NCBI GenBank assembly: GCA_944385815.1
Contig: CALWYQ010000156.1
Coordinates: 20,737-84,736 of the forward strand
Direction: 5' to 3'
DNA from: an uncultured Oscillospiraceae bacterium
GTDB taxonomy: Bacteria > Bacillota > Clostridia > Oscillospirales > Oscillospiraceae
Length of the DNA stretch: 64,000 nt
The notes below the pieces were generated by a model. It saw nothing but the letters and a program-made list of their open reading frames with translations, made no database searches and was not told where the DNA came from. The position numbers and the translations under genes were made by a program. Positions 1-64,000 of this stretch are shown here, piece by piece; within the stretch, counting starts at the first letter, position 1; each line of letters starts with the position of its first letter.

Positions 1-2148
1 AAGACCATCCGCGTCATGGTGGAGGGCTTTGCCCGCGGGAGGATAACGGGCGTCATCTCCGACTCGCCCTGCCTGTACGCCGAGGTCGAGCCGGTGCCGG
101 ACATAGAGGAGAAGGTCACCGTGCGCACGGAGGCGCTCTGCCGCCGCTGCATAGGCCTCTTCGGCCAGTACACGGAAAACGGCGGCGGAAGCCCCACCGA
201 GGCGCTTATAGGCCTGGCCGCGAGCCGCGATCCCAACTATATCGTCAACTACATCTCGCAGAACGTGTTCCTCAAGCCGGAGGAGAAGCAGGCGCTGCTG
301 GAGGAGCTGCGGCCGAGCCGCCGCCTCGCGCGCCTGAGCGGCTACCTGACGCGGGAGATAACCCTGCTCGGCATAGAGAAGGACATAAACGAGAGCACGC
401 AGGAGGCCATGAGCCGCAACCAGCGGGAATACTACCTGCGCGAGCAGCTCAAGGTCATACAGGGCGAGCTCGGCGAGGACGACGGCCCGCGCGAGCTTGA
501 CGAGTACCGCGAGAAGATAGAGGCCCTCGGCCTTGACGAGGAGGTCGAGGCCAAGCTGCTCAAGGAGGTCTCGCGCCTGCAGCGCCAGCCCTTCGGCTCC
601 GCCGAGGCCAGCGTCATCCGCGGCTACCTCGACACCTGCCTCGAGATACCCTGGAACACCTACAGCAAGGAGACGCTCGACGTTAAAAAGGCGCAGAAGA
701 TACTCGACGACGACCACTTCGGCCTTGAGAAGGTCAAGGAGCGCATAATCGAGTTCCTTGCCGTGCGCAGGCTGGCGCCGGACATCAAGGGGACGGTGCT
801 CTGCCTTGTCGGCCCTCCGGGCACCGGCAAGACGAGCATAGCCATGAGCATAGCCCGCGCCATGAACCGCAAGCTGAGCCACGTCGCCCTCGGCGGCGTG
901 CACGATGAGGCCGAGATACGCGGCCACCGCAAGACCTATATAGGCGCCATGCCCGGCAGGCTTGTAAGCGGGCTCATACAGGCCGGGAGCATGAACCCGG
1001 TAATGGTGCTCGACGAGATTGACAAGCTCGGCTCCGATTACCGCGGCGACCCCTCGAGCGCGCTGCTTGAAGCGCTCGACGGCGAGCAGAACGGCAGGTT
1101 CCGCGATAATTACATGGAGATACCCATAGACCTCAGCGGCGTGTTCTTTATCACCACGGCCAACACGACCTCGACCATCCCCCGCCCGCTGCTCGACCGC
1201 ATGGAGGTCATCGAGCTCACGAGCTACACCGACGAGGAGAAGCTCATGATAGCCAAACGCCACCTGCTGCCCAAGCAGCGCCGGCGTCACGGCCTTAACG
1301 GCAGCACCCTGCGCGTGAGCGACGAGGCCATACGCGAGATAATCGCGCTCTATACCCGTGAAAGCGGCGTAAGGCTGCTCGAGCGGGAGCTGGCCGCGCT
1401 CTGCCGCAAGTGCGCCGCCGGGATAGCCCGCGGCGAGTTCAAGAGCCTGAGCGTCCGCGCAGACTCCCTCGAGAGGCTGCTCGGCCCGGCCAAGTTCAAG
1501 CCCGACGCGCTTTCGCGGCGCGACGAGGTGGGCCTTGTCCACGGCCTGGCCTGGACGGCTGTCGGCGGCGAGGTGCTGGACGTGGAGGTAGGCGTCGTAG
1601 AGGGCGGCGGCAGGCTCGAGCTCACCGGCAACCTCGGCGACGTTATGAAGGAGAGCTGCAAGGCGGCCATTACCTATATCCGCTCGAGGGCCGCAAGGCT
1701 CAGCATAGACAGCGAGTTCTACAAAAACCGGGATATCCACATCCACTTCCCCGAGGGGGCCGTGCCTAAGGACGGGCCGAGCGCGGGCATAACCATATGC
1801 ATCGCCGTCATATCCGCGCTGACGGGCCGCCCCGTGCGGCACGACCTCGCCATGACGGGCGAGATAACCCTGCGCGGGCGGATCCTGCCGATTGGCGGCC
1901 TGAAGGAAAAGACCATGGCGGCGCTCAGGGCCGGCATGAGCACGGTCATTATCCCCGCCGGGAACGAGCCGGACCTGGAGGAGATAGACCAGACCGTGCG
2001 CCGCGGCCTCAGATTCATAACCGCCGACCACATCGACGCCATCCTCGACGCCGCGCTTGTGCGCCTCGAGCCCGCGCCTGCGCTGCCCGCCGCGGTCATC
2101 CCGGCGAAGCAGGCCGGCGCGGAGGCCGGGGCGAGAATAGGACAGTGA
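1..2148 (+). CDS. lon: ATP-dependent Lon protease, 5' end cut by the window edge
   Basis: The frame is open from nt 1 (KTIRV precedes the listed Met at 16). It has AAA+ Walker A GPPGTGKT, Walker B VMVLDEIDK and the C-terminal Lon protease motif PKDGPSAG. engB follows, as in the Bacillus lonA-ysxC arrangement. Confidence 0.93.
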   Translation, partial: KTIRVMVEGFARGRITGVISDSPCLYAEVEPVPDIEEKVTVRTEALCRRCIGLFGQYTENGGGSPTEALIGLAASRDPNYIVNYISQNVFLKPEEKQALLEELRPSRRLARLSGYLTREITLLGIEKDINESTQEAMSRNQREYYLREQLKVIQGELGEDDGPRELDEYREKIEALGLDEEVEAKLLKEVSRLQRQPFGSAEASVIRGYLDTCLEIPWNTYSKETLDVKKAQKILDDDHFGLEKVKERIIEFLAVRRLAPDIKGTVLCLVGPPGTGKTSIAMSIARAMNRKLSHVALGGVHDEAEIRGHRKTYIGAMPGRLVSGLIQAGSMNPVMVLDEIDKLGSDYRGDPSSALLEALDGEQNGRFRDNYMEIPIDLSGVFFITTANTTSTIPRPLLDRMEVIELTSYTDEEKLMIAKRHLLPKQRRRHGLNGSTLRVSDEAIREIIALYTRESGVRLLERELAALCRKCAAGIARGEFKSLSVRADSLERLLGPAKFKPDALSRRDEVGLVHGLAWTAVGGEVLDVEVGVVEGGGRLELTGNLGDVMKESCKAAITYIRSRAARLSIDSEFYKNRDIHIHFPEGAVPKDGPSAGITICIAVISALTGRPVRHDLAMTGEITLRGRILPIGGLKEKTMAALRAGMSTVIIPAGNEPDLEEIDQTVRRGLRFITADHIDAILDAALVRLEPAPALPAAVIPAKQAGAEAGARIGQ

Positions 2149-2149
2149 C

Positions 2150-2737
2150 ATGGCAATCAACCTGAACCGTGCGGAATTTGTCCGCTCCGCCGCCTCCGAG
2201 CGGGACTTTATACGGGACGGCCGGCCGCAGATAGTTTTCGCCGGCAAGAGCAACGTCGGCAAGAGCTCGGTGATAAACCGGCTCTTGAACCGCAAAAACT
2301 TTGCCCGCGTCGGCTCGCAGCCCGGCAAGACCGTCCACGTGAACTACTTTGACATAGACGGCGCGTGCTGGTTTGTTGACCTGCCGGGCTACGGCTATGC
2401 CGCGGTGAGCAAGGCCGAGCGCGAGCGCTGGGCAAGGCTCATGGAGAGCTACTTCGCCGAAAGCGGCAGGATAAGCCTCGGCGTGCACATAGTTGACGCG
2501 AGGCACAAGCCCACGGGCGACGACGTAACGATGGCCGAGTGGTTCAAGGCCTCGGGGCGGGACTTTGTGCTCGCGGCGAACAAGACGGATAAGATATCCA
2601 AAACCGCCGCCGGGGAGAACATGGCCCTGATACGCGAGACCCTCGCCATGCCGGAGAGCGTCAGGATAATCCCCTTTTCGGCCGAAAAGGGCACGGGGAG
2701 GAACGAGCTGCTCTCGGAGATACTCGCCCGCATATGA
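2150..2737 (+). CDS. engB: Ribosome biogenesis GTPase EngB/YihA
   Basis: It has the G1 motif GKSNVGKSS, DLPGYG and NKTDK. The ATG lies 1 nt after the lon stop. Confidence 0.9.
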   Translation: MAINLNRAEFVRSAASERDFIRDGRPQIVFAGKSNVGKSSVINRLLNRKNFARVGSQPGKTVHVNYFDIDGACWFVDLPGYGYAAVSKAERERWARLMESYFAESGRISLGVHIVDARHKPTGDDVTMAEWFKASGRDFVLAANKTDKISKTAAGENMALIRETLAMPESVRIIPFSAEKGTGRNELLSEILARI

Positions 2738-2783
2738 AATTAACGGACGGTGCTGCCTGCGCCGTCCAAATTTTATTCTTATC

Positions 2784-2811
2784 TTGTTTTTATGCGGCGA
2801 AGTTGGTATAA
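2784..2811 (+). promoter_or_regulatory. Sigma-A-type promoter for the M50 protease/scpAB unit
   Basis: TTGTTT (2784-2789), a 16-nt spacer, then TGgTATAAT with the -10 at 2806-2811 (extended -10). Confidence 0.5.
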
Positions 2812-2829
2812 TCTACTTTGAGGTGTAAT

Positions 2830-3519
2830 ATGGACGAATTTATGGCAATAATCCGGGGCCTCGACTGGTCGGTGCCGCTCAGGCTGCTGCTCTCGGTAGT
2901 CCCGGCCCTCATATGCATAACGCTGCACGAGTGCGCGCACGGGTACGCCGCGCTGCGCCTCGGCGACGATACGGCAAAGCGCGCCGGACGGCTCACGCTC
3001 AACCCGCTCAGGCACATAGATTTTATCGGCCTCGCCATGCTTGTGATTTTCCGCTTCGGCTGGGCAAAGCCCGTGCCGGTGAACATGTACCGCTTTAAAA
3101 ACCCGCGCGGCGGCATGGCGCTCTGCGCCGCTGCGGGCCCGCTTGCTAACGTTGTGCTCGCGCTTGCCGCGCTCTTCCTCTACGGGCTGCTCTTTATCCC
3201 GCTGGCCGGATCGGCAATCGGCGGGTATGTGCTGGAGAGCGTGTACCTTACGGCCTACCTCTCCGTTACGCTCGCGATTTTCAACATCATCCCCATCCCG
3301 CCGCTCGACGGCAGCAAGGTGCTCTACTCCTTCGTCTCCGAGCGGACCTACGCCAGGCTGATGTATTATGAGCGCTACGGTATGATAGCGCTGCTGATAC
3401 TCATACTTGTGGTAAACCGGCTGCCCTTCGACCCGCTGAGCTGGATAGCGAACTTCGTGTTTGAGCACTTTTTCCGGCTTGCGGAATGGGGCTATGAGCT
3501 TATGGGGCTGTTTTTATGA
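2830..3519 (+). CDS. Site-2 protease family (peptidase M50) membrane metalloprotease
   Basis: It has the HExxH motif HECAHG, multiple TM segments and NIIPIPPLDG. I place the start at ATG 2830, behind a GAGGTG RBS, rather than at the track TTG 2818. Confidence 0.8.
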   Translation: MDEFMAIIRGLDWSVPLRLLLSVVPALICITLHECAHGYAALRLGDDTAKRAGRLTLNPLRHIDFIGLAMLVIFRFGWAKPVPVNMYRFKNPRGGMALCAAAGPLANVVLALAALFLYGLLFIPLAGSAIGGYVLESVYLTAYLSVTLAIFNIIPIPPLDGSKVLYSFVSERTYARLMYYERYGMIALLILILVVNRLPFDPLSWIANFVFEHFFRLAEWGYELMGLFL

Positions 3520-4310
3520 GCACGGATCCGACCTTCCGCCTTGAGGGCGTGGTGAAAGAGCGGGGCTCGCTTGAGGATTTTGAGGGCCCGCTGAGCCTTA
3601 TCCTGCAGCTACTGAGCAAGAATAAGCTTGAGATAAGGGACATTTCCGTCTCCGACATACTTGACCAGTACCTCGCCTACCTCGATGAGATGCAGCGCAT
3701 GGACCTTGAGGTGGCAAGCGAGTTCGTCCAGATGGCGGCCTACCTTCTGTACATCAAAACGCGCACCCTGCTCGCCGCGGACAGGGAGGTCACGGAGCTC
3801 GAGCAGCTGATGTCCAGCCTTGAGCAGCTGCGCGCCAGGGGCGTGCGCGAGGCCATAGGAAGGATACTGCCCGAATTTGCCGCGATGAGCGAGAACGGGC
3901 GCGGACTTTTTACGCGGCAGCCCGAGCCGCTGACCCCGGCGGCGAAGGCCTACGATTACCGGCACGAGCCGGCGGAGCTGCTCTCGGCGCTCTGCTCGGT
4001 GTTTATGCGGCCGGACATAAAGCCGCCCGCGCCGCAGGAGCTCGCGCGCCTCGCGCCGAAGCGCATAGTCTACGGCGTGAGGGACAAGTCGCGCGAGATC
4101 ATAGGACGCCTCGGCTCGCGCGGCCCGGCGACGCTCGCCGAGCTCTGCGCGGAGAGCCGCAGCCGCAGCGAGATAGTCGCCGTGTTTCTCTCCGTATTGG
4201 AGCTCTGCTCCATGGGCAGCCTGAGCATAACGGAGCGCTCCGGCTCGCTGTGGCTCGAGTTCACCGGCGGCGACACGGATAAGATAATTGAAGCCATAGA
4301 GGAAGAATAA
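3516..4310 (+). CDS. scpA: Segregation and condensation protein A
   Basis: The N-terminus FEGPLSLILQLLSKNKLEIRDISVSDI is typical of ScpA. The gene is paired with scpB, and its start overlaps the upstream stop (ATGA). Confidence 0.9.
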   Translation: MSTDPTFRLEGVVKERGSLEDFEGPLSLILQLLSKNKLEIRDISVSDILDQYLAYLDEMQRMDLEVASEFVQMAAYLLYIKTRTLLAADREVTELEQLMSSLEQLRARGVREAIGRILPEFAAMSENGRGLFTRQPEPLTPAAKAYDYRHEPAELLSALCSVFMRPDIKPPAPQELARLAPKRIVYGVRDKSREIIGRLGSRGPATLAELCAESRSRSEIVAVFLSVLELCSMGSLSITERSGSLWLEFTGGDTDKIIEAIEEE

Positions 4311-4915
4311 TGGATACAAATTCTATCGTCCCGGCGCTCGAGGCAGTGCTCTTTGCCTCCGGCGAGCCGGTGCCGGCGGCGCGGCTGAGCCTTATTTTCG
4401 CGGTGCCGGAGGAGGTAATAGACGACGCGGCTCAGGAGCTCGAGCGCGAGTACGCGGAGAACAGGCGGGGCATACGCCTGCTCCGCCTCGGCGCGTCGCT
4501 GCAGCTCTGCTCCGCGCCGGAATACGCAAAGCTCGTAGCGCGCGTCATAGAGCACCGCGCCGCGCCGCGCCTTTCGCCCGGCGCGCTCGAGGCGCTTGCC
4601 GTCATCGCGTATTTCCAGCCCGTAACAAGGGCTTACGTGGAGCAGGTGAGGGGGGTGGACAGCTCCTACACCGTCGCCTCGCTCGCGGAAAAGGGCCTTA
4701 TTGAGCCCGCCGGGCGCCTTGAGGCCCCGGGCAGGCCCACGCTCTACCGCACTACCGAGGCCTTCCTGCGCGTTATGGGCGTGAGCTCGCTCAACGAGCT
4801 GCCGGCCCTGCCCGACCTCACCGAGGCGGACGGGCTGGAAAAGCTCCAGGACGCCGTAGAAAAGCTCAAAAGCCGCGGCGAGCAGCTTGAGCTCGACATG
4901 GAGGAAAAAGCGTAA
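4310..4915 (+). CDS. scpB: Segregation and condensation protein B
   Basis: It has the ALEAVLFASGEPV N-terminus and a winged-helix ScpB pattern. Its start overlaps the scpA stop (TAATG). Confidence 0.9.
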   Translation: MDTNSIVPALEAVLFASGEPVPAARLSLIFAVPEEVIDDAAQELEREYAENRRGIRLLRLGASLQLCSAPEYAKLVARVIEHRAAPRLSPGALEALAVIAYFQPVTRAYVEQVRGVDSSYTVASLAEKGLIEPAGRLEAPGRPTLYRTTEAFLRVMGVSSLNELPALPDLTEADGLEKLQDAVEKLKSRGEQLELDMEEKA

Positions 4916-4936
4916 ATTCCCCGGCAGGACCGGGAT

Positions 4937-5653
4937 TTGGGGGTGATGCATCTGGTTGGATGGATAATACTGGCGGTAATAGCGCTGATCCTGCTCTTGC
5001 TGCTCTTTACGCCGCTCGGCGTCACGGCCGGCTATTCAGGCGGCAGGGCGACGGTCGCGGCGAGGATTATGTGCTTCGACCTCACGCTCTACCCCCGGCC
5101 GGAGAAAAAGCCCGGAGCGGCCGGCCGGAAAAAGGCTAAAAAAGCAAAAAAGCCCGCGGAGCCGAAGCCGGACAGGCCGGCAAAGGAAAAAAAGCCGAAG
5201 CCGCCGCTTGTGACCAGGGAGATGGCGCCGGAGCTGCTGCGCCTTTTGGGCCGCACGCTCACTCGCTTCAGGAAAAAGCTGACCGTCAACCGCTTCCGGC
5301 TGCACATGATCGTAGCGGGGGACGACCCGTATGACGCAGTTATGGCCTACGGGGCACTGAACAGCGCCTTCGCTACGGCCGGGGCCGCCGCCGGGCGGGC
5401 CTTCAACGTGCGGCAGAGCGACGTTCGGACGGGGCTTGATTTTTCCGCCGCGAGCACAAGCGTGGACGCGCAGATAACCGTCACGCTCAACCTCGCGCGG
5501 GTTTTGGCCGTGGCGCTTGCCGCGGGAGCCGGATTCTTAAAAATCAAACGAGACGCGGCAAGGGCAGCAAAGGCCGCCGCTAAGGAAAGGAAGGAAAAAG
5601 ATGGAACAAATGCAGACCCCGATGGCGGAATTTCTCAGAGCGAGCATAGCTAA
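4937..5653 (+). CDS. DUF2953-like membrane-anchored protein with a Lys/Pro-rich linker
   Basis: It has an N-terminal TM helix and a KKPGAAGRKKAKKAKKPAEPKPDRPAKEKKPKPP tract. Its position immediately upstream of ytfJ matches other sporeformers. The start is uncertain (TTG 4937, GTG 4943 or ATG 4946). Confidence 0.55.
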   Translation: MGVMHLVGWIILAVIALILLLLLFTPLGVTAGYSGGRATVAARIMCFDLTLYPRPEKKPGAAGRKKAKKAKKPAEPKPDRPAKEKKPKPPLVTREMAPELLRLLGRTLTRFRKKLTVNRFRLHMIVAGDDPYDAVMAYGALNSAFATAGAAAGRAFNVRQSDVRTGLDFSAASTSVDAQITVTLNLARVLAVALAAGAGFLKIKRDAARAAKAAAKERKEKDGTNADPDGGISQSEHS

Positions 5654-6002
5654 GATAAAGGAAATGGTCGACGCGAACACCGTGGTCGGCGACCCGGTGA
5701 CCACGCCGGACGGCGTGACGCTTGTGCCGGTGTCCCGCGTGAGCGTGGGCTTTGCCGGCGGCGGGGGAGACCTTGTCAAGCAGCGCGACGGCTGCGTCGG
5801 CGGCAGCGGGGCCGGCATCAAAATTGAGCCCATCGGCTTCCTGATAGTCAAGGACGGCGCGGTGCGCATGCTCAACATCCAGCCGCCCGCGTCCACGACC
5901 ATAGACCGCGTCATAGACCTTGTCCCGCAGCTTATCGACCGCGCCGAGGCCTTTATGGACAAGAAGTCCGCGCCGAAGGCGGAGGCCGCGCCCGAGGCAT
6001 AA
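5601..6002 (+). CDS. ytfJ: Sporulation protein YtfJ (GerW family)
   Basis: It has the VVGDPVTTPDGVTLVPVSRVSVGFAGGGGD core typical of YtfJ/GerW. A GGAAGGA RBS sits upstream of the ATG. The gene overlaps the end of the upstream gene by 53 nt. Confidence 0.82.
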   Translation: MEQMQTPMAEFLRASIAKIKEMVDANTVVGDPVTTPDGVTLVPVSRVSVGFAGGGGDLVKQRDGCVGGSGAGIKIEPIGFLIVKDGAVRMLNIQPPASTTIDRVIDLVPQLIDRAEAFMDKKSAPKAEAAPEA

Positions 6003-6059
6003 GCGCCGCAAAATTGCAGACAATAGCACCACTTCTGTTCAGTATGAGGTGGTGCTATT

Positions 6060-7106
6060 TTGAAGCGGGCACTAAGCCTTGCCCTTGCGGCGGCGCTGCT
6101 GCTTATACCGGCCGGGGCGGAGGACGCCGCGCCGGGCATAAGCGCGCGCTCGGCCGTTTTGATAGACGCGGAGAGCGGCGAGACGCTCTATGAGCTGCGC
6201 GCGGACGAGAGGTCGCTTATTGCGAGCACGACGAAGATAATGACCGCCCTTGTGGCGCTCGAGCGCTGCGGCCTTTCCGACCGGGTGAGGATAGACTCCC
6301 GCAGCGCCGGGACGGAGGGCTCCTCGGCCTATCTGCGCGAGGGCGAGGTGTGGACGGTGGAGGAGCTGCTCTTCGGCCTGATGCTGAGCTCCGGCAACGA
6401 CGCCGCCGAGGCCATAGCGCTGCACTGCGCCGGGAGCGGGGAGGCCTTCGCGGAGCTTATGAACGAAAAGGCGGCCGCGCTCGGCCTTGAGGACACGCAT
6501 TTTGCAAACCCGAGCGGGCTTGACGCCGAGGGGCACTATTCGACTGCGCGCGATATGGCCGCCCTCGCCGCGCACGCGATGGAAAACGCGGATTTCAGTC
6601 GCATAGTCTCGAGCCGCTCAGCGACGGTGCAGGGGCGGGAGATATATAACCATAACCGCCTCCTGAGCTCATATCCCGGCTGCGTCGGCGTAAAAACCGG
6701 CTATACCATTGCCGCGGGGCGCACGCTTGTGTCCTGCGCGGAGCGGGACGGGCTGCGCTTCATATGCGTTACGCTGCGCGACCGCGACGACTGGCGCGAC
6801 CATGCGGCGCTTTACGACTGGGCCTTCGGGCGCTATGAGAGCCGCCTTGTCATAGACTCCGCAGCGCTTTACCGCTGCGCCGCCGCGGGAGGTGAGAGCG
6901 CCTTTGTGAGCGTGCGCGCGGAAAGCGACGGCTATGCCGCCCTGGAGTCCGGCGCGGAGGTGGACTATGAGATAGAGCTTCCGCCCTTTGTGTTCGCGCC
7001 GGTTGAGGCCGGGGAGAGGGCCGGGACGATACGCGCCGTGAGCGGCGGCAGGGTGGTCTGCGAGCGGGAGCTGATTTTCGCGGAGGGAATGGAAGCAAAA
7101 GGATGA
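6060..7106 (+). CDS. Serine-type D-Ala-D-Ala carboxypeptidase (PBP5/DacB-like)
   Basis: It has a signal peptide and the motifs SxxK (STTK), SGN and KTG (VKTGYT). The start is a TTG behind a GAGGTGG RBS. Confidence 0.85.
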   Translation: MKRALSLALAAALLLIPAGAEDAAPGISARSAVLIDAESGETLYELRADERSLIASTTKIMTALVALERCGLSDRVRIDSRSAGTEGSSAYLREGEVWTVEELLFGLMLSSGNDAAEAIALHCAGSGEAFAELMNEKAAALGLEDTHFANPSGLDAEGHYSTARDMAALAAHAMENADFSRIVSSRSATVQGREIYNHNRLLSSYPGCVGVKTGYTIAAGRTLVSCAERDGLRFICVTLRDRDDWRDHAALYDWAFGRYESRLVIDSAALYRCAAAGGESAFVSVRAESDGYAALESGAEVDYEIELPPFVFAPVEAGERAGTIRAVSGGRVVCERELIFAEGMEAKG

Positions 7107-7828
7107 AGGAAAGACTGCAAAAGCTCATATCCGGCGCGGGGATAGCCTCGCGCCGCGCCGCCGAGGAGCTCATCGCCGCCGGACGCGTCACGGTAAACGG
7201 CGAGCGCGCCCGGCTCGGCATGAGCGCCGACCCGGAGCTCGACCGCGTGGAGGTGGACGGCGAGGCGCTCCGCCTGCCGCAGAGCCGCCGCTGCATAATG
7301 CTCAACAAGCCGCGCGGCTATGTGACCACGCTGTCGGACGAGCGCGGGCGAAGGACGGTCGCGGAGCTTGTGGCCGGCGCGGGACGCCGGCTCTATCCCG
7401 TGGGCAGGCTTGACCTCAACAGTGAGGGACTGCTTATAATGACGGACGACGGCGAGGCGGCCAACGCGCTCATGCACCCGGCGCACGAGGTTGAAAAGAC
7501 CTACGTAGTCACCGTGCGCGGCGCGGTCACGGCGCGTCAGTGCGCCGCCATGGAGGCCCTGCGCGCCGTGGACGGCAGGCCCATCCGTCCGCCGCGGCTG
7601 CGCGTGCTCGGCTCGGACGGGGAGAAAACCCGCCTGCGCTTTGTCATACACGAGGGCCGCAACCGCGAGGTGCGGCGCATCTGCGCGAGCGTCGGGCTTG
7701 AGGTGCTGCGCCTTGTGCGCACGGCCGAGGGCGAGCTGCGCCTCGGCAGCCTGCCGCCGGGTGCCTGGCGGGAGCTTACGCCGGAGGAGATAGAGTACAT
7801 AAGACGGCTCAAGGAGGAAATTCGTTAA
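7103..7828 (+). CDS. rluB: Pseudouridine synthase, RluB/RsuA family with N-terminal S4 domain
   Basis: It has an S4 motif (RLQKLISGAGIASRRAAEELI) and the catalytic region GRLDLNSEGLL. There is an ATGA overlap with the upstream stop. Confidence 0.85.
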   Translation: MKERLQKLISGAGIASRRAAEELIAAGRVTVNGERARLGMSADPELDRVEVDGEALRLPQSRRCIMLNKPRGYVTTLSDERGRRTVAELVAGAGRRLYPVGRLDLNSEGLLIMTDDGEAANALMHPAHEVEKTYVVTVRGAVTARQCAAMEALRAVDGRPIRPPRLRVLGSDGEKTRLRFVIHEGRNREVRRICASVGLEVLRLVRTAEGELRLGSLPPGAWRELTPEEIEYIRRLKEEIR

Positions 7829-7848
7829 ATATTGTTTACGTAATAACC

Positions 7849-7877
7849 CTTGTAATATCCGAAAAAACTGTGTAGAA
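7849..7877 (+). promoter_or_regulatory. Sigma-A-type promoter upstream of the RpiR-family gene
   Basis: TTGTAA (7849-7854), a 17-nt spacer, then TAGAAT (7872-7877). Confidence 0.5.
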
Positions 7878-7933
7878 TGTTTTTGATTACCGTTTCGCCG
7901 CGCCGCGGCTTTATATAAAATGGGGGCATAAGC

Positions 7934-8794
7934 ATGGACAAGGACATCCTGACCCTGATTTCCAGGGAAAACTCCGGGTTTTCAAAGGGGCAGAGACTGA
8001 TAGCAAGGTACATACTGGAAAATTACGACAAGGCCGCCTTTATGACGGCCGGGAAGCTCGGCAAGACCGTGGGCGTGAGCGAGTCCACGGTCGTCCGTTT
8101 CGCCGCGGAGCTCGGCTTTGACGGCTATCCGGGCATGCGCAAGGCGCTGCAGGAGATGATACGCTCGCGCCTGACGAGCGTGCAGCGCATAGAGGCGAGC
8201 CGGGACATGCTCGACGACAGGAATATACTCAAGAGCGTGATGAGCGACGACATAGACAAGCTCCAGACCACGCTCGAGGAGATAGATCAGGACGCCTTCA
8301 ACCGCGTGGTGGACAGCATAGCCGGCGCGCGGGAAATATATATCTTCGCCTCGCGGACCTCGCGCTCGCTGGCGGATTTCCTCGCGTATTATCTCGGGCT
8401 CATCCGCCCGGGGGTGCATCTGGTGGACGATAACTCCGCCGCCGAGGCCTATGAGCAGCTGCTGCGCATAGGCGAGGGGGACCTGTTCATAGGCTTCACC
8501 TTCCCGCGCTATTCCTCGCGCTCGGCCAAGGTGATGGGCTTTGCCAAGGACCGCGGCGCCGCCACCGTCGGGCTTACGGATTCCGAGAGCTCGCCGTTTT
8601 ACTCCATGGCGGACGTCTGCCTTTTCGCCAAGAGCGAGATGGTCTCGTTTGTGGACAGCCTTGTGGCCCCCATGAGCCTTGTGAACGCCATCGTGATTGC
8701 CGTAGGGGCGAGGAAGCGCGAGGCGATAAGCGAGACCTTCAAGAAGTTGGAGCAGGTCTGGAGCGACTACAAGGTGTTTGAAAATGTCGATTGA
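7934..8794 (+). CDS. MurR/RpiR family transcriptional regulator (HTH + SIS domain)
   Basis: It has the N-terminal HTH_6-type sequence LSKGQRLIARYILENYDKAAFMTAGKLGKTVGVSESTVVRF and a C-terminal SIS-like fold pattern. Confidence 0.8.
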   Translation: MDKDILTLISRENSGFSKGQRLIARYILENYDKAAFMTAGKLGKTVGVSESTVVRFAAELGFDGYPGMRKALQEMIRSRLTSVQRIEASRDMLDDRNILKSVMSDDIDKLQTTLEEIDQDAFNRVVDSIAGAREIYIFASRTSRSLADFLAYYLGLIRPGVHLVDDNSAAEAYEQLLRIGEGDLFIGFTFPRYSSRSAKVMGFAKDRGAATVGLTDSESSPFYSMADVCLFAKSEMVSFVDSLVAPMSLVNAIVIAVGARKREAISETFKKLEQVWSDYKVFENVD

Positions 8795-10019
8795 CGCCGT
8801 TATAATAGGCGGAGGCGCGGCGGGCAGCATGTGCGCCGCCCTTGCCGCTAACAGGGGGCTTTCCGTCGCGCTCATAGAGCCCAACCGCGAGCTCGGGCGC
8901 AAGCTGCGCATAACCGGCAAGGGCCGCTGCAACGTTACGAACGACTGCTCCCCGCGCGAGTTTATCGAGGCCGTGCCGGGCGGCGGGCGCTTTTTGCAGA
9001 GCGCGATACACCGCTTTTCGCCTCAGGACGCCATGGCCTTTTTCGAGGGCCTCGGCGTGCCGCTCAAGACCGAGCGCGGCCGCAGGGTCTTTCCTCAGAG
9101 CGACAGGGCGGGGGACATAGCCGGGGCGCTGACGCGGCTGTGCCATAAAAACGGCGTGCGCATGGTGCGCGAGCGCGCCGAGAGGATAATCGCCGGCGCG
9201 GGAGGCGTGGAGGCCGTCGTGACCGGCTCCGGGCGCATCGACTGCCGAAGCGCCGTCATATGCACCGGCGGGCTCAGCTATCCCGGCACCGGCTCCACGG
9301 GCGACGGCTACGCCATGGCTGCCGCGCTCGGGCACACGATCACGCCCTGCCGGCCGAGCCTTGTGCCGCTCGAGTCGCCGGACGCCTATTGCCGCGAGAT
9401 GCAGGGCTTTTCGCTCAGGAACGTCACGCTTACGGCCTATGAGGACGGGAAGGCCATATATAAGGAGCTCGGCGAGCTGCTGTTCACGCATTTCGGCGTG
9501 TCCGGGCCGCTGGTGCTCAGCGCAAGCGCGCATATGCGCAATTTCGGCCGGGCGAAATACCGCCTTTCGATAGACCTCAAGCCGGGGCTCGACGAGAAGA
9601 AGCTGGATAACCGCATACTCCGCGATTTGGAGAAATACTCAAACCGGGAGTTCCGCAACTGCCTCGGTGACCTTGCCGGCAGGGCGATGATACCCGTGCT
9701 TGTGGAGCTGAGCGGCATCCCGCCGGAGGAGAGGGCAAACTCCGTAACGCGGGAGCAGCGCCAGGCGCTGGTGAGGCTCTTCAAGGCCTTCCCGGTGGAG
9801 ATATCCGGCCCGCGCCCGGTGGCGGAGGCGATAGTCACCGCCGGCGGCGTGAGCACGAAGGAAATTGACCCGCGCACGATGATGAGCAAGCTTGTGCCGG
9901 GGCTGTATTTCGCCGGAGAGGTAACGGACCTCGACGCGTATACGGGCGGGTATAATTTGCAGATAGCGTGGTCGACGGCATACGTCGCCGCAAATTCTCT
10001 CAGGACAGGGGAAGAATGA
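8778..10019 (+). CDS. FAD-dependent oxidoreductase, HI0933/YhiN/BaiN-like family
   Basis: It has the dinucleotide-binding N-terminus VIIGGGAAGSMCA, GKGRCNVTN and the C-terminal GGYNLQIAWSTA pattern of the HI0933 family. Confidence 0.8.
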   Translation: MKMSIDAVIIGGGAAGSMCAALAANRGLSVALIEPNRELGRKLRITGKGRCNVTNDCSPREFIEAVPGGGRFLQSAIHRFSPQDAMAFFEGLGVPLKTERGRRVFPQSDRAGDIAGALTRLCHKNGVRMVRERAERIIAGAGGVEAVVTGSGRIDCRSAVICTGGLSYPGTGSTGDGYAMAAALGHTITPCRPSLVPLESPDAYCREMQGFSLRNVTLTAYEDGKAIYKELGELLFTHFGVSGPLVLSASAHMRNFGRAKYRLSIDLKPGLDEKKLDNRILRDLEKYSNREFRNCLGDLAGRAMIPVLVELSGIPPEERANSVTREQRQALVRLFKAFPVEISGPRPVAEAIVTAGGVSTKEIDPRTMMSKLVPGLYFAGEVTDLDAYTGGYNLQIAWSTAYVAANSLRTGEE

Positions 10020-10020
10020 G

Positions 10021-10713
10021 ATGGAAAAGCACTATTCCGTGGCCATAGACGGCCCCTCCGGCGCGGGGAAGAGCACGATAGCCCGCGCCGCGGCCAGGCG
10101 CTTCGGCTTTATCTATGTGGACACCGGCGCGATCTACCGCACGGTGGCCCTCGCGGTGGAGCGCGCGGGCATAGCCTTCGGCGACGCGGCGGCCGTTGAG
10201 GCGCTGCTGCCGGAGCTGAGCGTATCCTTCGGCTACGGCGCCGACGGCGCGCAGAGGGAGTTTTTGAACGGCGAGGACGTGACGGCCTGCATACGCACGC
10301 CGGAGATATCCCGCCGCGCCTCGGACGTCTCGGCGATGCCGGCCGTAAGGGCCTACCTGCTGGACATGCAGCGCGCCATGGCCGGGCAGTTTTCCGTCAT
10401 CATGGACGGGCGCGACATAGGCACCGTGGTGCTGCCGGACGCGGACATAAAGATTTTCCTCACGGCGGACACGCGCTGCCGCGCCGCGCGCCGGTATAAG
10501 GAGCTTGCCGCCGCGGGCAGCGGCATGAGCTTCGAGGAGGTGCTGCGCGAGGTCACGGAGCGCGACGAGCGCGACTCCAGGCGCGCCGCGGCTCCGCTCG
10601 CCGTCGCCGAGGGCGCGCGCGTCATAGATACGAGCGAGCTCAATCTGGAGCAGAGCATAGACGCCGTCTGCGGCGTTATTTCCGACAGGTTAGGAGCTAA
10701 TTGCAATGGCTGA
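10021..10713 (+). CDS. cmk: Cytidylate kinase
   Basis: It has the P-loop AIDGPSGAGKST, a YVDTGAIYR motif and the conserved cmk-plsC-ispH/S1 order. Confidence 0.92.
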   Translation: MEKHYSVAIDGPSGAGKSTIARAAARRFGFIYVDTGAIYRTVALAVERAGIAFGDAAAVEALLPELSVSFGYGADGAQREFLNGEDVTACIRTPEISRRASDVSAMPAVRAYLLDMQRAMAGQFSVIMDGRDIGTVVLPDADIKIFLTADTRCRAARRYKELAAAGSGMSFEEVLREVTERDERDSRRAAAPLAVAEGARVIDTSELNLEQSIDAVCGVISDRLGANCNG

Positions 10714-11332
10714 GGAAAAGAACAAAAGCGCGGAGATGGAGAAAAAATACCGCCGCAGGTTCAGGCTTGTGTATTCCTTCGTCGTGCCGCTGACGCGCCT
10801 GTTCTTCCCTGTGCGCGGCGTCGGGCGCGAAAACCTGCCGGACGGCCCCGCCGTCGTCTGCGCCAACCACTCGCACCTGGTGGACCCCATACTCGCCGCG
10901 GCGGCCTGCGGCGGGCGCATGTTCATGCACTTCATCGCCAAGCACGAGCTCAGGAGCGTGCCTGTCGTCGGCTGGGTGCTTGAAAAATGCGGCGTGTGCT
11001 TTGTAAACCGGGGCGAGAGCGATATCAACGCCATGCGCAGCATGATGCGCTGCCTCAGGCACGGCGAGAAGATATTCATCTTCCCCGAGGGCACGCGCAC
11101 GGAGGAGGACAACATGGTAGACGCCAAGACCGGCGCCGTCCGCCTTGCCTCCAAGCTGAACGTGCCCATAGTGCCGGTGTACATACCGCGGCACAAAAAG
11201 CTCTTCAAACGCATCAAGGTGATTATCGGCCGGCCCTACAGCGTTCACGGCCGGACGCACGAGGAGTATGCGGAGCTCTCCGACGGAATAATGGAGCACA
11301 TCTACGAGCTCAGGGACGGTGAGAGCGCGTGA
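10706..11332 (+). CDS. plsC: 1-acyl-sn-glycerol-3-phosphate acyltransferase
   Basis: It has the acyltransferase motifs NHSHLVDP (HX4D) and FPEGTR. Confidence 0.85.
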   Translation: MAEEKNKSAEMEKKYRRRFRLVYSFVVPLTRLFFPVRGVGRENLPDGPAVVCANHSHLVDPILAAAACGGRMFMHFIAKHELRSVPVVGWVLEKCGVCFVNRGESDINAMRSMMRCLRHGEKIFIFPEGTRTEEDNMVDAKTGAVRLASKLNVPIVPVYIPRHKKLFKRIKVIIGRPYSVHGRTHEEYAELSDGIMEHIYELRDGESA

Positions 11333-13548
11333 GGCGGGTTATAGTCGCCAAAAGCGCGGGCTTCTGCTTCGGCGTCTCACGCTCCGTAAAGATGGCCGAG
11401 GCTCTGCTCGAGTCGGGCCCGGCGCTGAGCTATGGCCCGCTCATACACAACGCGGACGTGGTGGAGCGGCTGCGTGAGCGCGGCCTCGGCGTGATATCCT
11501 CGCCGGAGGAGGCTGGCCCGGGCGACAGGGTCATACTGCGCGCCCACGGCGTGCCGCTCGCCGAGGAGCAGGCGCTGCGCGGGCGCGGCGCCGAGGTGGT
11601 TGACGCCACCTGCCCCTTTGTCGCAAAAATACACCGGATAGCCGCGGAGGCCTCGGCCGCCGGGCGCGGCGTCATAGTCATAGGCAGCGCCGGGCACCCG
11701 GAGGTGCGCGCGATCTGCGGCCGCTGCACCGGCGCAAAAGTGGTCTCGGACGAGGCTGAGCTCAAAAATCTGCTCGAAACCGAGCCGGAAATCAGGTCAA
11801 AACCCCTGACAGTCGTGGTCCAGACTACGCAGACGGAAGAAAATCTTGCCCGGTGTGAAATTTTAATAAAAAAATGGTGTACAAACGCGGAAATATTTGA
11901 TACAATATGTTCTGCTACGTCCACCAGGCAAACTGAGGCCATAAAACTTGCCTCAGAGTGCGACGCAATGGTGGTCATAGGCGGCAGGAACAGCGCCAAC
12001 AGCCTGCATCTGGCAGAGCTTTGCGCCGAACGCTGCCCCAATACCCAATTCGTCGAAGGAGCCGGCGCGCTCGACATGCCGGCGCTTGCCGAGGCCCGGA
12101 CGATAGGGGTGACCGCCGGGGCGTCCGCGCCCGAGTGGATAATCAAGGAGGTACATGGTAAGATGAGCGACGAGATCCTGATTCAAGAGAACCCGGCAGA
12201 AGAGACCGCGGCAGAACCCGCAGTCGAGACGGCTGAGCCCGTGACCGAGGCGGCGGCTGAGACCGCAGTCCCCGCGGAAGAAGCCGCGCCCGCCGCCGAA
12301 GAGGCGGAAGCCGCCGAGAAGCCTGCGGCTGAAAAGAGCTTCGATGAACTGCTGGAGGATTCTCTTAAAACTATATATAATGGCGACAGAGTTTCCGGCA
12401 CTGTTGTGGCTATCACGCCCACTGAGGTCAGCGTAGACCTCGGCACCAAGTATTCGGCCTTCATCCCGACCGACGAGTTCACCAACGACGGCGCCGTCAG
12501 CATCGACGAGGCCGTCAAGGTCGGCGACACCGTTGAGGCCATAGTCGTCCGCGTCAACGACGTGGAGGGCACCGCCCAGCTGAGCAAGAAGCGCCTCGAC
12601 GCCGCCAAGAGCTGGCAGGTCATCGAGCAGGCCCAGGCCGACGGCACCGTCGTCGAGGGCATGGTCACCGAGGACAACAAGGGCGGCCTTGTCGTCAACG
12701 TTGGCGGCGTGCGCGTCTTTGTCCCGGCCAGCCAGAGCGGCCTGCCGAAGGACAGCCCGCTGAGCCAGCTGGTCAAGACCAGCGTCCGCCTCAAGATTAC
12801 CGAGGTCAACCGCGGCCGCCGCCGCGTGGTCGGCTCCATCCGCGCCGTTGTCCAGAAGGAGCGCCGCGAGAAGGCCGACGCCGTCTGGAACGAGATCGAG
12901 GTCGGCAAGACCTATCACGGCACCGTCAAGAGCCTCACCAGCTATGGCGCCTTTGTTGACATCGGCGGCATCGACGGCATGGTCCACGTCTCAGAGCTGA
13001 GCTGGAACCGCATCAAGAACCCCGCCGAGGTCGTGAGCGTCGGCCAGGAGGTCGATGTCTACGTCATCGGCTTCGACCGCGAGAAGCGCCGCATCTCCCT
13101 CGGCTACAAGAAGGCTGAGGACAACCCCTGGCTCAGGTTTGTCAACACCTGCTCCGTCGGCGACGTTGTCAAGGTCAAGGTTGTCAAGCTCATGCCCTTC
13201 GGCGCCTTTGCCGAGGTCATGGACGGCGTGGACGGCCTTATCCACATCAGCCAGATGAGCAACCACCGCATCGGCAAGCCCGAGGAGGTCCTCTCCGTCG
13301 GCGACGTGGTTGACGCCAAGATCACTGCTATCGACAACGACAAGCAGAAGATAAGCCTCTCCATCCGCGCCCTGACCGAGCCGGAGCAGCCCGCCCGCCG
13401 CGAGCGCGGCGAGCGCCGTGAGCGCCCCGAGCGCGAGCCGCGTGAGCGCCGCCCGATAGTCCCCGAGGAGGACGCCCTTGTCTATGAGGTCTCCGAGACC
13501 GGCGAGGCGAAGGGCAACATCCCCGACTTCGTTGACGACGAGGAGTAA
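11329..13548 (+). CDS. ispH: Bifunctional 4-hydroxy-3-methylbut-2-enyl diphosphate reductase (IspH) / ribosomal protein S1 fusion
   Basis: The N-terminal ~285 aa match IspH (AKSAGFCFGVSRSV, ATCPFV, ICSATSTRQ). An acidic Ala/Glu/Pro linker follows, then four S1 OB repeats (GTVVAITP.., GMVTEDNKGG.., GTVKSLTSYGAFVDI, VKVVKLMPFGAFAEV). Confidence 0.9.
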   Translation: MRRVIVAKSAGFCFGVSRSVKMAEALLESGPALSYGPLIHNADVVERLRERGLGVISSPEEAGPGDRVILRAHGVPLAEEQALRGRGAEVVDATCPFVAKIHRIAAEASAAGRGVIVIGSAGHPEVRAICGRCTGAKVVSDEAELKNLLETEPEIRSKPLTVVVQTTQTEENLARCEILIKKWCTNAEIFDTICSATSTRQTEAIKLASECDAMVVIGGRNSANSLHLAELCAERCPNTQFVEGAGALDMPALAEARTIGVTAGASAPEWIIKEVHGKMSDEILIQENPAEETAAEPAVETAEPVTEAAAETAVPAEEAAPAAEEAEAAEKPAAEKSFDELLEDSLKTIYNGDRVSGTVVAITPTEVSVDLGTKYSAFIPTDEFTNDGAVSIDEAVKVGDTVEAIVVRVNDVEGTAQLSKKRLDAAKSWQVIEQAQADGTVVEGMVTEDNKGGLVVNVGGVRVFVPASQSGLPKDSPLSQLVKTSVRLKITEVNRGRRRVVGSIRAVVQKERREKADAVWNEIEVGKTYHGTVKSLTSYGAFVDIGGIDGMVHVSELSWNRIKNPAEVVSVGQEVDVYVIGFDREKRRISLGYKKAEDNPWLRFVNTCSVGDVVKVKVVKLMPFGAFAEVMDGVDGLIHISQMSNHRIGKPEEVLSVGDVVDAKITAIDNDKQKISLSIRALTEPEQPARRERGERRERPEREPRERRPIVPEEDALVYEVSETGEAKGNIPDFVDDEE

Positions 13549-13558
13549 TAAAATCCCC

Positions 13559-13588
13559 AGCCCCCGGGCCAAAGCCCGGGGGCTTTTT
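13559..13588 (+). terminator. Rho-independent terminator after ispH::S1
   Basis: AGCCCCCGGGC / GCCCGGGGGCT form an 11-bp stem with a CAAA loop, followed by TTTTT. Confidence 0.8.
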
Positions 13589-13717
13589 GCGTGATGATAG
13601 AAAAAACCGCGATTTTACGGCCTTTTTTTGAGATTCCGCCTTGCGCGGCCCGCCCGGATGGTGTATAATAGTTAATGCATTGATAAGTCATAAGCCTTAA
13701 GGGAAACGGAGGTTAAA

Positions 13718-14200
13718 ATGACATTCCGGGTAGGCGACCGGATAGCTCATCCGATGCACGGCGCGGGCGTGATAGACAGCATCGAGACGCGGCGCGTGAA
13801 CGGGCGCGACAGGCAGTATTACGTACTGAAGCTCCCGGTGGGGGACATGCTCGTAATGGTGCCGGTGGACACCTGCGAGGCTATCGGCGTCAGGCCGATA
13901 GTAAAGCCGGACGAAGCCGAGAAGATACTCGGCGCAATTCCCGGCATGGTGGTCGAGATGACCGCCAACTGGAACAAGCGGTACAGGGAAAATATGCAGA
14001 GGATCAAGAGCGGCGACCTTATGGAGGTGGCCTCCGTGGTGAAGGGGCTCATGCTGCGCGACAGGGAGCGCGGCCTCTCCACCGGCGAGCGCAAAATGCT
14101 CCACTCCGCCCGGCAGATCCTCGTCTCCGAGCTTGTGCTCTCCGAGTGCGCGAGCTATGAGGAGGTCGAGGCGCGGCTCGACAGCGCCATGAAGCAATAG
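13718..14200 (+). CDS. carD: CarD/CdnL family RNA-polymerase-binding regulator
   Basis: It has the FRVGDRIAHPMHGAGVI N-terminus (CarD_CdnL_TRCF domain) and lies upstream of ispD-ispF, as in many Firmicutes. Confidence 0.88.
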   Translation: MTFRVGDRIAHPMHGAGVIDSIETRRVNGRDRQYYVLKLPVGDMLVMVPVDTCEAIGVRPIVKPDEAEKILGAIPGMVVEMTANWNKRYRENMQRIKSGDLMEVASVVKGLMLRDRERGLSTGERKMLHSARQILVSELVLSECASYEEVEARLDSAMKQ

Positions 14201-14317
14201 CAAAGGGACGGGAACCGGCCGCGGCCGGCTTCCGTCTTTGTTATTGCGGCGCGAATCGCTTTACAGCGCGTCCGCGCCGCTGTATAATTGCCGTATCACG
14301 ATTTTGAGGTTATTGCC

Positions 14318-15034
14318 ATGTTCAAAAGGACGCAGAAGCCGAGGACGCTGCCCTTTACCTCGGCGGTAATAGTCGCGGGCGGTTCATCGAGCCGCATGGG
14401 CGCGGACAAGATATTCATGGACCTCGGCGGCCGGCCGGTCATAGAGAGGACCATGCTCGCCTTTGAGCGCAGCGAGTACATAGACGAGATAGTCGTGGTG
14501 ACGCGCGCGGAAAAAATCCCCGAGACGGCCTCCGCGGCCCGCTCCGCCGGCGTGACGAAGCTCAAATGCGTCACGACGGGCGGAGAGAACCGGACGGCGA
14601 GCTCTTACGCCGGAGTTTCGGAGTGCTCCGAAACGGCCGGGCTCATAGCCATACACGACGCGGCCCGCCCATTGGTGACGCCGGAGATAATCGAGCGCGC
14701 CGTATGCGCGGCGGCGGAGCGCGGCGCGGCCGCACCCGCCATCCACGTGAAGGACACAGTGCGCCAGGCCCGCGGCGGCAGGGTGCTGCGCACCCTCGAG
14801 CGCGAGGAGCTGTTTTTGATGCAGACGCCGCAGGTTTTCCGCGCCGACCTCATACGCGCCGCCCTCGGCGACGCGGCGAGGCTGGGCATCTCGCTGACCG
14901 ACGACTGCGCCGCCGTGATGCTGCTCGACGCGGAGGTGTTCCTTGTCGAGGGCAGCGAGGAAAACCTGAAGCTGACCACGCCGGCGGACGTATACGCCGC
15001 CGAGGCAATATTGGAGGGGAGGGGCGAAGCGTGA
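14318..15034 (+). CDS. ispD: 2-C-methyl-D-erythritol 4-phosphate cytidylyltransferase
   Basis: It has [19 protein letters not shown] and TDD motifs. I place the start at ATG 14318, behind a GAGGT RBS, rather than at the track TTG 14288. Confidence 0.9.
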
Positions 15035-15510
15035 ATTTCAGGATAGGCCACGGCTACGACGTGCACCGCCTTGTCGAGGGGCGGAGGCTAATACTGGGCG
15101 GCGTTGACGTGCCGTTCGGGCTCGGCCTGCTCGGCCACTCGGACGCCGACGTGCTTGTCCACGCCGTTATGGACGCGCTGCTCGGCGCGGCGGCGCTCGG
15201 GGACATAGGCAGGCTCTTCCCGGACACGGACGAGCGCTATTCCGGGGCGGACAGCCTGAAGCTGCTCGCCGGGGTCATGGAAAGGCTGCGCGCCGGGGGA
15301 TACTCCGTCTCGAACATAGACGCCACAATCATAGCCCAGCGGCCGAAGCTCGCGCCGTACATAGACGAGATGCGCCGCAATATCGCCCTCGCCGCCGGGC
15401 TCGAGATAGGGCAGGTCAGCGTAAAGGCCACGACGGAGGAGAAGCTGGGCTTCACGGGCGAGGGCCTGGGCATAGCCGCCCACGCCATAGCGCTGCTCTG
15501 CAGGGGCTGA
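15031..15510 (+). CDS. ispF: 2-C-methyl-D-erythritol 2,4-cyclodiphosphate synthase
   Basis: It begins [12 protein letters not shown] and contains [11 protein letters not shown]. The GTG start at 15031 overlaps the ispD stop (GTGA). The upstream part of track ORF 14566..15510 is an out-of-context extension inside ispD. Confidence 0.9.
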
Positions 15511-15581
15511 CAAATACATATCCGCCGCATATGATGGCATAAGGGCTGGGCCCTGCACTTCAAGGTGGAGGTTTGTCATAT

Positions 15582-15836
15582 ATGCAGCGATACCTTATCA
15601 TGTGCCGCTCACTGACCTATGCGCAGAGGGCGGCATCGGCGCTTGAGCGCGCGGGAGTGACGGCTGCCGTCTCGCGCGCGCCGCAGCAGCTGACGGCGAA
15701 CGGCTGCGGCTACTGCCTGCGCGTTAACGAAAACCGCTTCCATGCCGCCCTCGGTGTGTTGGAGCGCGGCGGGATCCCGCACGGCAGGCTCTACCGCGCC
15801 GAGGCCGACGGCAGATACGTGGAGGTGGCGCGGTGA
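15582..15836 (+). CDS. DUF3343-type small protein (putative S/Se carrier-like)
   Basis: It is about 84 aa, beginning MQRYLIMCRSLTYAQRAASALERAG. A GGAGG RBS lies 11 nt upstream of ATG 15582. It is translationally coupled (GTGA) to the downstream desulfurase. Confidence 0.6.
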   Translation: MQRYLIMCRSLTYAQRAASALERAGVTAAVSRAPQQLTANGCGYCLRVNENRFHAALGVLERGGIPHGRLYRAEADGRYVEVAR

Positions 15837-16966
15837 TATACCTCGACAGCGCCGCAACCACGCTGCAAAAGCCCCGGGCCGTGGCCGAAGCCATGAGCAC
15901 GGCCACCGGCACGATGGCGAGCCCCGGCAGGGGCGGTCACAGGCCGGCGCGCCTCGCCGCGGAGACCGCCTGGGCCTGCCGCGAGGCCATAGCGCGGCTT
16001 TTTAATTTCGACAGGCCGGAAAACGTGGCCTTTACCATGAACGCCACGCACGCTCTGAATATCGCGCTCGGCTCCCTTGTGACGCCGGGCGGGCGCGTGG
16101 TCGTTTCCGGCTGGGAGCACAACGCCGTAGTGCGCGCACTGCACGCGCTCGGCGCGGAGCTTGACGTCGTGCCCGGCGCGCTGTTTGACTCGGACGCGGC
16201 GCTCGAGGGCTTCCGCGAGAGGCTGCGCGGGGCGGAATGCTGCGTCTGCACGCATGTGAGCAATGTGTTCGGCTTTGTGCTGCCGGTTTATGAGATAGCC
16301 GCTCTGTGCCGGGAATACGGCGTGCCCTTTGTCCTCGACGCCTCGCAGAGCGCCGGAGCGCTGCCGCTCGATGCGGCAGGGCTGGGCGCGGACTTCATAG
16401 CGATGCCGGGGCACAAGGGCCTTCTGGGTCCGCAGGGGACGGGCGTGCTGCTCTGCTCTGCGCCGGTCAGGCCGCTGCTGTTCGGCGGCACCGGCTCGGA
16501 GAGCCGCAGCAGGGCTATGCCGGCCTTCCTGCCGGACCGGCTGGAGGCCGGGACGCACAATATCCCCGGCATTGCGGGGCTGTTGGCCGGCGTGAATTAT
16601 GTAAACCGGCTTGGCCCGGCGAATATAGCGCGCCGCGAGCGCGCGCTCATGCGCGCCCTTGCGCTCGAGCTGAAAAAGCTCCCGGGGCTTGAGGTGTTTC
16701 TCTCGGACGGGGAGGAGGCGCAGGCCGGGGTGCTGTCGGTGCGGCATGAGCGCGCCGGCAGCGAGGAGCTGGGCGAGGCCCTGGGCAGGCTCGGCGTCTG
16801 CGTCCGCGCGGGGCTGCACTGCGCGCCGCTCGCGCATGAGAGCGCCGGGACGATAGAGACGGGCACGGTCAGGCTGAGCCTCTCGCCCTTTAACAGCCCG
16901 GCGGAGCTCCGCCGCGTGCCCGGCCTTATGCGCCGGGCGATATCCGGGGCGCTGGCCGGCGCCTGA
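15833..16966 (+). CDS. Cysteine desulfurase family protein (aminotransferase class V)
   Basis: It has the IYLDSAATT N-terminus, a PLP-lysine region (MPGHKGLLGPQGTG) and GLHCAP near the C-terminus. Confidence 0.85.
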   Translation: MIYLDSAATTLQKPRAVAEAMSTATGTMASPGRGGHRPARLAAETAWACREAIARLFNFDRPENVAFTMNATHALNIALGSLVTPGGRVVVSGWEHNAVVRALHALGAELDVVPGALFDSDAALEGFRERLRGAECCVCTHVSNVFGFVLPVYEIAALCREYGVPFVLDASQSAGALPLDAAGLGADFIAMPGHKGLLGPQGTGVLLCSAPVRPLLFGGTGSESRSRAMPAFLPDRLEAGTHNIPGIAGLLAGVNYVNRLGPANIARRERALMRALALELKKLPGLEVFLSDGEEAQAGVLSVRHERAGSEELGEALGRLGVCVRAGLHCAPLAHESAGTIETGTVRLSLSPFNSPAELRRVPGLMRRAISGALAGA

Positions 16967-16971
16967 AATAT

Positions 16972-17004
16972 GGCCGGGCCAAGCCGCCCGGCCGCATTAT
17001 TTTT
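16972..17004 (+). terminator. Rho-independent terminator after the cysteine desulfurase gene
   Basis: GGCCGGGC / GCCCGGCC form a stem with a 6-nt loop, followed by a T-rich ATTATTTTT tract. Confidence 0.6.
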
Positions 17005-17022
17005 GAACTTTCTTATTTCGCC

Positions 17023-17051
17023 TTGCACTTTGCGGCGTTTTATTATATAAT
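17023..17051 (+). promoter_or_regulatory. Sigma-A-type promoter for cdaA-cdaR
   Basis: TTGCAC (17023-17028), a 17-nt spacer, then TATAAT (17046-17051). Confidence 0.55.
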
Positions 17052-17075
17052 ATCATGAATTGACATGCGCATAAT

Positions 17076-17993
17076 TTGGCGCGAACACGAACACGGGTGA
17101 ACGACGTGGGAATAGCTGATTTTTTCTCCAACTCAATAAACTACATGATGACGATGAGCATAACCGACATCATCGACATCCTGATCGTCGCGGCGATCAT
17201 CTACATCTGCATCGGGCTCATCCGCCGCACGAACGCCATACGCCTCGCGCGAGGGATAGTGCTTATCCTGCTGGCGTTTGTGCTGGCCGACCTGCTCAAC
17301 CTGCAGATGGTCAGCTCGCTGCTGCGCGGGATCGTCGAGATAGGCCTCATCGCCCTTGTCGTCATTTTCCAGCCGGAGGTGCGCCGGCTGCTTGAGCGCA
17401 TGGGCTCGGGCAGGTTTGCGTATTTCTTCGGCGCTCCCGGCGTGCCGGCGACCATGGAGGCTGTCATAAACCAGACCGTCCTCGCCTGCACAAGCATGTC
17501 CGAGAGCCGCACGGGCGCGCTTATTGTCTTTGAGCGGACAAGCCTGCTCAACGACCCCATCGCCACGGGCACCATAGTGAACGCGGACGTTTCAAGCGAG
17601 CTTCTGCGCAACATCTTTTTTGTCAACAGCCCGCTGCACGACGGCGCGGTCATTATGCGCGAGGGGCGGATAGCCGCCGCCGGCTGTATGCTCCCGCTTT
17701 CCAAGAACGCCTCGCTGAGCTCCGACCTCGGTATGCGCCACCGCGCCGGCATAGGCATGAGCGAGCACTCCGACGCCGTCGTGGCCATAGTCAGCGAGGA
17801 GACGGGCGCCATATCCGTCGCGATGGACGGCATGCTCAAGCGGCACCTCACGCCGGAGACCTTCGGGCGCATACTGCGCGCCGAGCTCATGCCCGACAGC
17901 GATGAACAGCCCAAAAAGCGCGGCATGGCCGTGCTTATCGACTCCGTCAAGGGCCTCAAGGTGAAAAAGGATGAAAAACGAGAAGTTAAGTAA
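17076..17993 (+). CDS. cdaA: Diadenylate cyclase CdaA
   Basis: It has three N-terminal TM helices and DAC-domain motifs HDGAVIM and GMRHRAGIG. The start is uncertain (TTG 17076, GTG 17097 or GTG 17106). Confidence 0.88.
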   Translation: MARTRTRVNDVGIADFFSNSINYMMTMSITDIIDILIVAAIIYICIGLIRRTNAIRLARGIVLILLAFVLADLLNLQMVSSLLRGIVEIGLIALVVIFQPEVRRLLERMGSGRFAYFFGAPGVPATMEAVINQTVLACTSMSESRTGALIVFERTSLLNDPIATGTIVNADVSSELLRNIFFVNSPLHDGAVIMREGRIAAAGCMLPLSKNASLSSDLGMRHRAGIGMSEHSDAVVAIVSEETGAISVAMDGMLKRHLTPETFGRILRAELMPDSDEQPKKRGMAVLIDSVKGLKVKKDEKREVK

Positions 17994-19218
17994 GCTCTTT
18001 AACAACAACATATTCTGGGCCGTCATCTCCCTTGTCGCCGCGCTCGGCATCTGGGTGTACATGACCGGCACGCAGACGGAGCCCATAGAAAAGACCCTCT
18101 ACGGCGTGCAGGTCGCCATACTTGGCGAGGAGGAGCTGCAGGCCACCCGCGGCCTTGTAGTGACGGACGTCAGCGTCCAGACCGTGGACGTGACCATTTC
18201 CGGCACGAGGATGAACATCGGCCGCCTGAGCTCGGACGATGTGCAGGCGGTCATAGACGTCCAGCGCCTTACCAACGCGGGCATGTTCACGCTGAACTAC
18301 AGCCTTTCCTACCCGGACGGCGTGGATTCGAGCGCCGTGCGCATAGTGCGCAGCTCGCCGAGCAGCGTGAGCTTCCAGCTCACCCGCATGGACGACAGGC
18401 AGTTCCCCGTCGAGGCGGTGTTCAGCGGCAGCGTGGCCGACGGGTACATGCTCGGCGACGTGGAGTATGAGCCTCAGACCATTACGGTCAGAGGCCCGGC
18501 CAGCGTGCTCGACTCCATAGACAAGGTCTACGCCGAGGTCTCGCTCACGGATATGGACGCCACGCGCACCGTGGACGTGCCCTACCTGCTGCTGGACGCC
18601 GACGGCAACGAGATATCGCAGGAAGGCCTTGAGTTTGACTTCAACACTATTTCGGTCACCATCCCGATAAGCAAGATGAAGGACGTGCCCATCTACGTGA
18701 CGCTCATAGAGGGCGCCGGGGCCACGCGCGAGAATACGGAGATAAACCGCAGCGTGACGAGCATCACGATAGCCGGCGAGGCCTCCGTGGTGGACGGGAT
18801 AAACCGCATAGAGGTCGGCCCCGTGGACCTCACCAGGTTTGAGCTCACGTATGAGGACACGCTTGATATAGTCCTGCCGAACGACGTTGAGAATATCTCC
18901 GGCATAGAGGAGGTAGACGTCACGGTGGAGGTCACGGGCCTCGCCGTCAGGGACTTCGTCGTTACGAATATAAGCTCCACGGGCCTGCCCGAGGGCTACA
19001 GCGCCGAGCTTATGACGCACTCGCTGACCGTGACCATACGCGGGCCGGAGGAGGCGCTCTCCGAGCTCACAAGCGCGAATATCCGCGCCGTCGCCGACCT
19101 CTCCAAGACCACGGCGACCGGCACGATGGACACCTCGAATGTGGACATCGAGGTTGACGGCGCGCTCAACTGCGGCGCTGTCGGCACCTACAGGCTCACA
19201 TACGACATAAGCAGATAG
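17971..19218 (+). CDS. cdaR: CdaA regulatory protein CdaR (YbbR-domain repeats)
   Basis: It has an N-terminal TM helix followed by repeated YbbR-like beta modules. It overlaps the end of cdaA, the conserved cdaA-cdaR arrangement. Confidence 0.8.
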   Translation: MKNEKLSKLFNNNIFWAVISLVAALGIWVYMTGTQTEPIEKTLYGVQVAILGEEELQATRGLVVTDVSVQTVDVTISGTRMNIGRLSSDDVQAVIDVQRLTNAGMFTLNYSLSYPDGVDSSAVRIVRSSPSSVSFQLTRMDDRQFPVEAVFSGSVADGYMLGDVEYEPQTITVRGPASVLDSIDKVYAEVSLTDMDATRTVDVPYLLLDADGNEISQEGLEFDFNTISVTIPISKMKDVPIYVTLIEGAGATRENTEINRSVTSITIAGEASVVDGINRIEVGPVDLTRFELTYEDTLDIVLPNDVENISGIEEVDVTVEVTGLAVRDFVVTNISSTGLPEGYSAELMTHSLTVTIRGPEEALSELTSANIRAVADLSKTTATGTMDTSNVDIEVDGALNCGAVGTYRLTYDISR

Positions 19219-19228
19219 GAGGAAAAGC

Positions 19229-19645
19229 GTGACTCAGTTTGCCGTACTTAAAAGGCTGACCGGCCCCGACAGGGCCGAGGTTGAGGTGCTGCGCGGCACC
19301 GCCTGCGGAGGCGACTGCGGCAGCTGCGAGGCCTGCCACTACACGAGCAAGATACGCGTAGAGGCGCGCAACGACATTGGCGCCCAGCCCGGCGACCGCG
19401 TGGAGATAGAAGCGCGCACGTCTAAGGTGCTCGGCGCGGCGGTGCTTGTATACGTCGTGCCCTTCGTGCTGTTCTTCATCGGCTACGCCATAGCGGCGGC
19501 GTCCGGCCTCGGCGAGGGGCTCAGCATGGTCATAAGCTTCGCCTTCTTCGCCGCCGGCATGGGGATAGCCGTGTTCGTCGGCCGGAGGAAGAAAAATCCC
19601 ATAACCTACAGCATTACCAGCATAATCGGGCACGAGGCGGTGTGA
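19229..19645 (+). CDS. RseC/MucC-family (SoxR-reducing-system-like) membrane protein
   Basis: It has an N-terminal Cys cluster CGGDCGSCEAC followed by two TM helices. Confidence 0.65.
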   Translation: MTQFAVLKRLTGPDRAEVEVLRGTACGGDCGSCEACHYTSKIRVEARNDIGAQPGDRVEIEARTSKVLGAAVLVYVVPFVLFFIGYAIAAASGLGEGLSMVISFAFFAAGMGIAVFVGRRKKNPITYSITSIIGHEAV

Positions 19646-19646
19646 T

Positions 19647-20537
19647 ATGATAAAGAGCATGACAGGCTACGGCTCCGCCAAGGGCGAGGCCGCCGGCCTT
19701 GCGCTCAGCGTGGAGCTCAAGAGCGTGAACAACCGCTATTTAGACGTTTCCGTAAAGCTCCCGAGGGCGCTTATGTTCGCTGAGGAGCCGATAAGGAGCG
19801 CCGTAGCGAAGCATATAAGCCGCGGCAAGGTGGACGTGTTTGTGACCGCCGGCGCCGGCGCGTCGGACAGCGTCGAGGTCCGCCTCAACAGCGCGCTGCT
19901 GCGCGGCTACCTCGAGGCTGTAAACAAAGCGCGCGCGGAGATAGCCGGAAGCTGCGGCGTCGCGGACGACGTGAGCATAATGAGCCTCTGCCGCATGCCT
20001 GACGTGCTGAGCACGGAGCGGCGCGAGCTGGACGCAGACGAGCTCACGCGCGGCCTCCTGGCCATATTGGAGGAGGCGCTGGCGGGCTACGACGCCATGC
20101 GCGCGCGCGAGGGCGCAAGGCTGCGCGACGACGTCTGCTCCAGGCTTGACGAGATCGAGCGCCTCACGGGCGTAGTTGAGCGCCGCTCGCCGCAGACGGT
20201 CGCCGAGTACCGCGCAAGGCTCGAGGCAAAGCTGCGCGAGACCCTTGAGGGCATACCGGCCGACGACGCGCGCGTGCTTACCGAGTGCGCCATATTCGCC
20301 GACCGCGTGGCGGTGGACGAGGAGACCGTCAGGCTGCGCAGCCATATTTCCCAGCTGCGCGGCATGGCCGAGGGCGCCTCGCCAATAGGGCGGAAGATGG
20401 ATTTCCTCATCCAGGAGCTCAACCGCGAGAGCAATACCATCGGCTCCAAGTGCCAGAGCGCGGACATCGCCCGCGTGGTGGTGGACCTCAAGGCGGAGAT
20501 AGAAAAGATTCGCGAGCAGATTCAGAACGTGGAGTAA
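19647..20537 (+). CDS. yicC: YicC/YloC family stress-induced endoribonuclease
   Basis: It has the MIKSMTGYG N-terminus and the C-terminal GRKMDFLIQELNRESNTIGSK motif. Confidence 0.88.
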   Translation: MIKSMTGYGSAKGEAAGLALSVELKSVNNRYLDVSVKLPRALMFAEEPIRSAVAKHISRGKVDVFVTAGAGASDSVEVRLNSALLRGYLEAVNKARAEIAGSCGVADDVSIMSLCRMPDVLSTERRELDADELTRGLLAILEEALAGYDAMRAREGARLRDDVCSRLDEIERLTGVVERRSPQTVAEYRARLEAKLRETLEGIPADDARVLTECAIFADRVAVDEETVRLRSHISQLRGMAEGASPIGRKMDFLIQELNRESNTIGSKCQSADIARVVVDLKAEIEKIREQIQNVE

Positions 20538-20539
20538 GA

Positions 20540-20803
20540 ATGCTGATAAACATCGGATTTGGAAGCTTTGTCGCCTCGGAGCGGCTGGTCAGCGTGCTCA
20601 GCCCGGACTCCGCGCCGATAAAGCGCATGGTGCAGGACTCGCGCGAGCGCGGCCGCCTTATCGACGCGAGCTATGGGCGCAAGACCCGCAGCGTGCTTGT
20701 TACGGACGGCGGCTGCGTAATCCTCTCCGCGCTGACGAGCGAAGCGCTCGCCGAGCGCATGGGCTACACATCTGAGGGGGAGACTGAGTATGAGCAGGAC
20801 TGA
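20540..20803 (+). CDS. remA: RemA/YlzA (DUF370) extracellular-matrix regulatory protein
   Basis: It begins MLINIGFGSFVASERLVSVLSPDSAPIKRMV. It lies between yicC and gmk, as in Bacillus. Only the last 87 codons of track ORF 20285..20803 are real. Confidence 0.88.
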   Translation: MLINIGFGSFVASERLVSVLSPDSAPIKRMVQDSRERGRLIDASYGRKTRSVLVTDGGCVILSALTSEALAERMGYTSEGETEYEQD

Positions 20804-21404
20804 AAAGGGCAAGCTTCTCGTCATATCCGGCCCCTCCGGCGCCGGAAAGAGCACGGTCATAGGCCGGCTTATGGAAAAGCGCAGCGACGTGTGCTTTTCC
20901 GTCTCTGTTACGACCCGCCAGCCCAGGCAGGGCGAGCAGGAGGGCGTGGACTACTTCTTTGTCACGCCGCAGCATTTTCAGGAGCTGGCCGAGGGCGGCT
21001 ACCTCCTTGAGCACGCCGAGTATGTGGGCAACCGCTACGGAACGCCCCGCGGCTACGTAGAGCAGCGCCGGCTTGAGGGCAAGACCGTCATCCTGGACAT
21101 AGAGGTCCAGGGCGCGGGCCAGATATGCAAAAACTGCCCCGACGCGGTCACGGTCTTTATCCTCCCGCCCTCCGGCGCGGAGCTTGAGCGCCGCCTGAGG
21201 CACCGCAATACGGACTCGGACGAAAAAATACGTGAACGTCTTTTGCAGGCCAAGCGCGAATGCGCCGAGGCCGGGAAGTACGGATATATAGTCGTCAACG
21301 ACGACCCAGCCGCCGCCGCCGCGGAGTTGGACGCGATACTCACCGCGGAAAAATGCCGCACGGCGGACAGGATAAATCTTGTTACAGAGGTGCTTATATC
21401 ATGA
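20790..21404 (+). CDS. gmk: Guanylate kinase
   Basis: It has the P-loop ISGPSGAGKST and SVSVTTRQPRQGE. Confidence 0.92.
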   Translation: MSRTEKGKLLVISGPSGAGKSTVIGRLMEKRSDVCFSVSVTTRQPRQGEQEGVDYFFVTPQHFQELAEGGYLLEHAEYVGNRYGTPRGYVEQRRLEGKTVILDIEVQGAGQICKNCPDAVTVFILPPSGAELERRLRHRNTDSDEKIRERLLQAKRECAEAGKYGYIVVNDDPAAAAAELDAILTAEKCRTADRINLVTEVLIS

Positions 21405-21598
21405 TGCTCTATCCCCCCATGGCCGAGCTTGTACAGAAGGTCGGCAGCCGCTACCTGCTTGTGAACCTTGTCGCCCGCCGCGCGCGCGACATTTCCCAGA
21501 AGGCCGAGGACGCCGGCGAGCCGCTTGAGCGCAAGCCCATTTCCATCGCCGTAGACGAGGTCTATACCGGCAAGCTGAAGATAAAGGAGGAACAGTGA
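21401..21598 (+). CDS. rpoZ: DNA-directed RNA polymerase subunit omega
   Basis: It encodes 65 aa, MMLYPPMAELVQKVGSRYLLVNLVARRARDI. The ATG overlaps the gmk stop (ATGA). It is the last part of track ORF 21260..21598. Confidence 0.88.
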   Translation: MMLYPPMAELVQKVGSRYLLVNLVARRARDISQKAEDAGEPLERKPISIAVDEVYTGKLKIKEEQ

Positions 21599-21642
21599 CG
21601 GCTTATGCCGCCGCTGTCCTTTTGCGCGTTTGGGCCGGGTAA

Positions 21643-23889
21643 ATGACGGAGCTGACGATAGCCAGAATAGCCGTTAGCGGCGTCCCCTTCCGCCTGGACA
21701 GGCCCTATGACTATGCCATACCGGCTTCGCTCGCCGGTGCGGTCAGGCCAGGCGTGCGCGTTATGGTGCCATTTGGGCGGGCGAACCGCCCCGCCGAGGG
21801 CATCGTCCTTGCCCACGCGGAGGCGAGCGCCTTTGACAAGCTCAAGCCCGTTTCGTCCGTGCTGGACGCCGAGCCGCTGCTGGACGCGGAGATGCTTGCG
21901 CTGGCCATGTGGATGCACGAGCGCTTTTTCTGCACGGTGTACGAGGCCGTCAAGGCCATGCTGCCCTCAGGGCTCTGGTTCAGGGGCGGCAAGCGCCGCG
22001 TAAACGAGAAGTACGTCTCCGTCGCGTCCCTCGCCGTGCCCTCGGAGGAGGCCGCCGAGGCCGCCGAGCGCAAAAGGCGCAAAGCGCCCCAGCAGGCGGA
22101 GCTGCTGCGCACGCTCTGCGCCGTAGGCAGGGCGAGCGCCGCGGAGCTGCGGGAATTTACCGGGGCCTCGGCGCAGAGCCTCAGGGCGCTGGTGAGCCAG
22201 GGCTTTGTGACATTGGAGGACGAGGAGGTATTCCGCCGCCCAGAGGTCAGGGCCGCGCACGAGGCCCTGCCGGAGCTGAACGAAAGCCAGCGCAGCGCCT
22301 TCGAGGGCATAGACGCCCTCACAGGGTCGGGCAGGGCCGGAGCGGCGCTGCTCTTCGGCGTCACGGGCTCGGGCAAGACCACCATCTACATCCGCCTCAT
22401 AGCCTCGCAGCTCGCCCGCAACCGCGGCTGCATACTCTTAGTGCCGGAGATAGCCCTCACGCCGCAGATGCTGCGCACCTTTGCATCGCACTTCGGCGAC
22501 GAGATCGCCGTGCTGCACTCGAGCCTTTCGGCCGGGGAGCGCTTTGACGAGTGGCGCAGAATAAAAAGCGGCGCGGCCCGCGTGGTGATAGGCACGCGCA
22601 GCGCCGTGTTCGCCCCAGTCTCCGAGCTCGGGCTTATTATCATCGACGAGGAGCAGGAGGACACGTACAAAAGCGAGAATGCCCCGCGCTACCACGCGAG
22701 GGACGTGGCGAAGTACCGCTGCGCAAGGCACGGCGCCCTGCTGCTGCTCGGCTCGGCCACGCCGGATATAGAGAGCCGGTATTTCGCGGGGACGGGGCGC
22801 TACGGCTTTTTCACCCTGCCGGGGCGCTACAACGAGCAGTCCCTGCCCAATGTCGAGATAGTTGACCTCAAGCGCGAGCTGCGCGCCGGGAACGGCGGGT
22901 CCATAAGCTCAAGGCTGCGCGCCGAATTGGAGGAGAACCTCGCCCGCGGCGAGCAGAGCATACTGTTCATAAACCGCCGCGGCGCGAACAAGCTTGTGAC
23001 CTGTGTGGAATGCGGCTACAGCTACCGCTGCCCGAACTGCTCGGTCAGCCTCACCTTTCACAGCTTTGAGCGCAGGCTGAAATGCCACCACTGCGGCTAT
23101 TCGCGCCCGCTTGACGAGCGCTGCCCGGACTGCGGCGGCGCGCTCAAGTTTGTGGGCGCGGGGACGCAGAAGGTGGAGGAGGAGCTCCGCGCGCTCTTCC
23201 CGGACGCCGGGGTGCTGCGCATGGATACGGATACCGTAGCGGAGGCCGGCGGGCACGACAAGCTGTTAGAGCGCTTCCGCTCCGAGAGAATACCCATCAT
23301 GGTGGGCACGCAGATGGTCACCAAGGGCCTCAATTTTGAGAACGTCACCTTAGTCGGCGTGATATGCGCCGACCAGGGCCTGTACGCGGGAGACTACCGC
23401 GCGAGCGAGAGGACCTTCTCGCTTATAACCCAGGTCGTCGGCCGCTCCGGCCGCTTTTCAAAGCCGGGCCGCGCCGTCATCCAGACCTATACGCCGGAGA
23501 ATGAGACCATTTGCCAGGCCGCGAGGCAGGATTACGAGAGCTTTTACCGTTCGGAGATCGAGCTGCGCCGGCTTCAGGCCCTGCCGCCCTTCACCGAGCT
23601 GCTGAGCGTCACGCTCTCCGGGCTCGACGAGGCGCAGGTGCTCGACTGCGCGGTGAGGATAAAGTCCCGCCTCGACGCCGCCGCCGCGCATAGCCCGGGC
23701 TCGAGAGTGCTCGGCCCCGCGCCCCTGGCCATACTCAAGATAAACAACAACTACCGCTACCGCGTTACGCTCTGCGCCCCGCCTGCCGCGGGCCTGCGCC
23801 GCTTTGTTGCAGACATAGTCCTGCGAGCCGGGGAAAGCAGGCTTTTTAAGGGCGTAAACGTGTACGCAGATACGAACGCGGCGGATTAA
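21643..23889 (+). CDS. priA: Primosomal replication-restart helicase PriA
   Basis: It has Walker A GVTGSGKT, a DEEQE box and a Cys-rich zinc region (CVECGYSYRCPNCSVSLTFH...CHHCGY...CPDCGG). Confidence 0.92.
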   Translation: MTELTIARIAVSGVPFRLDRPYDYAIPASLAGAVRPGVRVMVPFGRANRPAEGIVLAHAEASAFDKLKPVSSVLDAEPLLDAEMLALAMWMHERFFCTVYEAVKAMLPSGLWFRGGKRRVNEKYVSVASLAVPSEEAAEAAERKRRKAPQQAELLRTLCAVGRASAAELREFTGASAQSLRALVSQGFVTLEDEEVFRRPEVRAAHEALPELNESQRSAFEGIDALTGSGRAGAALLFGVTGSGKTTIYIRLIASQLARNRGCILLVPEIALTPQMLRTFASHFGDEIAVLHSSLSAGERFDEWRRIKSGAARVVIGTRSAVFAPVSELGLIIIDEEQEDTYKSENAPRYHARDVAKYRCARHGALLLLGSATPDIESRYFAGTGRYGFFTLPGRYNEQSLPNVEIVDLKRELRAGNGGSISSRLRAELEENLARGEQSILFINRRGANKLVTCVECGYSYRCPNCSVSLTFHSFERRLKCHHCGYSRPLDERCPDCGGALKFVGAGTQKVEEELRALFPDAGVLRMDTDTVAEAGGHDKLLERFRSERIPIMVGTQMVTKGLNFENVTLVGVICADQGLYAGDYRASERTFSLITQVVGRSGRFSKPGRAVIQTYTPENETICQAARQDYESFYRSEIELRRLQALPPFTELLSVTLSGLDEAQVLDCAVRIKSRLDAAAAHSPGSRVLGPAPLAILKINNNYRYRVTLCAPPAAGLRRFVADIVLRAGESRLFKGVNVYADTNAAD

Positions 23890-23900
23890 GGAGGATAAAT

Positions 23901-24416
23901 ATGGCGCTTCGTAATATAGTCCACGAGGGCGACACGGTGCTGCACAAGCATTGCCGCCCTGTCACCAACTTTGACGGCAGGCTTGCCATGCTGCTTGACG
24001 ACATGCGCGAGACCCTCGCTGAGGCCGACGGCGTCGGCCTCGCCGCTCCGCAGGTCGGCGTGCTGCGCCGCGCTGTCATCGTGCTGGAGACCAACGTCCC
24101 CGAAGGCGAGGAGCCGCGCGTGATCGAGCTCATAAACCCGGAGATCATATCTTCGGACGGCGAGCAGACCGGCCCCGAGGGCTGCCTCTCGCTGCCGGGC
24201 CGCTTCGGCCTTGTAAAGCGCCCGATGGACGTCACCGTCCGCGCGCAGGACAGGCACGGCAACACCTTCGAGGTCAGCGGGCACGAGCTCACGGCGCGCT
24301 GCTTCTGCCACGAGATAGACCACCTTGAGGGCACGATGTTCACCGACTGCGCGCTGCGCATGCTCAGCGACGATGAGCTTGAGACCGGCTCCTGGCAGGA
24401 CGAGGTGGAAGCTTGA
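23901..24416 (+). CDS. def: Peptide deformylase
   Basis: It has the motifs GVGLAAPQ, EGCLS and HEIDHL. Confidence 0.93.
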   Translation: MALRNIVHEGDTVLHKHCRPVTNFDGRLAMLLDDMRETLAEADGVGLAAPQVGVLRRAVIVLETNVPEGEEPRVIELINPEIISSDGEQTGPEGCLSLPGRFGLVKRPMDVTVRAQDRHGNTFEVSGHELTARCFCHEIDHLEGTMFTDCALRMLSDDELETGSWQDEVEA

Positions 24417-25336
24417 GCCTCAGGGTTGTGTTTATGGGCACCCCGGACTTTGCGGCGGCAAGCCTCCGCGCGGTGCTGGACGCGGGCTATGAGGTCGCCG
24501 GCGTGTTTACCCAGCCGGACAAGCCGAAGGGCCGAGGCATGAAGCTGGCCGCCTGCGAGACAAAGGCCCTCGCGCTCGAGCGCGGCCTGCCGGTGTATCA
24601 GCCGGCGAGCGTCAGGACGCCGGAGGCGCTGGAGCTTATGAAAAGCCTCGCGCCGGACGTGCTGTGCGTCGTCGCCTACGGCAAGCTGCTGCCGGATGAG
24701 CTCCTTGCCGTGCCCAAATACGGCGCGGTGAACGTCCACGGCTCGCTGCTGCCCAAATACCGCGGCGCGGCGCCGATACAGTGGTCGGTTTTGAACGGCG
24801 ACGAGTACGCCGGGGTCACGACCATGTACCTCGCGCACGATATGGACGCCGGGGACATTATTTTCCGCGAGGCCACGCCCGTAGGCGAGTATGAGACGGC
24901 GGGCGAGCTTTTCGACCGCCTTGCGGACATGGGCGCGAAGCTTTTGTGCAGGACTCTTGCGGCCATAGAGGACGGCAGCGCGCCGCGCGAGGCCCAGAAC
25001 GAGGCCGAGGCGAGCTATGTCGGCCAGCTGGACAAGAGCCTCTGCCCCATAGACTGGACGCAGCCGCCGCGCGCGGTAATAAAGCATATCTGCGGGCTGA
25101 ACCCCTGGCCCGTGGCGGTCATGGACTTAAACGGCGAGAAAATAAAGGTCTTTGCCGCGCGCCACACCGAAAACAGGACGGACAAGGCCCCCGGCAGCGT
25201 GGTTTCCGCGGGGAAGGCCGGGCTCGAGATAGCCTGCGGCGGCGGGGGGACGGTTATGATAACCGAGCTCCAGGCCCCGGGCAAAAAACGCATGAGCGCG
25301 CACGACTATCTTGTCGGCCACCCGGTGAGCGTATGA
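24413..25336 (+). CDS. fmt: Methionyl-tRNA formyltransferase
   Basis: It has VVFMGTPDFA, NVHGSLLPKYRGAAPIQ and the def-fmt pairing. Confidence 0.92.
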   Translation: MSLRVVFMGTPDFAAASLRAVLDAGYEVAGVFTQPDKPKGRGMKLAACETKALALERGLPVYQPASVRTPEALELMKSLAPDVLCVVAYGKLLPDELLAVPKYGAVNVHGSLLPKYRGAAPIQWSVLNGDEYAGVTTMYLAHDMDAGDIIFREATPVGEYETAGELFDRLADMGAKLLCRTLAAIEDGSAPREAQNEAEASYVGQLDKSLCPIDWTQPPRAVIKHICGLNPWPVAVMDLNGEKIKVFAARHTENRTDKAPGSVVSAGKAGLEIACGGGGTVMITELQAPGKKRMSAHDYLVGHPVSV

Positions 25337-26616
25337 ACAGGGCTCGCGAGGCAGCGCTGGACGCCGCCGCCCTGCTCAGGCGCGGCAGCTTTTCCACAGA
25401 GGCGCTCGAGACCGCGGCGGCCGTGGCGCAGCTCGACCGGCGCGATGCGGCGCTGTGCGCGAGGATAGTGCTCTCCACGGTGCAGAACCTCGGCTATATC
25501 GACTATGTCCTCTCGCTTTACAGCAAAACAAGGCTGCAAAAGCTTGAAGCCACGGTTTTAGACATACTTCGCATCTCCGCGGCGCAGCTGCTCTACCTCG
25601 ACCGGGTGCCGGCCGGGGCCGCCGTGAGCGAGGGAGTCGAGCTCTGCCGCACGAGGGGCAAGGCCCGCGCGGCGGGGCTTGTGAACGGCGTATTGCGCCG
25701 GGTGGCGGAAAACCGGCATAATATCCCCGAGGTGCCCGGCGCCGGCACGGCGGAGCACCTCTCCGTAAAATACAGCCACCCGCTCTGGCTTACCCGCTAT
25801 CTTGCCGGGCGGCGCGGGTATGAGGGCGCCGGGGCCGTGCTGCGCGAGGATAACGCCATGCCTCCGCTGACGCTTCAGGTAAATACCCTTAAAATAACGC
25901 CGGAGGAGCTTTCATCGAGGCTTGAGGCCGCCGTCCCGGGGATAAGGCCCGGGCTCTGCCGCGCGTCCTTTGACCTTGAGGGCGCGGGCGCGGTAGAAGG
26001 CCTGCCGGGCTACGGCGAGGGACTTTTTTATGTGCAGGACGCCGCGGCCAGGCTGGCCGTCGAGACGGCGGCGCCCGAAAAGGGCATGAGCGTGCTCGAC
26101 GCCTGCTCTGCGCCCGGCGGGAAGAGCTTCGCTGCCGCCATACGCATGGGCGGGGAGGGGCGCATACTCGCCTGCGACCTGAAGGAAAAACGCCTCAGGC
26201 GCGTCTCGGAGGGCGCGGAGAGGCTGGGCCTCGGCATTATAAGCACCCGGACAATGGACGCGCGCAGGCCGCCGGAGGAACTTAACGGGGCCTTCGACGT
26301 CGTAATAGCGGACGCGCCCTGCTCGGGGCTCGGCGTAATACGGCGGAAGCCGGAGATTCGCTTCAAGACGCCGGAGGAGATAGATGGCCTGCCGGAGATC
26401 CAGCTCGGCATACTCCGCGGCCTCGCTGCCTGCGTAAAGCCGGGCGGGACGCTGCTGTATTCAACCTGTACGCTGTTAGAGAGGGAAAACGAGGAAGTTA
26501 TAAGGGCCTTTCTTGGCTCCGACAGCGGCTTTACGGCCGAAACGGAGCGCACGCTCTGGCCGGATACGGATAAAACGGACGGATTTTTCATATGCAGGAT
26601 GGTAAAATCAATTTAA
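25333..26616 (+). CDS. rsmB: 16S rRNA (cytosine967-C5)-methyltransferase RsmB
   Basis: It has an NusB-like N-terminal domain and SAM-MTase motifs DACSAPGGK, DAPCSGLGV and YSTCT. ATG 25333 overlaps the fmt stop (ATGA). Track ORF 24946..26616 over-extends into fmt. Confidence 0.9.
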   Translation: MNRAREAALDAAALLRRGSFSTEALETAAAVAQLDRRDAALCARIVLSTVQNLGYIDYVLSLYSKTRLQKLEATVLDILRISAAQLLYLDRVPAGAAVSEGVELCRTRGKARAAGLVNGVLRRVAENRHNIPEVPGAGTAEHLSVKYSHPLWLTRYLAGRRGYEGAGAVLREDNAMPPLTLQVNTLKITPEELSSRLEAAVPGIRPGLCRASFDLEGAGAVEGLPGYGEGLFYVQDAAARLAVETAAPEKGMSVLDACSAPGGKSFAAAIRMGGEGRILACDLKEKRLRRVSEGAERLGLGIISTRTMDARRPPEELNGAFDVVIADAPCSGLGVIRRKPEIRFKTPEEIDGLPEIQLGILRGLAACVKPGGTLLYSTCTLLERENEEVIRAFLGSDSGFTAETERTLWPDTDKTDGFFICRMVKSI

Positions 26617-27653
26617 GGGATCTCCTGCCGGAGGAGCTTTCCGCCGCGCTCGCGGAGCTCGGCCAGCCCGCGTTCAGGGCGGGCCAGGTGTTCGACTGGC
26701 TCAGCCGCGGCGCCGAGAGCTTTGACGGGATGACGAACCTCCCCAAGGCGCTCAGGGCGGCGCTTGCGGAGAGGTATTATCTCGGCACGCCCAGGGTGCT
26801 GAAAAAGCAGGTTTCCGCCGGGGACGGCACGATAAAGTATCTCTGGGGCCTCAGGGACGGCAACGCCGTGGAGACCGTCGTCATGCGCTATCACTACGGC
26901 AACAGCGTGTGCATCTCCACGCAGGTCGGCTGCCGCCAGGGCTGCGCCTTCTGCGCCTCGACCATAGGCGGGCTGGTGCGCAGCCTCGAGCCGGGCGAAA
27001 TGCTCGAGGAGGTCATGTTCTCCGAAAAGGAGTCCGGGCTCAAAATCGGGCATATCGTGCTCATGGGCATAGGCGAGCCGCTTGACAACTTTGACAATGT
27101 CATAAAGTTCCTGCGCCTTGTGAACCACCCAAAGGGCATGAACATAGGCATGAGGCATATCTCGCTTTCCACCTGCGGGCTCACAGAAAAATTTGACAAG
27201 CTGGCCGAGCTTAATTTACAATTGACCTTGTCGGTATCCCTCCACGCGCCGGACGACGAGACGCGCACGCGCATCATGCCGGCGAACCGGGGCAGGGGCG
27301 TGGAGCGGCTTATGGACAGCTGCGAGGCCTATTTTAAAAAGACGGGCCGGCGCATATCCTTTGAGTACGCCATGATAGACGGCGTGAACGACTCGCCGGA
27401 GCAGGCGGCGCTGCTCGCGAGGCACGCTGCGCGCGTCGGCGCGCACGTAAACCTCATACCGCTCAACCACGTCGACGAGAGCCCGCTCAGGCCGACGCCG
27501 CCGGAGCGGATAGCCGCCTTTAAAAAGGCCCTCGAGCGCGAGGGCGTGAACGTAACCGTGCGCCGCAGGCTCGGCGGGGACATAGACGCCTCCTGCGGCC
27601 AGCTCAGGAAAAAGACCGCCGACGCGCTTCGCGCGGGAACGGAGAGGGAATGA
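26592..27653 (+). CDS. rlmN: 23S rRNA/tRNA (adenine-C2)-methyltransferase RlmN (radical SAM)
   Basis: It has the radical SAM cluster motif CRQGCAFC, plus GIGEPL and the C-terminal DIDASCGQL. Confidence 0.92.
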   Translation: MQDGKINLRDLLPEELSAALAELGQPAFRAGQVFDWLSRGAESFDGMTNLPKALRAALAERYYLGTPRVLKKQVSAGDGTIKYLWGLRDGNAVETVVMRYHYGNSVCISTQVGCRQGCAFCASTIGGLVRSLEPGEMLEEVMFSEKESGLKIGHIVLMGIGEPLDNFDNVIKFLRLVNHPKGMNIGMRHISLSTCGLTEKFDKLAELNLQLTLSVSLHAPDDETRTRIMPANRGRGVERLMDSCEAYFKKTGRRISFEYAMIDGVNDSPEQAALLARHAARVGAHVNLIPLNHVDESPLRPTPPERIAAFKKALEREGVNVTVRRRLGGDIDASCGQLRKKTADALRAGTERE

Positions 27654-28387
27654 ACAGCTTTGGCATCACAGACAGGGGAGCTGTGAGGCGGGATAACCAG
27701 GACAGCTTCCTCATAGAGCGGCTCGACGAGCGCTCCTGCGTCATAGCCGTGCTCTGCGACGGTATGGGCGGCGAGAAGGCCGGCAACATCGCAAGCGACC
27801 TTGCGGCAAAGACCTATGCCGGCGAGCTCCGGCAGAGCATCCTCGAGGCGAGGAAGCGGCGGCCGGACATTAAGGCGATGATGGAGGCGGCCTGCGAGAG
27901 CGCAAACCGCATGATATACTCCTACTCCTGCTTTGACACGGACTATACCGGCATGGGCACGACGCTGGTCTCCGCGGTCATTTACGGCGAGTCGGTGTAT
28001 GTGCTCAACGTGGGCGACAGCCGCTGCTACAAGCTCACGCGCAGGCGCATCCAGCAGGTCACGCGCGACCATTCGCTTGTGCAGGACATGGTCGACCGCG
28101 GCGAGATAAGCCCGGAGCAGGCTCGCACGCACCCGCGCAGGAACGTTATAACCCGCGCGCTCGGCGTAAACGAGCTTGTGCCCTGCGACATATTCACGCC
28201 AAGGCTTCAGCGCGGCGAGCTGCTGCTGCTCTGCTCGGACGGGCTGACGAATATGCTGGCGGACGAGGAGATCTTAGCCCTCTACCGCAGGAACACTGAC
28301 CCCCTCTCCCTCGGCCGCGCCCTCATGGCCGAGGCGCTCAGGCGCGGAGCGAGGGACAACGTTACGATAGTTATCATTTCCAAATAA
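27650..28387 (+). CDS. stp: PP2C-family Ser/Thr phosphatase (Stp/PrpC)
   Basis: It has RRDNQDSF, DGMGG and CSDGL motifs and is coupled to the downstream Hanks kinase. Confidence 0.9.
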   Translation: MNSFGITDRGAVRRDNQDSFLIERLDERSCVIAVLCDGMGGEKAGNIASDLAAKTYAGELRQSILEARKRRPDIKAMMEAACESANRMIYSYSCFDTDYTGMGTTLVSAVIYGESVYVLNVGDSRCYKLTRRRIQQVTRDHSLVQDMVDRGEISPEQARTHPRRNVITRALGVNELVPCDIFTPRLQRGELLLLCSDGLTNMLADEEILALYRRNTDPLSLGRALMAEALRRGARDNVTIVIISK

Positions 28388-28412
28388 ATCCCCGGAACGT
28401 TTGGAGGCAGCC

Positions 28413-30194
28413 ATGGACACCAATATGGACAAATATCTCGGAACTACCCTCGACGGCAGGTATGAAATAGACGAAGTTATCGGCTCCGGCGGCATGGCGG
28501 TGGTCTATAAGGCCACGGACATGCGCCTGCACAGGCCCGTCGCGGTCAAGATACTGCGCGACGAATTCGCGAGCGACGAGGAGTTCCGCGCCCGCTTTCA
28601 GATAGAGGCGCAGGCCGTCGCGATGCTCTCACACCCGAATATAGTCTCTGTTTTTGACGTTGGTCACACGGACGGGGTGGAGTATATCGTAATGGAGCTC
28701 ATAGAGGGCGTCACGCTCATGCAGTACATGCAGAAGAAGGGCGCGCTCGGCTGGAAGGAGGCGCTGCATTTCTCCGTCCAGATGTGCAAGGCCCTTGAGC
28801 ACGCGCACTCCAAGGGCATAGTCCACCGCGATATAAAGCCGCAGAACATCATGATGCTCCGCGACGGCACCATCAAGGTCGCCGACTTCGGCATAGCCGC
28901 CCTCGAGAGCGCGCAGGAGCAGCGCAGCGACCAGACCATAGGCTCGGTGCACTATATCGCGCCCGAGCAGGCCCGCGGCGAGACGCCGGACACGCGCAGC
29001 GACATATATTCGCTCGGCGTGGTGATGTACGAGATGCTCACAGGCTGCATGCCCTACGACGGGGACAGCGCCGAGCAGATAGCCCTCAAGCATATCGCCG
29101 GCATGGCGGCCGCGCCGCGCAGCATCAATCCCGACATACCCGAGGAGCTCGAGCGCATAACGATGCGCGCCATGAACGCGGACATACTCAGCCGTTACCA
29201 GACCGCCGGGGACCTTCTGGCCGACCTTGAGGACTTCCGCAAGCTCCAGAGCGGCGTAAAATCCGCCGGGGAGGGCGAAAACGGCGCCGACGGGATTTTC
29301 CCCGACGTGGAGCCCCTGGGCCGCACCGGCGAGATGAGCGAGGCCAAGTACGCGAGACGCCGCCGCCGCTCGCGCCGCGTGAGCATAATGAGCGGCACTG
29401 TCGGCGTGCTGGTGTTTATGATAGCCATCTTCGTGTTCTTGTGGAACTACTGGCTGAAGGACATCTTTTCCACCGCCGAGCGCGTGGAGCTGCCGAACTT
29501 CGTCGGCCAGAACTATGAGAGCGTGGTGAACGACAACGCCAACCGCTCGCTCTTTGACTTCACCGTGACCTACTCCATAGACCCGAACGTCCCCGAGGGG
29601 CAGATCATTTCCCAGGACCCCGAGGCGGGGCGCAGCCTTATGATAGTGCCGGAGGGCATAGAGGTCACGCTGACCGTCAGCACCGGCGTGCGCGAGTCCG
29701 TCGTGCCCGACGTGCTCAACAAATCGCTGCAGGAGGCCATAGTTGAGCTGCAAAACTCCGGCTTCAAGTATGAGCCGGCGTACTCAACCAGCAACGAGGT
29801 CACGGAGGGCTATGTAATAAGCACCGACCCTGCGCCGGGCGGCCAGCTTGCCGAGGGCTCTACGGTCATTGTTACGATAAGCTCCGGGCCCGAGCTGCGC
29901 ACCATAACCATGCCGAACCTTGTGGGCTACACAGAGGACGAGGCCATTAACATCCTCTACAACAACAACCTCGCCTATGCCGACACGACCTATATCGAAA
30001 GCGAGCAGGCCGCAGGCACGGTCATACGCCAGAGCATAGAGGCCTATGAGGACGTGGAGGAGCACACGCGCATCTACCTCTGGGTAAGCACCGGCCCCGC
30101 CGAGACCCCGGCGCCCACGCCCACGCCGACGCCTCCCACGCAGACGCCTGGGGAGGAGTTCCCATCCGGCGAGACCTACTTCTTTGACTGGTAA
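28413..30194 (+). CDS. prkC: Ser/Thr protein kinase PrkC with C-terminal PASTA repeats
   Basis: It has a Hanks kinase domain (GSGGMAVVYKA, HRDIKPQN, DFGIA), a TM helix, three PASTA-like repeats and a Pro/Thr-rich tail. I chose ATG 28413, behind a GGAGG RBS, over TTG 28401. Confidence 0.9.
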   Translation: MDTNMDKYLGTTLDGRYEIDEVIGSGGMAVVYKATDMRLHRPVAVKILRDEFASDEEFRARFQIEAQAVAMLSHPNIVSVFDVGHTDGVEYIVMELIEGVTLMQYMQKKGALGWKEALHFSVQMCKALEHAHSKGIVHRDIKPQNIMMLRDGTIKVADFGIAALESAQEQRSDQTIGSVHYIAPEQARGETPDTRSDIYSLGVVMYEMLTGCMPYDGDSAEQIALKHIAGMAAAPRSINPDIPEELERITMRAMNADILSRYQTAGDLLADLEDFRKLQSGVKSAGEGENGADGIFPDVEPLGRTGEMSEAKYARRRRRSRRVSIMSGTVGVLVFMIAIFVFLWNYWLKDIFSTAERVELPNFVGQNYESVVNDNANRSLFDFTVTYSIDPNVPEGQIISQDPEAGRSLMIVPEGIEVTLTVSTGVRESVVPDVLNKSLQEAIVELQNSGFKYEPAYSTSNEVTEGYVISTDPAPGGQLAEGSTVIVTISSGPELRTITMPNLVGYTEDEAINILYNNNLAYADTTYIESEQAAGTVIRQSIEAYEDVEEHTRIYLWVSTGPAETPAPTPTPTPPTQTPGEEFPSGETYFFDW

Positions 30195-31072
30195 TGGCTG
30201 AGGGGGTTATAATCAAGGCCCTGAGCGGGTTTTACTATGTGCGCTGCGGGGACGAGACCGTCGAGTGCCGGGCGCGGGGCCGCTTCCGCCGCGAGGGGGA
30301 GAGCCCCCTCGTGGGCGACAGGGTGGTGTTTTCGCGGGACGCGCAGGGCAAGGGCCGGGTGGACGGCATACTGCCGAGGAGGAATTCCTTCGTCCGCCCC
30401 GCCGTCGCCAATATAGACCTGCTGATTGCCGTCGCAAGCGAGGTGGAGCCGGTAACGGACCCCTTCCTGATAGACCGCGTCACGAGCACGGCCGAGTACG
30501 CAGGCTGCGAGGTGCTTATCTGCGTGAACAAGTCCGACGCAGGCAGCTCCGGCCGCCTCCGGGACATCTATGCCGCTACGCCGTATAAGCTCATCGAGAC
30601 CAGCGCCGTGACCGGCGAGGGCATAGCTGAGCTCGCGGAGTGCATATCGGGCCGGGTCTGCGCCTTTTCAGGCAACTCCGGCGTGGGCAAGAGCAGCCTG
30701 CTGAACGCGCTCGAGCCCTCGCTCGGGCTCAGGACGGGCGAGGTCAGCGAAAAGCTGGGCCGCGGACGGCACACAACGCGGCATGTCGAGATTTTTCCCG
30801 TGGCGGGAGGCTTCTGCGCGGATACGCCGGGCTTCGCCTCCTTTGACGTGGAGCAGATGCCGCCCATACCAAAGGACGAGCTCCAGGGCACCTTCCCGGA
30901 GTTCGCCGGATTTGTCGGGCGCTGCCGCTTTGACGACTGCGCCCATCTCAGGGAGCCCGGCTGCGCCGTGCGCGAGGCCGTGAGCGAGGGGAAGATAAGC
31001 CCCAGCCGCTATAAAAGCTATGAACGCCTGTATGAAATTAGCGCCCGGTACAAGGACTGGGAGATAAAATAA
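30194..31072 (+). CDS. rsgA: Ribosome small-subunit-dependent GTPase A
   Basis: It is a circularly permuted GTPase (NKSD..., GNSGVGKSSL) with a C-terminal zinc motif (CRFDDCAHLREPGC). Confidence 0.9.
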   Translation: MAEGVIIKALSGFYYVRCGDETVECRARGRFRREGESPLVGDRVVFSRDAQGKGRVDGILPRRNSFVRPAVANIDLLIAVASEVEPVTDPFLIDRVTSTAEYAGCEVLICVNKSDAGSSGRLRDIYAATPYKLIETSAVTGEGIAELAECISGRVCAFSGNSGVGKSSLLNALEPSLGLRTGEVSEKLGRGRHTTRHVEIFPVAGGFCADTPGFASFDVEQMPPIPKDELQGTFPEFAGFVGRCRFDDCAHLREPGCAVREAVSEGKISPSRYKSYERLYEISARYKDWEIK

Positions 31073-31098
31073 GCCGTGCACAGCGCGGCTTATTTTTT
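31069..31098 (+). terminator. Rho-independent terminator after rsgA
   Basis: AATAAGCCG / CGGCTTATT form a stem, followed by TTTT. Confidence 0.65.
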
Positions 31099-31151
31099 GC
31101 GCCTGTAACACCTGGGCCGGCGGCTTCATATACTGTTTCCGGGGTGATGTT

Positions 31152-31313
31152 ATGCATCGGCGACGGCGCAGGCCGCCGGCCATAGGCTGGCTGGTGCTTT
31201 TGGCCGGGGTGGTGATACTGTTGGCGCTGATCCTTCCGGCGGGCTTCTGGTGGTTCGCGCTGGCCGTCGCGCTCATCATCGCCGGGATATGGCTGTTACG
31301 AAGCTGCGGATAG
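31152..31313 (+). CDS. 53-aa hypothetical two-TM micro-protein
   Basis: I translated this by hand; it is below the track cutoff. The sequence is MHRRRRRPPAIGWLVLLAGVVILLALILPAGFWWFALAVALIIAGIWLLRSCG. Its stop TAG overlaps the RBS of the next micro-ORF. I recognised no family. Confidence 0.4.
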   Translation: MHRRRRRPPAIGWLVLLAGVVILLALILPAGFWWFALAVALIIAGIWLLRSCG

Positions 31314-31322
31314 GAGGTAAAT

Positions 31323-31400
31323 ATGAAGCTGCTGGTCATAAAGCTGCCCGCCTGGCTCTCGCGGATAATACTGCGCCTCGGCGGAGGGGATAAGGAATAA
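31323..31400 (+). CDS. spoVM: SpoVM-like 25-aa sporulation peptide
   Basis: I translated MKLLVIKLPAWLSRIILRLGGGDKE by hand. B. subtilis SpoVM, as I recall it, is MKFYTIKLPKFLGGIVRAMLGSFRKD. They share MK, the IKLP core and similar length and amphipathic character. An AGGAGG RBS lies 7 nt upstream. The position downstream of prkC-rsgA matches B. subtilis, and sipL follows. Confidence 0.65.
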   Translation: MKLLVIKLPAWLSRIILRLGGGDKE

Positions 31401-31452
31401 GCGCGGCTCGCCCCTCATAGGCTTTAGGGAAATTTTTGCGAGGGGAGATACC

Positions 31453-32973
31453 ATGGACTTGACTGTAAAGCGCAGCGGCCTTGAGCTCTGCGAAAAGGTT
31501 TTTGAATACTCCATGCCCGTCGAACAGGCCGCGGAGAGCGTGGTGCCGGATACCCAGCCCGACGTGGAGCGCATACTCTTCGCCGCCGGAACGGCCCTTT
31601 TGAGCGCCAAGGAGCCGCGCGAGGGCGCGATATCGCTCGCCGGGAGCGTGGAAGCGTCGGTGCTGTATGTCCCGGAGGGCGGGGCAGGGCTGTGCACGCT
31701 CGCGGTCAGCGTGCCGGTGTCTGTGGAGCTTGACGCGCCCGGCGTTACGGCCGAGAGCCTGACGGCCGCGTCGCTTGGCGTCGCCGCCGTGGACGCGCGG
31801 GCGCTCAACCCGCGCAAGGTGCTTGTGAGGTGTACGGTGAACGTCTGCGCCGAGGCCTATGCCGCGTCCGTGCTCGAGCTCGGCTGCGGCATAGGCGGCG
31901 AGGACGCCGGAGCCGTGGAGACGCTTACGGAGCAGTACACCGTAACGCCGGTCGTGAGCGTCTGCGAAAGGACCTGCGTCGTGTCGGACGAGTACCGTCT
32001 GCAGCCCGGCCTGCTGCCCATAGGCCGCCTGCTGTGGCACGGCGTGGAGCTCTGCGGCGTGGGCGCGCGGGCGGTGGGCTCGCGGCTTGTAGTAAGCGGC
32101 ACGGCGCGGCTCGCGGCGGTATATGAGGCGGCGGAGAGCAGCGAAACGGCCTCGGTGAGCTTTGAAACCGAGTTTTCGCAGATGCTTGACGCCGGGACGG
32201 AGCTTGTAAATCCCTGCGTGACGGTCATAGCCGCGCCCACGGCTGAGTATATCGAGACCGTCACTCTCGCCGCGGGGGAGAAGGGGATCTCGGCCGAGGT
32301 ACATATGGCGCTGCAGTGCGTCGTATCGGACGACAGGCGCTGCGAGTGCCTTGCGGACTGCTACAGCAACGTCTGCGAGATAGACGTAACGCGCGGCGAG
32401 CTGAAAACGGACTTCAACCGCCGCGCGGCAACGCTCCGCGCCGCCATAAACGAGACCATTGCCGCGAGCCCCATGCCCGTCAGCATAGTCCGCGCGCTTT
32501 GCACCGCGGGGCCGGCCGAGTGCGAGGACGGCCGGCTGCGCTGCGCCGTTACGGCGACCGTGCTGTATACGGCCTCGGACGGCGGGGTATACGCCGTGCA
32601 GCGGCGCATAAGCGCCGAGACCTCCGCCTCGCTCGCCGAGGGGGAGCGCGCCGAGTGCGTGAGGGCCTGCTGCGCCGCCTGTACGGCGGGCATAGCGCAG
32701 GGAGGTGTGGATTTCCGCGCGCAGGTGGACTTCTCCTTTACGGCGCTGCGGCGCGGCGCCATAGGCGAGATATGCGCCGTGGAGTGCTCCGAGGCCGCGG
32801 AGGCGGCCGGGCGGCCCTCCGTCACCGTGGTCAGGGCCGGCGGCACAGACAGCCTGTGGATCCTCGCAAAGCGCTGCCATTCCACCACCGCCGCGATAGC
32901 TGAGCAAAATGAGCTCGACCCATCCGCGCCGATTGCGGGAAGGGTGCTGCTCATACCCGCGGTGAGGCAATAA
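31453..32973 (+). CDS. sipL: SipL-like spore morphogenetic protein (DUF3794 region + C-terminal LysM)
   Basis: It has an N-terminal DUF3794-type region (VVPDTQPDVERIL) and a C-terminal LysM (VTVVRAGGTDSLWILAKRCHSTTAAIAEQNELD...GRVLLIP). Confidence 0.6.
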   Translation: MDLTVKRSGLELCEKVFEYSMPVEQAAESVVPDTQPDVERILFAAGTALLSAKEPREGAISLAGSVEASVLYVPEGGAGLCTLAVSVPVSVELDAPGVTAESLTAASLGVAAVDARALNPRKVLVRCTVNVCAEAYAASVLELGCGIGGEDAGAVETLTEQYTVTPVVSVCERTCVVSDEYRLQPGLLPIGRLLWHGVELCGVGARAVGSRLVVSGTARLAAVYEAAESSETASVSFETEFSQMLDAGTELVNPCVTVIAAPTAEYIETVTLAAGEKGISAEVHMALQCVVSDDRRCECLADCYSNVCEIDVTRGELKTDFNRRAATLRAAINETIAASPMPVSIVRALCTAGPAECEDGRLRCAVTATVLYTASDGGVYAVQRRISAETSASLAEGERAECVRACCAACTAGIAQGGVDFRAQVDFSFTALRRGAIGEICAVECSEAAEAAGRPSVTVVRAGGTDSLWILAKRCHSTTAAIAEQNELDPSAPIAGRVLLIPAVRQ

Positions 32974-32999
32974 AAAATCCCCCGAATGGGGGATTTTTT
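32972..32999. terminator. Bidirectional terminator between sipL (+) and kor operon 1 (-)
   Basis: AAAAAATCCCCC GAAT GGGGGATTTTTT. The hairpin is flanked by an A-run and a T-run. Confidence 0.8.
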
Positions 33000-33005
33000 A
33001 TTGCC

Positions 33006-33566
33006 TTATACCTGCTCTTCCTTAGCCTTTCGGCCGATTTCCCAGCCGCGGCGGAAGGCGGCCTCGTTTATCGGGTTGAGCTCGGGGCGCTTGGCGCCTA
33101 ATTTTTTAAAGGCGGTCTGCAGGACGTTCTCGGCGGGCAGCACGTCGGTATAGCCGATTATCGCGCCCACTATCACGAGGTTGAGCACCTTGGGCGCGCC
33201 CAGCTCGATGGCGATGGAGCCGGCGTCTACCTTTACCACGTGGATATCGCTGCGCTCGGGCTCAATCGTGACGACGGAGCTGTTGGTGAATATCGTGCCG
33301 CCGGGGACGACGGCGTCCTTGAACTTGGCCATGCTCGGGTCGTTGAGGCACACTACGTAGTCGGCCTGATTGACCTTGGGCGCGCCTACGGGCTCATCGG
33401 AGATAACCACATAGCAGTTGGCCGTGCCGCCGCGCATCTCCGCGCCGTAGCTCGGGAAGTAGGTGACGTACTTGTCCGTGGTCTCGCAGGCCGTGTAGCT
33501 CAGGAGCTGGCCCGCAACCATGACGCCCTGGCCGCCGAAGCCGGCGATGATGAAGGATTTTTCCAT
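33006..33566 (-). CDS. korC: 2-oxoacid:ferredoxin oxidoreductase, gamma subunit (operon 1)
   Basis: It has the FIIAGFGGQGV N-terminus and the SYGAEMRGGTA motif. Confidence 0.85.
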   Translation of the reverse strand: MEKSFIIAGFGGQGVMVAGQLLSYTACETTDKYVTYFPSYGAEMRGGTANCYVVISDEPVGAPKVNQADYVVCLNDPSMAKFKDAVVPGGTIFTNSSVVTIEPERSDIHVVKVDAGSIAIELGAPKVLNLVIVGAIIGYTDVLPAENVLQTAFKKLGAKRPELNPINEAAFRRGWEIGRKAKEEQV

Positions 33567-33578
33567 GTTCCGGCCTCC

Positions 33579-34319
33579 TTATTTGGCGCGGAATTCCCCG
33601 AGCGGGAACTCCTTGAGGATTACGTTGTGGACGTGGTCGAGGCTCTCAAGCGGGCTCATGCCCCAGTTGGTCGGGCAGTTGGAGACGAATTCGACAAAGG
33701 AGAAGCCCTTGCCCTCCAGCTGGTACTGGAAGGCCTTTTTGACTGCGGCCCTGGCCTTTTTGGCGTTGGGCACGTCGGCGGCGGTGACGCGGGCGATGTA
33801 GGCCGGGGCGTCGAGCTGGTTTAAAAGCTCGCACATGTGCATGGGCGCGCCGTGCTCCCTTTCGTCCCTGCCGAAGGGCGTGGTGGTGGTTTTTGCGCCC
33901 AGGAGCGTGGTCGGGGCCATCTGGCCGCCGGTCATGCCGTAAATGCCGTTGTTGACAAAGATGACCGTGAAGTTTTCGCCGCGGTTGGCCGCGCTCATGG
34001 TCTCGGCAAGGCCGATGGCCGCGAGGTCGCCGTCGCCCTGGTAGGTGAAAACAAGCGTCTCGGGGCTGCAGCGCTTGAAGGAGCTCGCTATGGCGCAGGC
34101 CCTGCCGTGCGGGGCAGCGACGGTGTCCATGTCAAAGTAGGTCACCGCGAGGCCGCAGCAGCCGACGCCCTGGACATAGCAGGCGTTATCGAGCTGGCCA
34201 AGCTCGTCGAGGACCTCGCAGATTATCTTGCAGACGCTTGAGTGCATGCAGCCGGGGCAGAAGCCCGTCACCGCGCCCTCAAAGATGCCCGCCGGGCGGG
34301 AGTAGACTTTTTCCATCAT
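33579..34319 (-). CDS. korB: 2-oxoacid:ferredoxin oxidoreductase, beta (TPP-binding) subunit (operon 1)
   Basis: It has FCPGCMHS, GDGD and NNGIYGMTGGQ motifs. Confidence 0.87.
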   Translation of the reverse strand: MMEKVYSRPAGIFEGAVTGFCPGCMHSSVCKIICEVLDELGQLDNACYVQGVGCCGLAVTYFDMDTVAAPHGRACAIASSFKRCSPETLVFTYQGDGDLAAIGLAETMSAANRGENFTVIFVNNGIYGMTGGQMAPTTLLGAKTTTTPFGRDEREHGAPMHMCELLNQLDAPAYIARVTAADVPNAKKARAAVKKAFQYQLEGKGFSFVEFVSNCPTNWGMSPLESLDHVHNVILKEFPLGEFRAK

Positions 34320-34332
34320 TTGAGCACCCTCC

Positions 34333-35412
34333 TTACTTCATCAGGCTGCGCGCCGCGTCAAGTATGGCGGCGCGGTCGAGCACCTCTCCGCCGGAGGAGA
34401 GGGCGGTGACTATCCTGGTACGGCCGTGGACGACGCGCTCGACGTCCTCGGCAAACTGGGCGGGTATGCTCATCTCGGCGCTTACTATGCCGCGCAGCTT
34501 TTCAAGCGGCAGCTTTTCATAGGCAGCGTCGGGGAAGGGGTAGACCTTCTTCGGGCGGATAAGCCCGGCCCTGATGCCCTCGGCGCGCAGAAGCTTGACG
34601 GCGCTCTTGGCGATGCGGCCGGTGATGCCGTAGGCGGTGAGGACGATCTCGGCGTCGCCGGTCATATAGTCCTCATACTCGACCTCGGTGGTTTTCCAGC
34701 TCTCGTAGAGCTCGGCGTCGCGCTCGTTCATCTGCTCCTGGCTGATTCGCGTGTCGAGGCCGGGGCCGCACATGACCTTGTGCTGAGGCCCGCCGTGCTT
34801 GCCGCGGGCGGCCCAGGTCTTGGACGCGCGGATCGCGGCGACCTCCTCCTCGCTCAGCGGCTCGGGCAGCTCCACAGGCTCCATCATGGTGCCGGTAAAG
34901 CCGTCCATGAGCAGCATGACGGGCTTGGAGTACTTGTCCGCCAGCTCAAAGGCCTGCCAGGTCATATCGACGGCCTCCTGGAGGTTCATCGGGCTGAGCA
35001 CCAGCATGCGGAAGCCGCCGTTGCCGGAGGCGTGGGTGGCCTGCAGATAGTCCTGCTGAGCGGGCTGTATGGTGCCTATGCCAGGGCCGCCGCGCTGGAA
35101 GTTCGCAATAACTACGGGCAGGTTGGCGCCGGCCATCCAGCTTATCGCCTCGCTCTTGAGGGAGATGCCGCAGCTCGAGGAGCTCGTCATGCTGCGCACG
35201 CCGGCGGCGGCCGCGCCATAGGCCATGTTGGAGCTTGCAACCTCGCTCTCGCCCTGGATGAACACGCCGTTTACTTCGGGCATGCGGCGCGCAAAATACT
35301 CAGGCACGTCGTTCTGGGGGGTTATCGGGTAGCCGGCAAAAAAGCGGCAGCCGGCGCGGACGGCGGTCTCGGCGACGGCCTCGCAGCCCTTCATGAAAAT
35401 CTTCTCCGCCAT
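34333..35412 (-). CDS. korA: 2-oxoacid:ferredoxin oxidoreductase, alpha subunit (operon 1)
   Basis: It has MKGCEAVAETAVRAGCRFFAGYPITPQ and ANFQRGGPGIG motifs. Confidence 0.87.
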   Translation of the reverse strand: MAEKIFMKGCEAVAETAVRAGCRFFAGYPITPQNDVPEYFARRMPEVNGVFIQGESEVASSNMAYGAAAAGVRSMTSSSSCGISLKSEAISWMAGANLPVVIANFQRGGPGIGTIQPAQQDYLQATHASGNGGFRMLVLSPMNLQEAVDMTWQAFELADKYSKPVMLLMDGFTGTMMEPVELPEPLSEEEVAAIRASKTWAARGKHGGPQHKVMCGPGLDTRISQEQMNERDAELYESWKTTEVEYEDYMTGDAEIVLTAYGITGRIAKSAVKLLRAEGIRAGLIRPKKVYPFPDAAYEKLPLEKLRGIVSAEMSIPAQFAEDVERVVHGRTRIVTALSSGGEVLDRAAILDAARSLMK

Positions 35413-35413
35413 C

Positions 35414-35632
35414 TCAGACCACCTCCCTGTAGACGGTAATTGCGGCGTCGGGACAGATCACGGCGCACATGGCGCAGCCTATGCACTCGTCCGGGTTGAC
35501 CGGGACGGCGTACTGGTAGCCCTTGGAGTTGACCGCGCTCGTCGTGCCCAGAACATGCTTTGGACAGGTGTTGACGCAGTACAGACAGCTCTTGCAGGCT
35601 TCCGTGTAGATTTCTACCTTGCCTTTGGCCAT
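35414..35632 (-). CDS. korD: 2-oxoacid:ferredoxin oxidoreductase, delta subunit (2x[4Fe-4S] ferredoxin) (operon 1)
   Basis: It has two CxxCxxCxxxCP motifs. I chose the start at MAKGKVEIY by analogy with the paralog at 52807 (MAKAKANTD). This gives a TAATG overlap with the upstream NTPase stop, with an AAGGAG RBS. Confidence 0.82.
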   Translation of the reverse strand: MAKGKVEIYTEACKSCLYCVNTCPKHVLGTTSAVNSKGYQYAVPVNPDECIGCAMCAVICPDAAITVYREVV

Positions 35633-36357
35633 TAATACCACTCCTTCTCATTTCTGTTTGCGGTATTCTCCCCGGAACCTCCCAACCACTCCGGCAGAGT
35701 ATTAAGGCGTATTGGGAGTATGGGCCCCGATACGGCCTTTTCCACTTCATAGTACAGCTCCCGGAGCACGCAGACAAAGTCCGCTTCCTGGCCGGGAAAG
35801 AGAGCGGCGAACCGCTCAAGCCCCTCCAGCACGTCGCGCGCAGTCGTGCCGGGGCCTAAATTTGGATTGGCGACAAGGTGCACCCGCTCAAGCCGCGCCG
35901 CGCCGAGCACGCGTCCGGCCGTCACGCTTATATCGTCAAGCGTCCTCGACCAGGGCCGGTAGGGGTTGACGATGTACAGCACGCGGGTCTCGGGACGGCT
36001 CAGGAGCTGCGAAAACTGGCCGATCATGTGCGAGCCGTGCGAGCCGCCGCCCACGTCCATGAGCACGATATCATCCCCGAGGAGGGCCTCGGCGACGCCG
36101 GAGACCACGGTTGGGGCGTCAAGATACTGGCTCTGGAAGTGGAATACTACGCCCTCACGCTCAAGAGAGGCCTCGCAGTCCCGCGCCCGGAAGAGCGGCT
36201 TGGTCTGGTCCATGTCAAAAAAGTGCACGCGGCGCGCGCCCTCGCGGGCAAGGCCCAGCGCCAGATTGATGGCGGTCTCGGTTTTTCCGGAACCCGCTTC
36301 ACCTAAAAAAACCACGTTTTTGGCCCCTTTAAGGAGCTCTGCGCACGAAAATGACAT
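35632..36357 (-). CDS. SIMIBI-class (MinD/ParA/CooC-like) P-loop NTPase, first gene of kor operon 1
   Basis: It has Walker A FLGEAGSGKTE, a DMDQTKP segment reminiscent of ParA/MinD DLDPQ, and a hydrophobic strand + D (IVLMDVGGG). Its function is unknown. Confidence 0.55.
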   Translation of the reverse strand: MSFSCAELLKGAKNVVFLGEAGSGKTETAINLALGLAREGARRVHFFDMDQTKPLFRARDCEASLEREGVVFHFQSQYLDAPTVVSGVAEALLGDDIVLMDVGGGSHGSHMIGQFSQLLSRPETRVLYIVNPYRPWSRTLDDISVTAGRVLGAARLERVHLVANPNLGPGTTARDVLEGLERFAALFPGQEADFVCVLRELYYEVEKAVSGPILPIRLNTLPEWLGGSGENTANRNEKEWY

Positions 36358-36408
36358 GTTTTACTCCCATATCGCTGTCCGGCGCTTTCGCCGGAGAAAT
36401 CCGTCTTT

Positions 36409-36437
36409 ATGATATCAGAGCTTTGAACAAATTGCAA
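36409..36437 (-). promoter_or_regulatory. Sigma-A-type promoter for the NTPase-kor operon
   Basis: On the minus strand: TTGCAA (plus 36432-36437), a 17-nt spacer, then TATCAT (plus 36409-36414). Confidence 0.5.
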
Positions 36438-36504
36438 GTCTCGAATTTAACTTGCTAAAGCGTGCCGGTTCCTGAAGAAAAGCTCATAAAGCCTGAGATT
36501 TCCT

Positions 36505-36533
36505 GTTGCAAATGGCAGAAAAAAGTGCTAAAA
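36505..36533 (+). promoter_or_regulatory. Sigma-A-type promoter for yebC
   Basis: TTGCAA (36505-36510), a 17-nt spacer, then TGcTAAAAT with the -10 at 36528-36533. Confidence 0.55.
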
Positions 36534-36568
36534 TAATTGGCGCAAATTCACACGTAGGGGTTGAAAAG

Positions 36569-37303
36569 ATGTCTGGACATTCCAAGTGGCATAATATACA
36601 GAAAACCAAGGGCGCCCAGGACGCCAAGAGGGCTTCCGCCTTCACCAAGATCGCGCGCGAAATGATCGTCGCGGTCAAGGAGGGCGGCAGCGGCGATCCC
36701 GCCAACAACTCCCGCCTTGCCGCCGTCATTGCCAAGGCCAAGGCGGCCAACATGCCCAACGATAATATCAAGCGCACGATTGAGCGCGCCCTCGGCGCGG
36801 GCAGCACGGACAACTATGAGTCCGTCACCTATGAGGGCTACGGCCCGAGCGGCGTTGCCATCATTGTCGAGGCCATGACCGACAACCGCAACCGCACCGC
36901 CAGCGACGTGCGCCACGCATTTGACAAGTTCGGCGGCAACATGGGCCAGGCCGGCTGCGTGAGCTGGAGCTTTGACAGGAAGGGCGTTATCGTCGTCAAC
37001 AACGAGGACGAGGAGCTGGATGAGGACAAGGTCATGGAGGACGCCCTCGAGGCCGGCGCGAGCGACATGGAGGCCGACGGCGAGGTCTTTGAGGTCTACA
37101 CCGAGCCCGACGATGTCGCGGCCGTCGCCGAGTACCTGACCGGGCACGGCTACGAGCTGCTCAGCGCCCAGGTCGAGATGGTCCCGCAGACCTACATCAC
37201 CCTCAGCGACGAGGGCGACGTAAAGAACATGCAGCGCATGATAGACATGTTCGAGGACAATGACGACGTCCAGAACGTCTGGCACAACTGGGAAAATAAC
37301 TGA
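36569..37303 (+). CDS. yebC: YebC/PmpR family DNA-binding regulatory protein
   Basis: It has the MSGHSKWHNIQ N-terminus. The upstream 21 codons of the track ORF contain the predicted promoter, so the start is ATG 36569. Confidence 0.9.
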   Translation: MSGHSKWHNIQKTKGAQDAKRASAFTKIAREMIVAVKEGGSGDPANNSRLAAVIAKAKAANMPNDNIKRTIERALGAGSTDNYESVTYEGYGPSGVAIIVEAMTDNRNRTASDVRHAFDKFGGNMGQAGCVSWSFDRKGVIVVNNEDEELDEDKVMEDALEAGASDMEADGEVFEVYTEPDDVAAVAEYLTGHGYELLSAQVEMVPQTYITLSDEGDVKNMQRMIDMFEDNDDVQNVWHNWENN

Positions 37304-37311
37304 GCAACAGC

Positions 37312-37346
37312 AAAAAATCCCGCCGGATACCTCCGGCGGGATTTTT
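37312..37346. terminator. Bidirectional terminator between yebC (+) and the M56 gene (-)
   Basis: AAAAATCCCGCCGGA TACC TCCGGCGGGATTTTT. Confidence 0.8.
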
Positions 37347-37353
37347 GCGCTTA

Positions 37354-40239
37354 TCAGGCATTTTCATTTAAGATTTCCTCCGCCGCTGCCGTGAACATGT
37401 CACGCGCGGAGGCGCCGCCGTAGCGGCTCTCGATGTAATTGAGCTGCCTGTCACTGACAAGGCTCCACTCGCCGCCGGAATTCCGGAAAAGATAGGCAAT
37501 CTCCGGCGGGCCCTCAGGCTCCGGGCCGTAGGCCGTGCCGAGGCTGACGCCCGGGATGAAAAAGCTGTAGGCTTCGCCCTCTCCGCCGGCGTCCGTCGGC
37601 TCCTCGGTGACGGAGTCAAGGCGTACGGAGCAGATTTCGTAATAGCTACCTTCTCCGCTGCCGCCGGCAATCCCGGAGATCCTATAATCGTTGGCTATGC
37701 TCGCGGCGTGTTCGGCCATGACCAGCAGCACCTCCTCGGGGAGCCCGGCGAGCGCCCCGTCCAGCTCCACGTCCTCAACAGTGAAGGGGTCCTGGGCCAC
37801 GCGCCACTGAGCGTACAGGCTAAGGGCGTTCGAGGTGCGGACCCCGGGGTCGAGGAGGCTTATAAAGCTGCTGCCGATATATTCATAGCCGCCGTCCTTC
37901 ACATAAAAGAGCGGGCAGGAGGGGTTCGTGTTGACAAGGCAGCCGTCCTCAAGGGCAAAGCTCCCATACAGCGAGATCCCGTCAAGATCCCCAACTATGC
38001 GGTAATCCGGCCTGTAGTACGTCAGCTTGAAGCCCTCGCGGTTATATTCGCCGCTTTCGGCCTCATACGCCGTGATGCCGTCCACAATAACCCGGTCTAT
38101 TTCGACGTTCTGACGGAAGGCTATATCATCCGCCTCGCCGGCGCACATCGCGCTTATCATGGCCTTTACCTCCTCGGGCGCGCTTTCAGCGGCGCCGGAG
38201 AAGAGCACCTCGGGCTTCACGAAGCTCTGCATCTGTATGACCGTGCCCACGACCGTGTCCAGCTCATAGCTGAGCGATTCGCCGAGGAAGCGTACGGACC
38301 AGGGCACGGAGCTGTCCGCGCGCGTCAGGAGCAGCAGGCCGTATTCCGCCTCGCCATAGCCGGGGTAGCTGCCCCGGAAATACAGCGGGAGATAGTTGTG
38401 CTCATCTATCACAACGCCGCTCAGGCGGGCGTTAAACAGGGCCTGCACGGCATTGATCGAGGAGGCGGCCTGATCGTACCAGACGCGCTCTATCTCCGCG
38501 CCCTCGCCCTCTAAGAACTGCATGGCGGAGCTGAGGGCCGCGCTTATGTCGGCGGTGCCGTAATCTATTATATAGCGCATGGCGTAGAGCTCATTCACGC
38601 GCTCGAAGGCCGTGCTGCCGGGGCTCACGCTGTAGCTTTTGCTGTTTGTCACGTCGATGCCGTCCTCGTCCGTCTCAAAGAAGGTGACAAGGTACCTGGC
38701 GCTGTCGGGCGAGCCGCCGCTGCTGTTCTCGACGAGCTCAAGGAGCTCCGCCGTCTGCTCGGGAGTGAGGGCGCACTGCGACGGCGCGTTGCCGGCGTCC
38801 ACGCGGCTTATCATGGCGTAGACGTCCTGCTCGAGCGGGACGATGCCGGTTTTGTTTATGACGGCGCTTGCCGCGGCGGCGGCGTCGCCGCCATAGCTGG
38901 ACTGAAACTCCAGGGCGTCAATGGAGCCTATAAAGCTGCCGGTCTCATCCGAATACGCTATCAGTATGTCGTCGTAGCCGCCGGTGCTGAGCTCGGAGGA
39001 GAGCACGGAGCCATAGCGGTAGGGCGCCATAAGCAGCGTGACCGAGTGCGTGACGCCCGCGGAGTCCGTCACGAGGACGCCGTCCATGAGGGTGCTGAGC
39101 GCCTCTAACTCCACATGGACCTTTTCGCCAAGGTTTTTGGCGCCTACCTCATCGGTGATGTGCCCTAAGACAAGGCTGAGAAGCCCGGGCTCCACGTCCG
39201 TCTCAAAGCCGATGTCTATCATGATGCCGTCGGGCAGCTCCGTCTCCTGCGGGGCGGGTTCCTCCGCCGGATTGGTGAGGAAGCATACGGCAAGGACGAT
39301 AATGGCGATTACGCAGACGGCGATTATCCAGAAGGCCGGCTTTTTGTAGCTCAAAACGCTCTTCACCCGGTTTTTCACGCTGCCCTCGCCGAAGGCGAGC
39401 GGGCAGGCGGAGACCAGCCTTTTCCCGGAGGCGCAGCGGAGCAGGGCCTCGGAGTAATCGGCGCGGCCGGCCCTGTCGAGGCCGCGGACAACGCGCTCGT
39501 CGCAGGCGGCCTCTATATCGCGGCAGAACAGTATGTAGCCGAGCCAGACGAGGGGATTGAACCAGTGCAGGCAGAGCACGGCGTAGCCGAGCGGCTTTAC
39601 CAGCGTGTCCCTGCGCGCGACGTGCGCCCGCTCATGGGCGAGCACGTGGCCGAGCGCCCCGCCGTCAAGCCCGGAGGGGACATAGATCCGTGGCCTGAGC
39701 ACGCCCAAGACGAAGGGGGAGGAGACGTGCTCGCTCACATATACGCCGGGCGAGAGCTCCACGGCGGTGCTGACGCGGTTTTTGAGCCCCATGTAGCTCA
39801 TAAGCGCCCAGACAAGCAGCGCGGCGAGGCCAATCACGTAAACTATCGCGGCCGCGCTCGCAAGCACGTAGAGCGGGCTCACGCTGTCCCCCGGAGCCGC
39901 GGCCGCCATCTGCTCCACAACGCCGTTTACCGCGCTGTTTACGGCGGGGATGCCGGTGTCTATTACCGGCGCGGCGCTCCCGGCCGGGGCGGCAGTGATA
40001 TTGGCGGAGGGAGCGTAGAGCTGCACGGCCTCGACATTTATCGGCTCCGCGCTCGGCACAAGGCTCAGCGCGCTCTCAATCGAGAAGGGCAGCACAAGGC
40101 GCAGCGCGGCCACACCCCAGAGTATGGGCATGATATACCTCGGCGCGCGGCGCAGCAGCAGCCTGAGCAGAAGCACGGCCAGGATGAGCGGCAGGGCCGA
40201 AAGGCTCAGGTTGAGCAGGTCCAGAAACAGCCCGGTCAT
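37354..40239 (-). CDS. BlaR1/MecR1-type M56 peptidase signal transducer with a large unassigned extracytoplasmic C-terminal domain
   Basis: The N-terminal ~330 aa hold multiple TM helices, the zinc motif HERAHVARRD and HWFNPLVW. After the TM helix FWIIAVCVIAIIVLAVCFL come about 620 aa with no PBP SxxK/KTG motifs. Confidence 0.8.
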   Translation of the reverse strand: MTGLFLDLLNLSLSALPLILAVLLLRLLLRRAPRYIMPILWGVAALRLVLPFSIESALSLVPSAEPINVEAVQLYAPSANITAAPAGSAAPVIDTGIPAVNSAVNGVVEQMAAAAPGDSVSPLYVLASAAAIVYVIGLAALLVWALMSYMGLKNRVSTAVELSPGVYVSEHVSSPFVLGVLRPRIYVPSGLDGGALGHVLAHERAHVARRDTLVKPLGYAVLCLHWFNPLVWLGYILFCRDIEAACDERVVRGLDRAGRADYSEALLRCASGKRLVSACPLAFGEGSVKNRVKSVLSYKKPAFWIIAVCVIAIIVLAVCFLTNPAEEPAPQETELPDGIMIDIGFETDVEPGLLSLVLGHITDEVGAKNLGEKVHVELEALSTLMDGVLVTDSAGVTHSVTLLMAPYRYGSVLSSELSTGGYDDILIAYSDETGSFIGSIDALEFQSSYGGDAAAAASAVINKTGIVPLEQDVYAMISRVDAGNAPSQCALTPEQTAELLELVENSSGGSPDSARYLVTFFETDEDGIDVTNSKSYSVSPGSTAFERVNELYAMRYIIDYGTADISAALSSAMQFLEGEGAEIERVWYDQAASSINAVQALFNARLSGVVIDEHNYLPLYFRGSYPGYGEAEYGLLLLTRADSSVPWSVRFLGESLSYELDTVVGTVIQMQSFVKPEVLFSGAAESAPEEVKAMISAMCAGEADDIAFRQNVEIDRVIVDGITAYEAESGEYNREGFKLTYYRPDYRIVGDLDGISLYGSFALEDGCLVNTNPSCPLFYVKDGGYEYIGSSFISLLDPGVRTSNALSLYAQWRVAQDPFTVEDVELDGALAGLPEEVLLVMAEHAASIANDYRISGIAGGSGEGSYYEICSVRLDSVTEEPTDAGGEGEAYSFFIPGVSLGTAYGPEPEGPPEIAYLFRNSGGEWSLVSDRQLNYIESRYGGASARDMFTAAAEEILNENA

Positions 40240-40240
40240 G

Positions 40241-40606
40241 TTACTTCCCCCTCCTGTATTCGTCTATCATGCGCTGTACCTCGTCCAGCTCCGCGTCGCT
40301 GAGCTTTTTGCTGCGGGCGAAGGCCGAGATAAAGGCGGGCAGGGAGCCGCCAAAGCGGCTTTCAACAAGCTCGTCTATCTCGGCGGACTGCACCTCGTCT
40401 CGGCTGACAAGGCTTGTAACAACGCTGTGCTCATTCCTGAGCACGCCGCGCCAGGCGAGGCGCTTTATGACGGTGTAGGTCGTCGAGCTCTTCCAGCCGA
40501 GCTGCTCGCGGCAGAGCGAGACAAGCTCGCCACTCTTCACCGGCTCATGCTCCCAGAGTATGAGGCAGAAGCGGTATTCGCTTTCAAAAACCTTCGGCGT
40601 GGCCAT
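40241..40606 (-). CDS. BlaI/MecI/CopY family transcriptional repressor
   Basis: It has a winged-helix N-terminal part (ESEYRFCLILWEHEPVKSGELV...STTYTVIKRL). It is 121 aa and its stop lies 1 nt before the M56 gene start. Confidence 0.85.
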   Translation of the reverse strand: MATPKVFESEYRFCLILWEHEPVKSGELVSLCREQLGWKSSTTYTVIKRLAWRGVLRNEHSVVTSLVSRDEVQSAEIDELVESRFGGSLPAFISAFARSKKLSDAELDEVQRMIDEYRRGK

Positions 40607-40619
40607 AACATCCCCCCTC

Positions 40620-40661
40620 TAATGCGTTAGACTATCTCCCTGCCCTTAGTCTAACGCATTA
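40620..40661. promoter_or_regulatory. Perfect 15-bp inverted repeat, candidate BlaI-family operator
   Basis: TAATGCGTTAGACTA (40620-40634), a 12-bp spacer, then TAGTCTAACGCATTA (40647-40661). A further TTAGACTA half-site copy lies at 40659-40666. Confidence 0.6.
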
Positions 40662-40676
40662 GACTACGCTTGTCAA
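40648..40676 (-). promoter_or_regulatory. Promoter of the blaI/blaR1-like operon
   Basis: On the minus strand: TTGACA (plus 40671-40676), a 17-nt spacer, then TAGACT (plus 40648-40653). The -10 lies inside the inverted-repeat operator. Confidence 0.5.
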
Positions 40677-40710
40677 GCAAAAAATAAGGCGTCCGGGGAT
40701 CCCGGACGCC
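40677..40710 (-). terminator. Rho-independent terminator after the PfkB kinase gene
   Basis: GGCGTCCGGG / CCCGGACGCC form a 10-bp stem, followed on the minus strand by TTATTTTTT. Confidence 0.7.
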
Positions 40711-40714
40711 CTGC

Positions 40715-41656
40715 TTAAAGCAGCGCGATAACATCCTCGCGCTCCGGCATGGAGAGGAGCGCGCCCTTTTTGGTGGTGACGAGGTAGGCGGCGGCGTTGG
40801 CGAAGCGGAGCGCTTCGGCTATCTCCTCCCCGCAGAGGCTATCAAGCCCGCGGCGGAGGACAAAATCCAGCATGCAGGCGCAGAAGGTGTCGCCCGCGCC
40901 GGTGGTGTCTACTACGCCGCCGAGGGCGAGGGCAGGACGCTCTATGCGAAGGCCTTCGTAATACGCCCTGCTGCCATAAGCGCCCATGGTGAGGCAGAAG
41001 AGGCGGATGTCCGGGCAGCGGGAGCGCAGCTCCTCAACGCCGCAGCCGAGGAAATCGAGCTCGTTATCCGCTATCTTGAGTATGTCGCAGTGCGCAAGGC
41101 CCCAGTGCATGCGCTCCCGCGCGGCCTCGAGGTCCGGCCAGAGCGGGGGACGGAGGTTCGGGTCAAAGGAGATCAGCGCCCCGGCGCGCCTTGCCTCGAG
41201 GACGGCGGCCTCTGTGGCCTCGCGGGCGGGGGAGCGCGTCATGGAAAGCGTGCCGAAGTGGAAAATGCGGCAGCCGCGCAGTATATCCCGGGGCAGCTCG
41301 CCGGCGCTGAGCATGGTGTCCGCGCCGGGGGAGCGGTAGAAGGCAAAGTCGCGCTCGCCGCTCTCGTCCGTGTGTACAAAGGCGAGGGTGGTGCGGTGCT
41401 CGGGGTCCATCCTCAGCGCGGAGACGTCTATCCCGGCCCCGGCGGCGGCGCTTTTTAGCGTTTCGCCGAAGAAATCGCGCCCAACCTTGCCAATGAAGGC
41501 CGTGCGCCGGCCCAATTTGCCCAGCATGGCCAGCACGTTACAGGGCGCCCCGCCGGGATTCGCCTCAAAAACGGGGTTCCCGCGATCGGACAGGCCGTTT
41601 TCCGTGAAATCTACAAGCAGTTCGCCGAGCGCGGCGGCGTCGTAAAGCTTTTCCAT
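40715..41656 (-). CDS. PfkB-family carbohydrate kinase (fructokinase/ketohexokinase-like)
   Basis: It has GGAPCNVL near the N-terminus and a DTTGAGDTF motif near the C-terminus. Confidence 0.8.
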   Translation of the reverse strand: MEKLYDAAALGELLVDFTENGLSDRGNPVFEANPGGAPCNVLAMLGKLGRRTAFIGKVGRDFFGETLKSAAAGAGIDVSALRMDPEHRTTLAFVHTDESGERDFAFYRSPGADTMLSAGELPRDILRGCRIFHFGTLSMTRSPAREATEAAVLEARRAGALISFDPNLRPPLWPDLEAARERMHWGLAHCDILKIADNELDFLGCGVEELRSRCPDIRLFCLTMGAYGSRAYYEGLRIERPALALGGVVDTTGAGDTFCACMLDFVLRRGLDSLCGEEIAEALRFANAAAYLVTTKKGALLSMPEREDVIALL

Positions 41657-41782
41657 GAGCTACACCTCACAGCTGAGTTTAAGCCATTATATCATAAGCC
41701 CGCGGCGTTTACAAAATAGTTTGGGCCCGCCATAAGACGGGCCCGGTGGAGTGGGTATGGTGGAAAGGGGAAAAGAGAGGCT

Positions 41783-42127
41783 TTAGAAATTGCCGCCGTT
41801 CCAGCCCCAATGTGTGATGGGCTCATAGACGACATAGAGGCGGTCGGGAGGGACGCCGAGGCGCTCGCTCATCGACGCGCAGAGCTCGCGCGTGAGCATG
41901 TCGTACTGCGCGCCCTCCAACTCGCCGAAGGTTTTGAGGACTATCATCGCGGCGGGGGTCTCGCCGTCGCCGGCAAAGCTCATGTCCGCGCCGTCCTCGA
42001 GGTGTACCATGACCCAGCTCTCGCTCTTGCCGGGGATGAGCTCGATTATGCGGGCGAGCTCGTGCCGCAGCGCGGGGCGCTTTTCCACGGGTATGCGGGT
42101 GCTGGTCTGAACTTCAAAGTAGGGCAT
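41783..42127 (-). CDS. MIF/phenylpyruvate-tautomerase-family protein (Pro-1 tautomerase superfamily)
   Basis: It is 114 aa and begins MPYFEVQTS (Pro directly after the initiator Met). The length and pattern are typical of MIF-like tautomerases. Confidence 0.6.
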   Translation of the reverse strand: MPYFEVQTSTRIPVEKRPALRHELARIIELIPGKSESWVMVHLEDGADMSFAGDGETPAAMIVLKTFGELEGAQYDMLTRELCASMSERLGVPPDRLYVVYEPITHWGWNGGNF

Positions 42128-42142
42128 AATTTCTCCTTTCGG

Positions 42143-43399
42143 TTACTTGCGCCTGGAGAGCGGACGGTAGATGAAGGCCAGTATGAGGCCTACAACAGCG
42201 AAGGCCATGGAGACAAGGAAGGCGGGGCGGTAGCTGCCCGTTCCGTTGAACATTGCCTGCATGAGCATGGGGCCGATAATGCCGCCGGCGGAGAAGCCGA
42301 TGAACATTATGCCGTAGTTCAGCGAGCTGTACTTCACGCCGAACTGGTCGCTGGTGAAGCCGGGGTAGACGCCCATGAACGCGCCGTAGCAGAGGCCTAT
42401 CATGCAGATGCCGATGCAGAACATGACGGCGCTTTTGTTGCCGCCGCTGAGATAGAGCAGCGTGAGCGCGGCAATCGCGAGCACAAAGGCGGCGATGAGC
42501 GTGTTGATGCGGCCTATGCGGTCGGATATCCAGCCGCAGATTATGCGCCCGCCGGTATTGAAGAGCGCGAGGGCGCTGACGACAAGGGCGGCGGTGCCGG
42601 TGCTCATGCCTATCATGGTCTGCGCCACGCTCGAGGCCTCGGATATGGTCATAAGGCCGAGAGTGCAGCCGACGGTGAGCATGATGAGCATGACGTAGAA
42701 TACGCCGCTCGAGAGCATCTGCTTTGCGTTCTTATCCTCGACGCGGCTGACCTCGCCTGTGAGCTCGGGAGGAGTCCAGCCCGTGGGCACAAAGTCGTCC
42801 GGGCAGGTGGTTATCAGCAGCGAGCAGAGCACCGCCAGCACGACGATGATCACGCCGAAGATGATAAAGGCGAGACAGACGCCGAAGGCTTCGTTGAACA
42901 CGTTGGCAATGGGCGGGATGATTACGCTGCTTATGCCGAAGGAGGCGGTGGAAATGCCGCCCGCGAGGCCCTTTTTGTCGGGGAAGAACTTTACCGCGGT
43001 GCTGATGGTGCAGACATAGGCGAAGCCGTTGCCGAGGCCGCACATCAGGCTGAAGCCGACGATAAGGATGAACACGTTGGTGGCAAGGCCGCTGACGATA
43101 AAGCCGAGGCCGAATACCAGCGTGCCGATGAGTATGACCTTGCGCGAGCCTATTTTGTTGTCGAACCAGCCGCCGCTTATCGTTGTGATAAAGGCGTCGC
43201 CGTTGGCAACGGAGAAAACTATGGCAAGGTCGGCGGCGGTCATGGCCGTACCGTGCAGGCCGTTGAGGTGCTCGGCCATGGGCCCGGCGAACACGCTCCA
43301 GGCGTAAATTGCGCCTATGCAGAGGTTCGCCACGCAGCAGGCAAAGAGCACAAGCCAGCGCCGCTTTGTAAGCGCGGCGTTACGTTCCTGAATAGTCAT
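42143..43399 (-). CDS. MFS transporter (oxalate/formate antiporter-like subfamily)
   Basis: It has about 12 predicted TM helices and an OFA-like N-terminus (RRWLVLFACCVANLCIGAIYAWSVF). Confidence 0.75.
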   Translation of the reverse strand: MTIQERNAALTKRRWLVLFACCVANLCIGAIYAWSVFAGPMAEHLNGLHGTAMTAADLAIVFSVANGDAFITTISGGWFDNKIGSRKVILIGTLVFGLGFIVSGLATNVFILIVGFSLMCGLGNGFAYVCTISTAVKFFPDKKGLAGGISTASFGISSVIIPPIANVFNEAFGVCLAFIIFGVIIVVLAVLCSLLITTCPDDFVPTGWTPPELTGEVSRVEDKNAKQMLSSGVFYVMLIMLTVGCTLGLMTISEASSVAQTMIGMSTGTAALVVSALALFNTGGRIICGWISDRIGRINTLIAAFVLAIAALTLLYLSGGNKSAVMFCIGICMIGLCYGAFMGVYPGFTSDQFGVKYSSLNYGIMFIGFSAGGIIGPMLMQAMFNGTGSYRPAFLVSMAFAVVGLILAFIYRPLSRRK

Positions 43400-43402
43400 G
43401 GC

Positions 43403-44608
43403 TCATACAACACCCTCTTCCCGAAGCTTTTCGACCTCGTCGTGCCCGAGGCCGAGTATGCCGCACAGCAGGCGCTCGGTGTCCTCGCCGAGGCCGGGCG
43501 CGGCCTTGTCGGCGCGGTCGGCGCAGCCGTGCATCTTGATGGGGGTGCCGGGCATCTCTATCTCGCGGCCGAAGGCGGGGTCATAGACGTCCCAGAGCAT
43601 ATTGCGGCGGCGGATAACGTCGCACTCGCAGGCCTGCTTGATGTTCTGGATGCGGCCGAAGGGCACGCCGGCGCCGCTTATAAGCTCCTCAAGCTCATCG
43701 ACGCTGTGCTGCATCGACCAGTCCTCGATTATGCCCTTGAGGGTGGGGATGTAGTTCTCGACGCGCTTGGAGTTGTTGATAAAGCGCGGGTCCTCTATGA
43801 GCTCCGGCTTGCCCATGGCCCTGCAGAGCGCGGCCCAGAACTTGTTGGTGCCGCAGGCGAGGACAAACTGGCCGTCCCTGGCCTTGAAGGAGTCGAAGGG
43901 CGCTATAACGGGGTCGCTGTTGCCCTCGGGCTTGGAGACTATGCCCTTGATGGTGTACTGCATGACGCCGGTCTCAAGTATCGAGAAAACGGTGTCGACC
44001 ATCGAGACGTCGAGCCTGCGGCCCTCGCCGGTGCGCTCGCGCTGGTAGAGCGCCATGACGACGCCGAGGGAGAGATAGGTGCCGGAATAGTTGTCCGCAA
44101 TGGCGGGGCCAACCTTGACCATCTCGCCGCCGAGCGGGCCGGTCATGCTTATCATGCCGCCGAGCGCCTGGGCGACGACGTCATAGCAGGGCAGCTGCGA
44201 CATGGGGCCCTCGAGGCCGTAGCCGCTTATGGAGGCGTAGATGAGACGGGGGTTGATTTCGCGCAGGCTCTCATAGCCGAGGCCGAGGCGCTCCATCGTG
44301 CCGACGCGGAAGTTCTCGCAGAGGACGTCGGCGGTTTTGACCAGCTCGCGGAAGAGCTCCTTGCCGCGCTCGGTCTTGAGGTTGAGCGTCAGGCCGTACT
44401 TGTTGCGGTTGATGTAGGAGAAGTAGCCGCTGGCCTCGCCCTCCATGGGCTCCCAGCCGCGGCTCTGGTCGCCGACGCCGGGGACCTCTATCTTGATGAC
44501 CTCGGCGCCCTGGTCGGCCAGGTGCATGGTGCAGAAGGGGCCGGAATAGGCCTGGGTGAGGTCAAGTACGCGCACGCCGGTCAGCGGGCGGACAGATGCG
44601 TTGCTCAT
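43403..44608 (-). CDS. Type III (CaiB/BaiF family) CoA-transferase, copy 1
   Basis: It has PLTGVRVLDLTQAYSGPFCTMHLADQGAEVIKIE and the mid-protein GGMISMTGP loop. Confidence 0.85.
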   Translation of the reverse strand: MSNASVRPLTGVRVLDLTQAYSGPFCTMHLADQGAEVIKIEVPGVGDQSRGWEPMEGEASGYFSYINRNKYGLTLNLKTERGKELFRELVKTADVLCENFRVGTMERLGLGYESLREINPRLIYASISGYGLEGPMSQLPCYDVVAQALGGMISMTGPLGGEMVKVGPAIADNYSGTYLSLGVVMALYQRERTGEGRRLDVSMVDTVFSILETGVMQYTIKGIVSKPEGNSDPVIAPFDSFKARDGQFVLACGTNKFWAALCRAMGKPELIEDPRFINNSKRVENYIPTLKGIIEDWSMQHSVDELEELISGAGVPFGRIQNIKQACECDVIRRRNMLWDVYDPAFGREIEMPGTPIKMHGCADRADKAAPGLGEDTERLLCGILGLGHDEVEKLREEGVV

Positions 44609-44618
44609 GGTATCCTCC

Positions 44619-45002
44619 TTAATCCGCGGTGAAGGCGGTCATCGCCGCCTCCAAAAGCGCGTCGCCGGCAATATACTTGGCCTCGACAAGGACGCGCGTG
44701 GGCTTGTACTCACCGAAGAACCCGGCGTAGACCTCGTTGATGGCGTCGAAATCGTCCATGCTCTTGACATACACGTCGACGCGGGCGACGGTGGCCTTGC
44801 TGCCGCCGCACTCCTCTACAACGGCCAGCAGGTTCGTAAGGACCGTCAGCGTGGCCGCCTTTATATCGGTTATCATTTCGCCCGTGACCGCGTCCTCGGG
44901 GATCTGGCCCGAGGTCATTATCATATTCCCGCAGCGTATGCCGTGGACATAGGGGCCGACGGCGGCGGGGACTTTATCGCTGTTGAATCTTTCAAGCTTC
45001 AT
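44619..45002 (-). CDS. ridA: RidA/YjgF family reactive enamine/imine deaminase
   Basis: It is 127 aa, with AAVGPYVHG, SGQIP and ARVDV..VEA patterns. Confidence 0.82.
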   Translation of the reverse strand: MKLERFNSDKVPAAVGPYVHGIRCGNMIMTSGQIPEDAVTGEMITDIKAATLTVLTNLLAVVEECGGSKATVARVDVYVKSMDDFDAINEVYAGFFGEYKPTRVLVEAKYIAGDALLEAAMTAFTAD

Positions 45003-45020
45003 GGTATTCCTCCGTTAATT

Positions 45021-45046
45021 TTGCCGCGGTGCGCTGACACCGCGGC
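45021..45046 (-). other. Intercistronic 10-bp perfect hairpin between the proline-racemase-family gene and ridA
   Basis: TGCCGCGGTG (45021-45030), a 6-nt loop, then CACCGCGGCA (45037-45046). There is no U-tract on the coding (minus) strand. It ends about 8 nt before the ridA RBS. Confidence 0.4.
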
Positions 45047-45082
45047 ATTTCTGCGGTAAGCGCGGCTTTGGGCGCCGCGGTT

Positions 45083-46150
45083 TCAGGCCCAGATGTCGCC
45101 TATGGTGAAGCCCTCCTCGAAGGGGTCGGTCGGGTCGAGGACAAGGTTGCCATAGCCGTAGATCCAGCTTTCGCCTGTGATGGTGGGGACAACGGCGTCG
45201 TAATCGCCGATCTTCGCCTTTTCAATCAGCTTGCCGGTGTAGACAACGCCGAGCAGGCCCTCGTGACGGAAGGGCTCGTCCAGCTTGAGCTCGCCCTTGG
45301 CGTACATGGCGGCCATGCGGGCGCAGGTGCCGGTGCCGCAGGGGCAGCGGTCAAGCGCGCCGATCCAGGTGGAGGGGTTGTCGAAATCGACCTCGCCGCT
45401 CGCGACGGTGACTGCGTTCTGGACGTCGGACTTCTCCGGGTGCTTGCTCGGGCCGTAGAGCTGGCTTATCGTGATGCCGACGCCGGGGTAATCCGGGTGC
45501 GCGACGGGCAGCTGGTCCTGAGCGGCGCGGAGAATGAGGGAGGAGACGCGGGTTATCTCGCGGCCCATGTCGGGCGTGAGCTCTATCCACGGGAACTGCC
45601 TGACGTCGGCCATGACATAGAACATGCCGCCCCAGGCGACGTCGACCTTGACCTTCTCAACGCCGTGGCCGATGTGCGGGACCTCGATCTCCTTGTCCAC
45701 GTACACGGCGAAGGCGGGGACGTTCTTAAAGGTGACGGCGGTGGCCTTGCCGTTTTCGCAGACGGCCTCGATGCCTATAAGGCCCGCGGGAGCTTCAAGG
45801 TTGAACTTGTTGACGCCCTCCTTCATCGGGATGATGCCGGTCTCCAGCAGGACGGTTGCGACGGAGATGACGTTGCCGCCGCTCATCATCGGGTACTCGG
45901 TCTGCTCCATTATAATGAAGCCGGCAGCCGCATCGGGATGCTTGGGGGGGACAAGGATGTTGCAGCACATCGGGGGATAGCCTCTCGGCTCGCGAAGCAG
46001 GAACTTGCGCAGGCCGTCGGCATGCAGGCGGAGGTACTCCTCCATCTCGTACACGCTGTTGCCGGGGATGTGTCCGACACCGCCGGTTACGACGCGCATC
46101 GGCTCGCCGTCGTGGGTCTCAACGACGTTGATGACTCTCTTGAAGCTCAT
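45083..46150 (-). CDS. Proline racemase superfamily enzyme with Ser90/Cys271 at the two catalytic positions
   Basis: It has ETHDGEPMRVVTGG. The first catalytic position reads MMSGGN where canonical members have MCGH. The second reads DRCPCGTGTCA (Cys retained). Confidence 0.8.
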   Translation of the reverse strand: MSFKRVINVVETHDGEPMRVVTGGVGHIPGNSVYEMEEYLRLHADGLRKFLLREPRGYPPMCCNILVPPKHPDAAAGFIIMEQTEYPMMSGGNVISVATVLLETGIIPMKEGVNKFNLEAPAGLIGIEAVCENGKATAVTFKNVPAFAVYVDKEIEVPHIGHGVEKVKVDVAWGGMFYVMADVRQFPWIELTPDMGREITRVSSLILRAAQDQLPVAHPDYPGVGITISQLYGPSKHPEKSDVQNAVTVASGEVDFDNPSTWIGALDRCPCGTGTCARMAAMYAKGELKLDEPFRHEGLLGVVYTGKLIEKAKIGDYDAVVPTITGESWIYGYGNLVLDPTDPFEEGFTIGDIWA

Positions 46151-46191
46151 TTCTGTCCTCCTTGATTTAAAATGCTGAAAGATTTATATCA

Positions 46192-46217
46192 GGCGTCCGC
46201 CCGTATGGACGGACGCC
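46192..46217. other. Stem-loop between the BCCT gene and the proline-racemase-family gene
   Basis: GGCGTCCGCCC / GGACGGACGCC, imperfect with one mismatch. The T-run lies only on the plus strand, so a terminator role for the minus-strand operon is uncertain. Confidence 0.3.
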
Positions 46218-46244
46218 CTTTTGCGAGGGGTTGCTGCGGCGAGC

Positions 46245-47807
46245 TCAGCTTTCAACGTCAACCGGAGCTTCCAGGCAGCCCCAGTTGGGAGCGCTGTAGC
46301 ACACTTTGGAGTATTTGAACAGTACGACAAGGCACATTATCATAACTATGCTTTGCAGTACGCCGACAAGGGTGAACATGCCCTTGACGGAGTTGATTCC
46401 GCCGGTGGCGACGAGGGTGTAGCTCGTGCCGCAGAGGATGAGGCCGGTGAGGATCTTCTGGAACTTCGGGGCCTCGCTCTCGGCGTCCAGCCTGCGGCAG
46501 GAGAGGGTCGCAACGCAGGAGGCCATCGGGTCGGCGAGGGTGGAGAAGCTCATGACGATGCACAGCAGGAAGGCCACGGTGACGAACTTGCTCAGAGGCA
46601 GGGTGCCGATAATCTGGAAAACGGTGGACTGCATGCCGTAGGTCTCGAGCGCGGCCCAGACGTCAAAGGTGCCGGAGCTCTGCAGGTAGATAACCTGGCC
46701 GCCGAAGATGGCGATCCAGACCATGCAGAAGATGGAGGGGACGAGGACCTGGACCAGCATGAAGGTGCGGACGGTGCGGCCGCGGCCCATGCGGGCGAGG
46801 AACATGCCGATGACGGGCGCGTAGACGATGAAGGAGGCCCAGTACTGGATTATCCAGTCGGCGGACCAGGTCTCGCCGTCGGTGAGGACGGTGCTGCCGG
46901 TGGTCATGCGGCCGAGGTGGTCCCAGATGTAGCCGACGGCCTCGGAGCCGATCTTGCCGATGAACTCGGTGTTGCCGAACACAAGCACCCAGGCCATCAG
47001 GAAGAAGAAAAAGTACATGCAGCAGGTGGAGACGTACTTGAGGCCCTTGCTGATGCCGGTGACGCAGCTGGTGATGAACACCGCGCCGACGAACACGGCG
47101 GCAAGCAGCCAGACAAGCGCGCTCTGCGGGATGCCGAAGGCGGCTTCAATGCCGGCGCCTATCTGCATGAGGCCGACGCCCATGGAGTTTGAGGTGCCGC
47201 CCATGATGCAGAAGATGACCATGGCGGTGATGAGGGTGTTGAGCCAGCCGCGGCGCTTGCCGGTGGCGCACTCGACTATGGAGTTGAAGCTCAGGTTCTT
47301 CTTGCGGTTGACGCAGAGGACAGCGAAGGCGGCGCCGCAAAGGGCGTACATGCAGTACTGGACAAAGCTCCAGTTCCACATGGCCTGGCCGACGGCAAAG
47401 ATGCCGGCCTCGCGGCTGCCGGGGTCGGCGCCGACGAAGGCGGGGGTCTGCATGAAGTGGTACATGGGCTCGCCCATGGCCCAGAAGAGAAGGCCTGTGC
47501 CTATGCCGGAGCAGATGCTCATCGCGCACCAGGCGGGCAGGCTGTAGGCGGGCTTGGCGTCCTCGCCGCCTATCTTGATATCGCCATATTTAATGGCCAT
47601 GAAAATGACGCCGAATATCAGAAATACAAAGCTCAGGAGGTTGATGTACCAGCCGAGATAGTCGGCCATGCCATAGAGCAGCTTGGTCATGAAGTTGCCG
47701 ACGGGCTCGGTCCAGAGGGCGCCGGCTACGATGAAGAGGGCAAGTATGATTATGGCCGGCCAGAACGCGACCTTGTTCATCCGTCTATCCTCGAGAGTGT
47801 TGTTCAT
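46245..47807 (-). CDS. BCCT family (betaine/carnitine/choline-type) transporter
   Basis: It has about 12 TM helices and a Trp-rich BCCT-like segment (SADWIIQYWASFIVYAPVIGMFLARMGRGRTVR). The start is Met1 (47807) or Met10 (47780). Confidence 0.8.
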   Translation of the reverse strand: MNNTLEDRRMNKVAFWPAIIILALFIVAGALWTEPVGNFMTKLLYGMADYLGWYINLLSFVFLIFGVIFMAIKYGDIKIGGEDAKPAYSLPAWCAMSICSGIGTGLLFWAMGEPMYHFMQTPAFVGADPGSREAGIFAVGQAMWNWSFVQYCMYALCGAAFAVLCVNRKKNLSFNSIVECATGKRRGWLNTLITAMVIFCIMGGTSNSMGVGLMQIGAGIEAAFGIPQSALVWLLAAVFVGAVFITSCVTGISKGLKYVSTCCMYFFFFLMAWVLVFGNTEFIGKIGSEAVGYIWDHLGRMTTGSTVLTDGETWSADWIIQYWASFIVYAPVIGMFLARMGRGRTVRTFMLVQVLVPSIFCMVWIAIFGGQVIYLQSSGTFDVWAALETYGMQSTVFQIIGTLPLSKFVTVAFLLCIVMSFSTLADPMASCVATLSCRRLDAESEAPKFQKILTGLILCGTSYTLVATGGINSVKGMFTLVGVLQSIVMIMCLVVLFKYSKVCYSAPNWGCLEAPVDVES

Positions 47808-47848
47808 GTTTAACTCCTTTCTCTCTTTTCACATATCATCCTTTTTCC

Positions 47849-48484
47849 TCAAGAGTTAAAGAATCGCATGTTAATTTTACCGTCGAGCCACATTATAAGG
47901 TCCATGACCTTGGCGACGATAAAGCTGTAGAGCGCGGAATAGAGTATGGCCTTCCAGCTCTGCAGCGCGAGGCAGCAGAGCAGCATTATGGAGCAGTCCA
48001 TGATGAAAAGTATGCTGCCGTAGCTCAGGCGCGCAGCGCGCTTTTTTACGAGCAGCGCCAGCGCCGTGGTACCGGCCATGGTGCCGCCGGAGGCCATAAG
48101 CATTCCCGCGCCTATGCCCATCGCAGCTCCCCCAAGAGCGACGATAAGCACAGGATGCTCCGAATTGAAAAGCGGGGTCATCCACGCCCACAGATCCATG
48201 AGGGCCGAGGTGCCGGCCATGATTATTACCGTGTAGACCAGCACCTTCATGCCCTGCTTTTTGGTGACCAGGATCATCACCGGCACGTTCAATAGCAGGT
48301 TCACGGCTCCTATCGGCGTGTCCAAGAGGCTGTTTGCCGTAACCGCGAGGCCCAGCATGCTGCCCGGTATGACCTCGATCTGGTTTACATAGACCATGGA
48401 GAGAGCGTAGATCACGCAGCCGATAATAAGCAGCAACGCCTCATATATCCTGCGCGCGCTGCGCTTTTTTCCTTCGAGGGGCAT
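47849..48484 (-). CDS. YitT/YczE-like integral membrane protein
   Basis: It is a 211-aa polytopic membrane protein with a weak family resemblance only. Confidence 0.4.
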   Translation of the reverse strand: MPLEGKKRSARRIYEALLLIIGCVIYALSMVYVNQIEVIPGSMLGLAVTANSLLDTPIGAVNLLLNVPVMILVTKKQGMKVLVYTVIIMAGTSALMDLWAWMTPLFNSEHPVLIVALGGAAMGIGAGMLMASGGTMAGTTALALLVKKRAARLSYGSILFIMDCSIMLLCCLALQSWKAILYSALYSFIVAKVMDLIMWLDGKINMRFFNS

Positions 48485-48488
48485 ATGC

Positions 48489-48914
48489 TCAGAAATAGAC
48501 CTCTATCTCGTCGCGATCGGTGAAGAACTGCACCTCGCGCGCGCCCTCGAGCTTCATGTAGTCCTCCTCGCTGAGGTTGACCACGGGGATGGCGTAGTTA
48601 TAAAAGCGCTTCGCTATCAGCGGGCCGGTGAGGACGACAGGATCGCTCCTCACGTTTATAATGGCGGCCGGGGCGCAGTGGGTGCGGACCTGCTCAAGGA
48701 TGATGAGGCCGGTGCCGCTGCTGCCCTTGGGCGTCGGGAAGGCGAGGACCTTGCCGTTCATGTTCTGCTGATAGAAGGGGTGGCGCCTGTCGCGGATAAG
48801 GCCGCTCTGCGGGTCAACGGTGCCCCAGAAGCTCATCGGCTCGTTGCACCACATCAGCTCCGCGCGGACGTCGCCGGTGACGGCGTATTTGCATTTGAGC
48901 GTCAGCTTCTCCAT
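48489..48914 (-). CDS. Aconitase X swivel-domain subunit (DUF126)
   Basis: It is 141 aa with SFWGTVDPQSGLI and GKVLAFPTPKGSSGTG motifs. It overlaps the DUF521 gene by 13 nt. Confidence 0.78.
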   Translation of the reverse strand: MEKLTLKCKYAVTGDVRAELMWCNEPMSFWGTVDPQSGLIRDRRHPFYQQNMNGKVLAFPTPKGSSGTGLIILEQVRTHCAPAAIINVRSDPVVLTGPLIAKRFYNYAIPVVNLSEEDYMKLEGAREVQFFTDRDEIEVYF

Positions 48915-50167
48915 GGCTTTGCCTCCTTAACTACCTTGCCGGCCACGGCCGACTCGATGCAGTCCGCCATGCTGCCGAACACGGGCTGCAGCCCGCGCAT
49001 GGCGAAGCAGTAGGTGTCGAACTTGCCGGAGTTGGACATCATCGTCCTGGTGCCGAGCTTCTGGTTGCGGTACTCTAAGATGCAGCCGTCGCTGTATACC
49101 TCTACGCCGAGGCGGACAAGGTCCTCGTAAACGCCGCTGTCCTTCAGGCGGTCGACCACGCTGCGCGGGGTGATGAGCCAGAAGTTGGTGTTGTCGTTTA
49201 CGCGGCGGCCGCGGAAGAGGTCGCGCACCATGACGCACTCGTTGTAGCTCGCGTGCGGACAGCCGAGCACAACGGCGTCGAGGTCGGTGACGTCGGGGTT
49301 GGTGATCTGGTTTTCCGCATCGCGCAGGTCGGAGAGGTGGATCTCAACGACCTCCTCGGGCTTGTTCGGGCCGAAGGCCTGCTCATAGGTCTGCGCCTCG
49401 GGGGTCACGCCTATCATGTGGAAGAGCGCGATGCCGCCGGAGGACGCCGCCGTGGCGCTGAACTGCTTGAGGATTTCGTTGGTGGCGCCCCTCGCGGGCA
49501 TGCCCTCAAGCGCCCATACACGGTCCTTGACTATGGAGCCGAAGGCATAGGAGATGAGGTTCCAGATGCTCTCGTCGGTGAAGTACTCGGGCTTGATGTC
49601 CGCGCCGAGCTTGACGAGGCCCTGAGCGTGGCGGTTCTCCGGCACGTGCAGGCCGAAGTACGGGGCCCTGCCCGCTATGCCGCAGAGCAGCTCGAGCGGG
49701 CCGGCGTACCTGTTGGTACGCGCACCGATGATTGAGTTGTAGTAGCAAATGACGTTGGACTCGGCGCTCGCGAACTGCTGGCCGAAGCCCGGCGCGACGC
49801 CGATGTGATACGGCGCGCAGGACCAGGTGGGGATGGCACCCATCTTTACGTGGGCGGCCTCGATTCGCCTCGTCGCCGACATCGTCTCCACATCGTGCTT
49901 CTGCCTGTCCCATTTTTCAATGTCGCAGGCCGTCGCGTTGGTGGTGGTGGGTACGGCGAATTTGGCGCCCTTTTCGGCAAGCATTTCTGCGAAAGCAACC
50001 TGTGCCTCGCCGGCGTAAACGGTGCTGTCGTCATGGCAGCCGACTATCTCCACAAACTCCTCCACATCATAGAACATGGCGAGGTCATAGAGCGCCTGGA
50101 TCGCCTGCTGACGGATTTCACCCTCTTCGCCGTTGAGCATTGCCTTCTCTTTGTCCGTTAGACGCAA
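48902..50167 (-). CDS. Aconitase X catalytic subunit (DUF521)
   Basis: It is 421 aa with an LTDKEKAMLNGEEGE N-terminus, typical of DUF521/AcnX large subunits. It is paired with DUF126. Confidence 0.78.
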   Translation of the reverse strand: MRLTDKEKAMLNGEEGEIRQQAIQALYDLAMFYDVEEFVEIVGCHDDSTVYAGEAQVAFAEMLAEKGAKFAVPTTTNATACDIEKWDRQKHDVETMSATRRIEAAHVKMGAIPTWSCAPYHIGVAPGFGQQFASAESNVICYYNSIIGARTNRYAGPLELLCGIAGRAPYFGLHVPENRHAQGLVKLGADIKPEYFTDESIWNLISYAFGSIVKDRVWALEGMPARGATNEILKQFSATAASSGGIALFHMIGVTPEAQTYEQAFGPNKPEEVVEIHLSDLRDAENQITNPDVTDLDAVVLGCPHASYNECVMVRDLFRGRRVNDNTNFWLITPRSVVDRLKDSGVYEDLVRLGVEVYSDGCILEYRNQKLGTRTMMSNSGKFDTYCFAMRGLQPVFGSMADCIESAVAGKVVKEAKPWRS

Positions 50168-50226
50168 TTTGCTTCTCCTCCTTCCGTTGAAAAAATATTC
50201 GATTAAGCCGCAGCTTGATCAGACGA

Positions 50227-50763
50227 TTAAAGTTTTTTGAGCTCGTTTGCTCCGATGCGGTAGCACTCCTCGTTTTTGGGGGTGTTCCTGCCCTTATGGT
50301 CGAAGTAGGCGTTGAGCCCGGCGCTGAAGGTGTCCACGTCCAGAATGCCGGTGGCCTGGGCCATGGCGCCGAGCATGACGATGTTTGCCGCGCGGCCGTT
50401 CCCGACGGCGTTGGCGCGGTCGGTGGCGTCCACGCCGTAGACATTGACGTTCTCGGGCCAGCTGTCCCTGGAGATAAGGGAGGTGTTAACGATGACGGTG
50501 CCGCCGTCGCGCATGTCGCCGATAAACTTGTCGTAGCTCGGCTCGTTGAAGGCGAGCAGTATATCCAGCTTGGTGGGGTAGGGGCTGCCTATCTCCTCGT
50601 CGGAGATGACCACGCTGCAGCTGGCGGTGCCGCCGCGCATCTCCGCGCCATAGGAGGAGGTCCAGCTCACGTTCTTGCCCTCTCGGGCCGCGATGTCTAT
50701 AAGTATCTTGCCGGCGGTCAGAACGCCCTGGCCGCCGAAGCCGGCCATGATAATGTCAGCCAT
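50227..50763 (-). CDS. 2-oxoacid:ferredoxin oxidoreductase, gamma subunit (operon 2)
   Basis: It has IIMAGFGGQGV and SYGAEMRGGTA. It is a paralog of 33006..33566. Confidence 0.85.
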   Translation of the reverse strand: MADIIMAGFGGQGVLTAGKILIDIAAREGKNVSWTSSYGAEMRGGTASCSVVISDEEIGSPYPTKLDILLAFNEPSYDKFIGDMRDGGTVIVNTSLISRDSWPENVNVYGVDATDRANAVGNGRAANIVMLGAMAQATGILDVDTFSAGLNAYFDHKGRNTPKNEECYRIGANELKKL

Positions 50764-51503
50764 CAGTCCTTGCCTCCTCTGTCAACATATACGCCTACGG
50801 GGAAAACCTTTTCGTTCTCGTTCTTTATCTTGGCCATGGCCTCAACCGGGCTGAGCTTCCAGTTGGTGGGACAGGGGGAGAGCACCTCAATTATGGAGAA
50901 GCCCTTCTTCTCCATCTGGTTTTCAAAGCCCTTTTTGATGAAGCGCTTGGTCTCGTCGATGTGACGCGCGTCATAGAGCGCACCGCGGGCGGCGAAGGCC
51001 ACGTCGCAGTTGGCGATGTTCTTGAGCATGTCCACGGGGTGGCCCATGGTCTCAACCTTGCGGCCGGCCTTGCTCGAGAGGGTCTTGTCGCCGACAAGGG
51101 TGGTGGCGAGGTTGAGCTGGCCGCCGGTCATGCCGAAAATACCGTTGTTGACGACTATCATGGTTATGGGCACGTCGCGGATGGCGGCGTACATGGTCTC
51201 GGCGAGGCCGATGACATAGGAACAGCCGTCGCCGGCGTGGACGTACACGGTGGCGTCAGGGCGGACCTTCTTGATGCCGGTGGCGACGGAGGCGCAGCGC
51301 CCGTGGGGGCCGGCGATGAACTCAAAGTTCATGGCGTCCTGAGACCAGAAGCTGCAGGCGATGTCGACGCAGCCGATGACGTGGTCCTGAAGCCCTAACT
51401 CCTCTATGCTCTCGGCAATCAGGCGCTGGATGACGCCGTGGCCACAGCCGCCGCAGTAGCCGGCGGTGTTGATTATTGACTCAGGCTTACGGTAGACGGG
51501 CAT
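50763..51503 (-). CDS. 2-oxoacid:ferredoxin oxidoreductase, beta (TPP) subunit (operon 2)
   Basis: It has YCGGCGHG, GDG and NNGIFGMTGGQ. There is a 1-nt overlap with the gamma gene. Confidence 0.86.
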   Translation of the reverse strand: MPVYRKPESIINTAGYCGGCGHGVIQRLIAESIEELGLQDHVIGCVDIACSFWSQDAMNFEFIAGPHGRCASVATGIKKVRPDATVYVHAGDGCSYVIGLAETMYAAIRDVPITMIVVNNGIFGMTGGQLNLATTLVGDKTLSSKAGRKVETMGHPVDMLKNIANCDVAFAARGALYDARHIDETKRFIKKGFENQMEKKGFSIIEVLSPCPTNWKLSPVEAMAKIKNENEKVFPVGVYVDRGGKD

Positions 51504-51504
51504 T

Positions 51505-52587
51505 TCAAAGCACCTCCATGGGTTTTATCTTCCCGGCTAAAATATCGCGGCAGCGGTCGATGATGCCCTCCACGGTCGGGAGCTCCTTGGAGGTCAGGCA
51601 GCCGTACAGCGGCTTTTTGAACTCGGTGGCGAGCAGGATGTCCTCGCCCATCTGCGAGGTGATGCTCATCTCCACCGTCACATAGCCCTTTACGCTCTCG
51701 GGCACGTCCTTAAAGGCCTTGCGGGGATAGGGCCAAACGGTGATAGGACGGATGAGGCCGAGCTTCATGCCCTCCTTGCGGGCCTGGCGGACGGCGCTGC
51801 GGCAGACCCTCGAGGAAATGCCGTAGGCCACAAGGACGAGCTCGGCGTCCTCGACCATGAAGGACTCCCAGCGCTGCTCGTTTTCAAACATGGCTTCGAT
51901 CTTCTCGCGCATGTACTTGTCATAGGCCTCATAGCCCATGTAGTAGCTGAGGTTGTAGGCCTTGTTCTTCCTGGCGTCCCTCGGCTTGCCGGTGAGCGTC
52001 CAGTCGAACTTGTCCATGTCGTGCTCGTGCGGCTCGGGGAGGTAGCACTTCTCAATCATCTGGCATATCGCGCCGTCGCTGAGTATCTCTACGACGTTGC
52101 GGTATTTTTCGGCGAGGTCGAAGGCCTCATAGGTGAGGTCGGCGCACTCCTGGACGGAGGCCGGCGCGAGGACAAGTATGCGCTTGTCGCCGTGGCCGCC
52201 GCCGCGGGTGGAGACCCAGTAGGAGTCCTGGCCGGCGGTTATCTCGCCGTCGCCGAGGCCGTAGCGCATGGCGTTTACGATGACGGCCGGGATGCCGGCG
52301 GCGGAGAGGTAGGATATCTCCTCCTGCTTGAGGTCAAAGCCCGGGCCGGAGGAGCTGCTCATGCAGCGCGCGCCGCAGGCCGCCGCGCCGAAAAGCATGC
52401 TCATGCTGGCGATTTCGTTCTCGCCCTGGATAAAAACGCCGCCGCGCTTTTCCATGTTGACGGACATGTACTCAAGGATCTCGCTCTGGGGAGTGATGGG
52501 GTAACCGGCATAGAAGCGGCAGCCGGCGCGCAGCGCGGCCTCGGCTATCGCCTCGTTGCCTTTCATCAGGACGTATTCAGCGCTCAT
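51505..52587 (-). CDS. 2-oxoacid:ferredoxin oxidoreductase, alpha subunit (operon 2)
   Basis: It begins MKGNEAIAEAALRAGCRFYAGYPITPQ. I chose the start at Met15 of the track ORF (ATG 52587), behind a perfect AGGAGG RBS. Confidence 0.85.
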   Translation of the reverse strand: MSAEYVLMKGNEAIAEAALRAGCRFYAGYPITPQSEILEYMSVNMEKRGGVFIQGENEIASMSMLFGAAACGARCMSSSSGPGFDLKQEEISYLSAAGIPAVIVNAMRYGLGDGEITAGQDSYWVSTRGGGHGDKRILVLAPASVQECADLTYEAFDLAEKYRNVVEILSDGAICQMIEKCYLPEPHEHDMDKFDWTLTGKPRDARKNKAYNLSYYMGYEAYDKYMREKIEAMFENEQRWESFMVEDAELVLVAYGISSRVCRSAVRQARKEGMKLGLIRPITVWPYPRKAFKDVPESVKGYVTVEMSITSQMGEDILLATEFKKPLYGCLTSKELPTVEGIIDRCRDILAGKIKPMEVL

Positions 52588-52609
52588 AACAATTCCTCCT
52601 TCTCCGGGC

Positions 52610-52807
52610 TCATTCAACAGTGAACACATAGTCCGGGCAGACCTTGTAGCATATGCCGCAGCCTATACAGAGCTCTTCGTTTACCTCGATGATCTCATAG
52701 CCCTTCTTGTTTACCACCTCAAGGGCTGTTATCGCCTTTTTGGGGCAGTTCGCCACACAGAGCCTGCAGCCCTTACACAGGTCGGTGTTCGCCTTAGCTT
52801 TAGCCAT
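52610..52807 (-). CDS. 2-oxoacid:ferredoxin oxidoreductase, delta subunit (2x[4Fe-4S]) (operon 2)
   Basis: It has two Cys clusters (CKGCRLCVANCP and CIGCGICYKVCP) in 65 aa. Confidence 0.82.
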   Translation of the reverse strand: MAKAKANTDLCKGCRLCVANCPKKAITALEVVNKKGYEIIEVNEELCIGCGICYKVCPDYVFTVE

Positions 52808-52848
52808 GTCGCTCCTCCTCGCATATCATTTATCGTGCAGAAAATCGG

Positions 52849-52950
52849 AATTGTGAAATGTGTATCATTAATACTAAAACTACATTTCACAATTTCACTT
52901 AATATATTAAACCTGACGGGCTGGAAAGTAAATAGTGAAATTACATTTCA
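52849..52950. promoter_or_regulatory. Array of GTGAAAT/ATTTCAC half-sites, candidate IclR operator region
   Basis: There is a perfect 13-bp inverted repeat: AATTGTGAAATGT (52849-52861) and ACATTTCACAATT (52882-52894). An extra ATTTCAC lies at 52892-52898, and a compact palindrome GTGAAATTACATTTCA lies at 52936-52950. Confidence 0.5.
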
Positions 52951-53049
52951 GAATAAGCGCCAGCGTTTCACCATTGCTTTTGTATAATTTGGTGTGTAAA
53001 GGCCACAAAAACTGAAACGCAAATTTCGTTTTTTTCGTTGCCGCGGCTC

Positions 53050-53078
53050 TTGACACTCTTAGCTTCGGAATGTATGAT
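53050..53078 (+). promoter_or_regulatory. Sigma-A-type promoter for the IclR gene
   Basis: TTGACA (53050-53055), a 17-nt spacer, then TATGAT (53073-53078). Confidence 0.55.
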
Positions 53079-53114
53079 ATTTGAAGTCTGATATATAAAT
53101 AATAGAGGTGCAAT

Positions 53115-53879
53115 ATGGCGGAAAAGGCGGAGTCCCTTCAGGTTGTTGAAAGGACCTTCAAGGTCCTCGAGCTTATAGCGGCGAACAGGAAAATGCGGCT
53201 CAACGACATATATTCGGCGACGGGCATAAACAAGGCCTCGCTGCTGAGGATACTTGCGAGCCTTTGCGAATGCGGGTATCTCAACCGCTCGGAGCGGGAC
53301 GGGGAGTATTCGCTCACCTTCAAGGCCTTTGAGGTCGGCGTAAAGGCGGTGCGCACGAGCGAGATTGACTATGTCATCCGCAACACGCTCGAGCAGCTCT
53401 CCAGGGAGCACAACGTGGTGGCGCAGTTTTCCGTTGAGGACCACGACGAGCTGCTATGCCTTCAGAGCTATGACGAGAACAGCACCGGCTACACGGTATA
53501 CACCCGTGTCGGCCAGCGTATGCCGATGTACACCTCGAGCGCGGGCAAGGCCATACTGAGCACGTATTCAAACGAGCAGATACGCGAAAAGTGGAAGCGC
53601 TACGATGTCCGCCGCCTTTCGCCCAACTCCATCACCAACATAGACGCCTTCCTCAAGGAGATAGCCCGCGTGCGCGAGCGCGGCTACGCCACGGATATGG
53701 AGGAGTGCGAGCCAGGGCTCTTCTGCGTGGGCACGGTGCTGCTCAACTACAACCTCTGCCCGATAGGCGCCATCAGCCTGTCCACGAGCTCCATGACCGA
53801 GGAGCGGCGCAACGAGCTGAGCGGCGCCCTGCTTGAGCAGTGCCGCCGCCTCTCCTACATGCTCGGCTACACAAAATAA
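53115..53879 (+). CDS. IclR family transcriptional regulator
   Basis: It has an N-terminal wHTH (VVERTFKVLELIAANRKMRLNDIYSATGINKASLLRIL) and a C-terminal IclR effector-domain pattern. It is transcribed divergently from the catabolic operon. Confidence 0.85.
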   Translation: MAEKAESLQVVERTFKVLELIAANRKMRLNDIYSATGINKASLLRILASLCECGYLNRSERDGEYSLTFKAFEVGVKAVRTSEIDYVIRNTLEQLSREHNVVAQFSVEDHDELLCLQSYDENSTGYTVYTRVGQRMPMYTSSAGKAILSTYSNEQIREKWKRYDVRRLSPNSITNIDAFLKEIARVRERGYATDMEECEPGLFCVGTVLLNYNLCPIGAISLSTSSMTEERRNELSGALLEQCRRLSYMLGYTK

Positions 53880-53880
53880 A

Positions 53881-53906
53881 AAATCCCCCGCCGCGGCGGG
53901 GGATTT
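53881..53906 (+). terminator. Rho-independent terminator after the IclR gene
   Basis: AAATCCCCCGCC GC GGCGGGGGATTT. Confidence 0.7.
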
Positions 53907-53961
53907 CTGCATATGAAAAGGCCGGGCCGCGTGAAGCGTGGGGCCCGGTCCGCTTTATTTA

Positions 53962-55077
53962 TCAGTCAACGACATATTTTGCCGCGACGCCCTTGAGTAT
54001 GGCCTCGGCGTCGTTAGTGATGCGCTCGGCAAGCTCCGCGCAGGTGGGCAGGTCGGTTATGCGCTGGGCGCACTCGCCGGCGCCGGCTATGGCGTGCTCG
54101 GCGTCGCCCTTCTCGCAGGCGGCGACGCATTCGCGGGCGTAGAGCAGCAGGTCCATGGGTATGGTGCTGTAGTCGTCCGGTACGCCGACATAGGAGCCGG
54201 GGGCGAGGCGGGCGGTGTCATAGGCGTGCTTGAGCGAGTTCGCGTTGCGCAGCAGGCGGGCGGGGCCGACAAAGCCGCGCGCGACGAGGGTGCCGCCGTC
54301 CTGGCAGTCTACGACCATCTGCTTCCAGAGCTTGGAGAAGTCGCTCTCCTGCGTCGCGAGGAAGCGCGTGCCCATCTGGACGCCGTCGGCGCCCATGGCG
54401 AAGGCGGCCGCGAGGCTCTTGCCGTCGCAGAAGCCGCCGGTACCGACCACAAGCGTGTTTTCGTCGGAGAACTTCTCAACGATGTCCGGCAGGAGGGTCA
54501 TGGAGTGCACGGGCTGCCAGGCGGTGTGCATGCCGCCCTCATGGCCGGAGGCGATCAGGACCTTGACGCCGGCCTTCTTGCAGCGGCGGGCCGCCCTGAC
54601 GCTCGGGAATACGTGCATCCAGATCATGCCCTGTTCCTCGACGTACTTGCCCCAGGGCATGGGGTCGCCGGCGGAGGTAACAAGGACCTTGAAACGCTCG
54701 CGCATCTCGGGGCTCTCGGCGCGCAGCTCGGCTATGGCCTGGGTGACCATGCGGGCGTTTTCGAGGACCTCGGTGGAGACCATGACGTTGGCACCGAAGA
54801 TGCCCTGGGACTCCTTCGTCTCTTCAAAGACGCGGCGGAACATCTTCTTGGTGATGGTGACCGGGTCGTCGTCCACGCTGGCGTGGGCCTCTTCGCAGAA
54901 GCGCTCGTAGACTATGGGCTCGGCTTCCTTGGACTGGACGCCGTAGGTGCTGCAGAGCCCGAGGCAGCCGGCGTTTGCCGCCGCTATGCACAGGCTGGTG
55001 ACCGGGTAGGGGCCCATACCGGCCTGGATCAGGGGGTACTTCAGGCCTACAAGCTCGGTAAGACGGGTTTTGATCAT
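53962..55077 (-). CDS. NMO-family FMN oxidoreductase (nitronate monooxygenase / FabK-like fold)
   Basis: It has LKYPLIQAGMG near the N-terminus and a GGFCDG..GADGVQMGTRF motif. Confidence 0.75.
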   Translation of the reverse strand: MIKTRLTELVGLKYPLIQAGMGPYPVTSLCIAAANAGCLGLCSTYGVQSKEAEPIVYERFCEEAHASVDDDPVTITKKMFRRVFEETKESQGIFGANVMVSTEVLENARMVTQAIAELRAESPEMRERFKVLVTSAGDPMPWGKYVEEQGMIWMHVFPSVRAARRCKKAGVKVLIASGHEGGMHTAWQPVHSMTLLPDIVEKFSDENTLVVGTGGFCDGKSLAAAFAMGADGVQMGTRFLATQESDFSKLWKQMVVDCQDGGTLVARGFVGPARLLRNANSLKHAYDTARLAPGSYVGVPDDYSTIPMDLLLYARECVAACEKGDAEHAIAGAGECAQRITDLPTCAELAERITNDAEAILKGVAAKYVVD

Positions 55078-55131
55078 CTGTTACACTCCTTTTCGTTGAA
55101 ATAAATTGATGACTTCTTCAGCCGCAGGGGC

Positions 55132-56532
55132 TCAGCAGAGGCCGAGGCCCTGCCAGACGGGGACGCTGCCGAGCAGCGCGATGAGCACGGCGCCCATGTA
55201 GAATATGGAGGCCTTGCGGGCAAGCTTCATATCCACAAACTTGCCGCCGGTCATGCGCACAAAGCCCGCAACGGAGGGGTTCATGTAGGCCTCGTTCCAG
55301 AACATGGTCGCCATGTAGCAGGTAAAGACAAAGACGAACATGCTTATACCGCTGCCCGGGATAAGCGGGCTGAACACGCCGGTGAGCACGGTGAGGCAGC
55401 AGGTCTGGGAAACGATGACGTACCTGAGCACGAAGGTGAGCAGGCAGACGCTGACGACAAAGATGTAGGGGTTGGAGAGCATCGGCGCGCAGATGGGGCC
55501 GAGCCAGGAGGCTATCCAGTCGCCGCAGCCGGTGGAGGTCATAAAGTTCGCGATGCTCAGCACGCCGCCGATGAAGAGCACGAGGGTCCACTGGCCCTTG
55601 GCGTTCGCGTCGGGGCTGCTGATGAGGCCGCAGCAGACAAAGGCCGCGTCCGCGATGAGCGCCACCATGCCGGCGTCAACGCCGTGAAGGTCCTGGGTTA
55701 TCCAGGCGATAAGCGCGCAGCAGACGATTGCGACGCCCTGCTTTTCCTTGGTGGACATGGGGCCGAGGGCCTTGTACTGCTCCTTGAGGAAGCTCACGTC
55801 GCCGGAAACCTCGCCCTTGGGCGCGCAGTAGACGGCGCAGAAGAGGTAGATGAGGACAATGAGGATTACGTACCAGAGCCAGGTCGCGGCCAGCCAGCCG
55901 CCCCAGGTGAAGGTGGTGCCCATGAAGCCTATCATCAGCGCGACGAAGGCGCTGCCGGACATGAAGGCGTTGCCGAGGGTGTAGGTGCAGGCAAAGTTGG
56001 CGAACCAGATGCCGAGGGCCTGCTTGCTGAAGGGCTTTACGCCGATGACCTCGCTGACCTGCGCGGTCATCGGGGCCATGAGCGCGGTCTTGGCAAAGGC
56101 GCTCGGTATCATCGGCGTGGTGGCGAGGCCGGCCAGGAGCATGGCGGTGACCTGCGCGCGGTAGGTTCCGGGGAATTTGCAGAGCACCCAGAGGGCGATG
56201 CGCTTCATAAAGCCGCTGTTATTGATGCCGACGCTCATGACAAACACGCCTATGCACAGCCAGAGCGTGCTGCCGGAGAACTGCGCCGTGACGCTTGCGA
56301 CATTGCCGATGCCGAAGGCGCACAGCAGGCCCATCGTGGCGAGGACCGCCGCCCAGTCCGCCATGGCGCCGCTTATCAGCGCCACAAGCATAAAGGTAAA
56401 GCAGCCGAGATACTGCCAGGCCTGGCGGCTCATAAGCTCCGTGACGGGCGGGACAAAGCCGATGACCAGCATCAATACGATGCCGAGGACTATGGCGACT
56501 ATCGTTTTTACAGTTTTCTTCTCAATGGCCAT
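55132..56532 (-). CDS. Anion permease, DASS/SLC13-like (ArsB/NhaD superfamily)
   Basis: It is a 466-aa polytopic protein whose pattern resembles di/tricarboxylate:cation symporters. Confidence 0.6.
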   Translation of the reverse strand: MAIEKKTVKTIVAIVLGIVLMLVIGFVPPVTELMSRQAWQYLGCFTFMLVALISGAMADWAAVLATMGLLCAFGIGNVASVTAQFSGSTLWLCIGVFVMSVGINNSGFMKRIALWVLCKFPGTYRAQVTAMLLAGLATTPMIPSAFAKTALMAPMTAQVSEVIGVKPFSKQALGIWFANFACTYTLGNAFMSGSAFVALMIGFMGTTFTWGGWLAATWLWYVILIVLIYLFCAVYCAPKGEVSGDVSFLKEQYKALGPMSTKEKQGVAIVCCALIAWITQDLHGVDAGMVALIADAAFVCCGLISSPDANAKGQWTLVLFIGGVLSIANFMTSTGCGDWIASWLGPICAPMLSNPYIFVVSVCLLTFVLRYVIVSQTCCLTVLTGVFSPLIPGSGISMFVFVFTCYMATMFWNEAYMNPSVAGFVRMTGGKFVDMKLARKASIFYMGAVLIALLGSVPVWQGLGLC

Positions 56533-56701
56533 TACACACCATCCTTTACATATTTGCTGCTCAGGACGCGCCCCACCCGCGTCCGCGCGCCGGAAAACTC
56601 AAACGCCTGTCTCTAAATTAACGCAATTATATGCGAAATTCACCAACAAATATGGCGAAAATGTCCGGTATTTTGACGCCTGTTTAAGTGCAGTTTATCC
56701 C

Positions 56702-56730
56702 TTGCAATAGATTTGACCAACAGTTATACT
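56702..56730 (+). promoter_or_regulatory. Sigma-A-type promoter for CoA-transferase copy 2
   Basis: TTGCAA (56702-56707), a 17-nt spacer, then TATACT (56725-56730). It is followed by a leader of about 175 nt. Confidence 0.5.
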
Positions 56731-56907
56731 TTTAACACAGCCTGTTCTTTACGCCTGATGCGGCAGGAGCGCATCTGAACGGGCGGCGGTCAGGCGGGCG
56801 GCACATATGGACGCCGGCGGGTTTTCCCCACAAACGTTTTTCGCCGGGCAAACAGGAGAGGCGGCCGCCGGACCGCAGGAATTTATAATTCAGAAGGAGG
56901 AAATTAC

Positions 56908-58095
56908 ATGGAAAGACCCTTAGACGGAATCTTTGTAGTTGAGCTTACTACCTATTGGGCGGGCCCCGCCGCCGGCGAATGGATGAGCCAGCTCGGCGCG
57001 CGCGTGGTAAAGGTCGAGCACGGCAAGGGCGACTCCACCCGCGTTTTCGGCCGTACCTGCGGGATGCCCATAACCGACGACGAGAACCCGTCGTACGATA
57101 TGTTCAACGGCGGCAAGGAGTCCCTACACATCGAGCTCAAGGACCCCGAGCAGATGAAGATAATGCACAACATGCTCGCCAAGGCCGACGTTTTCCTCAC
57201 GAGTATGCGCACCGGCGGCCTCAAGAAGTACGGCCTTGACTACGACAGCCTCAAGGACAAGTACCCCCGCCTTGTCATGGGGCACGCCACCGCCTACGGC
57301 AGCCAGGACGGCCCGATGTCCGACCTGCCCGGCCTCGACGCCGTGGCCTTCTTCGCCATGAACGGCATCCTGAGCGACCTGCGCATGGATCAGACCTCTC
57401 CTCCTATCTGCCCCCCGACCGGCATGGGCGACACCAGCTCCGGCATGGCCCTGTTCGGCGGCATAATGGCCGCCCTCTTCCGCCGCGAGCGCACCGGCAA
57501 GGGCGACTACGTCGCGGGCTCCCTCTACGGCACCGGCCACTGGGTTACCGGGGCCATCAGCGCCGGCACGCAGTACTTTAACCCCTGGCCGCGCAACCGC
57601 TTCACCCAGAGCCCGATGGGCCAGGCCTTTGAAACCAGCGACGGTAAGTGGGTGCAGATATTCAGCAACGAATATGACCGCTACTTCCCCGTGTTCTGCA
57701 AGGCCTTCGGCGTCGAGGAATTCATCGACGACCCCATGCTCAACTCGAGGGCCAACATAAACAAGAACAACTTCGAGGGCTGCCGCAAGATAGTCGAGCG
57801 CTGCATCGTCGAGGGCAAGAAGCGCACCGCCGAGGAAATCATGAGCGTCCTGCGCGCGGGCAACGTCCCCTGCCAGGCCCTGCGCGGCATAGGCGACAAG
57901 TATATCGAGCAGGAGCAGATCGACCAGTGCCTCGCCAACGGCTACAACGGCGTCATCTCCTACAAGAGCTGCGAGAAGTATTACCAGCCGCAGATGCCGC
58001 TCTACTTCGAGAGCGTCGGCGTCAACAACTACGCCCAGCACAGCAGGCCCATGGGCGCGGACAACGAAGCCCTTTTCAAGGAATTCGGCGAATAA
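56908..58095 (+). CDS. Type III (CaiB/BaiF family) CoA-transferase, copy 2
   Basis: It has PLDGIFVVELTTYWAGPAAGEWMSQLGARVVKVE. An AGGAGG RBS lies 8 nt upstream of the ATG. Confidence 0.85.
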   Translation: MERPLDGIFVVELTTYWAGPAAGEWMSQLGARVVKVEHGKGDSTRVFGRTCGMPITDDENPSYDMFNGGKESLHIELKDPEQMKIMHNMLAKADVFLTSMRTGGLKKYGLDYDSLKDKYPRLVMGHATAYGSQDGPMSDLPGLDAVAFFAMNGILSDLRMDQTSPPICPPTGMGDTSSGMALFGGIMAALFRRERTGKGDYVAGSLYGTGHWVTGAISAGTQYFNPWPRNRFTQSPMGQAFETSDGKWVQIFSNEYDRYFPVFCKAFGVEEFIDDPMLNSRANINKNNFEGCRKIVERCIVEGKKRTAEEIMSVLRAGNVPCQALRGIGDKYIEQEQIDQCLANGYNGVISYKSCEKYYQPQMPLYFESVGVNNYAQHSRPMGADNEALFKEFGE

Positions 58096-58110
58096 TCAGC
58101 CCGCATAACA

Positions 58111-58140
58111 AAAAACTGCCCCTGAAAAGGGGCAGTTTTT
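58111..58140. terminator. Bidirectional terminator between CoA-transferase 2 (+) and the GT-C gene (-)
   Basis: AAAAACTGCCCC TGAAAA GGGGCAGTTTTT. Confidence 0.8.
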
Positions 58141-58150
58141 GCGTTATATA

Positions 58151-59506
58151 TTACCACACCTGCCAGCGCAGGACAAAGGCCGCGGCGTATACCGCCCAGA
58201 GCGGTACCAGCGCGGCGCCGAGCGCGGCGGAGCGCCGCGGCGTGCGCGCTGCGAGCGCGGCGGCAAGGATGAAGGGCGGCAGGCATATCATATACCTCGG
58301 CGCGCTCAAAAGCCAGGTGGCGCCGATTGCGACAAAGTAGTAGGCTATGAACCACGCGGCGTAGCTCGGCCTCATGCGCCTTGCGCCGGGTATCATCAGG
58401 GCGAGGGCCGCAAAGGAAAAGGCAAGGTTCGGGAGCCACAGGCCGAGCAGGTTGTGCATATTCCCGCCGGCGCAGGCGAGCGCGTTCTCCGTCTGATAGG
58501 CGGCGGTGTTGAAGAAAAGCCCGAGGCTCTGGCCCCAGTGTTCCTTTTGATAGATCATGTACTGGAACGGATTGCCGGATACGAGGTAGTTTATGTATAT
58601 GTAAGCGCCAAAGCCGGCCGGTATCAGCAGCAGGGGCAGCAGCCGGAGCGGGCGCTTTTCACCGCGCGGGGCGTTGATGATTTTATGCAGAAGCTCCATG
58701 CACACCGGGACGAAGAGCATAAGCCCCAGCGAGCGGGTGAAGGCGGCGTAAGCGCCGCAGAGGCAGGCCGGCAGGATTTTGCCGCGCCGCGTGAGATAGA
58801 CGCAGCTCACGCTGAGAAGCAGGAAAAGGCTCTCGCTCATGGGCGCGACAAAAAAGAAGCTCCCGGGCATGAGGCAGAGAAGCCGCAGCGCGCGGAGACT
58901 GACGCCGTGCCCATAATCGAGGCGCAATAGCGAGTAAAATACGCAGCCGGCCGCAGAAAAGCTTATAATCGAGACGAAAATACCGGAAAACACAAGGTCG
59001 CCGAAAACATAGCCGGCAAGCCTCATTACAACAGGATAGCCCGGCAGGAACACTAACTGCACCAGCCTGTCCCGGCTGCCCTCGGAGAGGTACCAGTCCC
59101 GGGCGATGTCCACATAGTGCCCGCTGTCAAGGCACTCCCAGAAGTCCATGAAAGCGCGCCAGCCGGAGCCGCGGCCGCTTATGACGAATATGGCATATAT
59201 TATCGTCTGAATTAATATGCAGCAGAGCAGCAGCGCGCCGAAAATCCTCAGCCTTATGCCGGGCGGCTCCCCATGTGCCGCCGCGGGGGCCGCGCGCCCT
59301 TCGCGCGACCAGAAGCGCATCCAGCCCGGCACAAAATTCAGGCAGACCGCGGCAAAAAGCGCCGTGCTCACGAGCGCCGCGAGGCAGGCTGGGAGGCCGT
59401 AGTCCGACTTGCCGAGCCAGAGGGCAAAGAGCGCCCAGAGCGCAATGAGCCCCGAGAGGCATATTATAAGCCCGGGAAGGGTGTATTTTTGCTTCAGTCT
59501 CCGCAT
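58151..59506 (-). CDS. GT-C-type integral membrane glycosyltransferase-like protein (PIG-V/mannosyltransferase-like)
   Basis: It has about 11 TM helices and a DSGHYVDIARDWY....LVFLPGYP signature resembling the PIG-V mannosyltransferase family. Confidence 0.5.
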   Translation of the reverse strand: MRRLKQKYTLPGLIICLSGLIALWALFALWLGKSDYGLPACLAALVSTALFAAVCLNFVPGWMRFWSREGRAAPAAAHGEPPGIRLRIFGALLLCCILIQTIIYAIFVISGRGSGWRAFMDFWECLDSGHYVDIARDWYLSEGSRDRLVQLVFLPGYPVVMRLAGYVFGDLVFSGIFVSIISFSAAGCVFYSLLRLDYGHGVSLRALRLLCLMPGSFFFVAPMSESLFLLLSVSCVYLTRRGKILPACLCGAYAAFTRSLGLMLFVPVCMELLHKIINAPRGEKRPLRLLPLLLIPAGFGAYIYINYLVSGNPFQYMIYQKEHWGQSLGLFFNTAAYQTENALACAGGNMHNLLGLWLPNLAFSFAALALMIPGARRMRPSYAAWFIAYYFVAIGATWLLSAPRYMICLPPFILAAALAARTPRRSAALGAALVPLWAVYAAAFVLRWQVW

Positions 59507-59568
59507 GGGTACGCCTCCGTCTTGCTAACTGAGGGCATTATAGCACGCCTGTCTACAGATGTCAACAG

Positions 59569-60159
59569 TTACGGACGCCAGCCGGTCCTGTCCGCTTCGG
59601 TGATTTTGCGTATGACGCGGCAGGGTATGCCGGCGGCGACGGAGTTTTCAGGTATGTCGTGCGTGACGACGCTGCCCGCGCCGATTATGCTGCCGGAGCC
59701 TATGGTCACGCCCTGGATAATGTGCGTCCCCGCGCCGACCCAGACGTCGGAGCCTATGCGCACGGGCTCGGAGTAGCAGCCGCCGAGGCGGCGCTCGGCG
59801 GGGTCGTTGGCGTGGTTGGAAGTGTAGATGCCGACGCGCGGGCCGAACATTACGTTGTCGCCGATTATGATATCGTTGCAGTCGAGCATTACGCAGTCGT
59901 AATTGGCGAAGAAATTGTCCCCGACCGATATGTTGAAGCCGAACTCGCAGCGGAAAAAGCGCTCGAAGCGCGCGTTTTTGCCCGCGTGGCGCAGGAGCTC
60001 GCCGAGAATCTCAGTGCGCCGGGCTTCGTCGGCGCGGTAGAGCGAGTTATATTCGTCGCAGAGCCGCGCTGCCCTGGCCCGCTCGGCCTCCAAAAGGGGG
60101 TGGGCGTCGTTGTACATCTCGCCGGACTTCATCCGGGCGACTATTTCCTCAGTTGTCAT
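59569..60159 (-). CDS. maa: Maltose/galactoside-type sugar O-acetyltransferase (left-handed beta-helix)
   Basis: It has an Mac N-terminal domain (MTTEEIVARMKSGEMY) and hexapeptide repeats (IGDNVMFGPRVGIY, IGSDVWVGAGTHI, IGSGSIIGAGSVV). The start is at Met7 of the track ORF, behind an AGGAGG RBS. Confidence 0.85.
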   Translation of the reverse strand: MTTEEIVARMKSGEMYNDAHPLLEAERARAARLCDEYNSLYRADEARRTEILGELLRHAGKNARFERFFRCEFGFNISVGDNFFANYDCVMLDCNDIIIGDNVMFGPRVGIYTSNHANDPAERRLGGCYSEPVRIGSDVWVGAGTHIIQGVTIGSGSIIGAGSVVTHDIPENSVAAGIPCRVIRKITEADRTGWRP

Positions 60160-60182
60160 GTGCGCCTCCTGATTCATGATTT

Positions 60183-60212
60183 AAGGGGATCGGTGAGAGC
60201 ACCGGTCCCCTT
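60183..60212 (-). terminator. Strong stem-loop at the 3' end of rnpB (probable terminator, weak U-tract)
   Basis: It is a 13-bp stem with one mismatch (AAGGGGACCGGTG/CACCGATCCCCTT on the minus strand). The trailing sequence is only TTAAATC. Confidence 0.45.
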
Positions 60213-60215
60213 AAA

Positions 60216-60580
60216 AACGAGCGGGCCTGTAAGCCGGGTTCTGTAATCGACGGCCATCTATCTACGCCTTGCGTTGCCGCAAGGCTTTAGCCACCTCCAT
60301 GGGACGGCCGGGCCGGCCTCAACGTCCCTCCGCGGTGTTGCTCCGGATAGAGTTTACAGCATCAACCTGTCTCCAGGCGATGGGCGGGCGCTTATCTCCG
60401 CCTTTCCACCCTTACCTGTAGGCAGGCGCAAAAGCGCCTGTACCGGCGGTATATCTCTGTTGCACTTGTCCGAGGGTCGCCCCTGGCGGGTGTTACCCGT
60501 TATCCTTGCCCTGTGGAGCCCGGACTTTCCTCACGCACAGGCTTTCGCCTTATGCCCGCGGCCGTCCGGCCCGCTTGCCC
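60216..60580 (-). ncRNA. rnpB: Bacterial RNase P RNA (rnpB)
   Basis: The minus strand reads GAGGAAAGTCCGGGC (plus 60518-60532), the universally conserved P4 5' strand. It also reads ACAGAACCCGGCTTA (plus 60231-60245), the P4 3' strand. P1 can form between CAAGCGGGCC near the 5' end and GGCCCGCTCG near the 3' end. There is a TTGACG-17-TAAAAT promoter just upstream. Ends are approximate (+/-5 nt). Confidence 0.88.
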
Positions 60581-60584
60581 TGAC

Positions 60585-60613
60585 ATTTTACTGCTCTTAA
60601 ATGCCGCCGTCAA
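60585..60613 (-). promoter_or_regulatory. Sigma-A-type promoter for rnpB
   Basis: On the minus strand: TTGACG (plus 60608-60613), a 17-nt spacer, then TAAAAT (plus 60585-60590). Confidence 0.55.
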
Positions 60614-60621
60614 TAAAAATG

Positions 60622-60650
60622 TTGTAATTGCACGGCTTAGAGGATATAAT
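60622..60650 (+). promoter_or_regulatory. Sigma-A-type promoter for murD
   Basis: TTGTAA (60622-60627), a 17-nt spacer, then TATAAT (60645-60650). Confidence 0.55.
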
Positions 60651-60671
60651 TGAGCGGTTAGGAGTGATAGC

Positions 60672-62072
60672 ATGACCCTTCAGGAATACGTTGACTCGCT
60701 GCGCTCAAAGCGCGTGGCCGTCATAGGCATAGGCGTCAGCAACACGCCGCTCATAGATCTGCTCCTGGACAACGGCCTGCCGGTAACCGTCTGCGATATG
60801 CGCGGGGAGGACGCCCTTTCCGACGAGGCGGAGATCCTCTCCACCCGGGGCGCGGAGCTTCAGCTTGGGGAGGGCTATCTCGACGGGCTGGAAGGCTTCG
60901 ACGTCATTTTCCGCACGCCCGGACTGCTTCCGACCGATCCGGCGCTGGTCCGCGCGCGCGAGCACGGCGCGGTGATAACCAGCGAGATGGAGGCCTTCTT
61001 CAGGCTCTGCCCCTGCCGCACCATAGGCATAACCGGCTCCGACGGCAAGACCACCACAAGCTCCATAATCGCCGAGCTTTTAAAGGCCGGCGGCAAGCGC
61101 GTCCACCTGGGCGGGAACATAGGCAAGCCTCTGCTCTGCGAAATACCCGATATGCAGCCGGACGACGTCGCCGTGCTGGAGCTTTCCAGCTTCCAGCTGC
61201 ACAGCATAGACATACGCCCCGATGTGGCCGTCGTCACCAACGTCTCGCCGAACCATCTTGACAAGCACCCGAGCTACGACGACTATATCGACGCAAAGCG
61301 CCGCATTTTCCTGAACCAGGGCGAGGACGGCGTGCTTGTCGTCAACCGCGACAACGGCATCACGGCGCGCTTCGGCGAGGAGGCCAGGAGCCGCGTACTG
61401 CAATTCTCGCATCGTGAAACGGTGAAGAACGGCGTTTTCTGCCGAGACGGCATGATATACTACTCCCACGGCTGGGAGGTGGAGCCTATAATCCCAGAAA
61501 CGGAGATACTCCTGCCCGGCGAGCACAATGTGGAGAACTACATGGCCGCCTTCTGCGCCGTAGACGCACTTGTCTCGCCGGAGATGTGCCGCGCCGTCGC
61601 GCGCAGCTATGGCGGGGTGCGCCACCGCCTGGAGCTGATACGCAAAATAGACGGCGTGACGTATATAAACGACTCGATCGCCACAAGCCCCACGCGGACT
61701 ATCGCCGGGCTGCGCGCCATGCGCACAAAGCCCGTGCTCATCGCCGGAGGCCATGACAAGCACGTCTCGTTCGACAGGCTGGGCGACGAGATTGCCGAGC
61801 GCGTCAAGGCGCTGTACCTTACCGGCGACACGGCCTCACAGATAGCCGAAGCGGTGCGCCGCAGCGTTTTCTTCGACGCCTCGCGCCTGCCCATATATAT
61901 GGCTCCCGACCTCAATACGGCCGTGTGCGAAGCCCGCGAGCGCGCCGTACCGGGCGACGTGGTGCTGCTTAGCCCCGCCTGCTCGAGCTTTGACCGCTTC
62001 AAAAATTTCGCCGAGCGCGGCGACACCTTCAGAAAGATAGTAATGGGGTTTGACGGAAATGAAAACCAGTAA
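60672..62072 (+). CDS. murD: UDP-N-acetylmuramoylalanine--D-glutamate ligase
   Basis: It has VIGIGVSN and GITGSDGKTTT P-loop motifs and a Mur ligase C-terminal pattern. Confidence 0.92.
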   Translation: MTLQEYVDSLRSKRVAVIGIGVSNTPLIDLLLDNGLPVTVCDMRGEDALSDEAEILSTRGAELQLGEGYLDGLEGFDVIFRTPGLLPTDPALVRAREHGAVITSEMEAFFRLCPCRTIGITGSDGKTTTSSIIAELLKAGGKRVHLGGNIGKPLLCEIPDMQPDDVAVLELSSFQLHSIDIRPDVAVVTNVSPNHLDKHPSYDDYIDAKRRIFLNQGEDGVLVVNRDNGITARFGEEARSRVLQFSHRETVKNGVFCRDGMIYYSHGWEVEPIIPETEILLPGEHNVENYMAAFCAVDALVSPEMCRAVARSYGGVRHRLELIRKIDGVTYINDSIATSPTRTIAGLRAMRTKPVLIAGGHDKHVSFDRLGDEIAERVKALYLTGDTASQIAEAVRRSVFFDASRLPIYMAPDLNTAVCEARERAVPGDVVLLSPACSSFDRFKNFAERGDTFRKIVMGFDGNENQ

Positions 62073-63309
62073 GATACCGCAGAGCGTGCGCGCGCTCGCC
62101 CGAGAGTGCGAGGCGCGCCTGCAGGACAGATTTGCGCAGATAGACGAGGTCAGCATGGCCTGCACCTCCAGGGTCATGGACGCCTTCCAGGAGTACCGCG
62201 TGAGCGAGGCCTGCTTCGCCGGGACGACCGGCTACGGCTACGACGACCTCGGGCGCGAGACTCTCGACAAGGTCTGGGCGCGCGTTTTCGGCGCGGAGAA
62301 AGCGCTTGTGCGCATCAATTTTGTGAACGGCACGCACGCCATAGCCAGCGCGATTTTCGCAAGCCTGAGGCCCGGCGACATGCTTATGAGCGTGATGGGC
62401 GCGCCCTATGACACGCTGCGCACGGCGATAGGCATCAGCGGGGAGGTGTTCGGCTCCCTGGGCTTCTACGGCTGCAGGTACAGCCAGGTGGACTGCGTGG
62501 ACGGCGGCCCGGACCTGCCCGGGATAATCGCCGCTGCCGCGCAGCGGCACCCCGCCGCCGTACTCATCCAGCGCTCGCGCGGCTATGACGCGCGTCGCGC
62601 GCTGACCGTGGCCGAGATAGGGGATATAGTGTCCGCGGTGAAGTCCGTCTCCCCGAATACGGTCTGCATAGTTGACAACTGCTACGGCGAGTTCACCGAT
62701 ACCGTGGAGCCTTCCATGGTGGGCGCGGACCTCGTCGCCGGCTCGCTTATCAAGAACCCCGGCGGCGGCCTGGCCCCCACGGGCGGCTATATCGCCGGCT
62801 GGCCAGAGCTGGTAGATAACGCCGCCAACAGGCTGACGGTCCCGGGCATAGGCGGCGAGTGCGGCTGCACGCTCGGCAACAACCGCGCGCTGTTCCAGGG
62901 CCTTTTCATGGCCCCGCACACCACGGCCCAGGCGCTCAAGACCGCCGCGCTCTGCGCCGCGATGCTTACCGAGCTGGGCTTCAGGACCGAACCCGGCCCC
63001 CTTGAGAAACGCAGCGACATCATACAGACGATAACGCTTGAGACGCCGGAGAACCTCAAGCGCTTCTGCAAGGGCATACAGTCCGGCTCCCCGGTGGACA
63101 GCTACGTTACGCCGGAGCCATGGGCCATGCCCGGCTACGCCGACGAAGTCATCATGGCCGCGGGCGCGTTTATACAGGGCAGCTCCATAGAGCTGAGCTG
63201 CGACGGGCCGATGCGCGAGCCGTACTTCGCCTTCCTGCAGGGCGGCCTCACATACGAGAGCGGCAAGCTGGGCGTAATGAACGCGATAGCGGAAATGTTG
63301 GACAAATAG
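62050..63309 (+). CDS. Methionine gamma-lyase family / aluminium-resistance (YnbB-like) PLP protein
   Basis: It has FAGTTGYGYDDLGRETLDKVWARVFGAE, IVDNCYGEF and GSLIKNPGGGLAPTGGYIAG. The start is ATG 62050 or 62059 and overlaps the murD end. Confidence 0.8.
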   Translation: MTEMKTSKIPQSVRALARECEARLQDRFAQIDEVSMACTSRVMDAFQEYRVSEACFAGTTGYGYDDLGRETLDKVWARVFGAEKALVRINFVNGTHAIASAIFASLRPGDMLMSVMGAPYDTLRTAIGISGEVFGSLGFYGCRYSQVDCVDGGPDLPGIIAAAAQRHPAAVLIQRSRGYDARRALTVAEIGDIVSAVKSVSPNTVCIVDNCYGEFTDTVEPSMVGADLVAGSLIKNPGGGLAPTGGYIAGWPELVDNAANRLTVPGIGGECGCTLGNNRALFQGLFMAPHTTAQALKTAALCAAMLTELGFRTEPGPLEKRSDIIQTITLETPENLKRFCKGIQSGSPVDSYVTPEPWAMPGYADEVIMAAGAFIQGSSIELSCDGPMREPYFAFLQGGLTYESGKLGVMNAIAEMLDK

Positions 63310-63338
63310 CTGGGCATATACTGCTCCGGGGTGATGTA

Positions 63339-64000
63339 ATGCCCGGACGCAGGCGCAGGCCGGTGTATCTGGACGTACACCTGCCGGGTATGAGCCGCCG
63401 GACAAGGCTGCTCATTGTGCTGACGGTGCTGCTGTCCATACTCGCCGCAGTTACCATACGCAGCATAGCGTACTTCCGCGAGCTGAGCCGGCAGATGGTC
63501 GTCTCTGACGCGACGGACCTTATGACGCTGTGCATAAACGATACGATAAGCCGCAAATTTGCCGGCGAGGAGTACGGCTACGACTACTTTGTCGATATAG
63601 TTTACGACAGCGCCGGCGCCGCCGTGGCGGTCAGGGCGAATATGGCGCGGATAAACGCGCTCAGCAGCGAGCTGCTGAGCGATATAGTCCACGCGGCCGA
63701 CGGCGGGCAGCTTTCGCTTTCCATTCCCCTCGGCAACGTGCTCGGCTCGAGCCTGCTGCTTGGCAAGGGGCCGGAGATACCTGTGGACATCACGATGCTC
63801 TCAAGCTCGCACGTCGATTTCCGCAACGAGCTGAGCGGCGCCGGGATAAACCAGACTAAGCATCAGATAAAGCTGGACGTCGTCATAGACATCGACGTGG
63901 TCATGCCCTGGCAGACCGTGTCCACGCAGGTCGTGAGCGAAATACTTATCGCAGAGACCGTTATACTGGGAGAGGTGCCGAACACCTATCTCAACTGGGG
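63339..64000 (+). CDS. yunB: Sporulation protein YunB, 3' end cut by the window edge
   Basis: I translated this by hand; it is not in the track because no stop falls inside the window. It begins MPGRRRRPVYL, has a TM helix, then ...INALSSELLSDIV...IPLGNVLGSSLLLGKGPEIPVDITMLSS...INQTKHQIKLDV, typical of YunB. Confidence 0.75.
   Translation, partial: MPGRRRRPVYLDVHLPGMSRRTRLLIVLTVLLSILAAVTIRSIAYFRELSRQMVVSDATDLMTLCINDTISRKFAGEEYGYDYFVDIVYDSAGAAVAVRANMARINALSSELLSDIVHAADGGQLSLSIPLGNVLGSSLLLGKGPEIPVDITMLSSSHVDFRNELSGAGINQTKHQIKLDVVIDIDVVMPWQTVSTQVVSEILIAETVILGEVPNTYLNW

Follow-up and report, generated by a model that had tools for sequence, protein, structure and literature searches.

A conserved IclR-linked operon of gut Clostridia and its possible role in the ferredoxin-linked fermentation of 3-hydroxyproline-type imino acids

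Which compound is degraded, and by what route, by an operon that joins a four-subunit 2-oxoacid:ferredoxin oxidoreductase (OFOR) to a split aconitase-X (AcnX) and a proline-racemase-family enzyme? The operon lies in a window of 64,000 nucleotides, the whole stretch of DNA analysed here; its host is a gut Oscillospiraceae bacterium, and the same cluster, identical, is found in many gut metagenome contigs. The answer that we favour, and to which the sequence gives about an even chance, is that the IclR-controlled operon would ferment a 3-hydroxyproline-type cyclic imino acid by an oxidative, ferredoxin-linked branch, and not by reduction to proline. If this is true, the route is new to the literature and may give 4-aminobutyrate (GABA) and ATP. 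A literature search found no publication describing this enzyme combination, in line with the preliminary description of the locus, whose author knew of no such pathway.

Functions were assigned to all 13 operon genes and to the regulator by Pfam and NCBIfam domains, that is, at the level of families; the chemistry of the steps is inferred. ORF coordinates and domains agree that thirteen co-directional genes run on the minus strand from 52807 to 41783, as had been described; neighbouring genes overlap by at most 20 nt or lie at most 94 nt apart, with 10 of the 12 junctions at 60 nt or less, which bears out the earlier remark that most are this short. The first gene encodes the OFOR delta subunit, a 2x[4Fe-4S] ferredoxin-like protein of 65 aa (52610–52807; Pfam Fer4 families), and the alpha subunit (51505–52629; POR_N and PFOR_II), the TPP-binding beta subunit (50763–51503; TPP_enzyme_C) and the gamma subunit (50227–50763; Pfam POR, E 1.8e-41) follow; with the 360-aa start of metagenome gene calls, alpha begins after a 22-nt gap from delta. 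The operon ends at a terminator-like hairpin 3' of the last gene (41723–41744, minus strand; 9-bp stem with 8 G-C pairs, T-rich tail).

At the opposite end, an IclR-family regulator (53115–53879, plus strand; HTH_IclR and IclR_C) diverges from the operon across a control region of 307 nt (52808–53114), defined by its sequence, inverted repeats and motif clustering. Its 36% G+C and its TGAAAT/C repeats confirm the AT-rich divergent region with repeated half-sites reported before. The half-sites have the form (T/A)GTGAAAT or ATTTCAC, five of the window's 28 matches to TGTGAAAT (at most one mismatch) fall within 52852–52952, and a near-consensus promoter for iclR is predicted at 53050–53078 (11 of 12 positions agree). 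A set of 23 non-redundant orthologous IclR-OFOR spacers contains 118 copies of the half-site TGAAA[CT], where shuffled sequences have 15.3 ± 4.1, an enrichment of approximately 8-fold, and most sister clusters hold an IclR orthologue (41–82% identity) beside the OFOR genes.

Beyond the regulator lie a nitronate-monooxygenase-family (NMO) gene (53962–55077, minus strand), a DASS permease gene (55132–56532, minus strand) and a second CoA-transferase gene (56908–58095, plus strand). All three are present as previously stated, but their membership of a common island did not hold. NMO and DASS form a unit that is convergent with IclR and set apart from it by a hairpin (53908–53879), and every other AcnX or OFOR locus examined lacks the three genes alongside the core, the sole exception being a distant NMO (21% identity) in one Peptoniphilus locus. 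This separate transcription unit indicates that the island stops at IclR, and the three genes are best regarded, from their neighbourhoods, as unrelated neighbours of the operon. The same observations weigh against the earlier alternative that the region, including DASS, NMO and both CoA-transferases, is a C5-dicarboxylate island of the itaconate, mesaconate or citramalate type. This is very improbable: the two CoA-transferases are only 28% identical, the amine-binding Asp203 is kept in AcnX, and dicarboxylate catabolism has no use for racemase-family and RidA genes, even though a DASS permease is close by, the best NCBIfam matches of the operon CoA-transferase are succinyl-CoA:mesaconate and CoA:oxalate transferases (below cut-off), and ICL/PEP-mutase and PrpD-family genes lie downstream in a Peptoniphilus locus.

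Within the operon, conservation is extensive. IclR, the OFOR genes in the order delta-alpha-beta-gamma, both AcnX subunits and a BCCT transporter co-recur in Oscillospiraceae, Enterocloster, Ruminococcus, Peptoniphilus, Eubacteriaceae and other Clostridia, and the delta subunit is 62–97% identical among OFOR-type clusters. This joint recurrence in several groups of Clostridia, the subject of a neighbourhood check proposed in the preliminary description, supports the view that the operon is a single conserved functional unit. Seven loci end in a CoA-transferase and seven others in an ADP-forming (NDP-forming) acyl-CoA synthetase (ACD), and none has both; in the synthetase loci, OFOR and ACD make up a classic energy-conserving pair, and the replacement of one terminal enzyme by the other fits a logic that leads from 2-oxoacid to acyl-CoA to acid.

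The OFOR itself appears to be a dedicated paralogue, given that its alpha subunit is only 41% identical to that of the window's second OFOR (34333–35412, 15 kb away). The reverse test used metagenome contigs that reach beyond the OFOR genes and whose alpha subunit is at least 72% identical: all 11 carry AcnX apart from four near-identical contigs (L087–L090), in which IclR is followed by OFOR-RidA-BCCT-ProR-CoAT-MFS-ProR, two racemase-family (ProR) copies substituting for AcnX. At approximately 50% alpha identity the linkage to AcnX is gone. These results support a tight and reciprocal linkage between the OFOR and genes of hydroxyproline-type dehydratases. The racemase-family genes that stand alone in the AcnX position point to a common product, delta1-pyrroline-2-carboxylate (Pyr2C), and the two cluster variants, taken together, suggest that two non-homologous Pyr2C-forming families feed one OFOR.

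It could be argued that the enzyme is a co-regulated general OFOR for 2-oxoglutarate or branched-chain substrates, giving reduced ferredoxin and ATP, and that the reduction of Pyr2C to proline takes place elsewhere, in a Stickland-like balance. For the alpha subunit, the one cut-off reached is that of the broad NCBIfam VorB subfamily model (404.7, cut-off 399), the beta subunit matches 2-oxoacid ferredoxin oxidoreductase beta models that are all below cut-off, the gene order is that of OorDABC-type 2-oxoglutarate enzymes, the CoA-transferase resembles enzymes that use succinyl-CoA, and one locus (L066) holds an ornithine-cyclodeaminase (OCD)-family gene together with the OFOR. However, the genome already has a second, distant OFOR, the clade defined by the 72% threshold is invariably accompanied by AcnX or racemase-family genes within a single operon under one IclR, and the cluster has no enzyme that makes 2-oxoglutarate or a branched-chain 2-oxoacid. 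In addition, a homologue search of the 64-kb window found no OCD-type candidate for a Pyr2C reductase, as had been noted before for the island, and we consider a general OFOR improbable.

What, then, is the substrate of the dehydratase? The large, catalytic AcnX subunit (48902–50167; Pfam AcnX, E 7.8e-116) overlaps the small, swivel subunit (48489–48914; AcnX_swivel_put) by 13 nt. Aligned to the AtAcnX structures 7cnp and 7d2r, the former retains the equivalents of D203, E292, S293, N294, K530, Y534, C273 and C508, with S449 changed to Cys and C510 to Leu, and the latter retains Trp35 and the base Ser70 (motif GSSGTG, GSCTGS in AtAcnX). The catalytic Ser70 is thus kept, along with the residues that bind carboxylate and hydroxyl and the C3LHyp-specific Trp35 and Asp203, while Val replaces Ile206; the NCBIfam C3LHyp-dehydratase model is missed by far. 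The earlier comparison with split type IIa does not hold for this enzyme, which has a three-Cys cluster-ligand pattern like that of archaeal type IIb and Gly at the position of the nitrogen-contacting Thr72. This three-Cys subclass was left uncharacterised by Watanabe et al. (2021; PMC8184944). No abundant natural source of cis-3-hydroxy-L-proline is known (PMC8184944), yet AcnX is conserved better than any other gene in the cluster, which counts against so scarce a substrate.

The neighbours of AcnX relatives are informative in two directions. Genes of the OCD/mu-crystallin family, to which known Pyr2C reductases belong (PMC4113996), adjoin same-clade AcnX in Desulfocicer, an Oscillospiraceae MAG and a Eubacteriaceae MAG, the last of which also carries a full OFOR cluster. 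Other clade members pair with DHDPS-family and Fe-ADH genes, for which Pyr2C offers no explanation. An uncharacterised subclass might act on another beta-hydroxy alpha-amino or imino acid (3,4-dihydroxyproline, 3-hydroxypipecolate or 5-hydroxyectoine), the resulting 2-oxo or 2-imino acid being processed by OFOR and CoA-transferase. Pseudomonas AcnX slowly converts 3,4-dihydroxyproline to 4-hydroxy-Pyr2C; AcnX and BCCT are paired with a DHDPS-family gene in Vibrio, Pseudovibrio, Polycladidibacter and some Clostridia, with Fe-ADH or amidohydrolase alongside; the DHDPS family includes Pyr4H2C deaminase; Trp35 becomes Val or Phe in these loci; and the marine hosts suggest an osmolyte-like substrate. 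In OFOR-type clusters, however, the window's included, Trp35 and Val/Ile206 are retained, and in AtAcnX Trp35 and Ile206 pack against unsubstituted C4–C5. The three OCD-bearing relatives, the absence of an ectoine-type hydrolase or deacetylase, and a racemase-family partner whose characterised relatives all act on proline or hydroxyprolines also make such a substrate unlikely, if somewhat less so than a general OFOR.

This partner (45083–46150; Pfam Pro_racemase, E 5.6e-98) scores below every NCBIfam equivalog cut-off. The Ser/Cys dyad claimed for it was confirmed (MSGGN ... DRCPCGTG), but the dehydratase role was not, since this dyad belongs in characterised enzymes to 4-/3-hydroxyproline 2-epimerases (PMC4113996). 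We infer a hydroxyproline dehydratase and/or 2-epimerase, the former from context. A Klebsiella homologue (70% identical) adjoins POR-gamma, ferredoxin, ACD and RidA genes.

A more serious alternative keeps the same enzyme logic and changes the physiological substrate to an N-methylated 3-hydroxyproline, imported directly or derived from hydroxyproline betaine. Hydrolysis of the iminium product to 5-(methylamino)-2-oxopentanoate would be easy, and from this the OFOR would give 4-(methylamino)butanoyl-CoA, at less risk of wasteful reactions than its free-amine counterpart. Thr72 of AtAcnX, which hydrogen-bonds the ring nitrogen and is Ser in aerobic IIa-like proteins, is Gly throughout the clade, and the racemase-family enzyme likewise has Gly where solved structures show a His/Ser coordinating the prolyl nitrogen (MSGGN versus MCGH or MSGSN), although both substitutions come from loop alignments and not from structures. 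The AcnX relatives in Desulfocicer and the Oscillospiraceae MAG adjoin glycyl radical enzymes that score 1031–1181 bits to 8ID1/8IOF, that is, HpyG and HpzG, the N-methyl-cis-4-hydroxy-L- and -D-proline dehydratases (PMC13450708), and it is this closeness that gives the alternative its weight. The Desulfocicer operon also has an OpuA-type ABC transporter, a Paraburkholderia racemase-family homologue (68% identical) adjoins a Rieske-type oxygenase/reductase pair and OpuAC, and the BCCT family carries N-methylated amines. Against this, the BCCT has a degenerate form of the classical Trp box that serves quaternary amines, the window's cluster has no methyltransferase or demethylase gene, and an Enterococcus racemase-family homologue (83% identical) adjoins an OCD-family gene, the pairing of the classical trans-3-hydroxy-L-proline pathway. 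N-methyl-3-hydroxyprolines are, moreover, minor natural products, and we give this substrate roughly one chance in five.

For a free 3-hydroxyproline-type substrate, the first step would be uptake through the BCCT (46245–47807; Pfam BCCT), presumed to serve substrate uptake or substrate/product exchange. Its Trp box departs from the classical trimethylammonium type (BetP TM8 motif FYWAWWISW, here QYWASFIVY), and the variant is kept in AcnX-linked BCCTs from 30 loci, including Vibrio; the family is typical of N-methylated amines, which counts against free hydroxyproline. The three-Cys split AcnX, of an oxygen-sensitive type, would then eliminate water from the cis isomer by beta-elimination, and the Ser/Cys racemase-family enzyme would take the trans isomer or epimer, both yielding delta2- and then delta1-pyrroline-2-carboxylate. 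The enamine-to-imine shift may be accelerated by the MIF-type tautomerase (41783–42127; Pfam MIF), which begins MPYFEV and has the catalytic Pro1; short 4-OT-type MP... proteins replace it in L063, L066 and L020, so that tautomerases of two subfamilies recur among the clusters. RidA (44619–45002; Ribonuc_L-PSP; TIGR00004 score 104, cut-off 106), present in roughly half the OFOR-type clusters, would accelerate ring-opening hydrolysis to 5-amino-2-oxopentanoate; the Arg of its PTR motif may correspond to the carboxylate-binding Arg of archetypal RidA.

The OFOR would then decarboxylate 5-amino-2-oxopentanoate oxidatively to 4-aminobutanoyl-CoA, CO2 and reduced ferredoxin. Pyr2C is predominantly cyclic in solution, which counts against this step, and 4-aminobutanoyl-CoA readily lactamises to 2-pyrrolidone, wasting the thioester. 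The class-III (CaiB/BaiF) CoA-transferase (43403–44608; CoA_transf_3, E 1e-125) presumably accepts the CoA of the OFOR product and would pass it to another acid; in sister clusters the ADP-forming synthetase would form ATP directly, and GABA would be freed in both cases. Among solved structures the CoA-transferase is closest to YfdE, SUGCT and formyl-CoA transferase, and its nearest characterised relatives use dicarboxylates, which speaks against the route. Comparative genomics thus lends support that is real, though indirect, to the dehydration and OFOR scheme first proposed for this locus. Of that scheme, the conserved unit, the dedicated OFOR and the dehydratase linkage have stood, whereas type IIa and the inclusion of NMO and DASS have not, and the N-methylated substrate stands beside it as an alternative. 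GABA might leave by BCCT exchange, through the YitT-family membrane protein (47849–48484; YitT_membrane), a possible exporter found again in several sister clusters, or through the monocarboxylate-type MFS transporter (42143–43399). The latter had been called OFA-type, but it falls under the cut-off for the oxalate/formate family and reaches 400.5 bits to the NCBIfam SfMCT L-lactate transporter (cut-off 320); an orthologue, 68% identical, is present in L026.

The cluster consists of 13 open reading frames, all on the minus strand from 52807 down to 41783 of a window of approximately 63% G+C, and Pfam and NCBIfam scans of this run matched all the gene families named in the preliminary description. 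Adjacent genes overlap by up to 20 nt or lie up to 94 nt apart, and a strong terminator-like hairpin (41744-41723) follows the gene for the MIF-type tautomerase, the last of the operon. The divergent gene (53115-53879, plus strand) encodes an IclR regulator with HTH_IclR and IclR_C domains, and the spacer that separates it from the operon (307 nt, 36% G+C) carries clustered (T/A)GTGAAAT / ATTTCAC half-sites, among them a perfect inverted repeat of 13 nt; the TGAAAT/C repeats span 52849-53025. Across 23 non-redundant spacers between IclR and the 2-oxoacid:ferredoxin oxidoreductase (OFOR) genes, taken from different taxa and including that of a variant cluster without aconitase X (AcnX), the half-site TGAAA[CT] occurs 118 times, as against 15.3 +/- 4.1 in shuffles (approximately 8-fold), an enrichment that supports the conservation of an IclR operator, with putative sites, across clusters. 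The elements that mark an IclR regulon are present (an HTH_IclR + IclR_C protein, a divergent target operon and a repeated predicted operator), and the cluster supplies a testable regulon in which IclR would act on a conserved TGAAAC-type candidate operator.

The identical cluster is present on many gut metagenome contigs, and the closest genomes are those of Oscillospiraceae MAGs (Candidatus Limivicinus, 'Oscillibacter'), with approximately 90% AcnX identity. Every window protein was scored against each of 54 fetched genomic loci encoding AcnX relatives, and the genes that recur together are those for IclR, the delta, alpha, beta and gamma subunits of OFOR, the large and small subunits of AcnX and the BCCT transporter, accompanied by RidA in about half of the loci. 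Clusters of this make-up occur in Oscillospiraceae, Enterocloster aldenensis, E. hominis, Ruminococcus turbiniformis, Peptoniphilus faecalis, a Eubacteriaceae MAG and other Clostridia, and the order of the genes is nearly fixed among these sister clusters. All-against-all clustering of the neighbouring ORFs produced many spurious antisense-ORF families in high-GC loci, which were filtered by hand; a 940-aa ORF of the window (41810-44632, plus strand), antisense to the MIF, MFS and CoA-transferase genes, is taken as a high-G+C artefact of the same kind.

The extent that was first given to the island, past IclR, needs correction, since the neighbours on that side are not conserved with the core. 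These neighbours (53962-58095) are an NMO-family flavoenzyme and a DASS permease, which form a convergent unit, and a second class-III CoA-transferase. The NMO-DASS unit is convergent with IclR, a hairpin lying between them, and in the 54 loci none of the three genes co-occurs with the core, apart from a distant NMO (21% identity) in Peptoniphilus. The two CoA-transferases of the window are 28% identical to each other, and the best match of the NMO is FabK-like, well under the cut-off. The three genes were rejected as members of the system on the grounds of co-occurrence and transcription unit, and, given also the low identity of the CoA-transferases, everything beyond IclR is treated here as unrelated neighbours.

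The operon holds all four OFOR subunits, namely delta (2x[4Fe-4S]), alpha (POR_N + PFOR_II), beta (TPP-binding) and gamma (POR). The alpha subunit scores above the VorB subfamily cut-off and reaches no equivalog specific for pyruvate, 2-oxoglutarate or indolepyruvate; at 41% identity to the other OFOR 15 kb away, the cluster enzyme is, by sequence, a probable dedicated paralogue. Clusters that do not have the CoA-transferase encode instead an NDP-forming acyl-CoA synthetase (ACD) of approximately 696 aa, and the two endings are mutually exclusive (7 loci each). OFOR and ACD form a classic energy-conserving pair in anaerobic amino-acid oxidation, and the ACD ending of the sister clusters argues that the acyl-CoA released by the cluster OFOR would be an intermediate of the pathway. 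The likeness to the POR/VOR/IOR/KGOR + ACS systems of Thermococcales and to the oxidative Stickland branch lies in the four-subunit delta-alpha-beta-gamma OFOR, in the next enzyme (an NDP-forming acyl-CoA synthetase in sister clusters, a CoA-transferase in the window) and in the logic by which a 2-oxoacid gives an acyl-CoA and reduced ferredoxin, and then acid and ATP. Unlike in those systems, the 2-oxoacid would here be supplied by a dehydratase and not by a transaminase or dehydrogenase, and it would be an omega-amino acid equilibrating with a cyclic imine; no OFOR with omega-amino 2-oxoacid specificity was found described.

The association was also approached from the opposite side, with OFOR alpha as the query against metagenome contigs. 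Among the contigs with at least 72% identity that reach past the OFOR genes (n=11), AcnX adjoins OFOR in all but one variant, found in the human gut on four near-identical contigs (L087-L090), in which IclR is followed by OFOR-RidA-BCCT-ProR-CoAT-MFS-ProR. At approximately 50% identity of OFOR alpha the association with AcnX is gone, and the OFOR clade appears to be confined to clusters with AcnX or racemase-family genes, which is contextual evidence on its specificity. Two non-homologous enzymes, AcnX and the racemase-family protein, thus fill the position upstream of the same OFOR, and the sole product common to their characterised relatives is delta1-pyrroline-2-carboxylate (Pyr2C). No other single finding argues as strongly for the central inference of the preliminary description. 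Pyr2C is the best-supported reading of the predicted pathway node. Comparative genomics likewise gives good support to the proposed architecture of that route, in which a dehydratase would yield a 2-imino/oxo acid, a dedicated OFOR an acyl-CoA, and a CoA-transferase or ACD would complete the sequence; the parts that did not stand are the boundary of the island and the AcnX subtype.

With regard to AcnX, PF04412 and PF01989 match two overlapping genes (48902-50167 and 48489-48914), so that the large and the swivel small domains are encoded separately. Both were aligned to the Agrobacterium enzyme AtAcnX (structures 7cnp and 7d2r) and read with the work of Watanabe et al. 2021 (PMC8184944). The base Ser70 (the Ser in GSS) and the equivalents of Glu292, Ser293, Asn294, Lys530 and Tyr534 (E136, S137, N138, K382 and Y386) are kept and are invariant across the clade. 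The residues specific for cis-3-hydroxy-L-proline (C3LHyp) are Trp35, Thr72, Asp203 and Ile206 (PMC8184944), and in the window enzyme Trp35 and Asp203 are kept, Ile206 is replaced by Val and Thr72 is aligned with Gly. The region of Thr72, which contacts the ring nitrogen, reads GSSG(T/A)G in the clade, as against GSCTGS in type I and GSSSGS in IIa-like enzymes; the small subunit of the window reads GSSGTG, with a Thr one position past the Gly aligned to Thr72. Trp35 is kept in OFOR-type clusters only, and is Val or Phe in relatives linked to DHDPS-family genes or to genes of the ornithine-cyclodeaminase/mu-crystallin (OCD) family.

The Fe-S ligands bear on the subtype, which had at first been labelled IIa. 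Type I is expected to show Cys273/Cys508/Cys510 and type IIa two Cys, and the window AcnX has neither pattern: it carries Cys at the equivalents of 273, 449 (Ser449 in AtAcnX) and 508, and Leu at 510, which is the three-Cys set of the archaeal [4Fe-4S] type IIb. In the aerobic IIa-like loci (L049, L051-L057) position 449 is Ser or Ala. The identity of a type IIb mevalonate-5-phosphate dehydratase was considered and rejected: the phosphate-pocket/non-polar set of TkAcnX (Leu27, Val64, Ala47, Ser50) corresponds to Trp, Gly, Asp and Val, and only the three-Cys ligand set is common. The equivalog model NF051439 (cut-off 700 bits) is not reached by the large subunit (308 bits) or the small one (97.5 bits). 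The combination of type-IIb-like ligands and Thr72 replaced by Gly, which differs from both type I and type IIa, suggests that the clade corresponds to one of the subclasses left functionally unassigned in that work (PMC8184944).

Compared with the bacterial C3LHyp pathway, in which AcnX of type I/IIa (LhpI) is followed by a Pyr2C reductase (PMC5144071, PMC8184944), the window shares an AcnX of two subunits that has the catalytic Ser, the conserved carboxylate- and C3-OH-binding residues together with Trp35 and Asp203, and an adjoining proline-racemase-family gene, as in aerobic L-hydroxyproline clusters. It differs in the archaeal type-IIb equivalents Cys273/Cys449/Cys508 and the change of Thr72 to Gly, in its strictly anaerobic host, and in an operon that has OFOR and a CoA-transferase (ACD in sisters) in place of a Pyr2C reductase. 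No OCD homologue was detected by tblastn in the 64-kb window, and domain scans of all the cluster genes returned no OCD/mu-crystallin or Ldh2/Mdh2 domain; OCD-family genes are present in the AcnX relatives L064, L065 and L066. A natural abundant source of C3LHyp is not known (PMC8184944), which is a weakness of the proposed reading.

The racemase-family enzyme carries the motifs MSGGN and DRCPCGTG, that is, a Ser/Cys dyad with the S-G-x-N positioning motif and Cys as the second catalytic residue. Dyad and motif are those of the Ser/Cys hydroxyproline 2-epimerases (B9JQV3-like), and the nitrogen-coordinating Ser/His position is Gly. The Ser/Cys enzymes characterised so far are 4-hydroxyproline 2-epimerases that epimerise 3-hydroxyproline promiscuously, and the characterised dehydratases have a Ser/Thr or Cys/Thr dyad (PMC4113996); the Thr of the dehydratases is not present at the second catalytic position of the window enzyme. 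No equivalog is reached, since the NCBIfam T3LHypDht model gives 296 against a cut-off of 550 and the 4HypE models are also below their cut-offs. Set beside the dehydratase system of this family (PMC4113996), the window enzyme is alike in being a full-length family protein with a first catalytic Ser and then the positioning Asn, and in that a close homologue (83%, Enterococcus) is paired with an OCD-family gene; it is unlike in its epimerase-like dyad, in the Gly at the nitrogen-coordinating His/Ser position, in reaching no equivalog cut-off and in its coupling to OFOR and not to a reductase.

Members of the MSGGN subfamily from different phyla are highly conserved (68-92% identity), and their genomic contexts vary. 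The pairing in Enterococcus with an OCD/mu-crystallin gene is the classical architecture of dehydratase and Pyr2C reductase (PMC4113996), and the homologue of Paraburkholderia has a Rieske oxygenase/reductase pair and an OpuA-type transporter as neighbours. Taken together with the AcnX-less variant, the context favours the view that the enzyme would make Pyr2C, possibly epimerising as well. In Klebsiella huaxiensis (L101 2859-8053) an MSGGN racemase-family gene adjoins POR-gamma, ferredoxin, ACD and RidA; an OFOR alpha or beta subunit is not visible in this 8-kb stretch at the end of the contig, so that a facultative anaerobe may here have the pathway in part, or in another arrangement. For Bengtsoniella intestinalis and Ruminococcus turbiniformis (L027/L061 13352-14415 and L021 18631-19556) the alignment of the racemase-family gene breaks into two pieces shifted in frame, which reflects either a pseudogene or a misassembly.

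The accessory enzymes can be placed in the same scheme. The MIF protein (PF01187) begins MPYFEV, with the N-terminal catalytic Pro1, and in Peptoniphilus, the Eubacteriaceae MAG and a Lachnospiraceae MAG (L020) its equivalent place is taken by short 4-OT-type tautomerases, a non-orthologous replacement which indicates that the pathway truly needs tautomerase activity. The simplest option for this step would be the delta2-to-delta1 enamine/imine shift. RidA would speed imine hydrolysis, that is, the ring opening to 5-amino-2-oxopentanoate, and the Arg in its PTR motif presumably occupies the position of the archetypal carboxylate-binding Arg. The MFS transporter scores above the NCBIfam cut-off for monocarboxylate (L-lactate) transporters and may serve to release the product or to take up the CoA acceptor.

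The nature of the substrate can be approached through other AcnX contexts. Clade relatives (approximately 57% identical) adjoin OCD-family genes in Desulfocicer vacuolatum, an Oscillospiraceae MAG and a Eubacteriaceae MAG, the last of which also carries the full OFOR cluster. The Desulfocicer and Oscillospiraceae loci contain glycyl radical enzymes (L036 87-2462 and 17822-20200; L064 208-2619) that score 1031-1181 bits to 8ID1 (HpyG) and 8IOF (HpzG), their best matches; HypD was rejected as their identity (582-591 bits against the NCBIfam cut-off of 1100). HpyG and HpzG dehydrate N-methyl-cis-4-hydroxy-L- and -D-proline, respectively (PMC13450708). The companions in L036 are P5C reductase, an OCD-family gene, two MSGGN racemase-family genes, and BCCT, SSF and Na/Ala symporters, and in Desulfocicer (L064) the glycyl radical enzyme, an OpuA-type ABC transporter, AcnX and an OCD-family gene form one co-directional run. 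With the glycyl-radical pathways of HypD, HplG, HpyG and HpzG (PMC13450708) the cluster shares the niche of gut and sediment anaerobes living on hydroxyproline derivatives, and its AcnX relatives adjoin HpyG/HpzG-like enzymes, P5C reductase and the same racemase-family subfamily. It differs from them in that the window has no glycyl radical enzyme, the proposed chemistry is a polar beta-elimination at C2-C3 of a 3-hydroxy compound and not a radical reaction at C4-C5, and the product would be oxidised, not reduced.

A live alternative to free 3-hydroxyproline is its N-methylated form, for which speak the proximity of AcnX relatives to HpyG/HpzG-like N-methyl-4-hydroxyproline dehydratases, the BCCT nature of the transporter, and the Gly that replaces both Thr72 of AcnX and the nitrogen-coordinating His/Ser of the racemase-family enzyme. 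We take the Trp box of BetP to comprise W189/W194/Y197 (TM4) and W373/W374/W377 (TM8) and to bind the trimethylammonium group. The window BCCT (PF02028) has QYWASFIVY in TM8 where BetP has FYWAWWISW (W373S, W374F, W377Y) and W194Y in TM4, so that most of the box is lost, and the variant motif is found in all AcnX-linked BCCTs, Vibrio included. Judged from these residues, the degenerate box would argue against a classical betaine and not against a secondary or tertiary amine. Many sister clusters (L007, L008, L010, L014-L017, L019) have a second, more divergent BCCT paralogue with (E/Q)WT.FFQAFCLTYT in TM8 and a still more eroded box.

Carnitine/gamma-butyrobetaine, suggested by a CaiT/CaiB-like pair, was rejected on three grounds: the CoA-transferase scores 128 bits to CaiB and 320-330 to oxalate/mesaconate enzymes, the BCCT has no Trp box, and carnitine dehydration would yield no 2-oxoacid. 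The conversion of trimethyllysine or 3-hydroxy-trimethyllysine to delta-valerobetaine, raised by the presence of BCCT and OFOR, was discarded in view of the degenerate box and the proline-racemase-like partner. Hydroxyectoine is a minor rival, raised by the marine hosts and a 497-aa amidohydrolase in Vibrio. The latter belongs to a set of loci (L029-L033, L042, L044-L046, at about 8-14 kb within each) in which BCCT and AcnX of the same clade accompany a DHDPS-family gene, with Fe-ADH in Clostridia, Pseudovibrio and Polycladidibacter. These loci have Val or Phe instead of Trp35 in the small subunit, which hints at a related but different substrate, e.g. a 4-substituted 3-hydroxyproline that would give Pyr4H2C; this context does not follow from Pyr2C and is a weakness of the model.

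The overall reading, which we put forward tentatively and at somewhat under an even chance, is an undescribed energy-conserving route of gut and sediment anaerobes: 3-hydroxyproline, free or N-methylated, would lose water through the action of a new [4Fe-4S]-type AcnX subclass or of the MSGGN dehydratase, the ketimine opened, and the product oxidatively decarboxylated by an omega-amino-2-oxoacid OFOR to give GABA or N-methyl-GABA, CO2, reduced ferredoxin and ATP. Its weaknesses are also that Pyr2C is mostly cyclic in solution, that 4-aminobutanoyl-CoA is prone to lactamise and that the CoA-transferase resembles dicarboxylate enzymes. The full-text literature, outside which most subscription journals lie, yielded no link of AcnX or 3-hydroxyproline dehydratases to OFOR, nor the formation of 4-aminobutanoyl-CoA from Pyr2C. 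To our knowledge, the known anaerobic hydroxyproline routes are all glycyl-radical-based and end in proline or in alanine and acetyl-CoA. The cluster reads as a variant of known hydroxyproline catabolism that is worth experimental follow-up.

If the reading is true, it would add a new fermentative fate of hydroxyproline, with a polar dehydratase coupled to a dedicated ferredoxin oxidoreductase and an ATP-yielding step, a new class of OFOR substrate (an amino-oxoacid equilibrating with a cyclic imine) and the first functional assignment for an orphan AcnX type-II subclass. Collagen and plant hydroxyprolines are major nitrogen-rich gut substrates, and there would be a direct microbial path from them to a neuroactive amine, with abundant commensals, e.g. 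Oscillospiraceae and Enterocloster, as a plausible new source of GABA or a close analogue.

Some observations concern the surroundings. Candidates for GABA-catabolic genes next to sister clusters, two ORFs of 450 aa and 309 aa, were rejected as such, being a PucR regulator and a PhzF-family protein. Recurrent neighbours of OFOR-type clusters (L012 1024-3302 and 12892-14136; L016, L019, L021, L035, L085) are a PucR-type regulator, a PhzF-family isomerase and a 414-aa amidohydrolase (82-96% identity among four loci), a lactam or peptide hydrolase being one possibility. In the window, a second four-subunit OFOR operon (33006-36357, minus strand) encodes a 241-aa protein without a Pfam match, a 72-aa ferredoxin, alpha, beta and gamma; its subunits are 38-45% identical to those of the cluster OFOR, and it is presumably a housekeeping enzyme. 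The annotated remainder of the window is also housekeeping (Lon, IspH-S1, PriA, RsmB, RlmN, PASTA kinase). A BlaI-like repressor (Penicillinase_R, 121 aa) precedes a BlaR1/Peptidase_M56 sensor of unusual length, 961 aa (37354-40606, minus strand), and a PfkB sugar kinase (40715-41656) sits between this pair and the operon.
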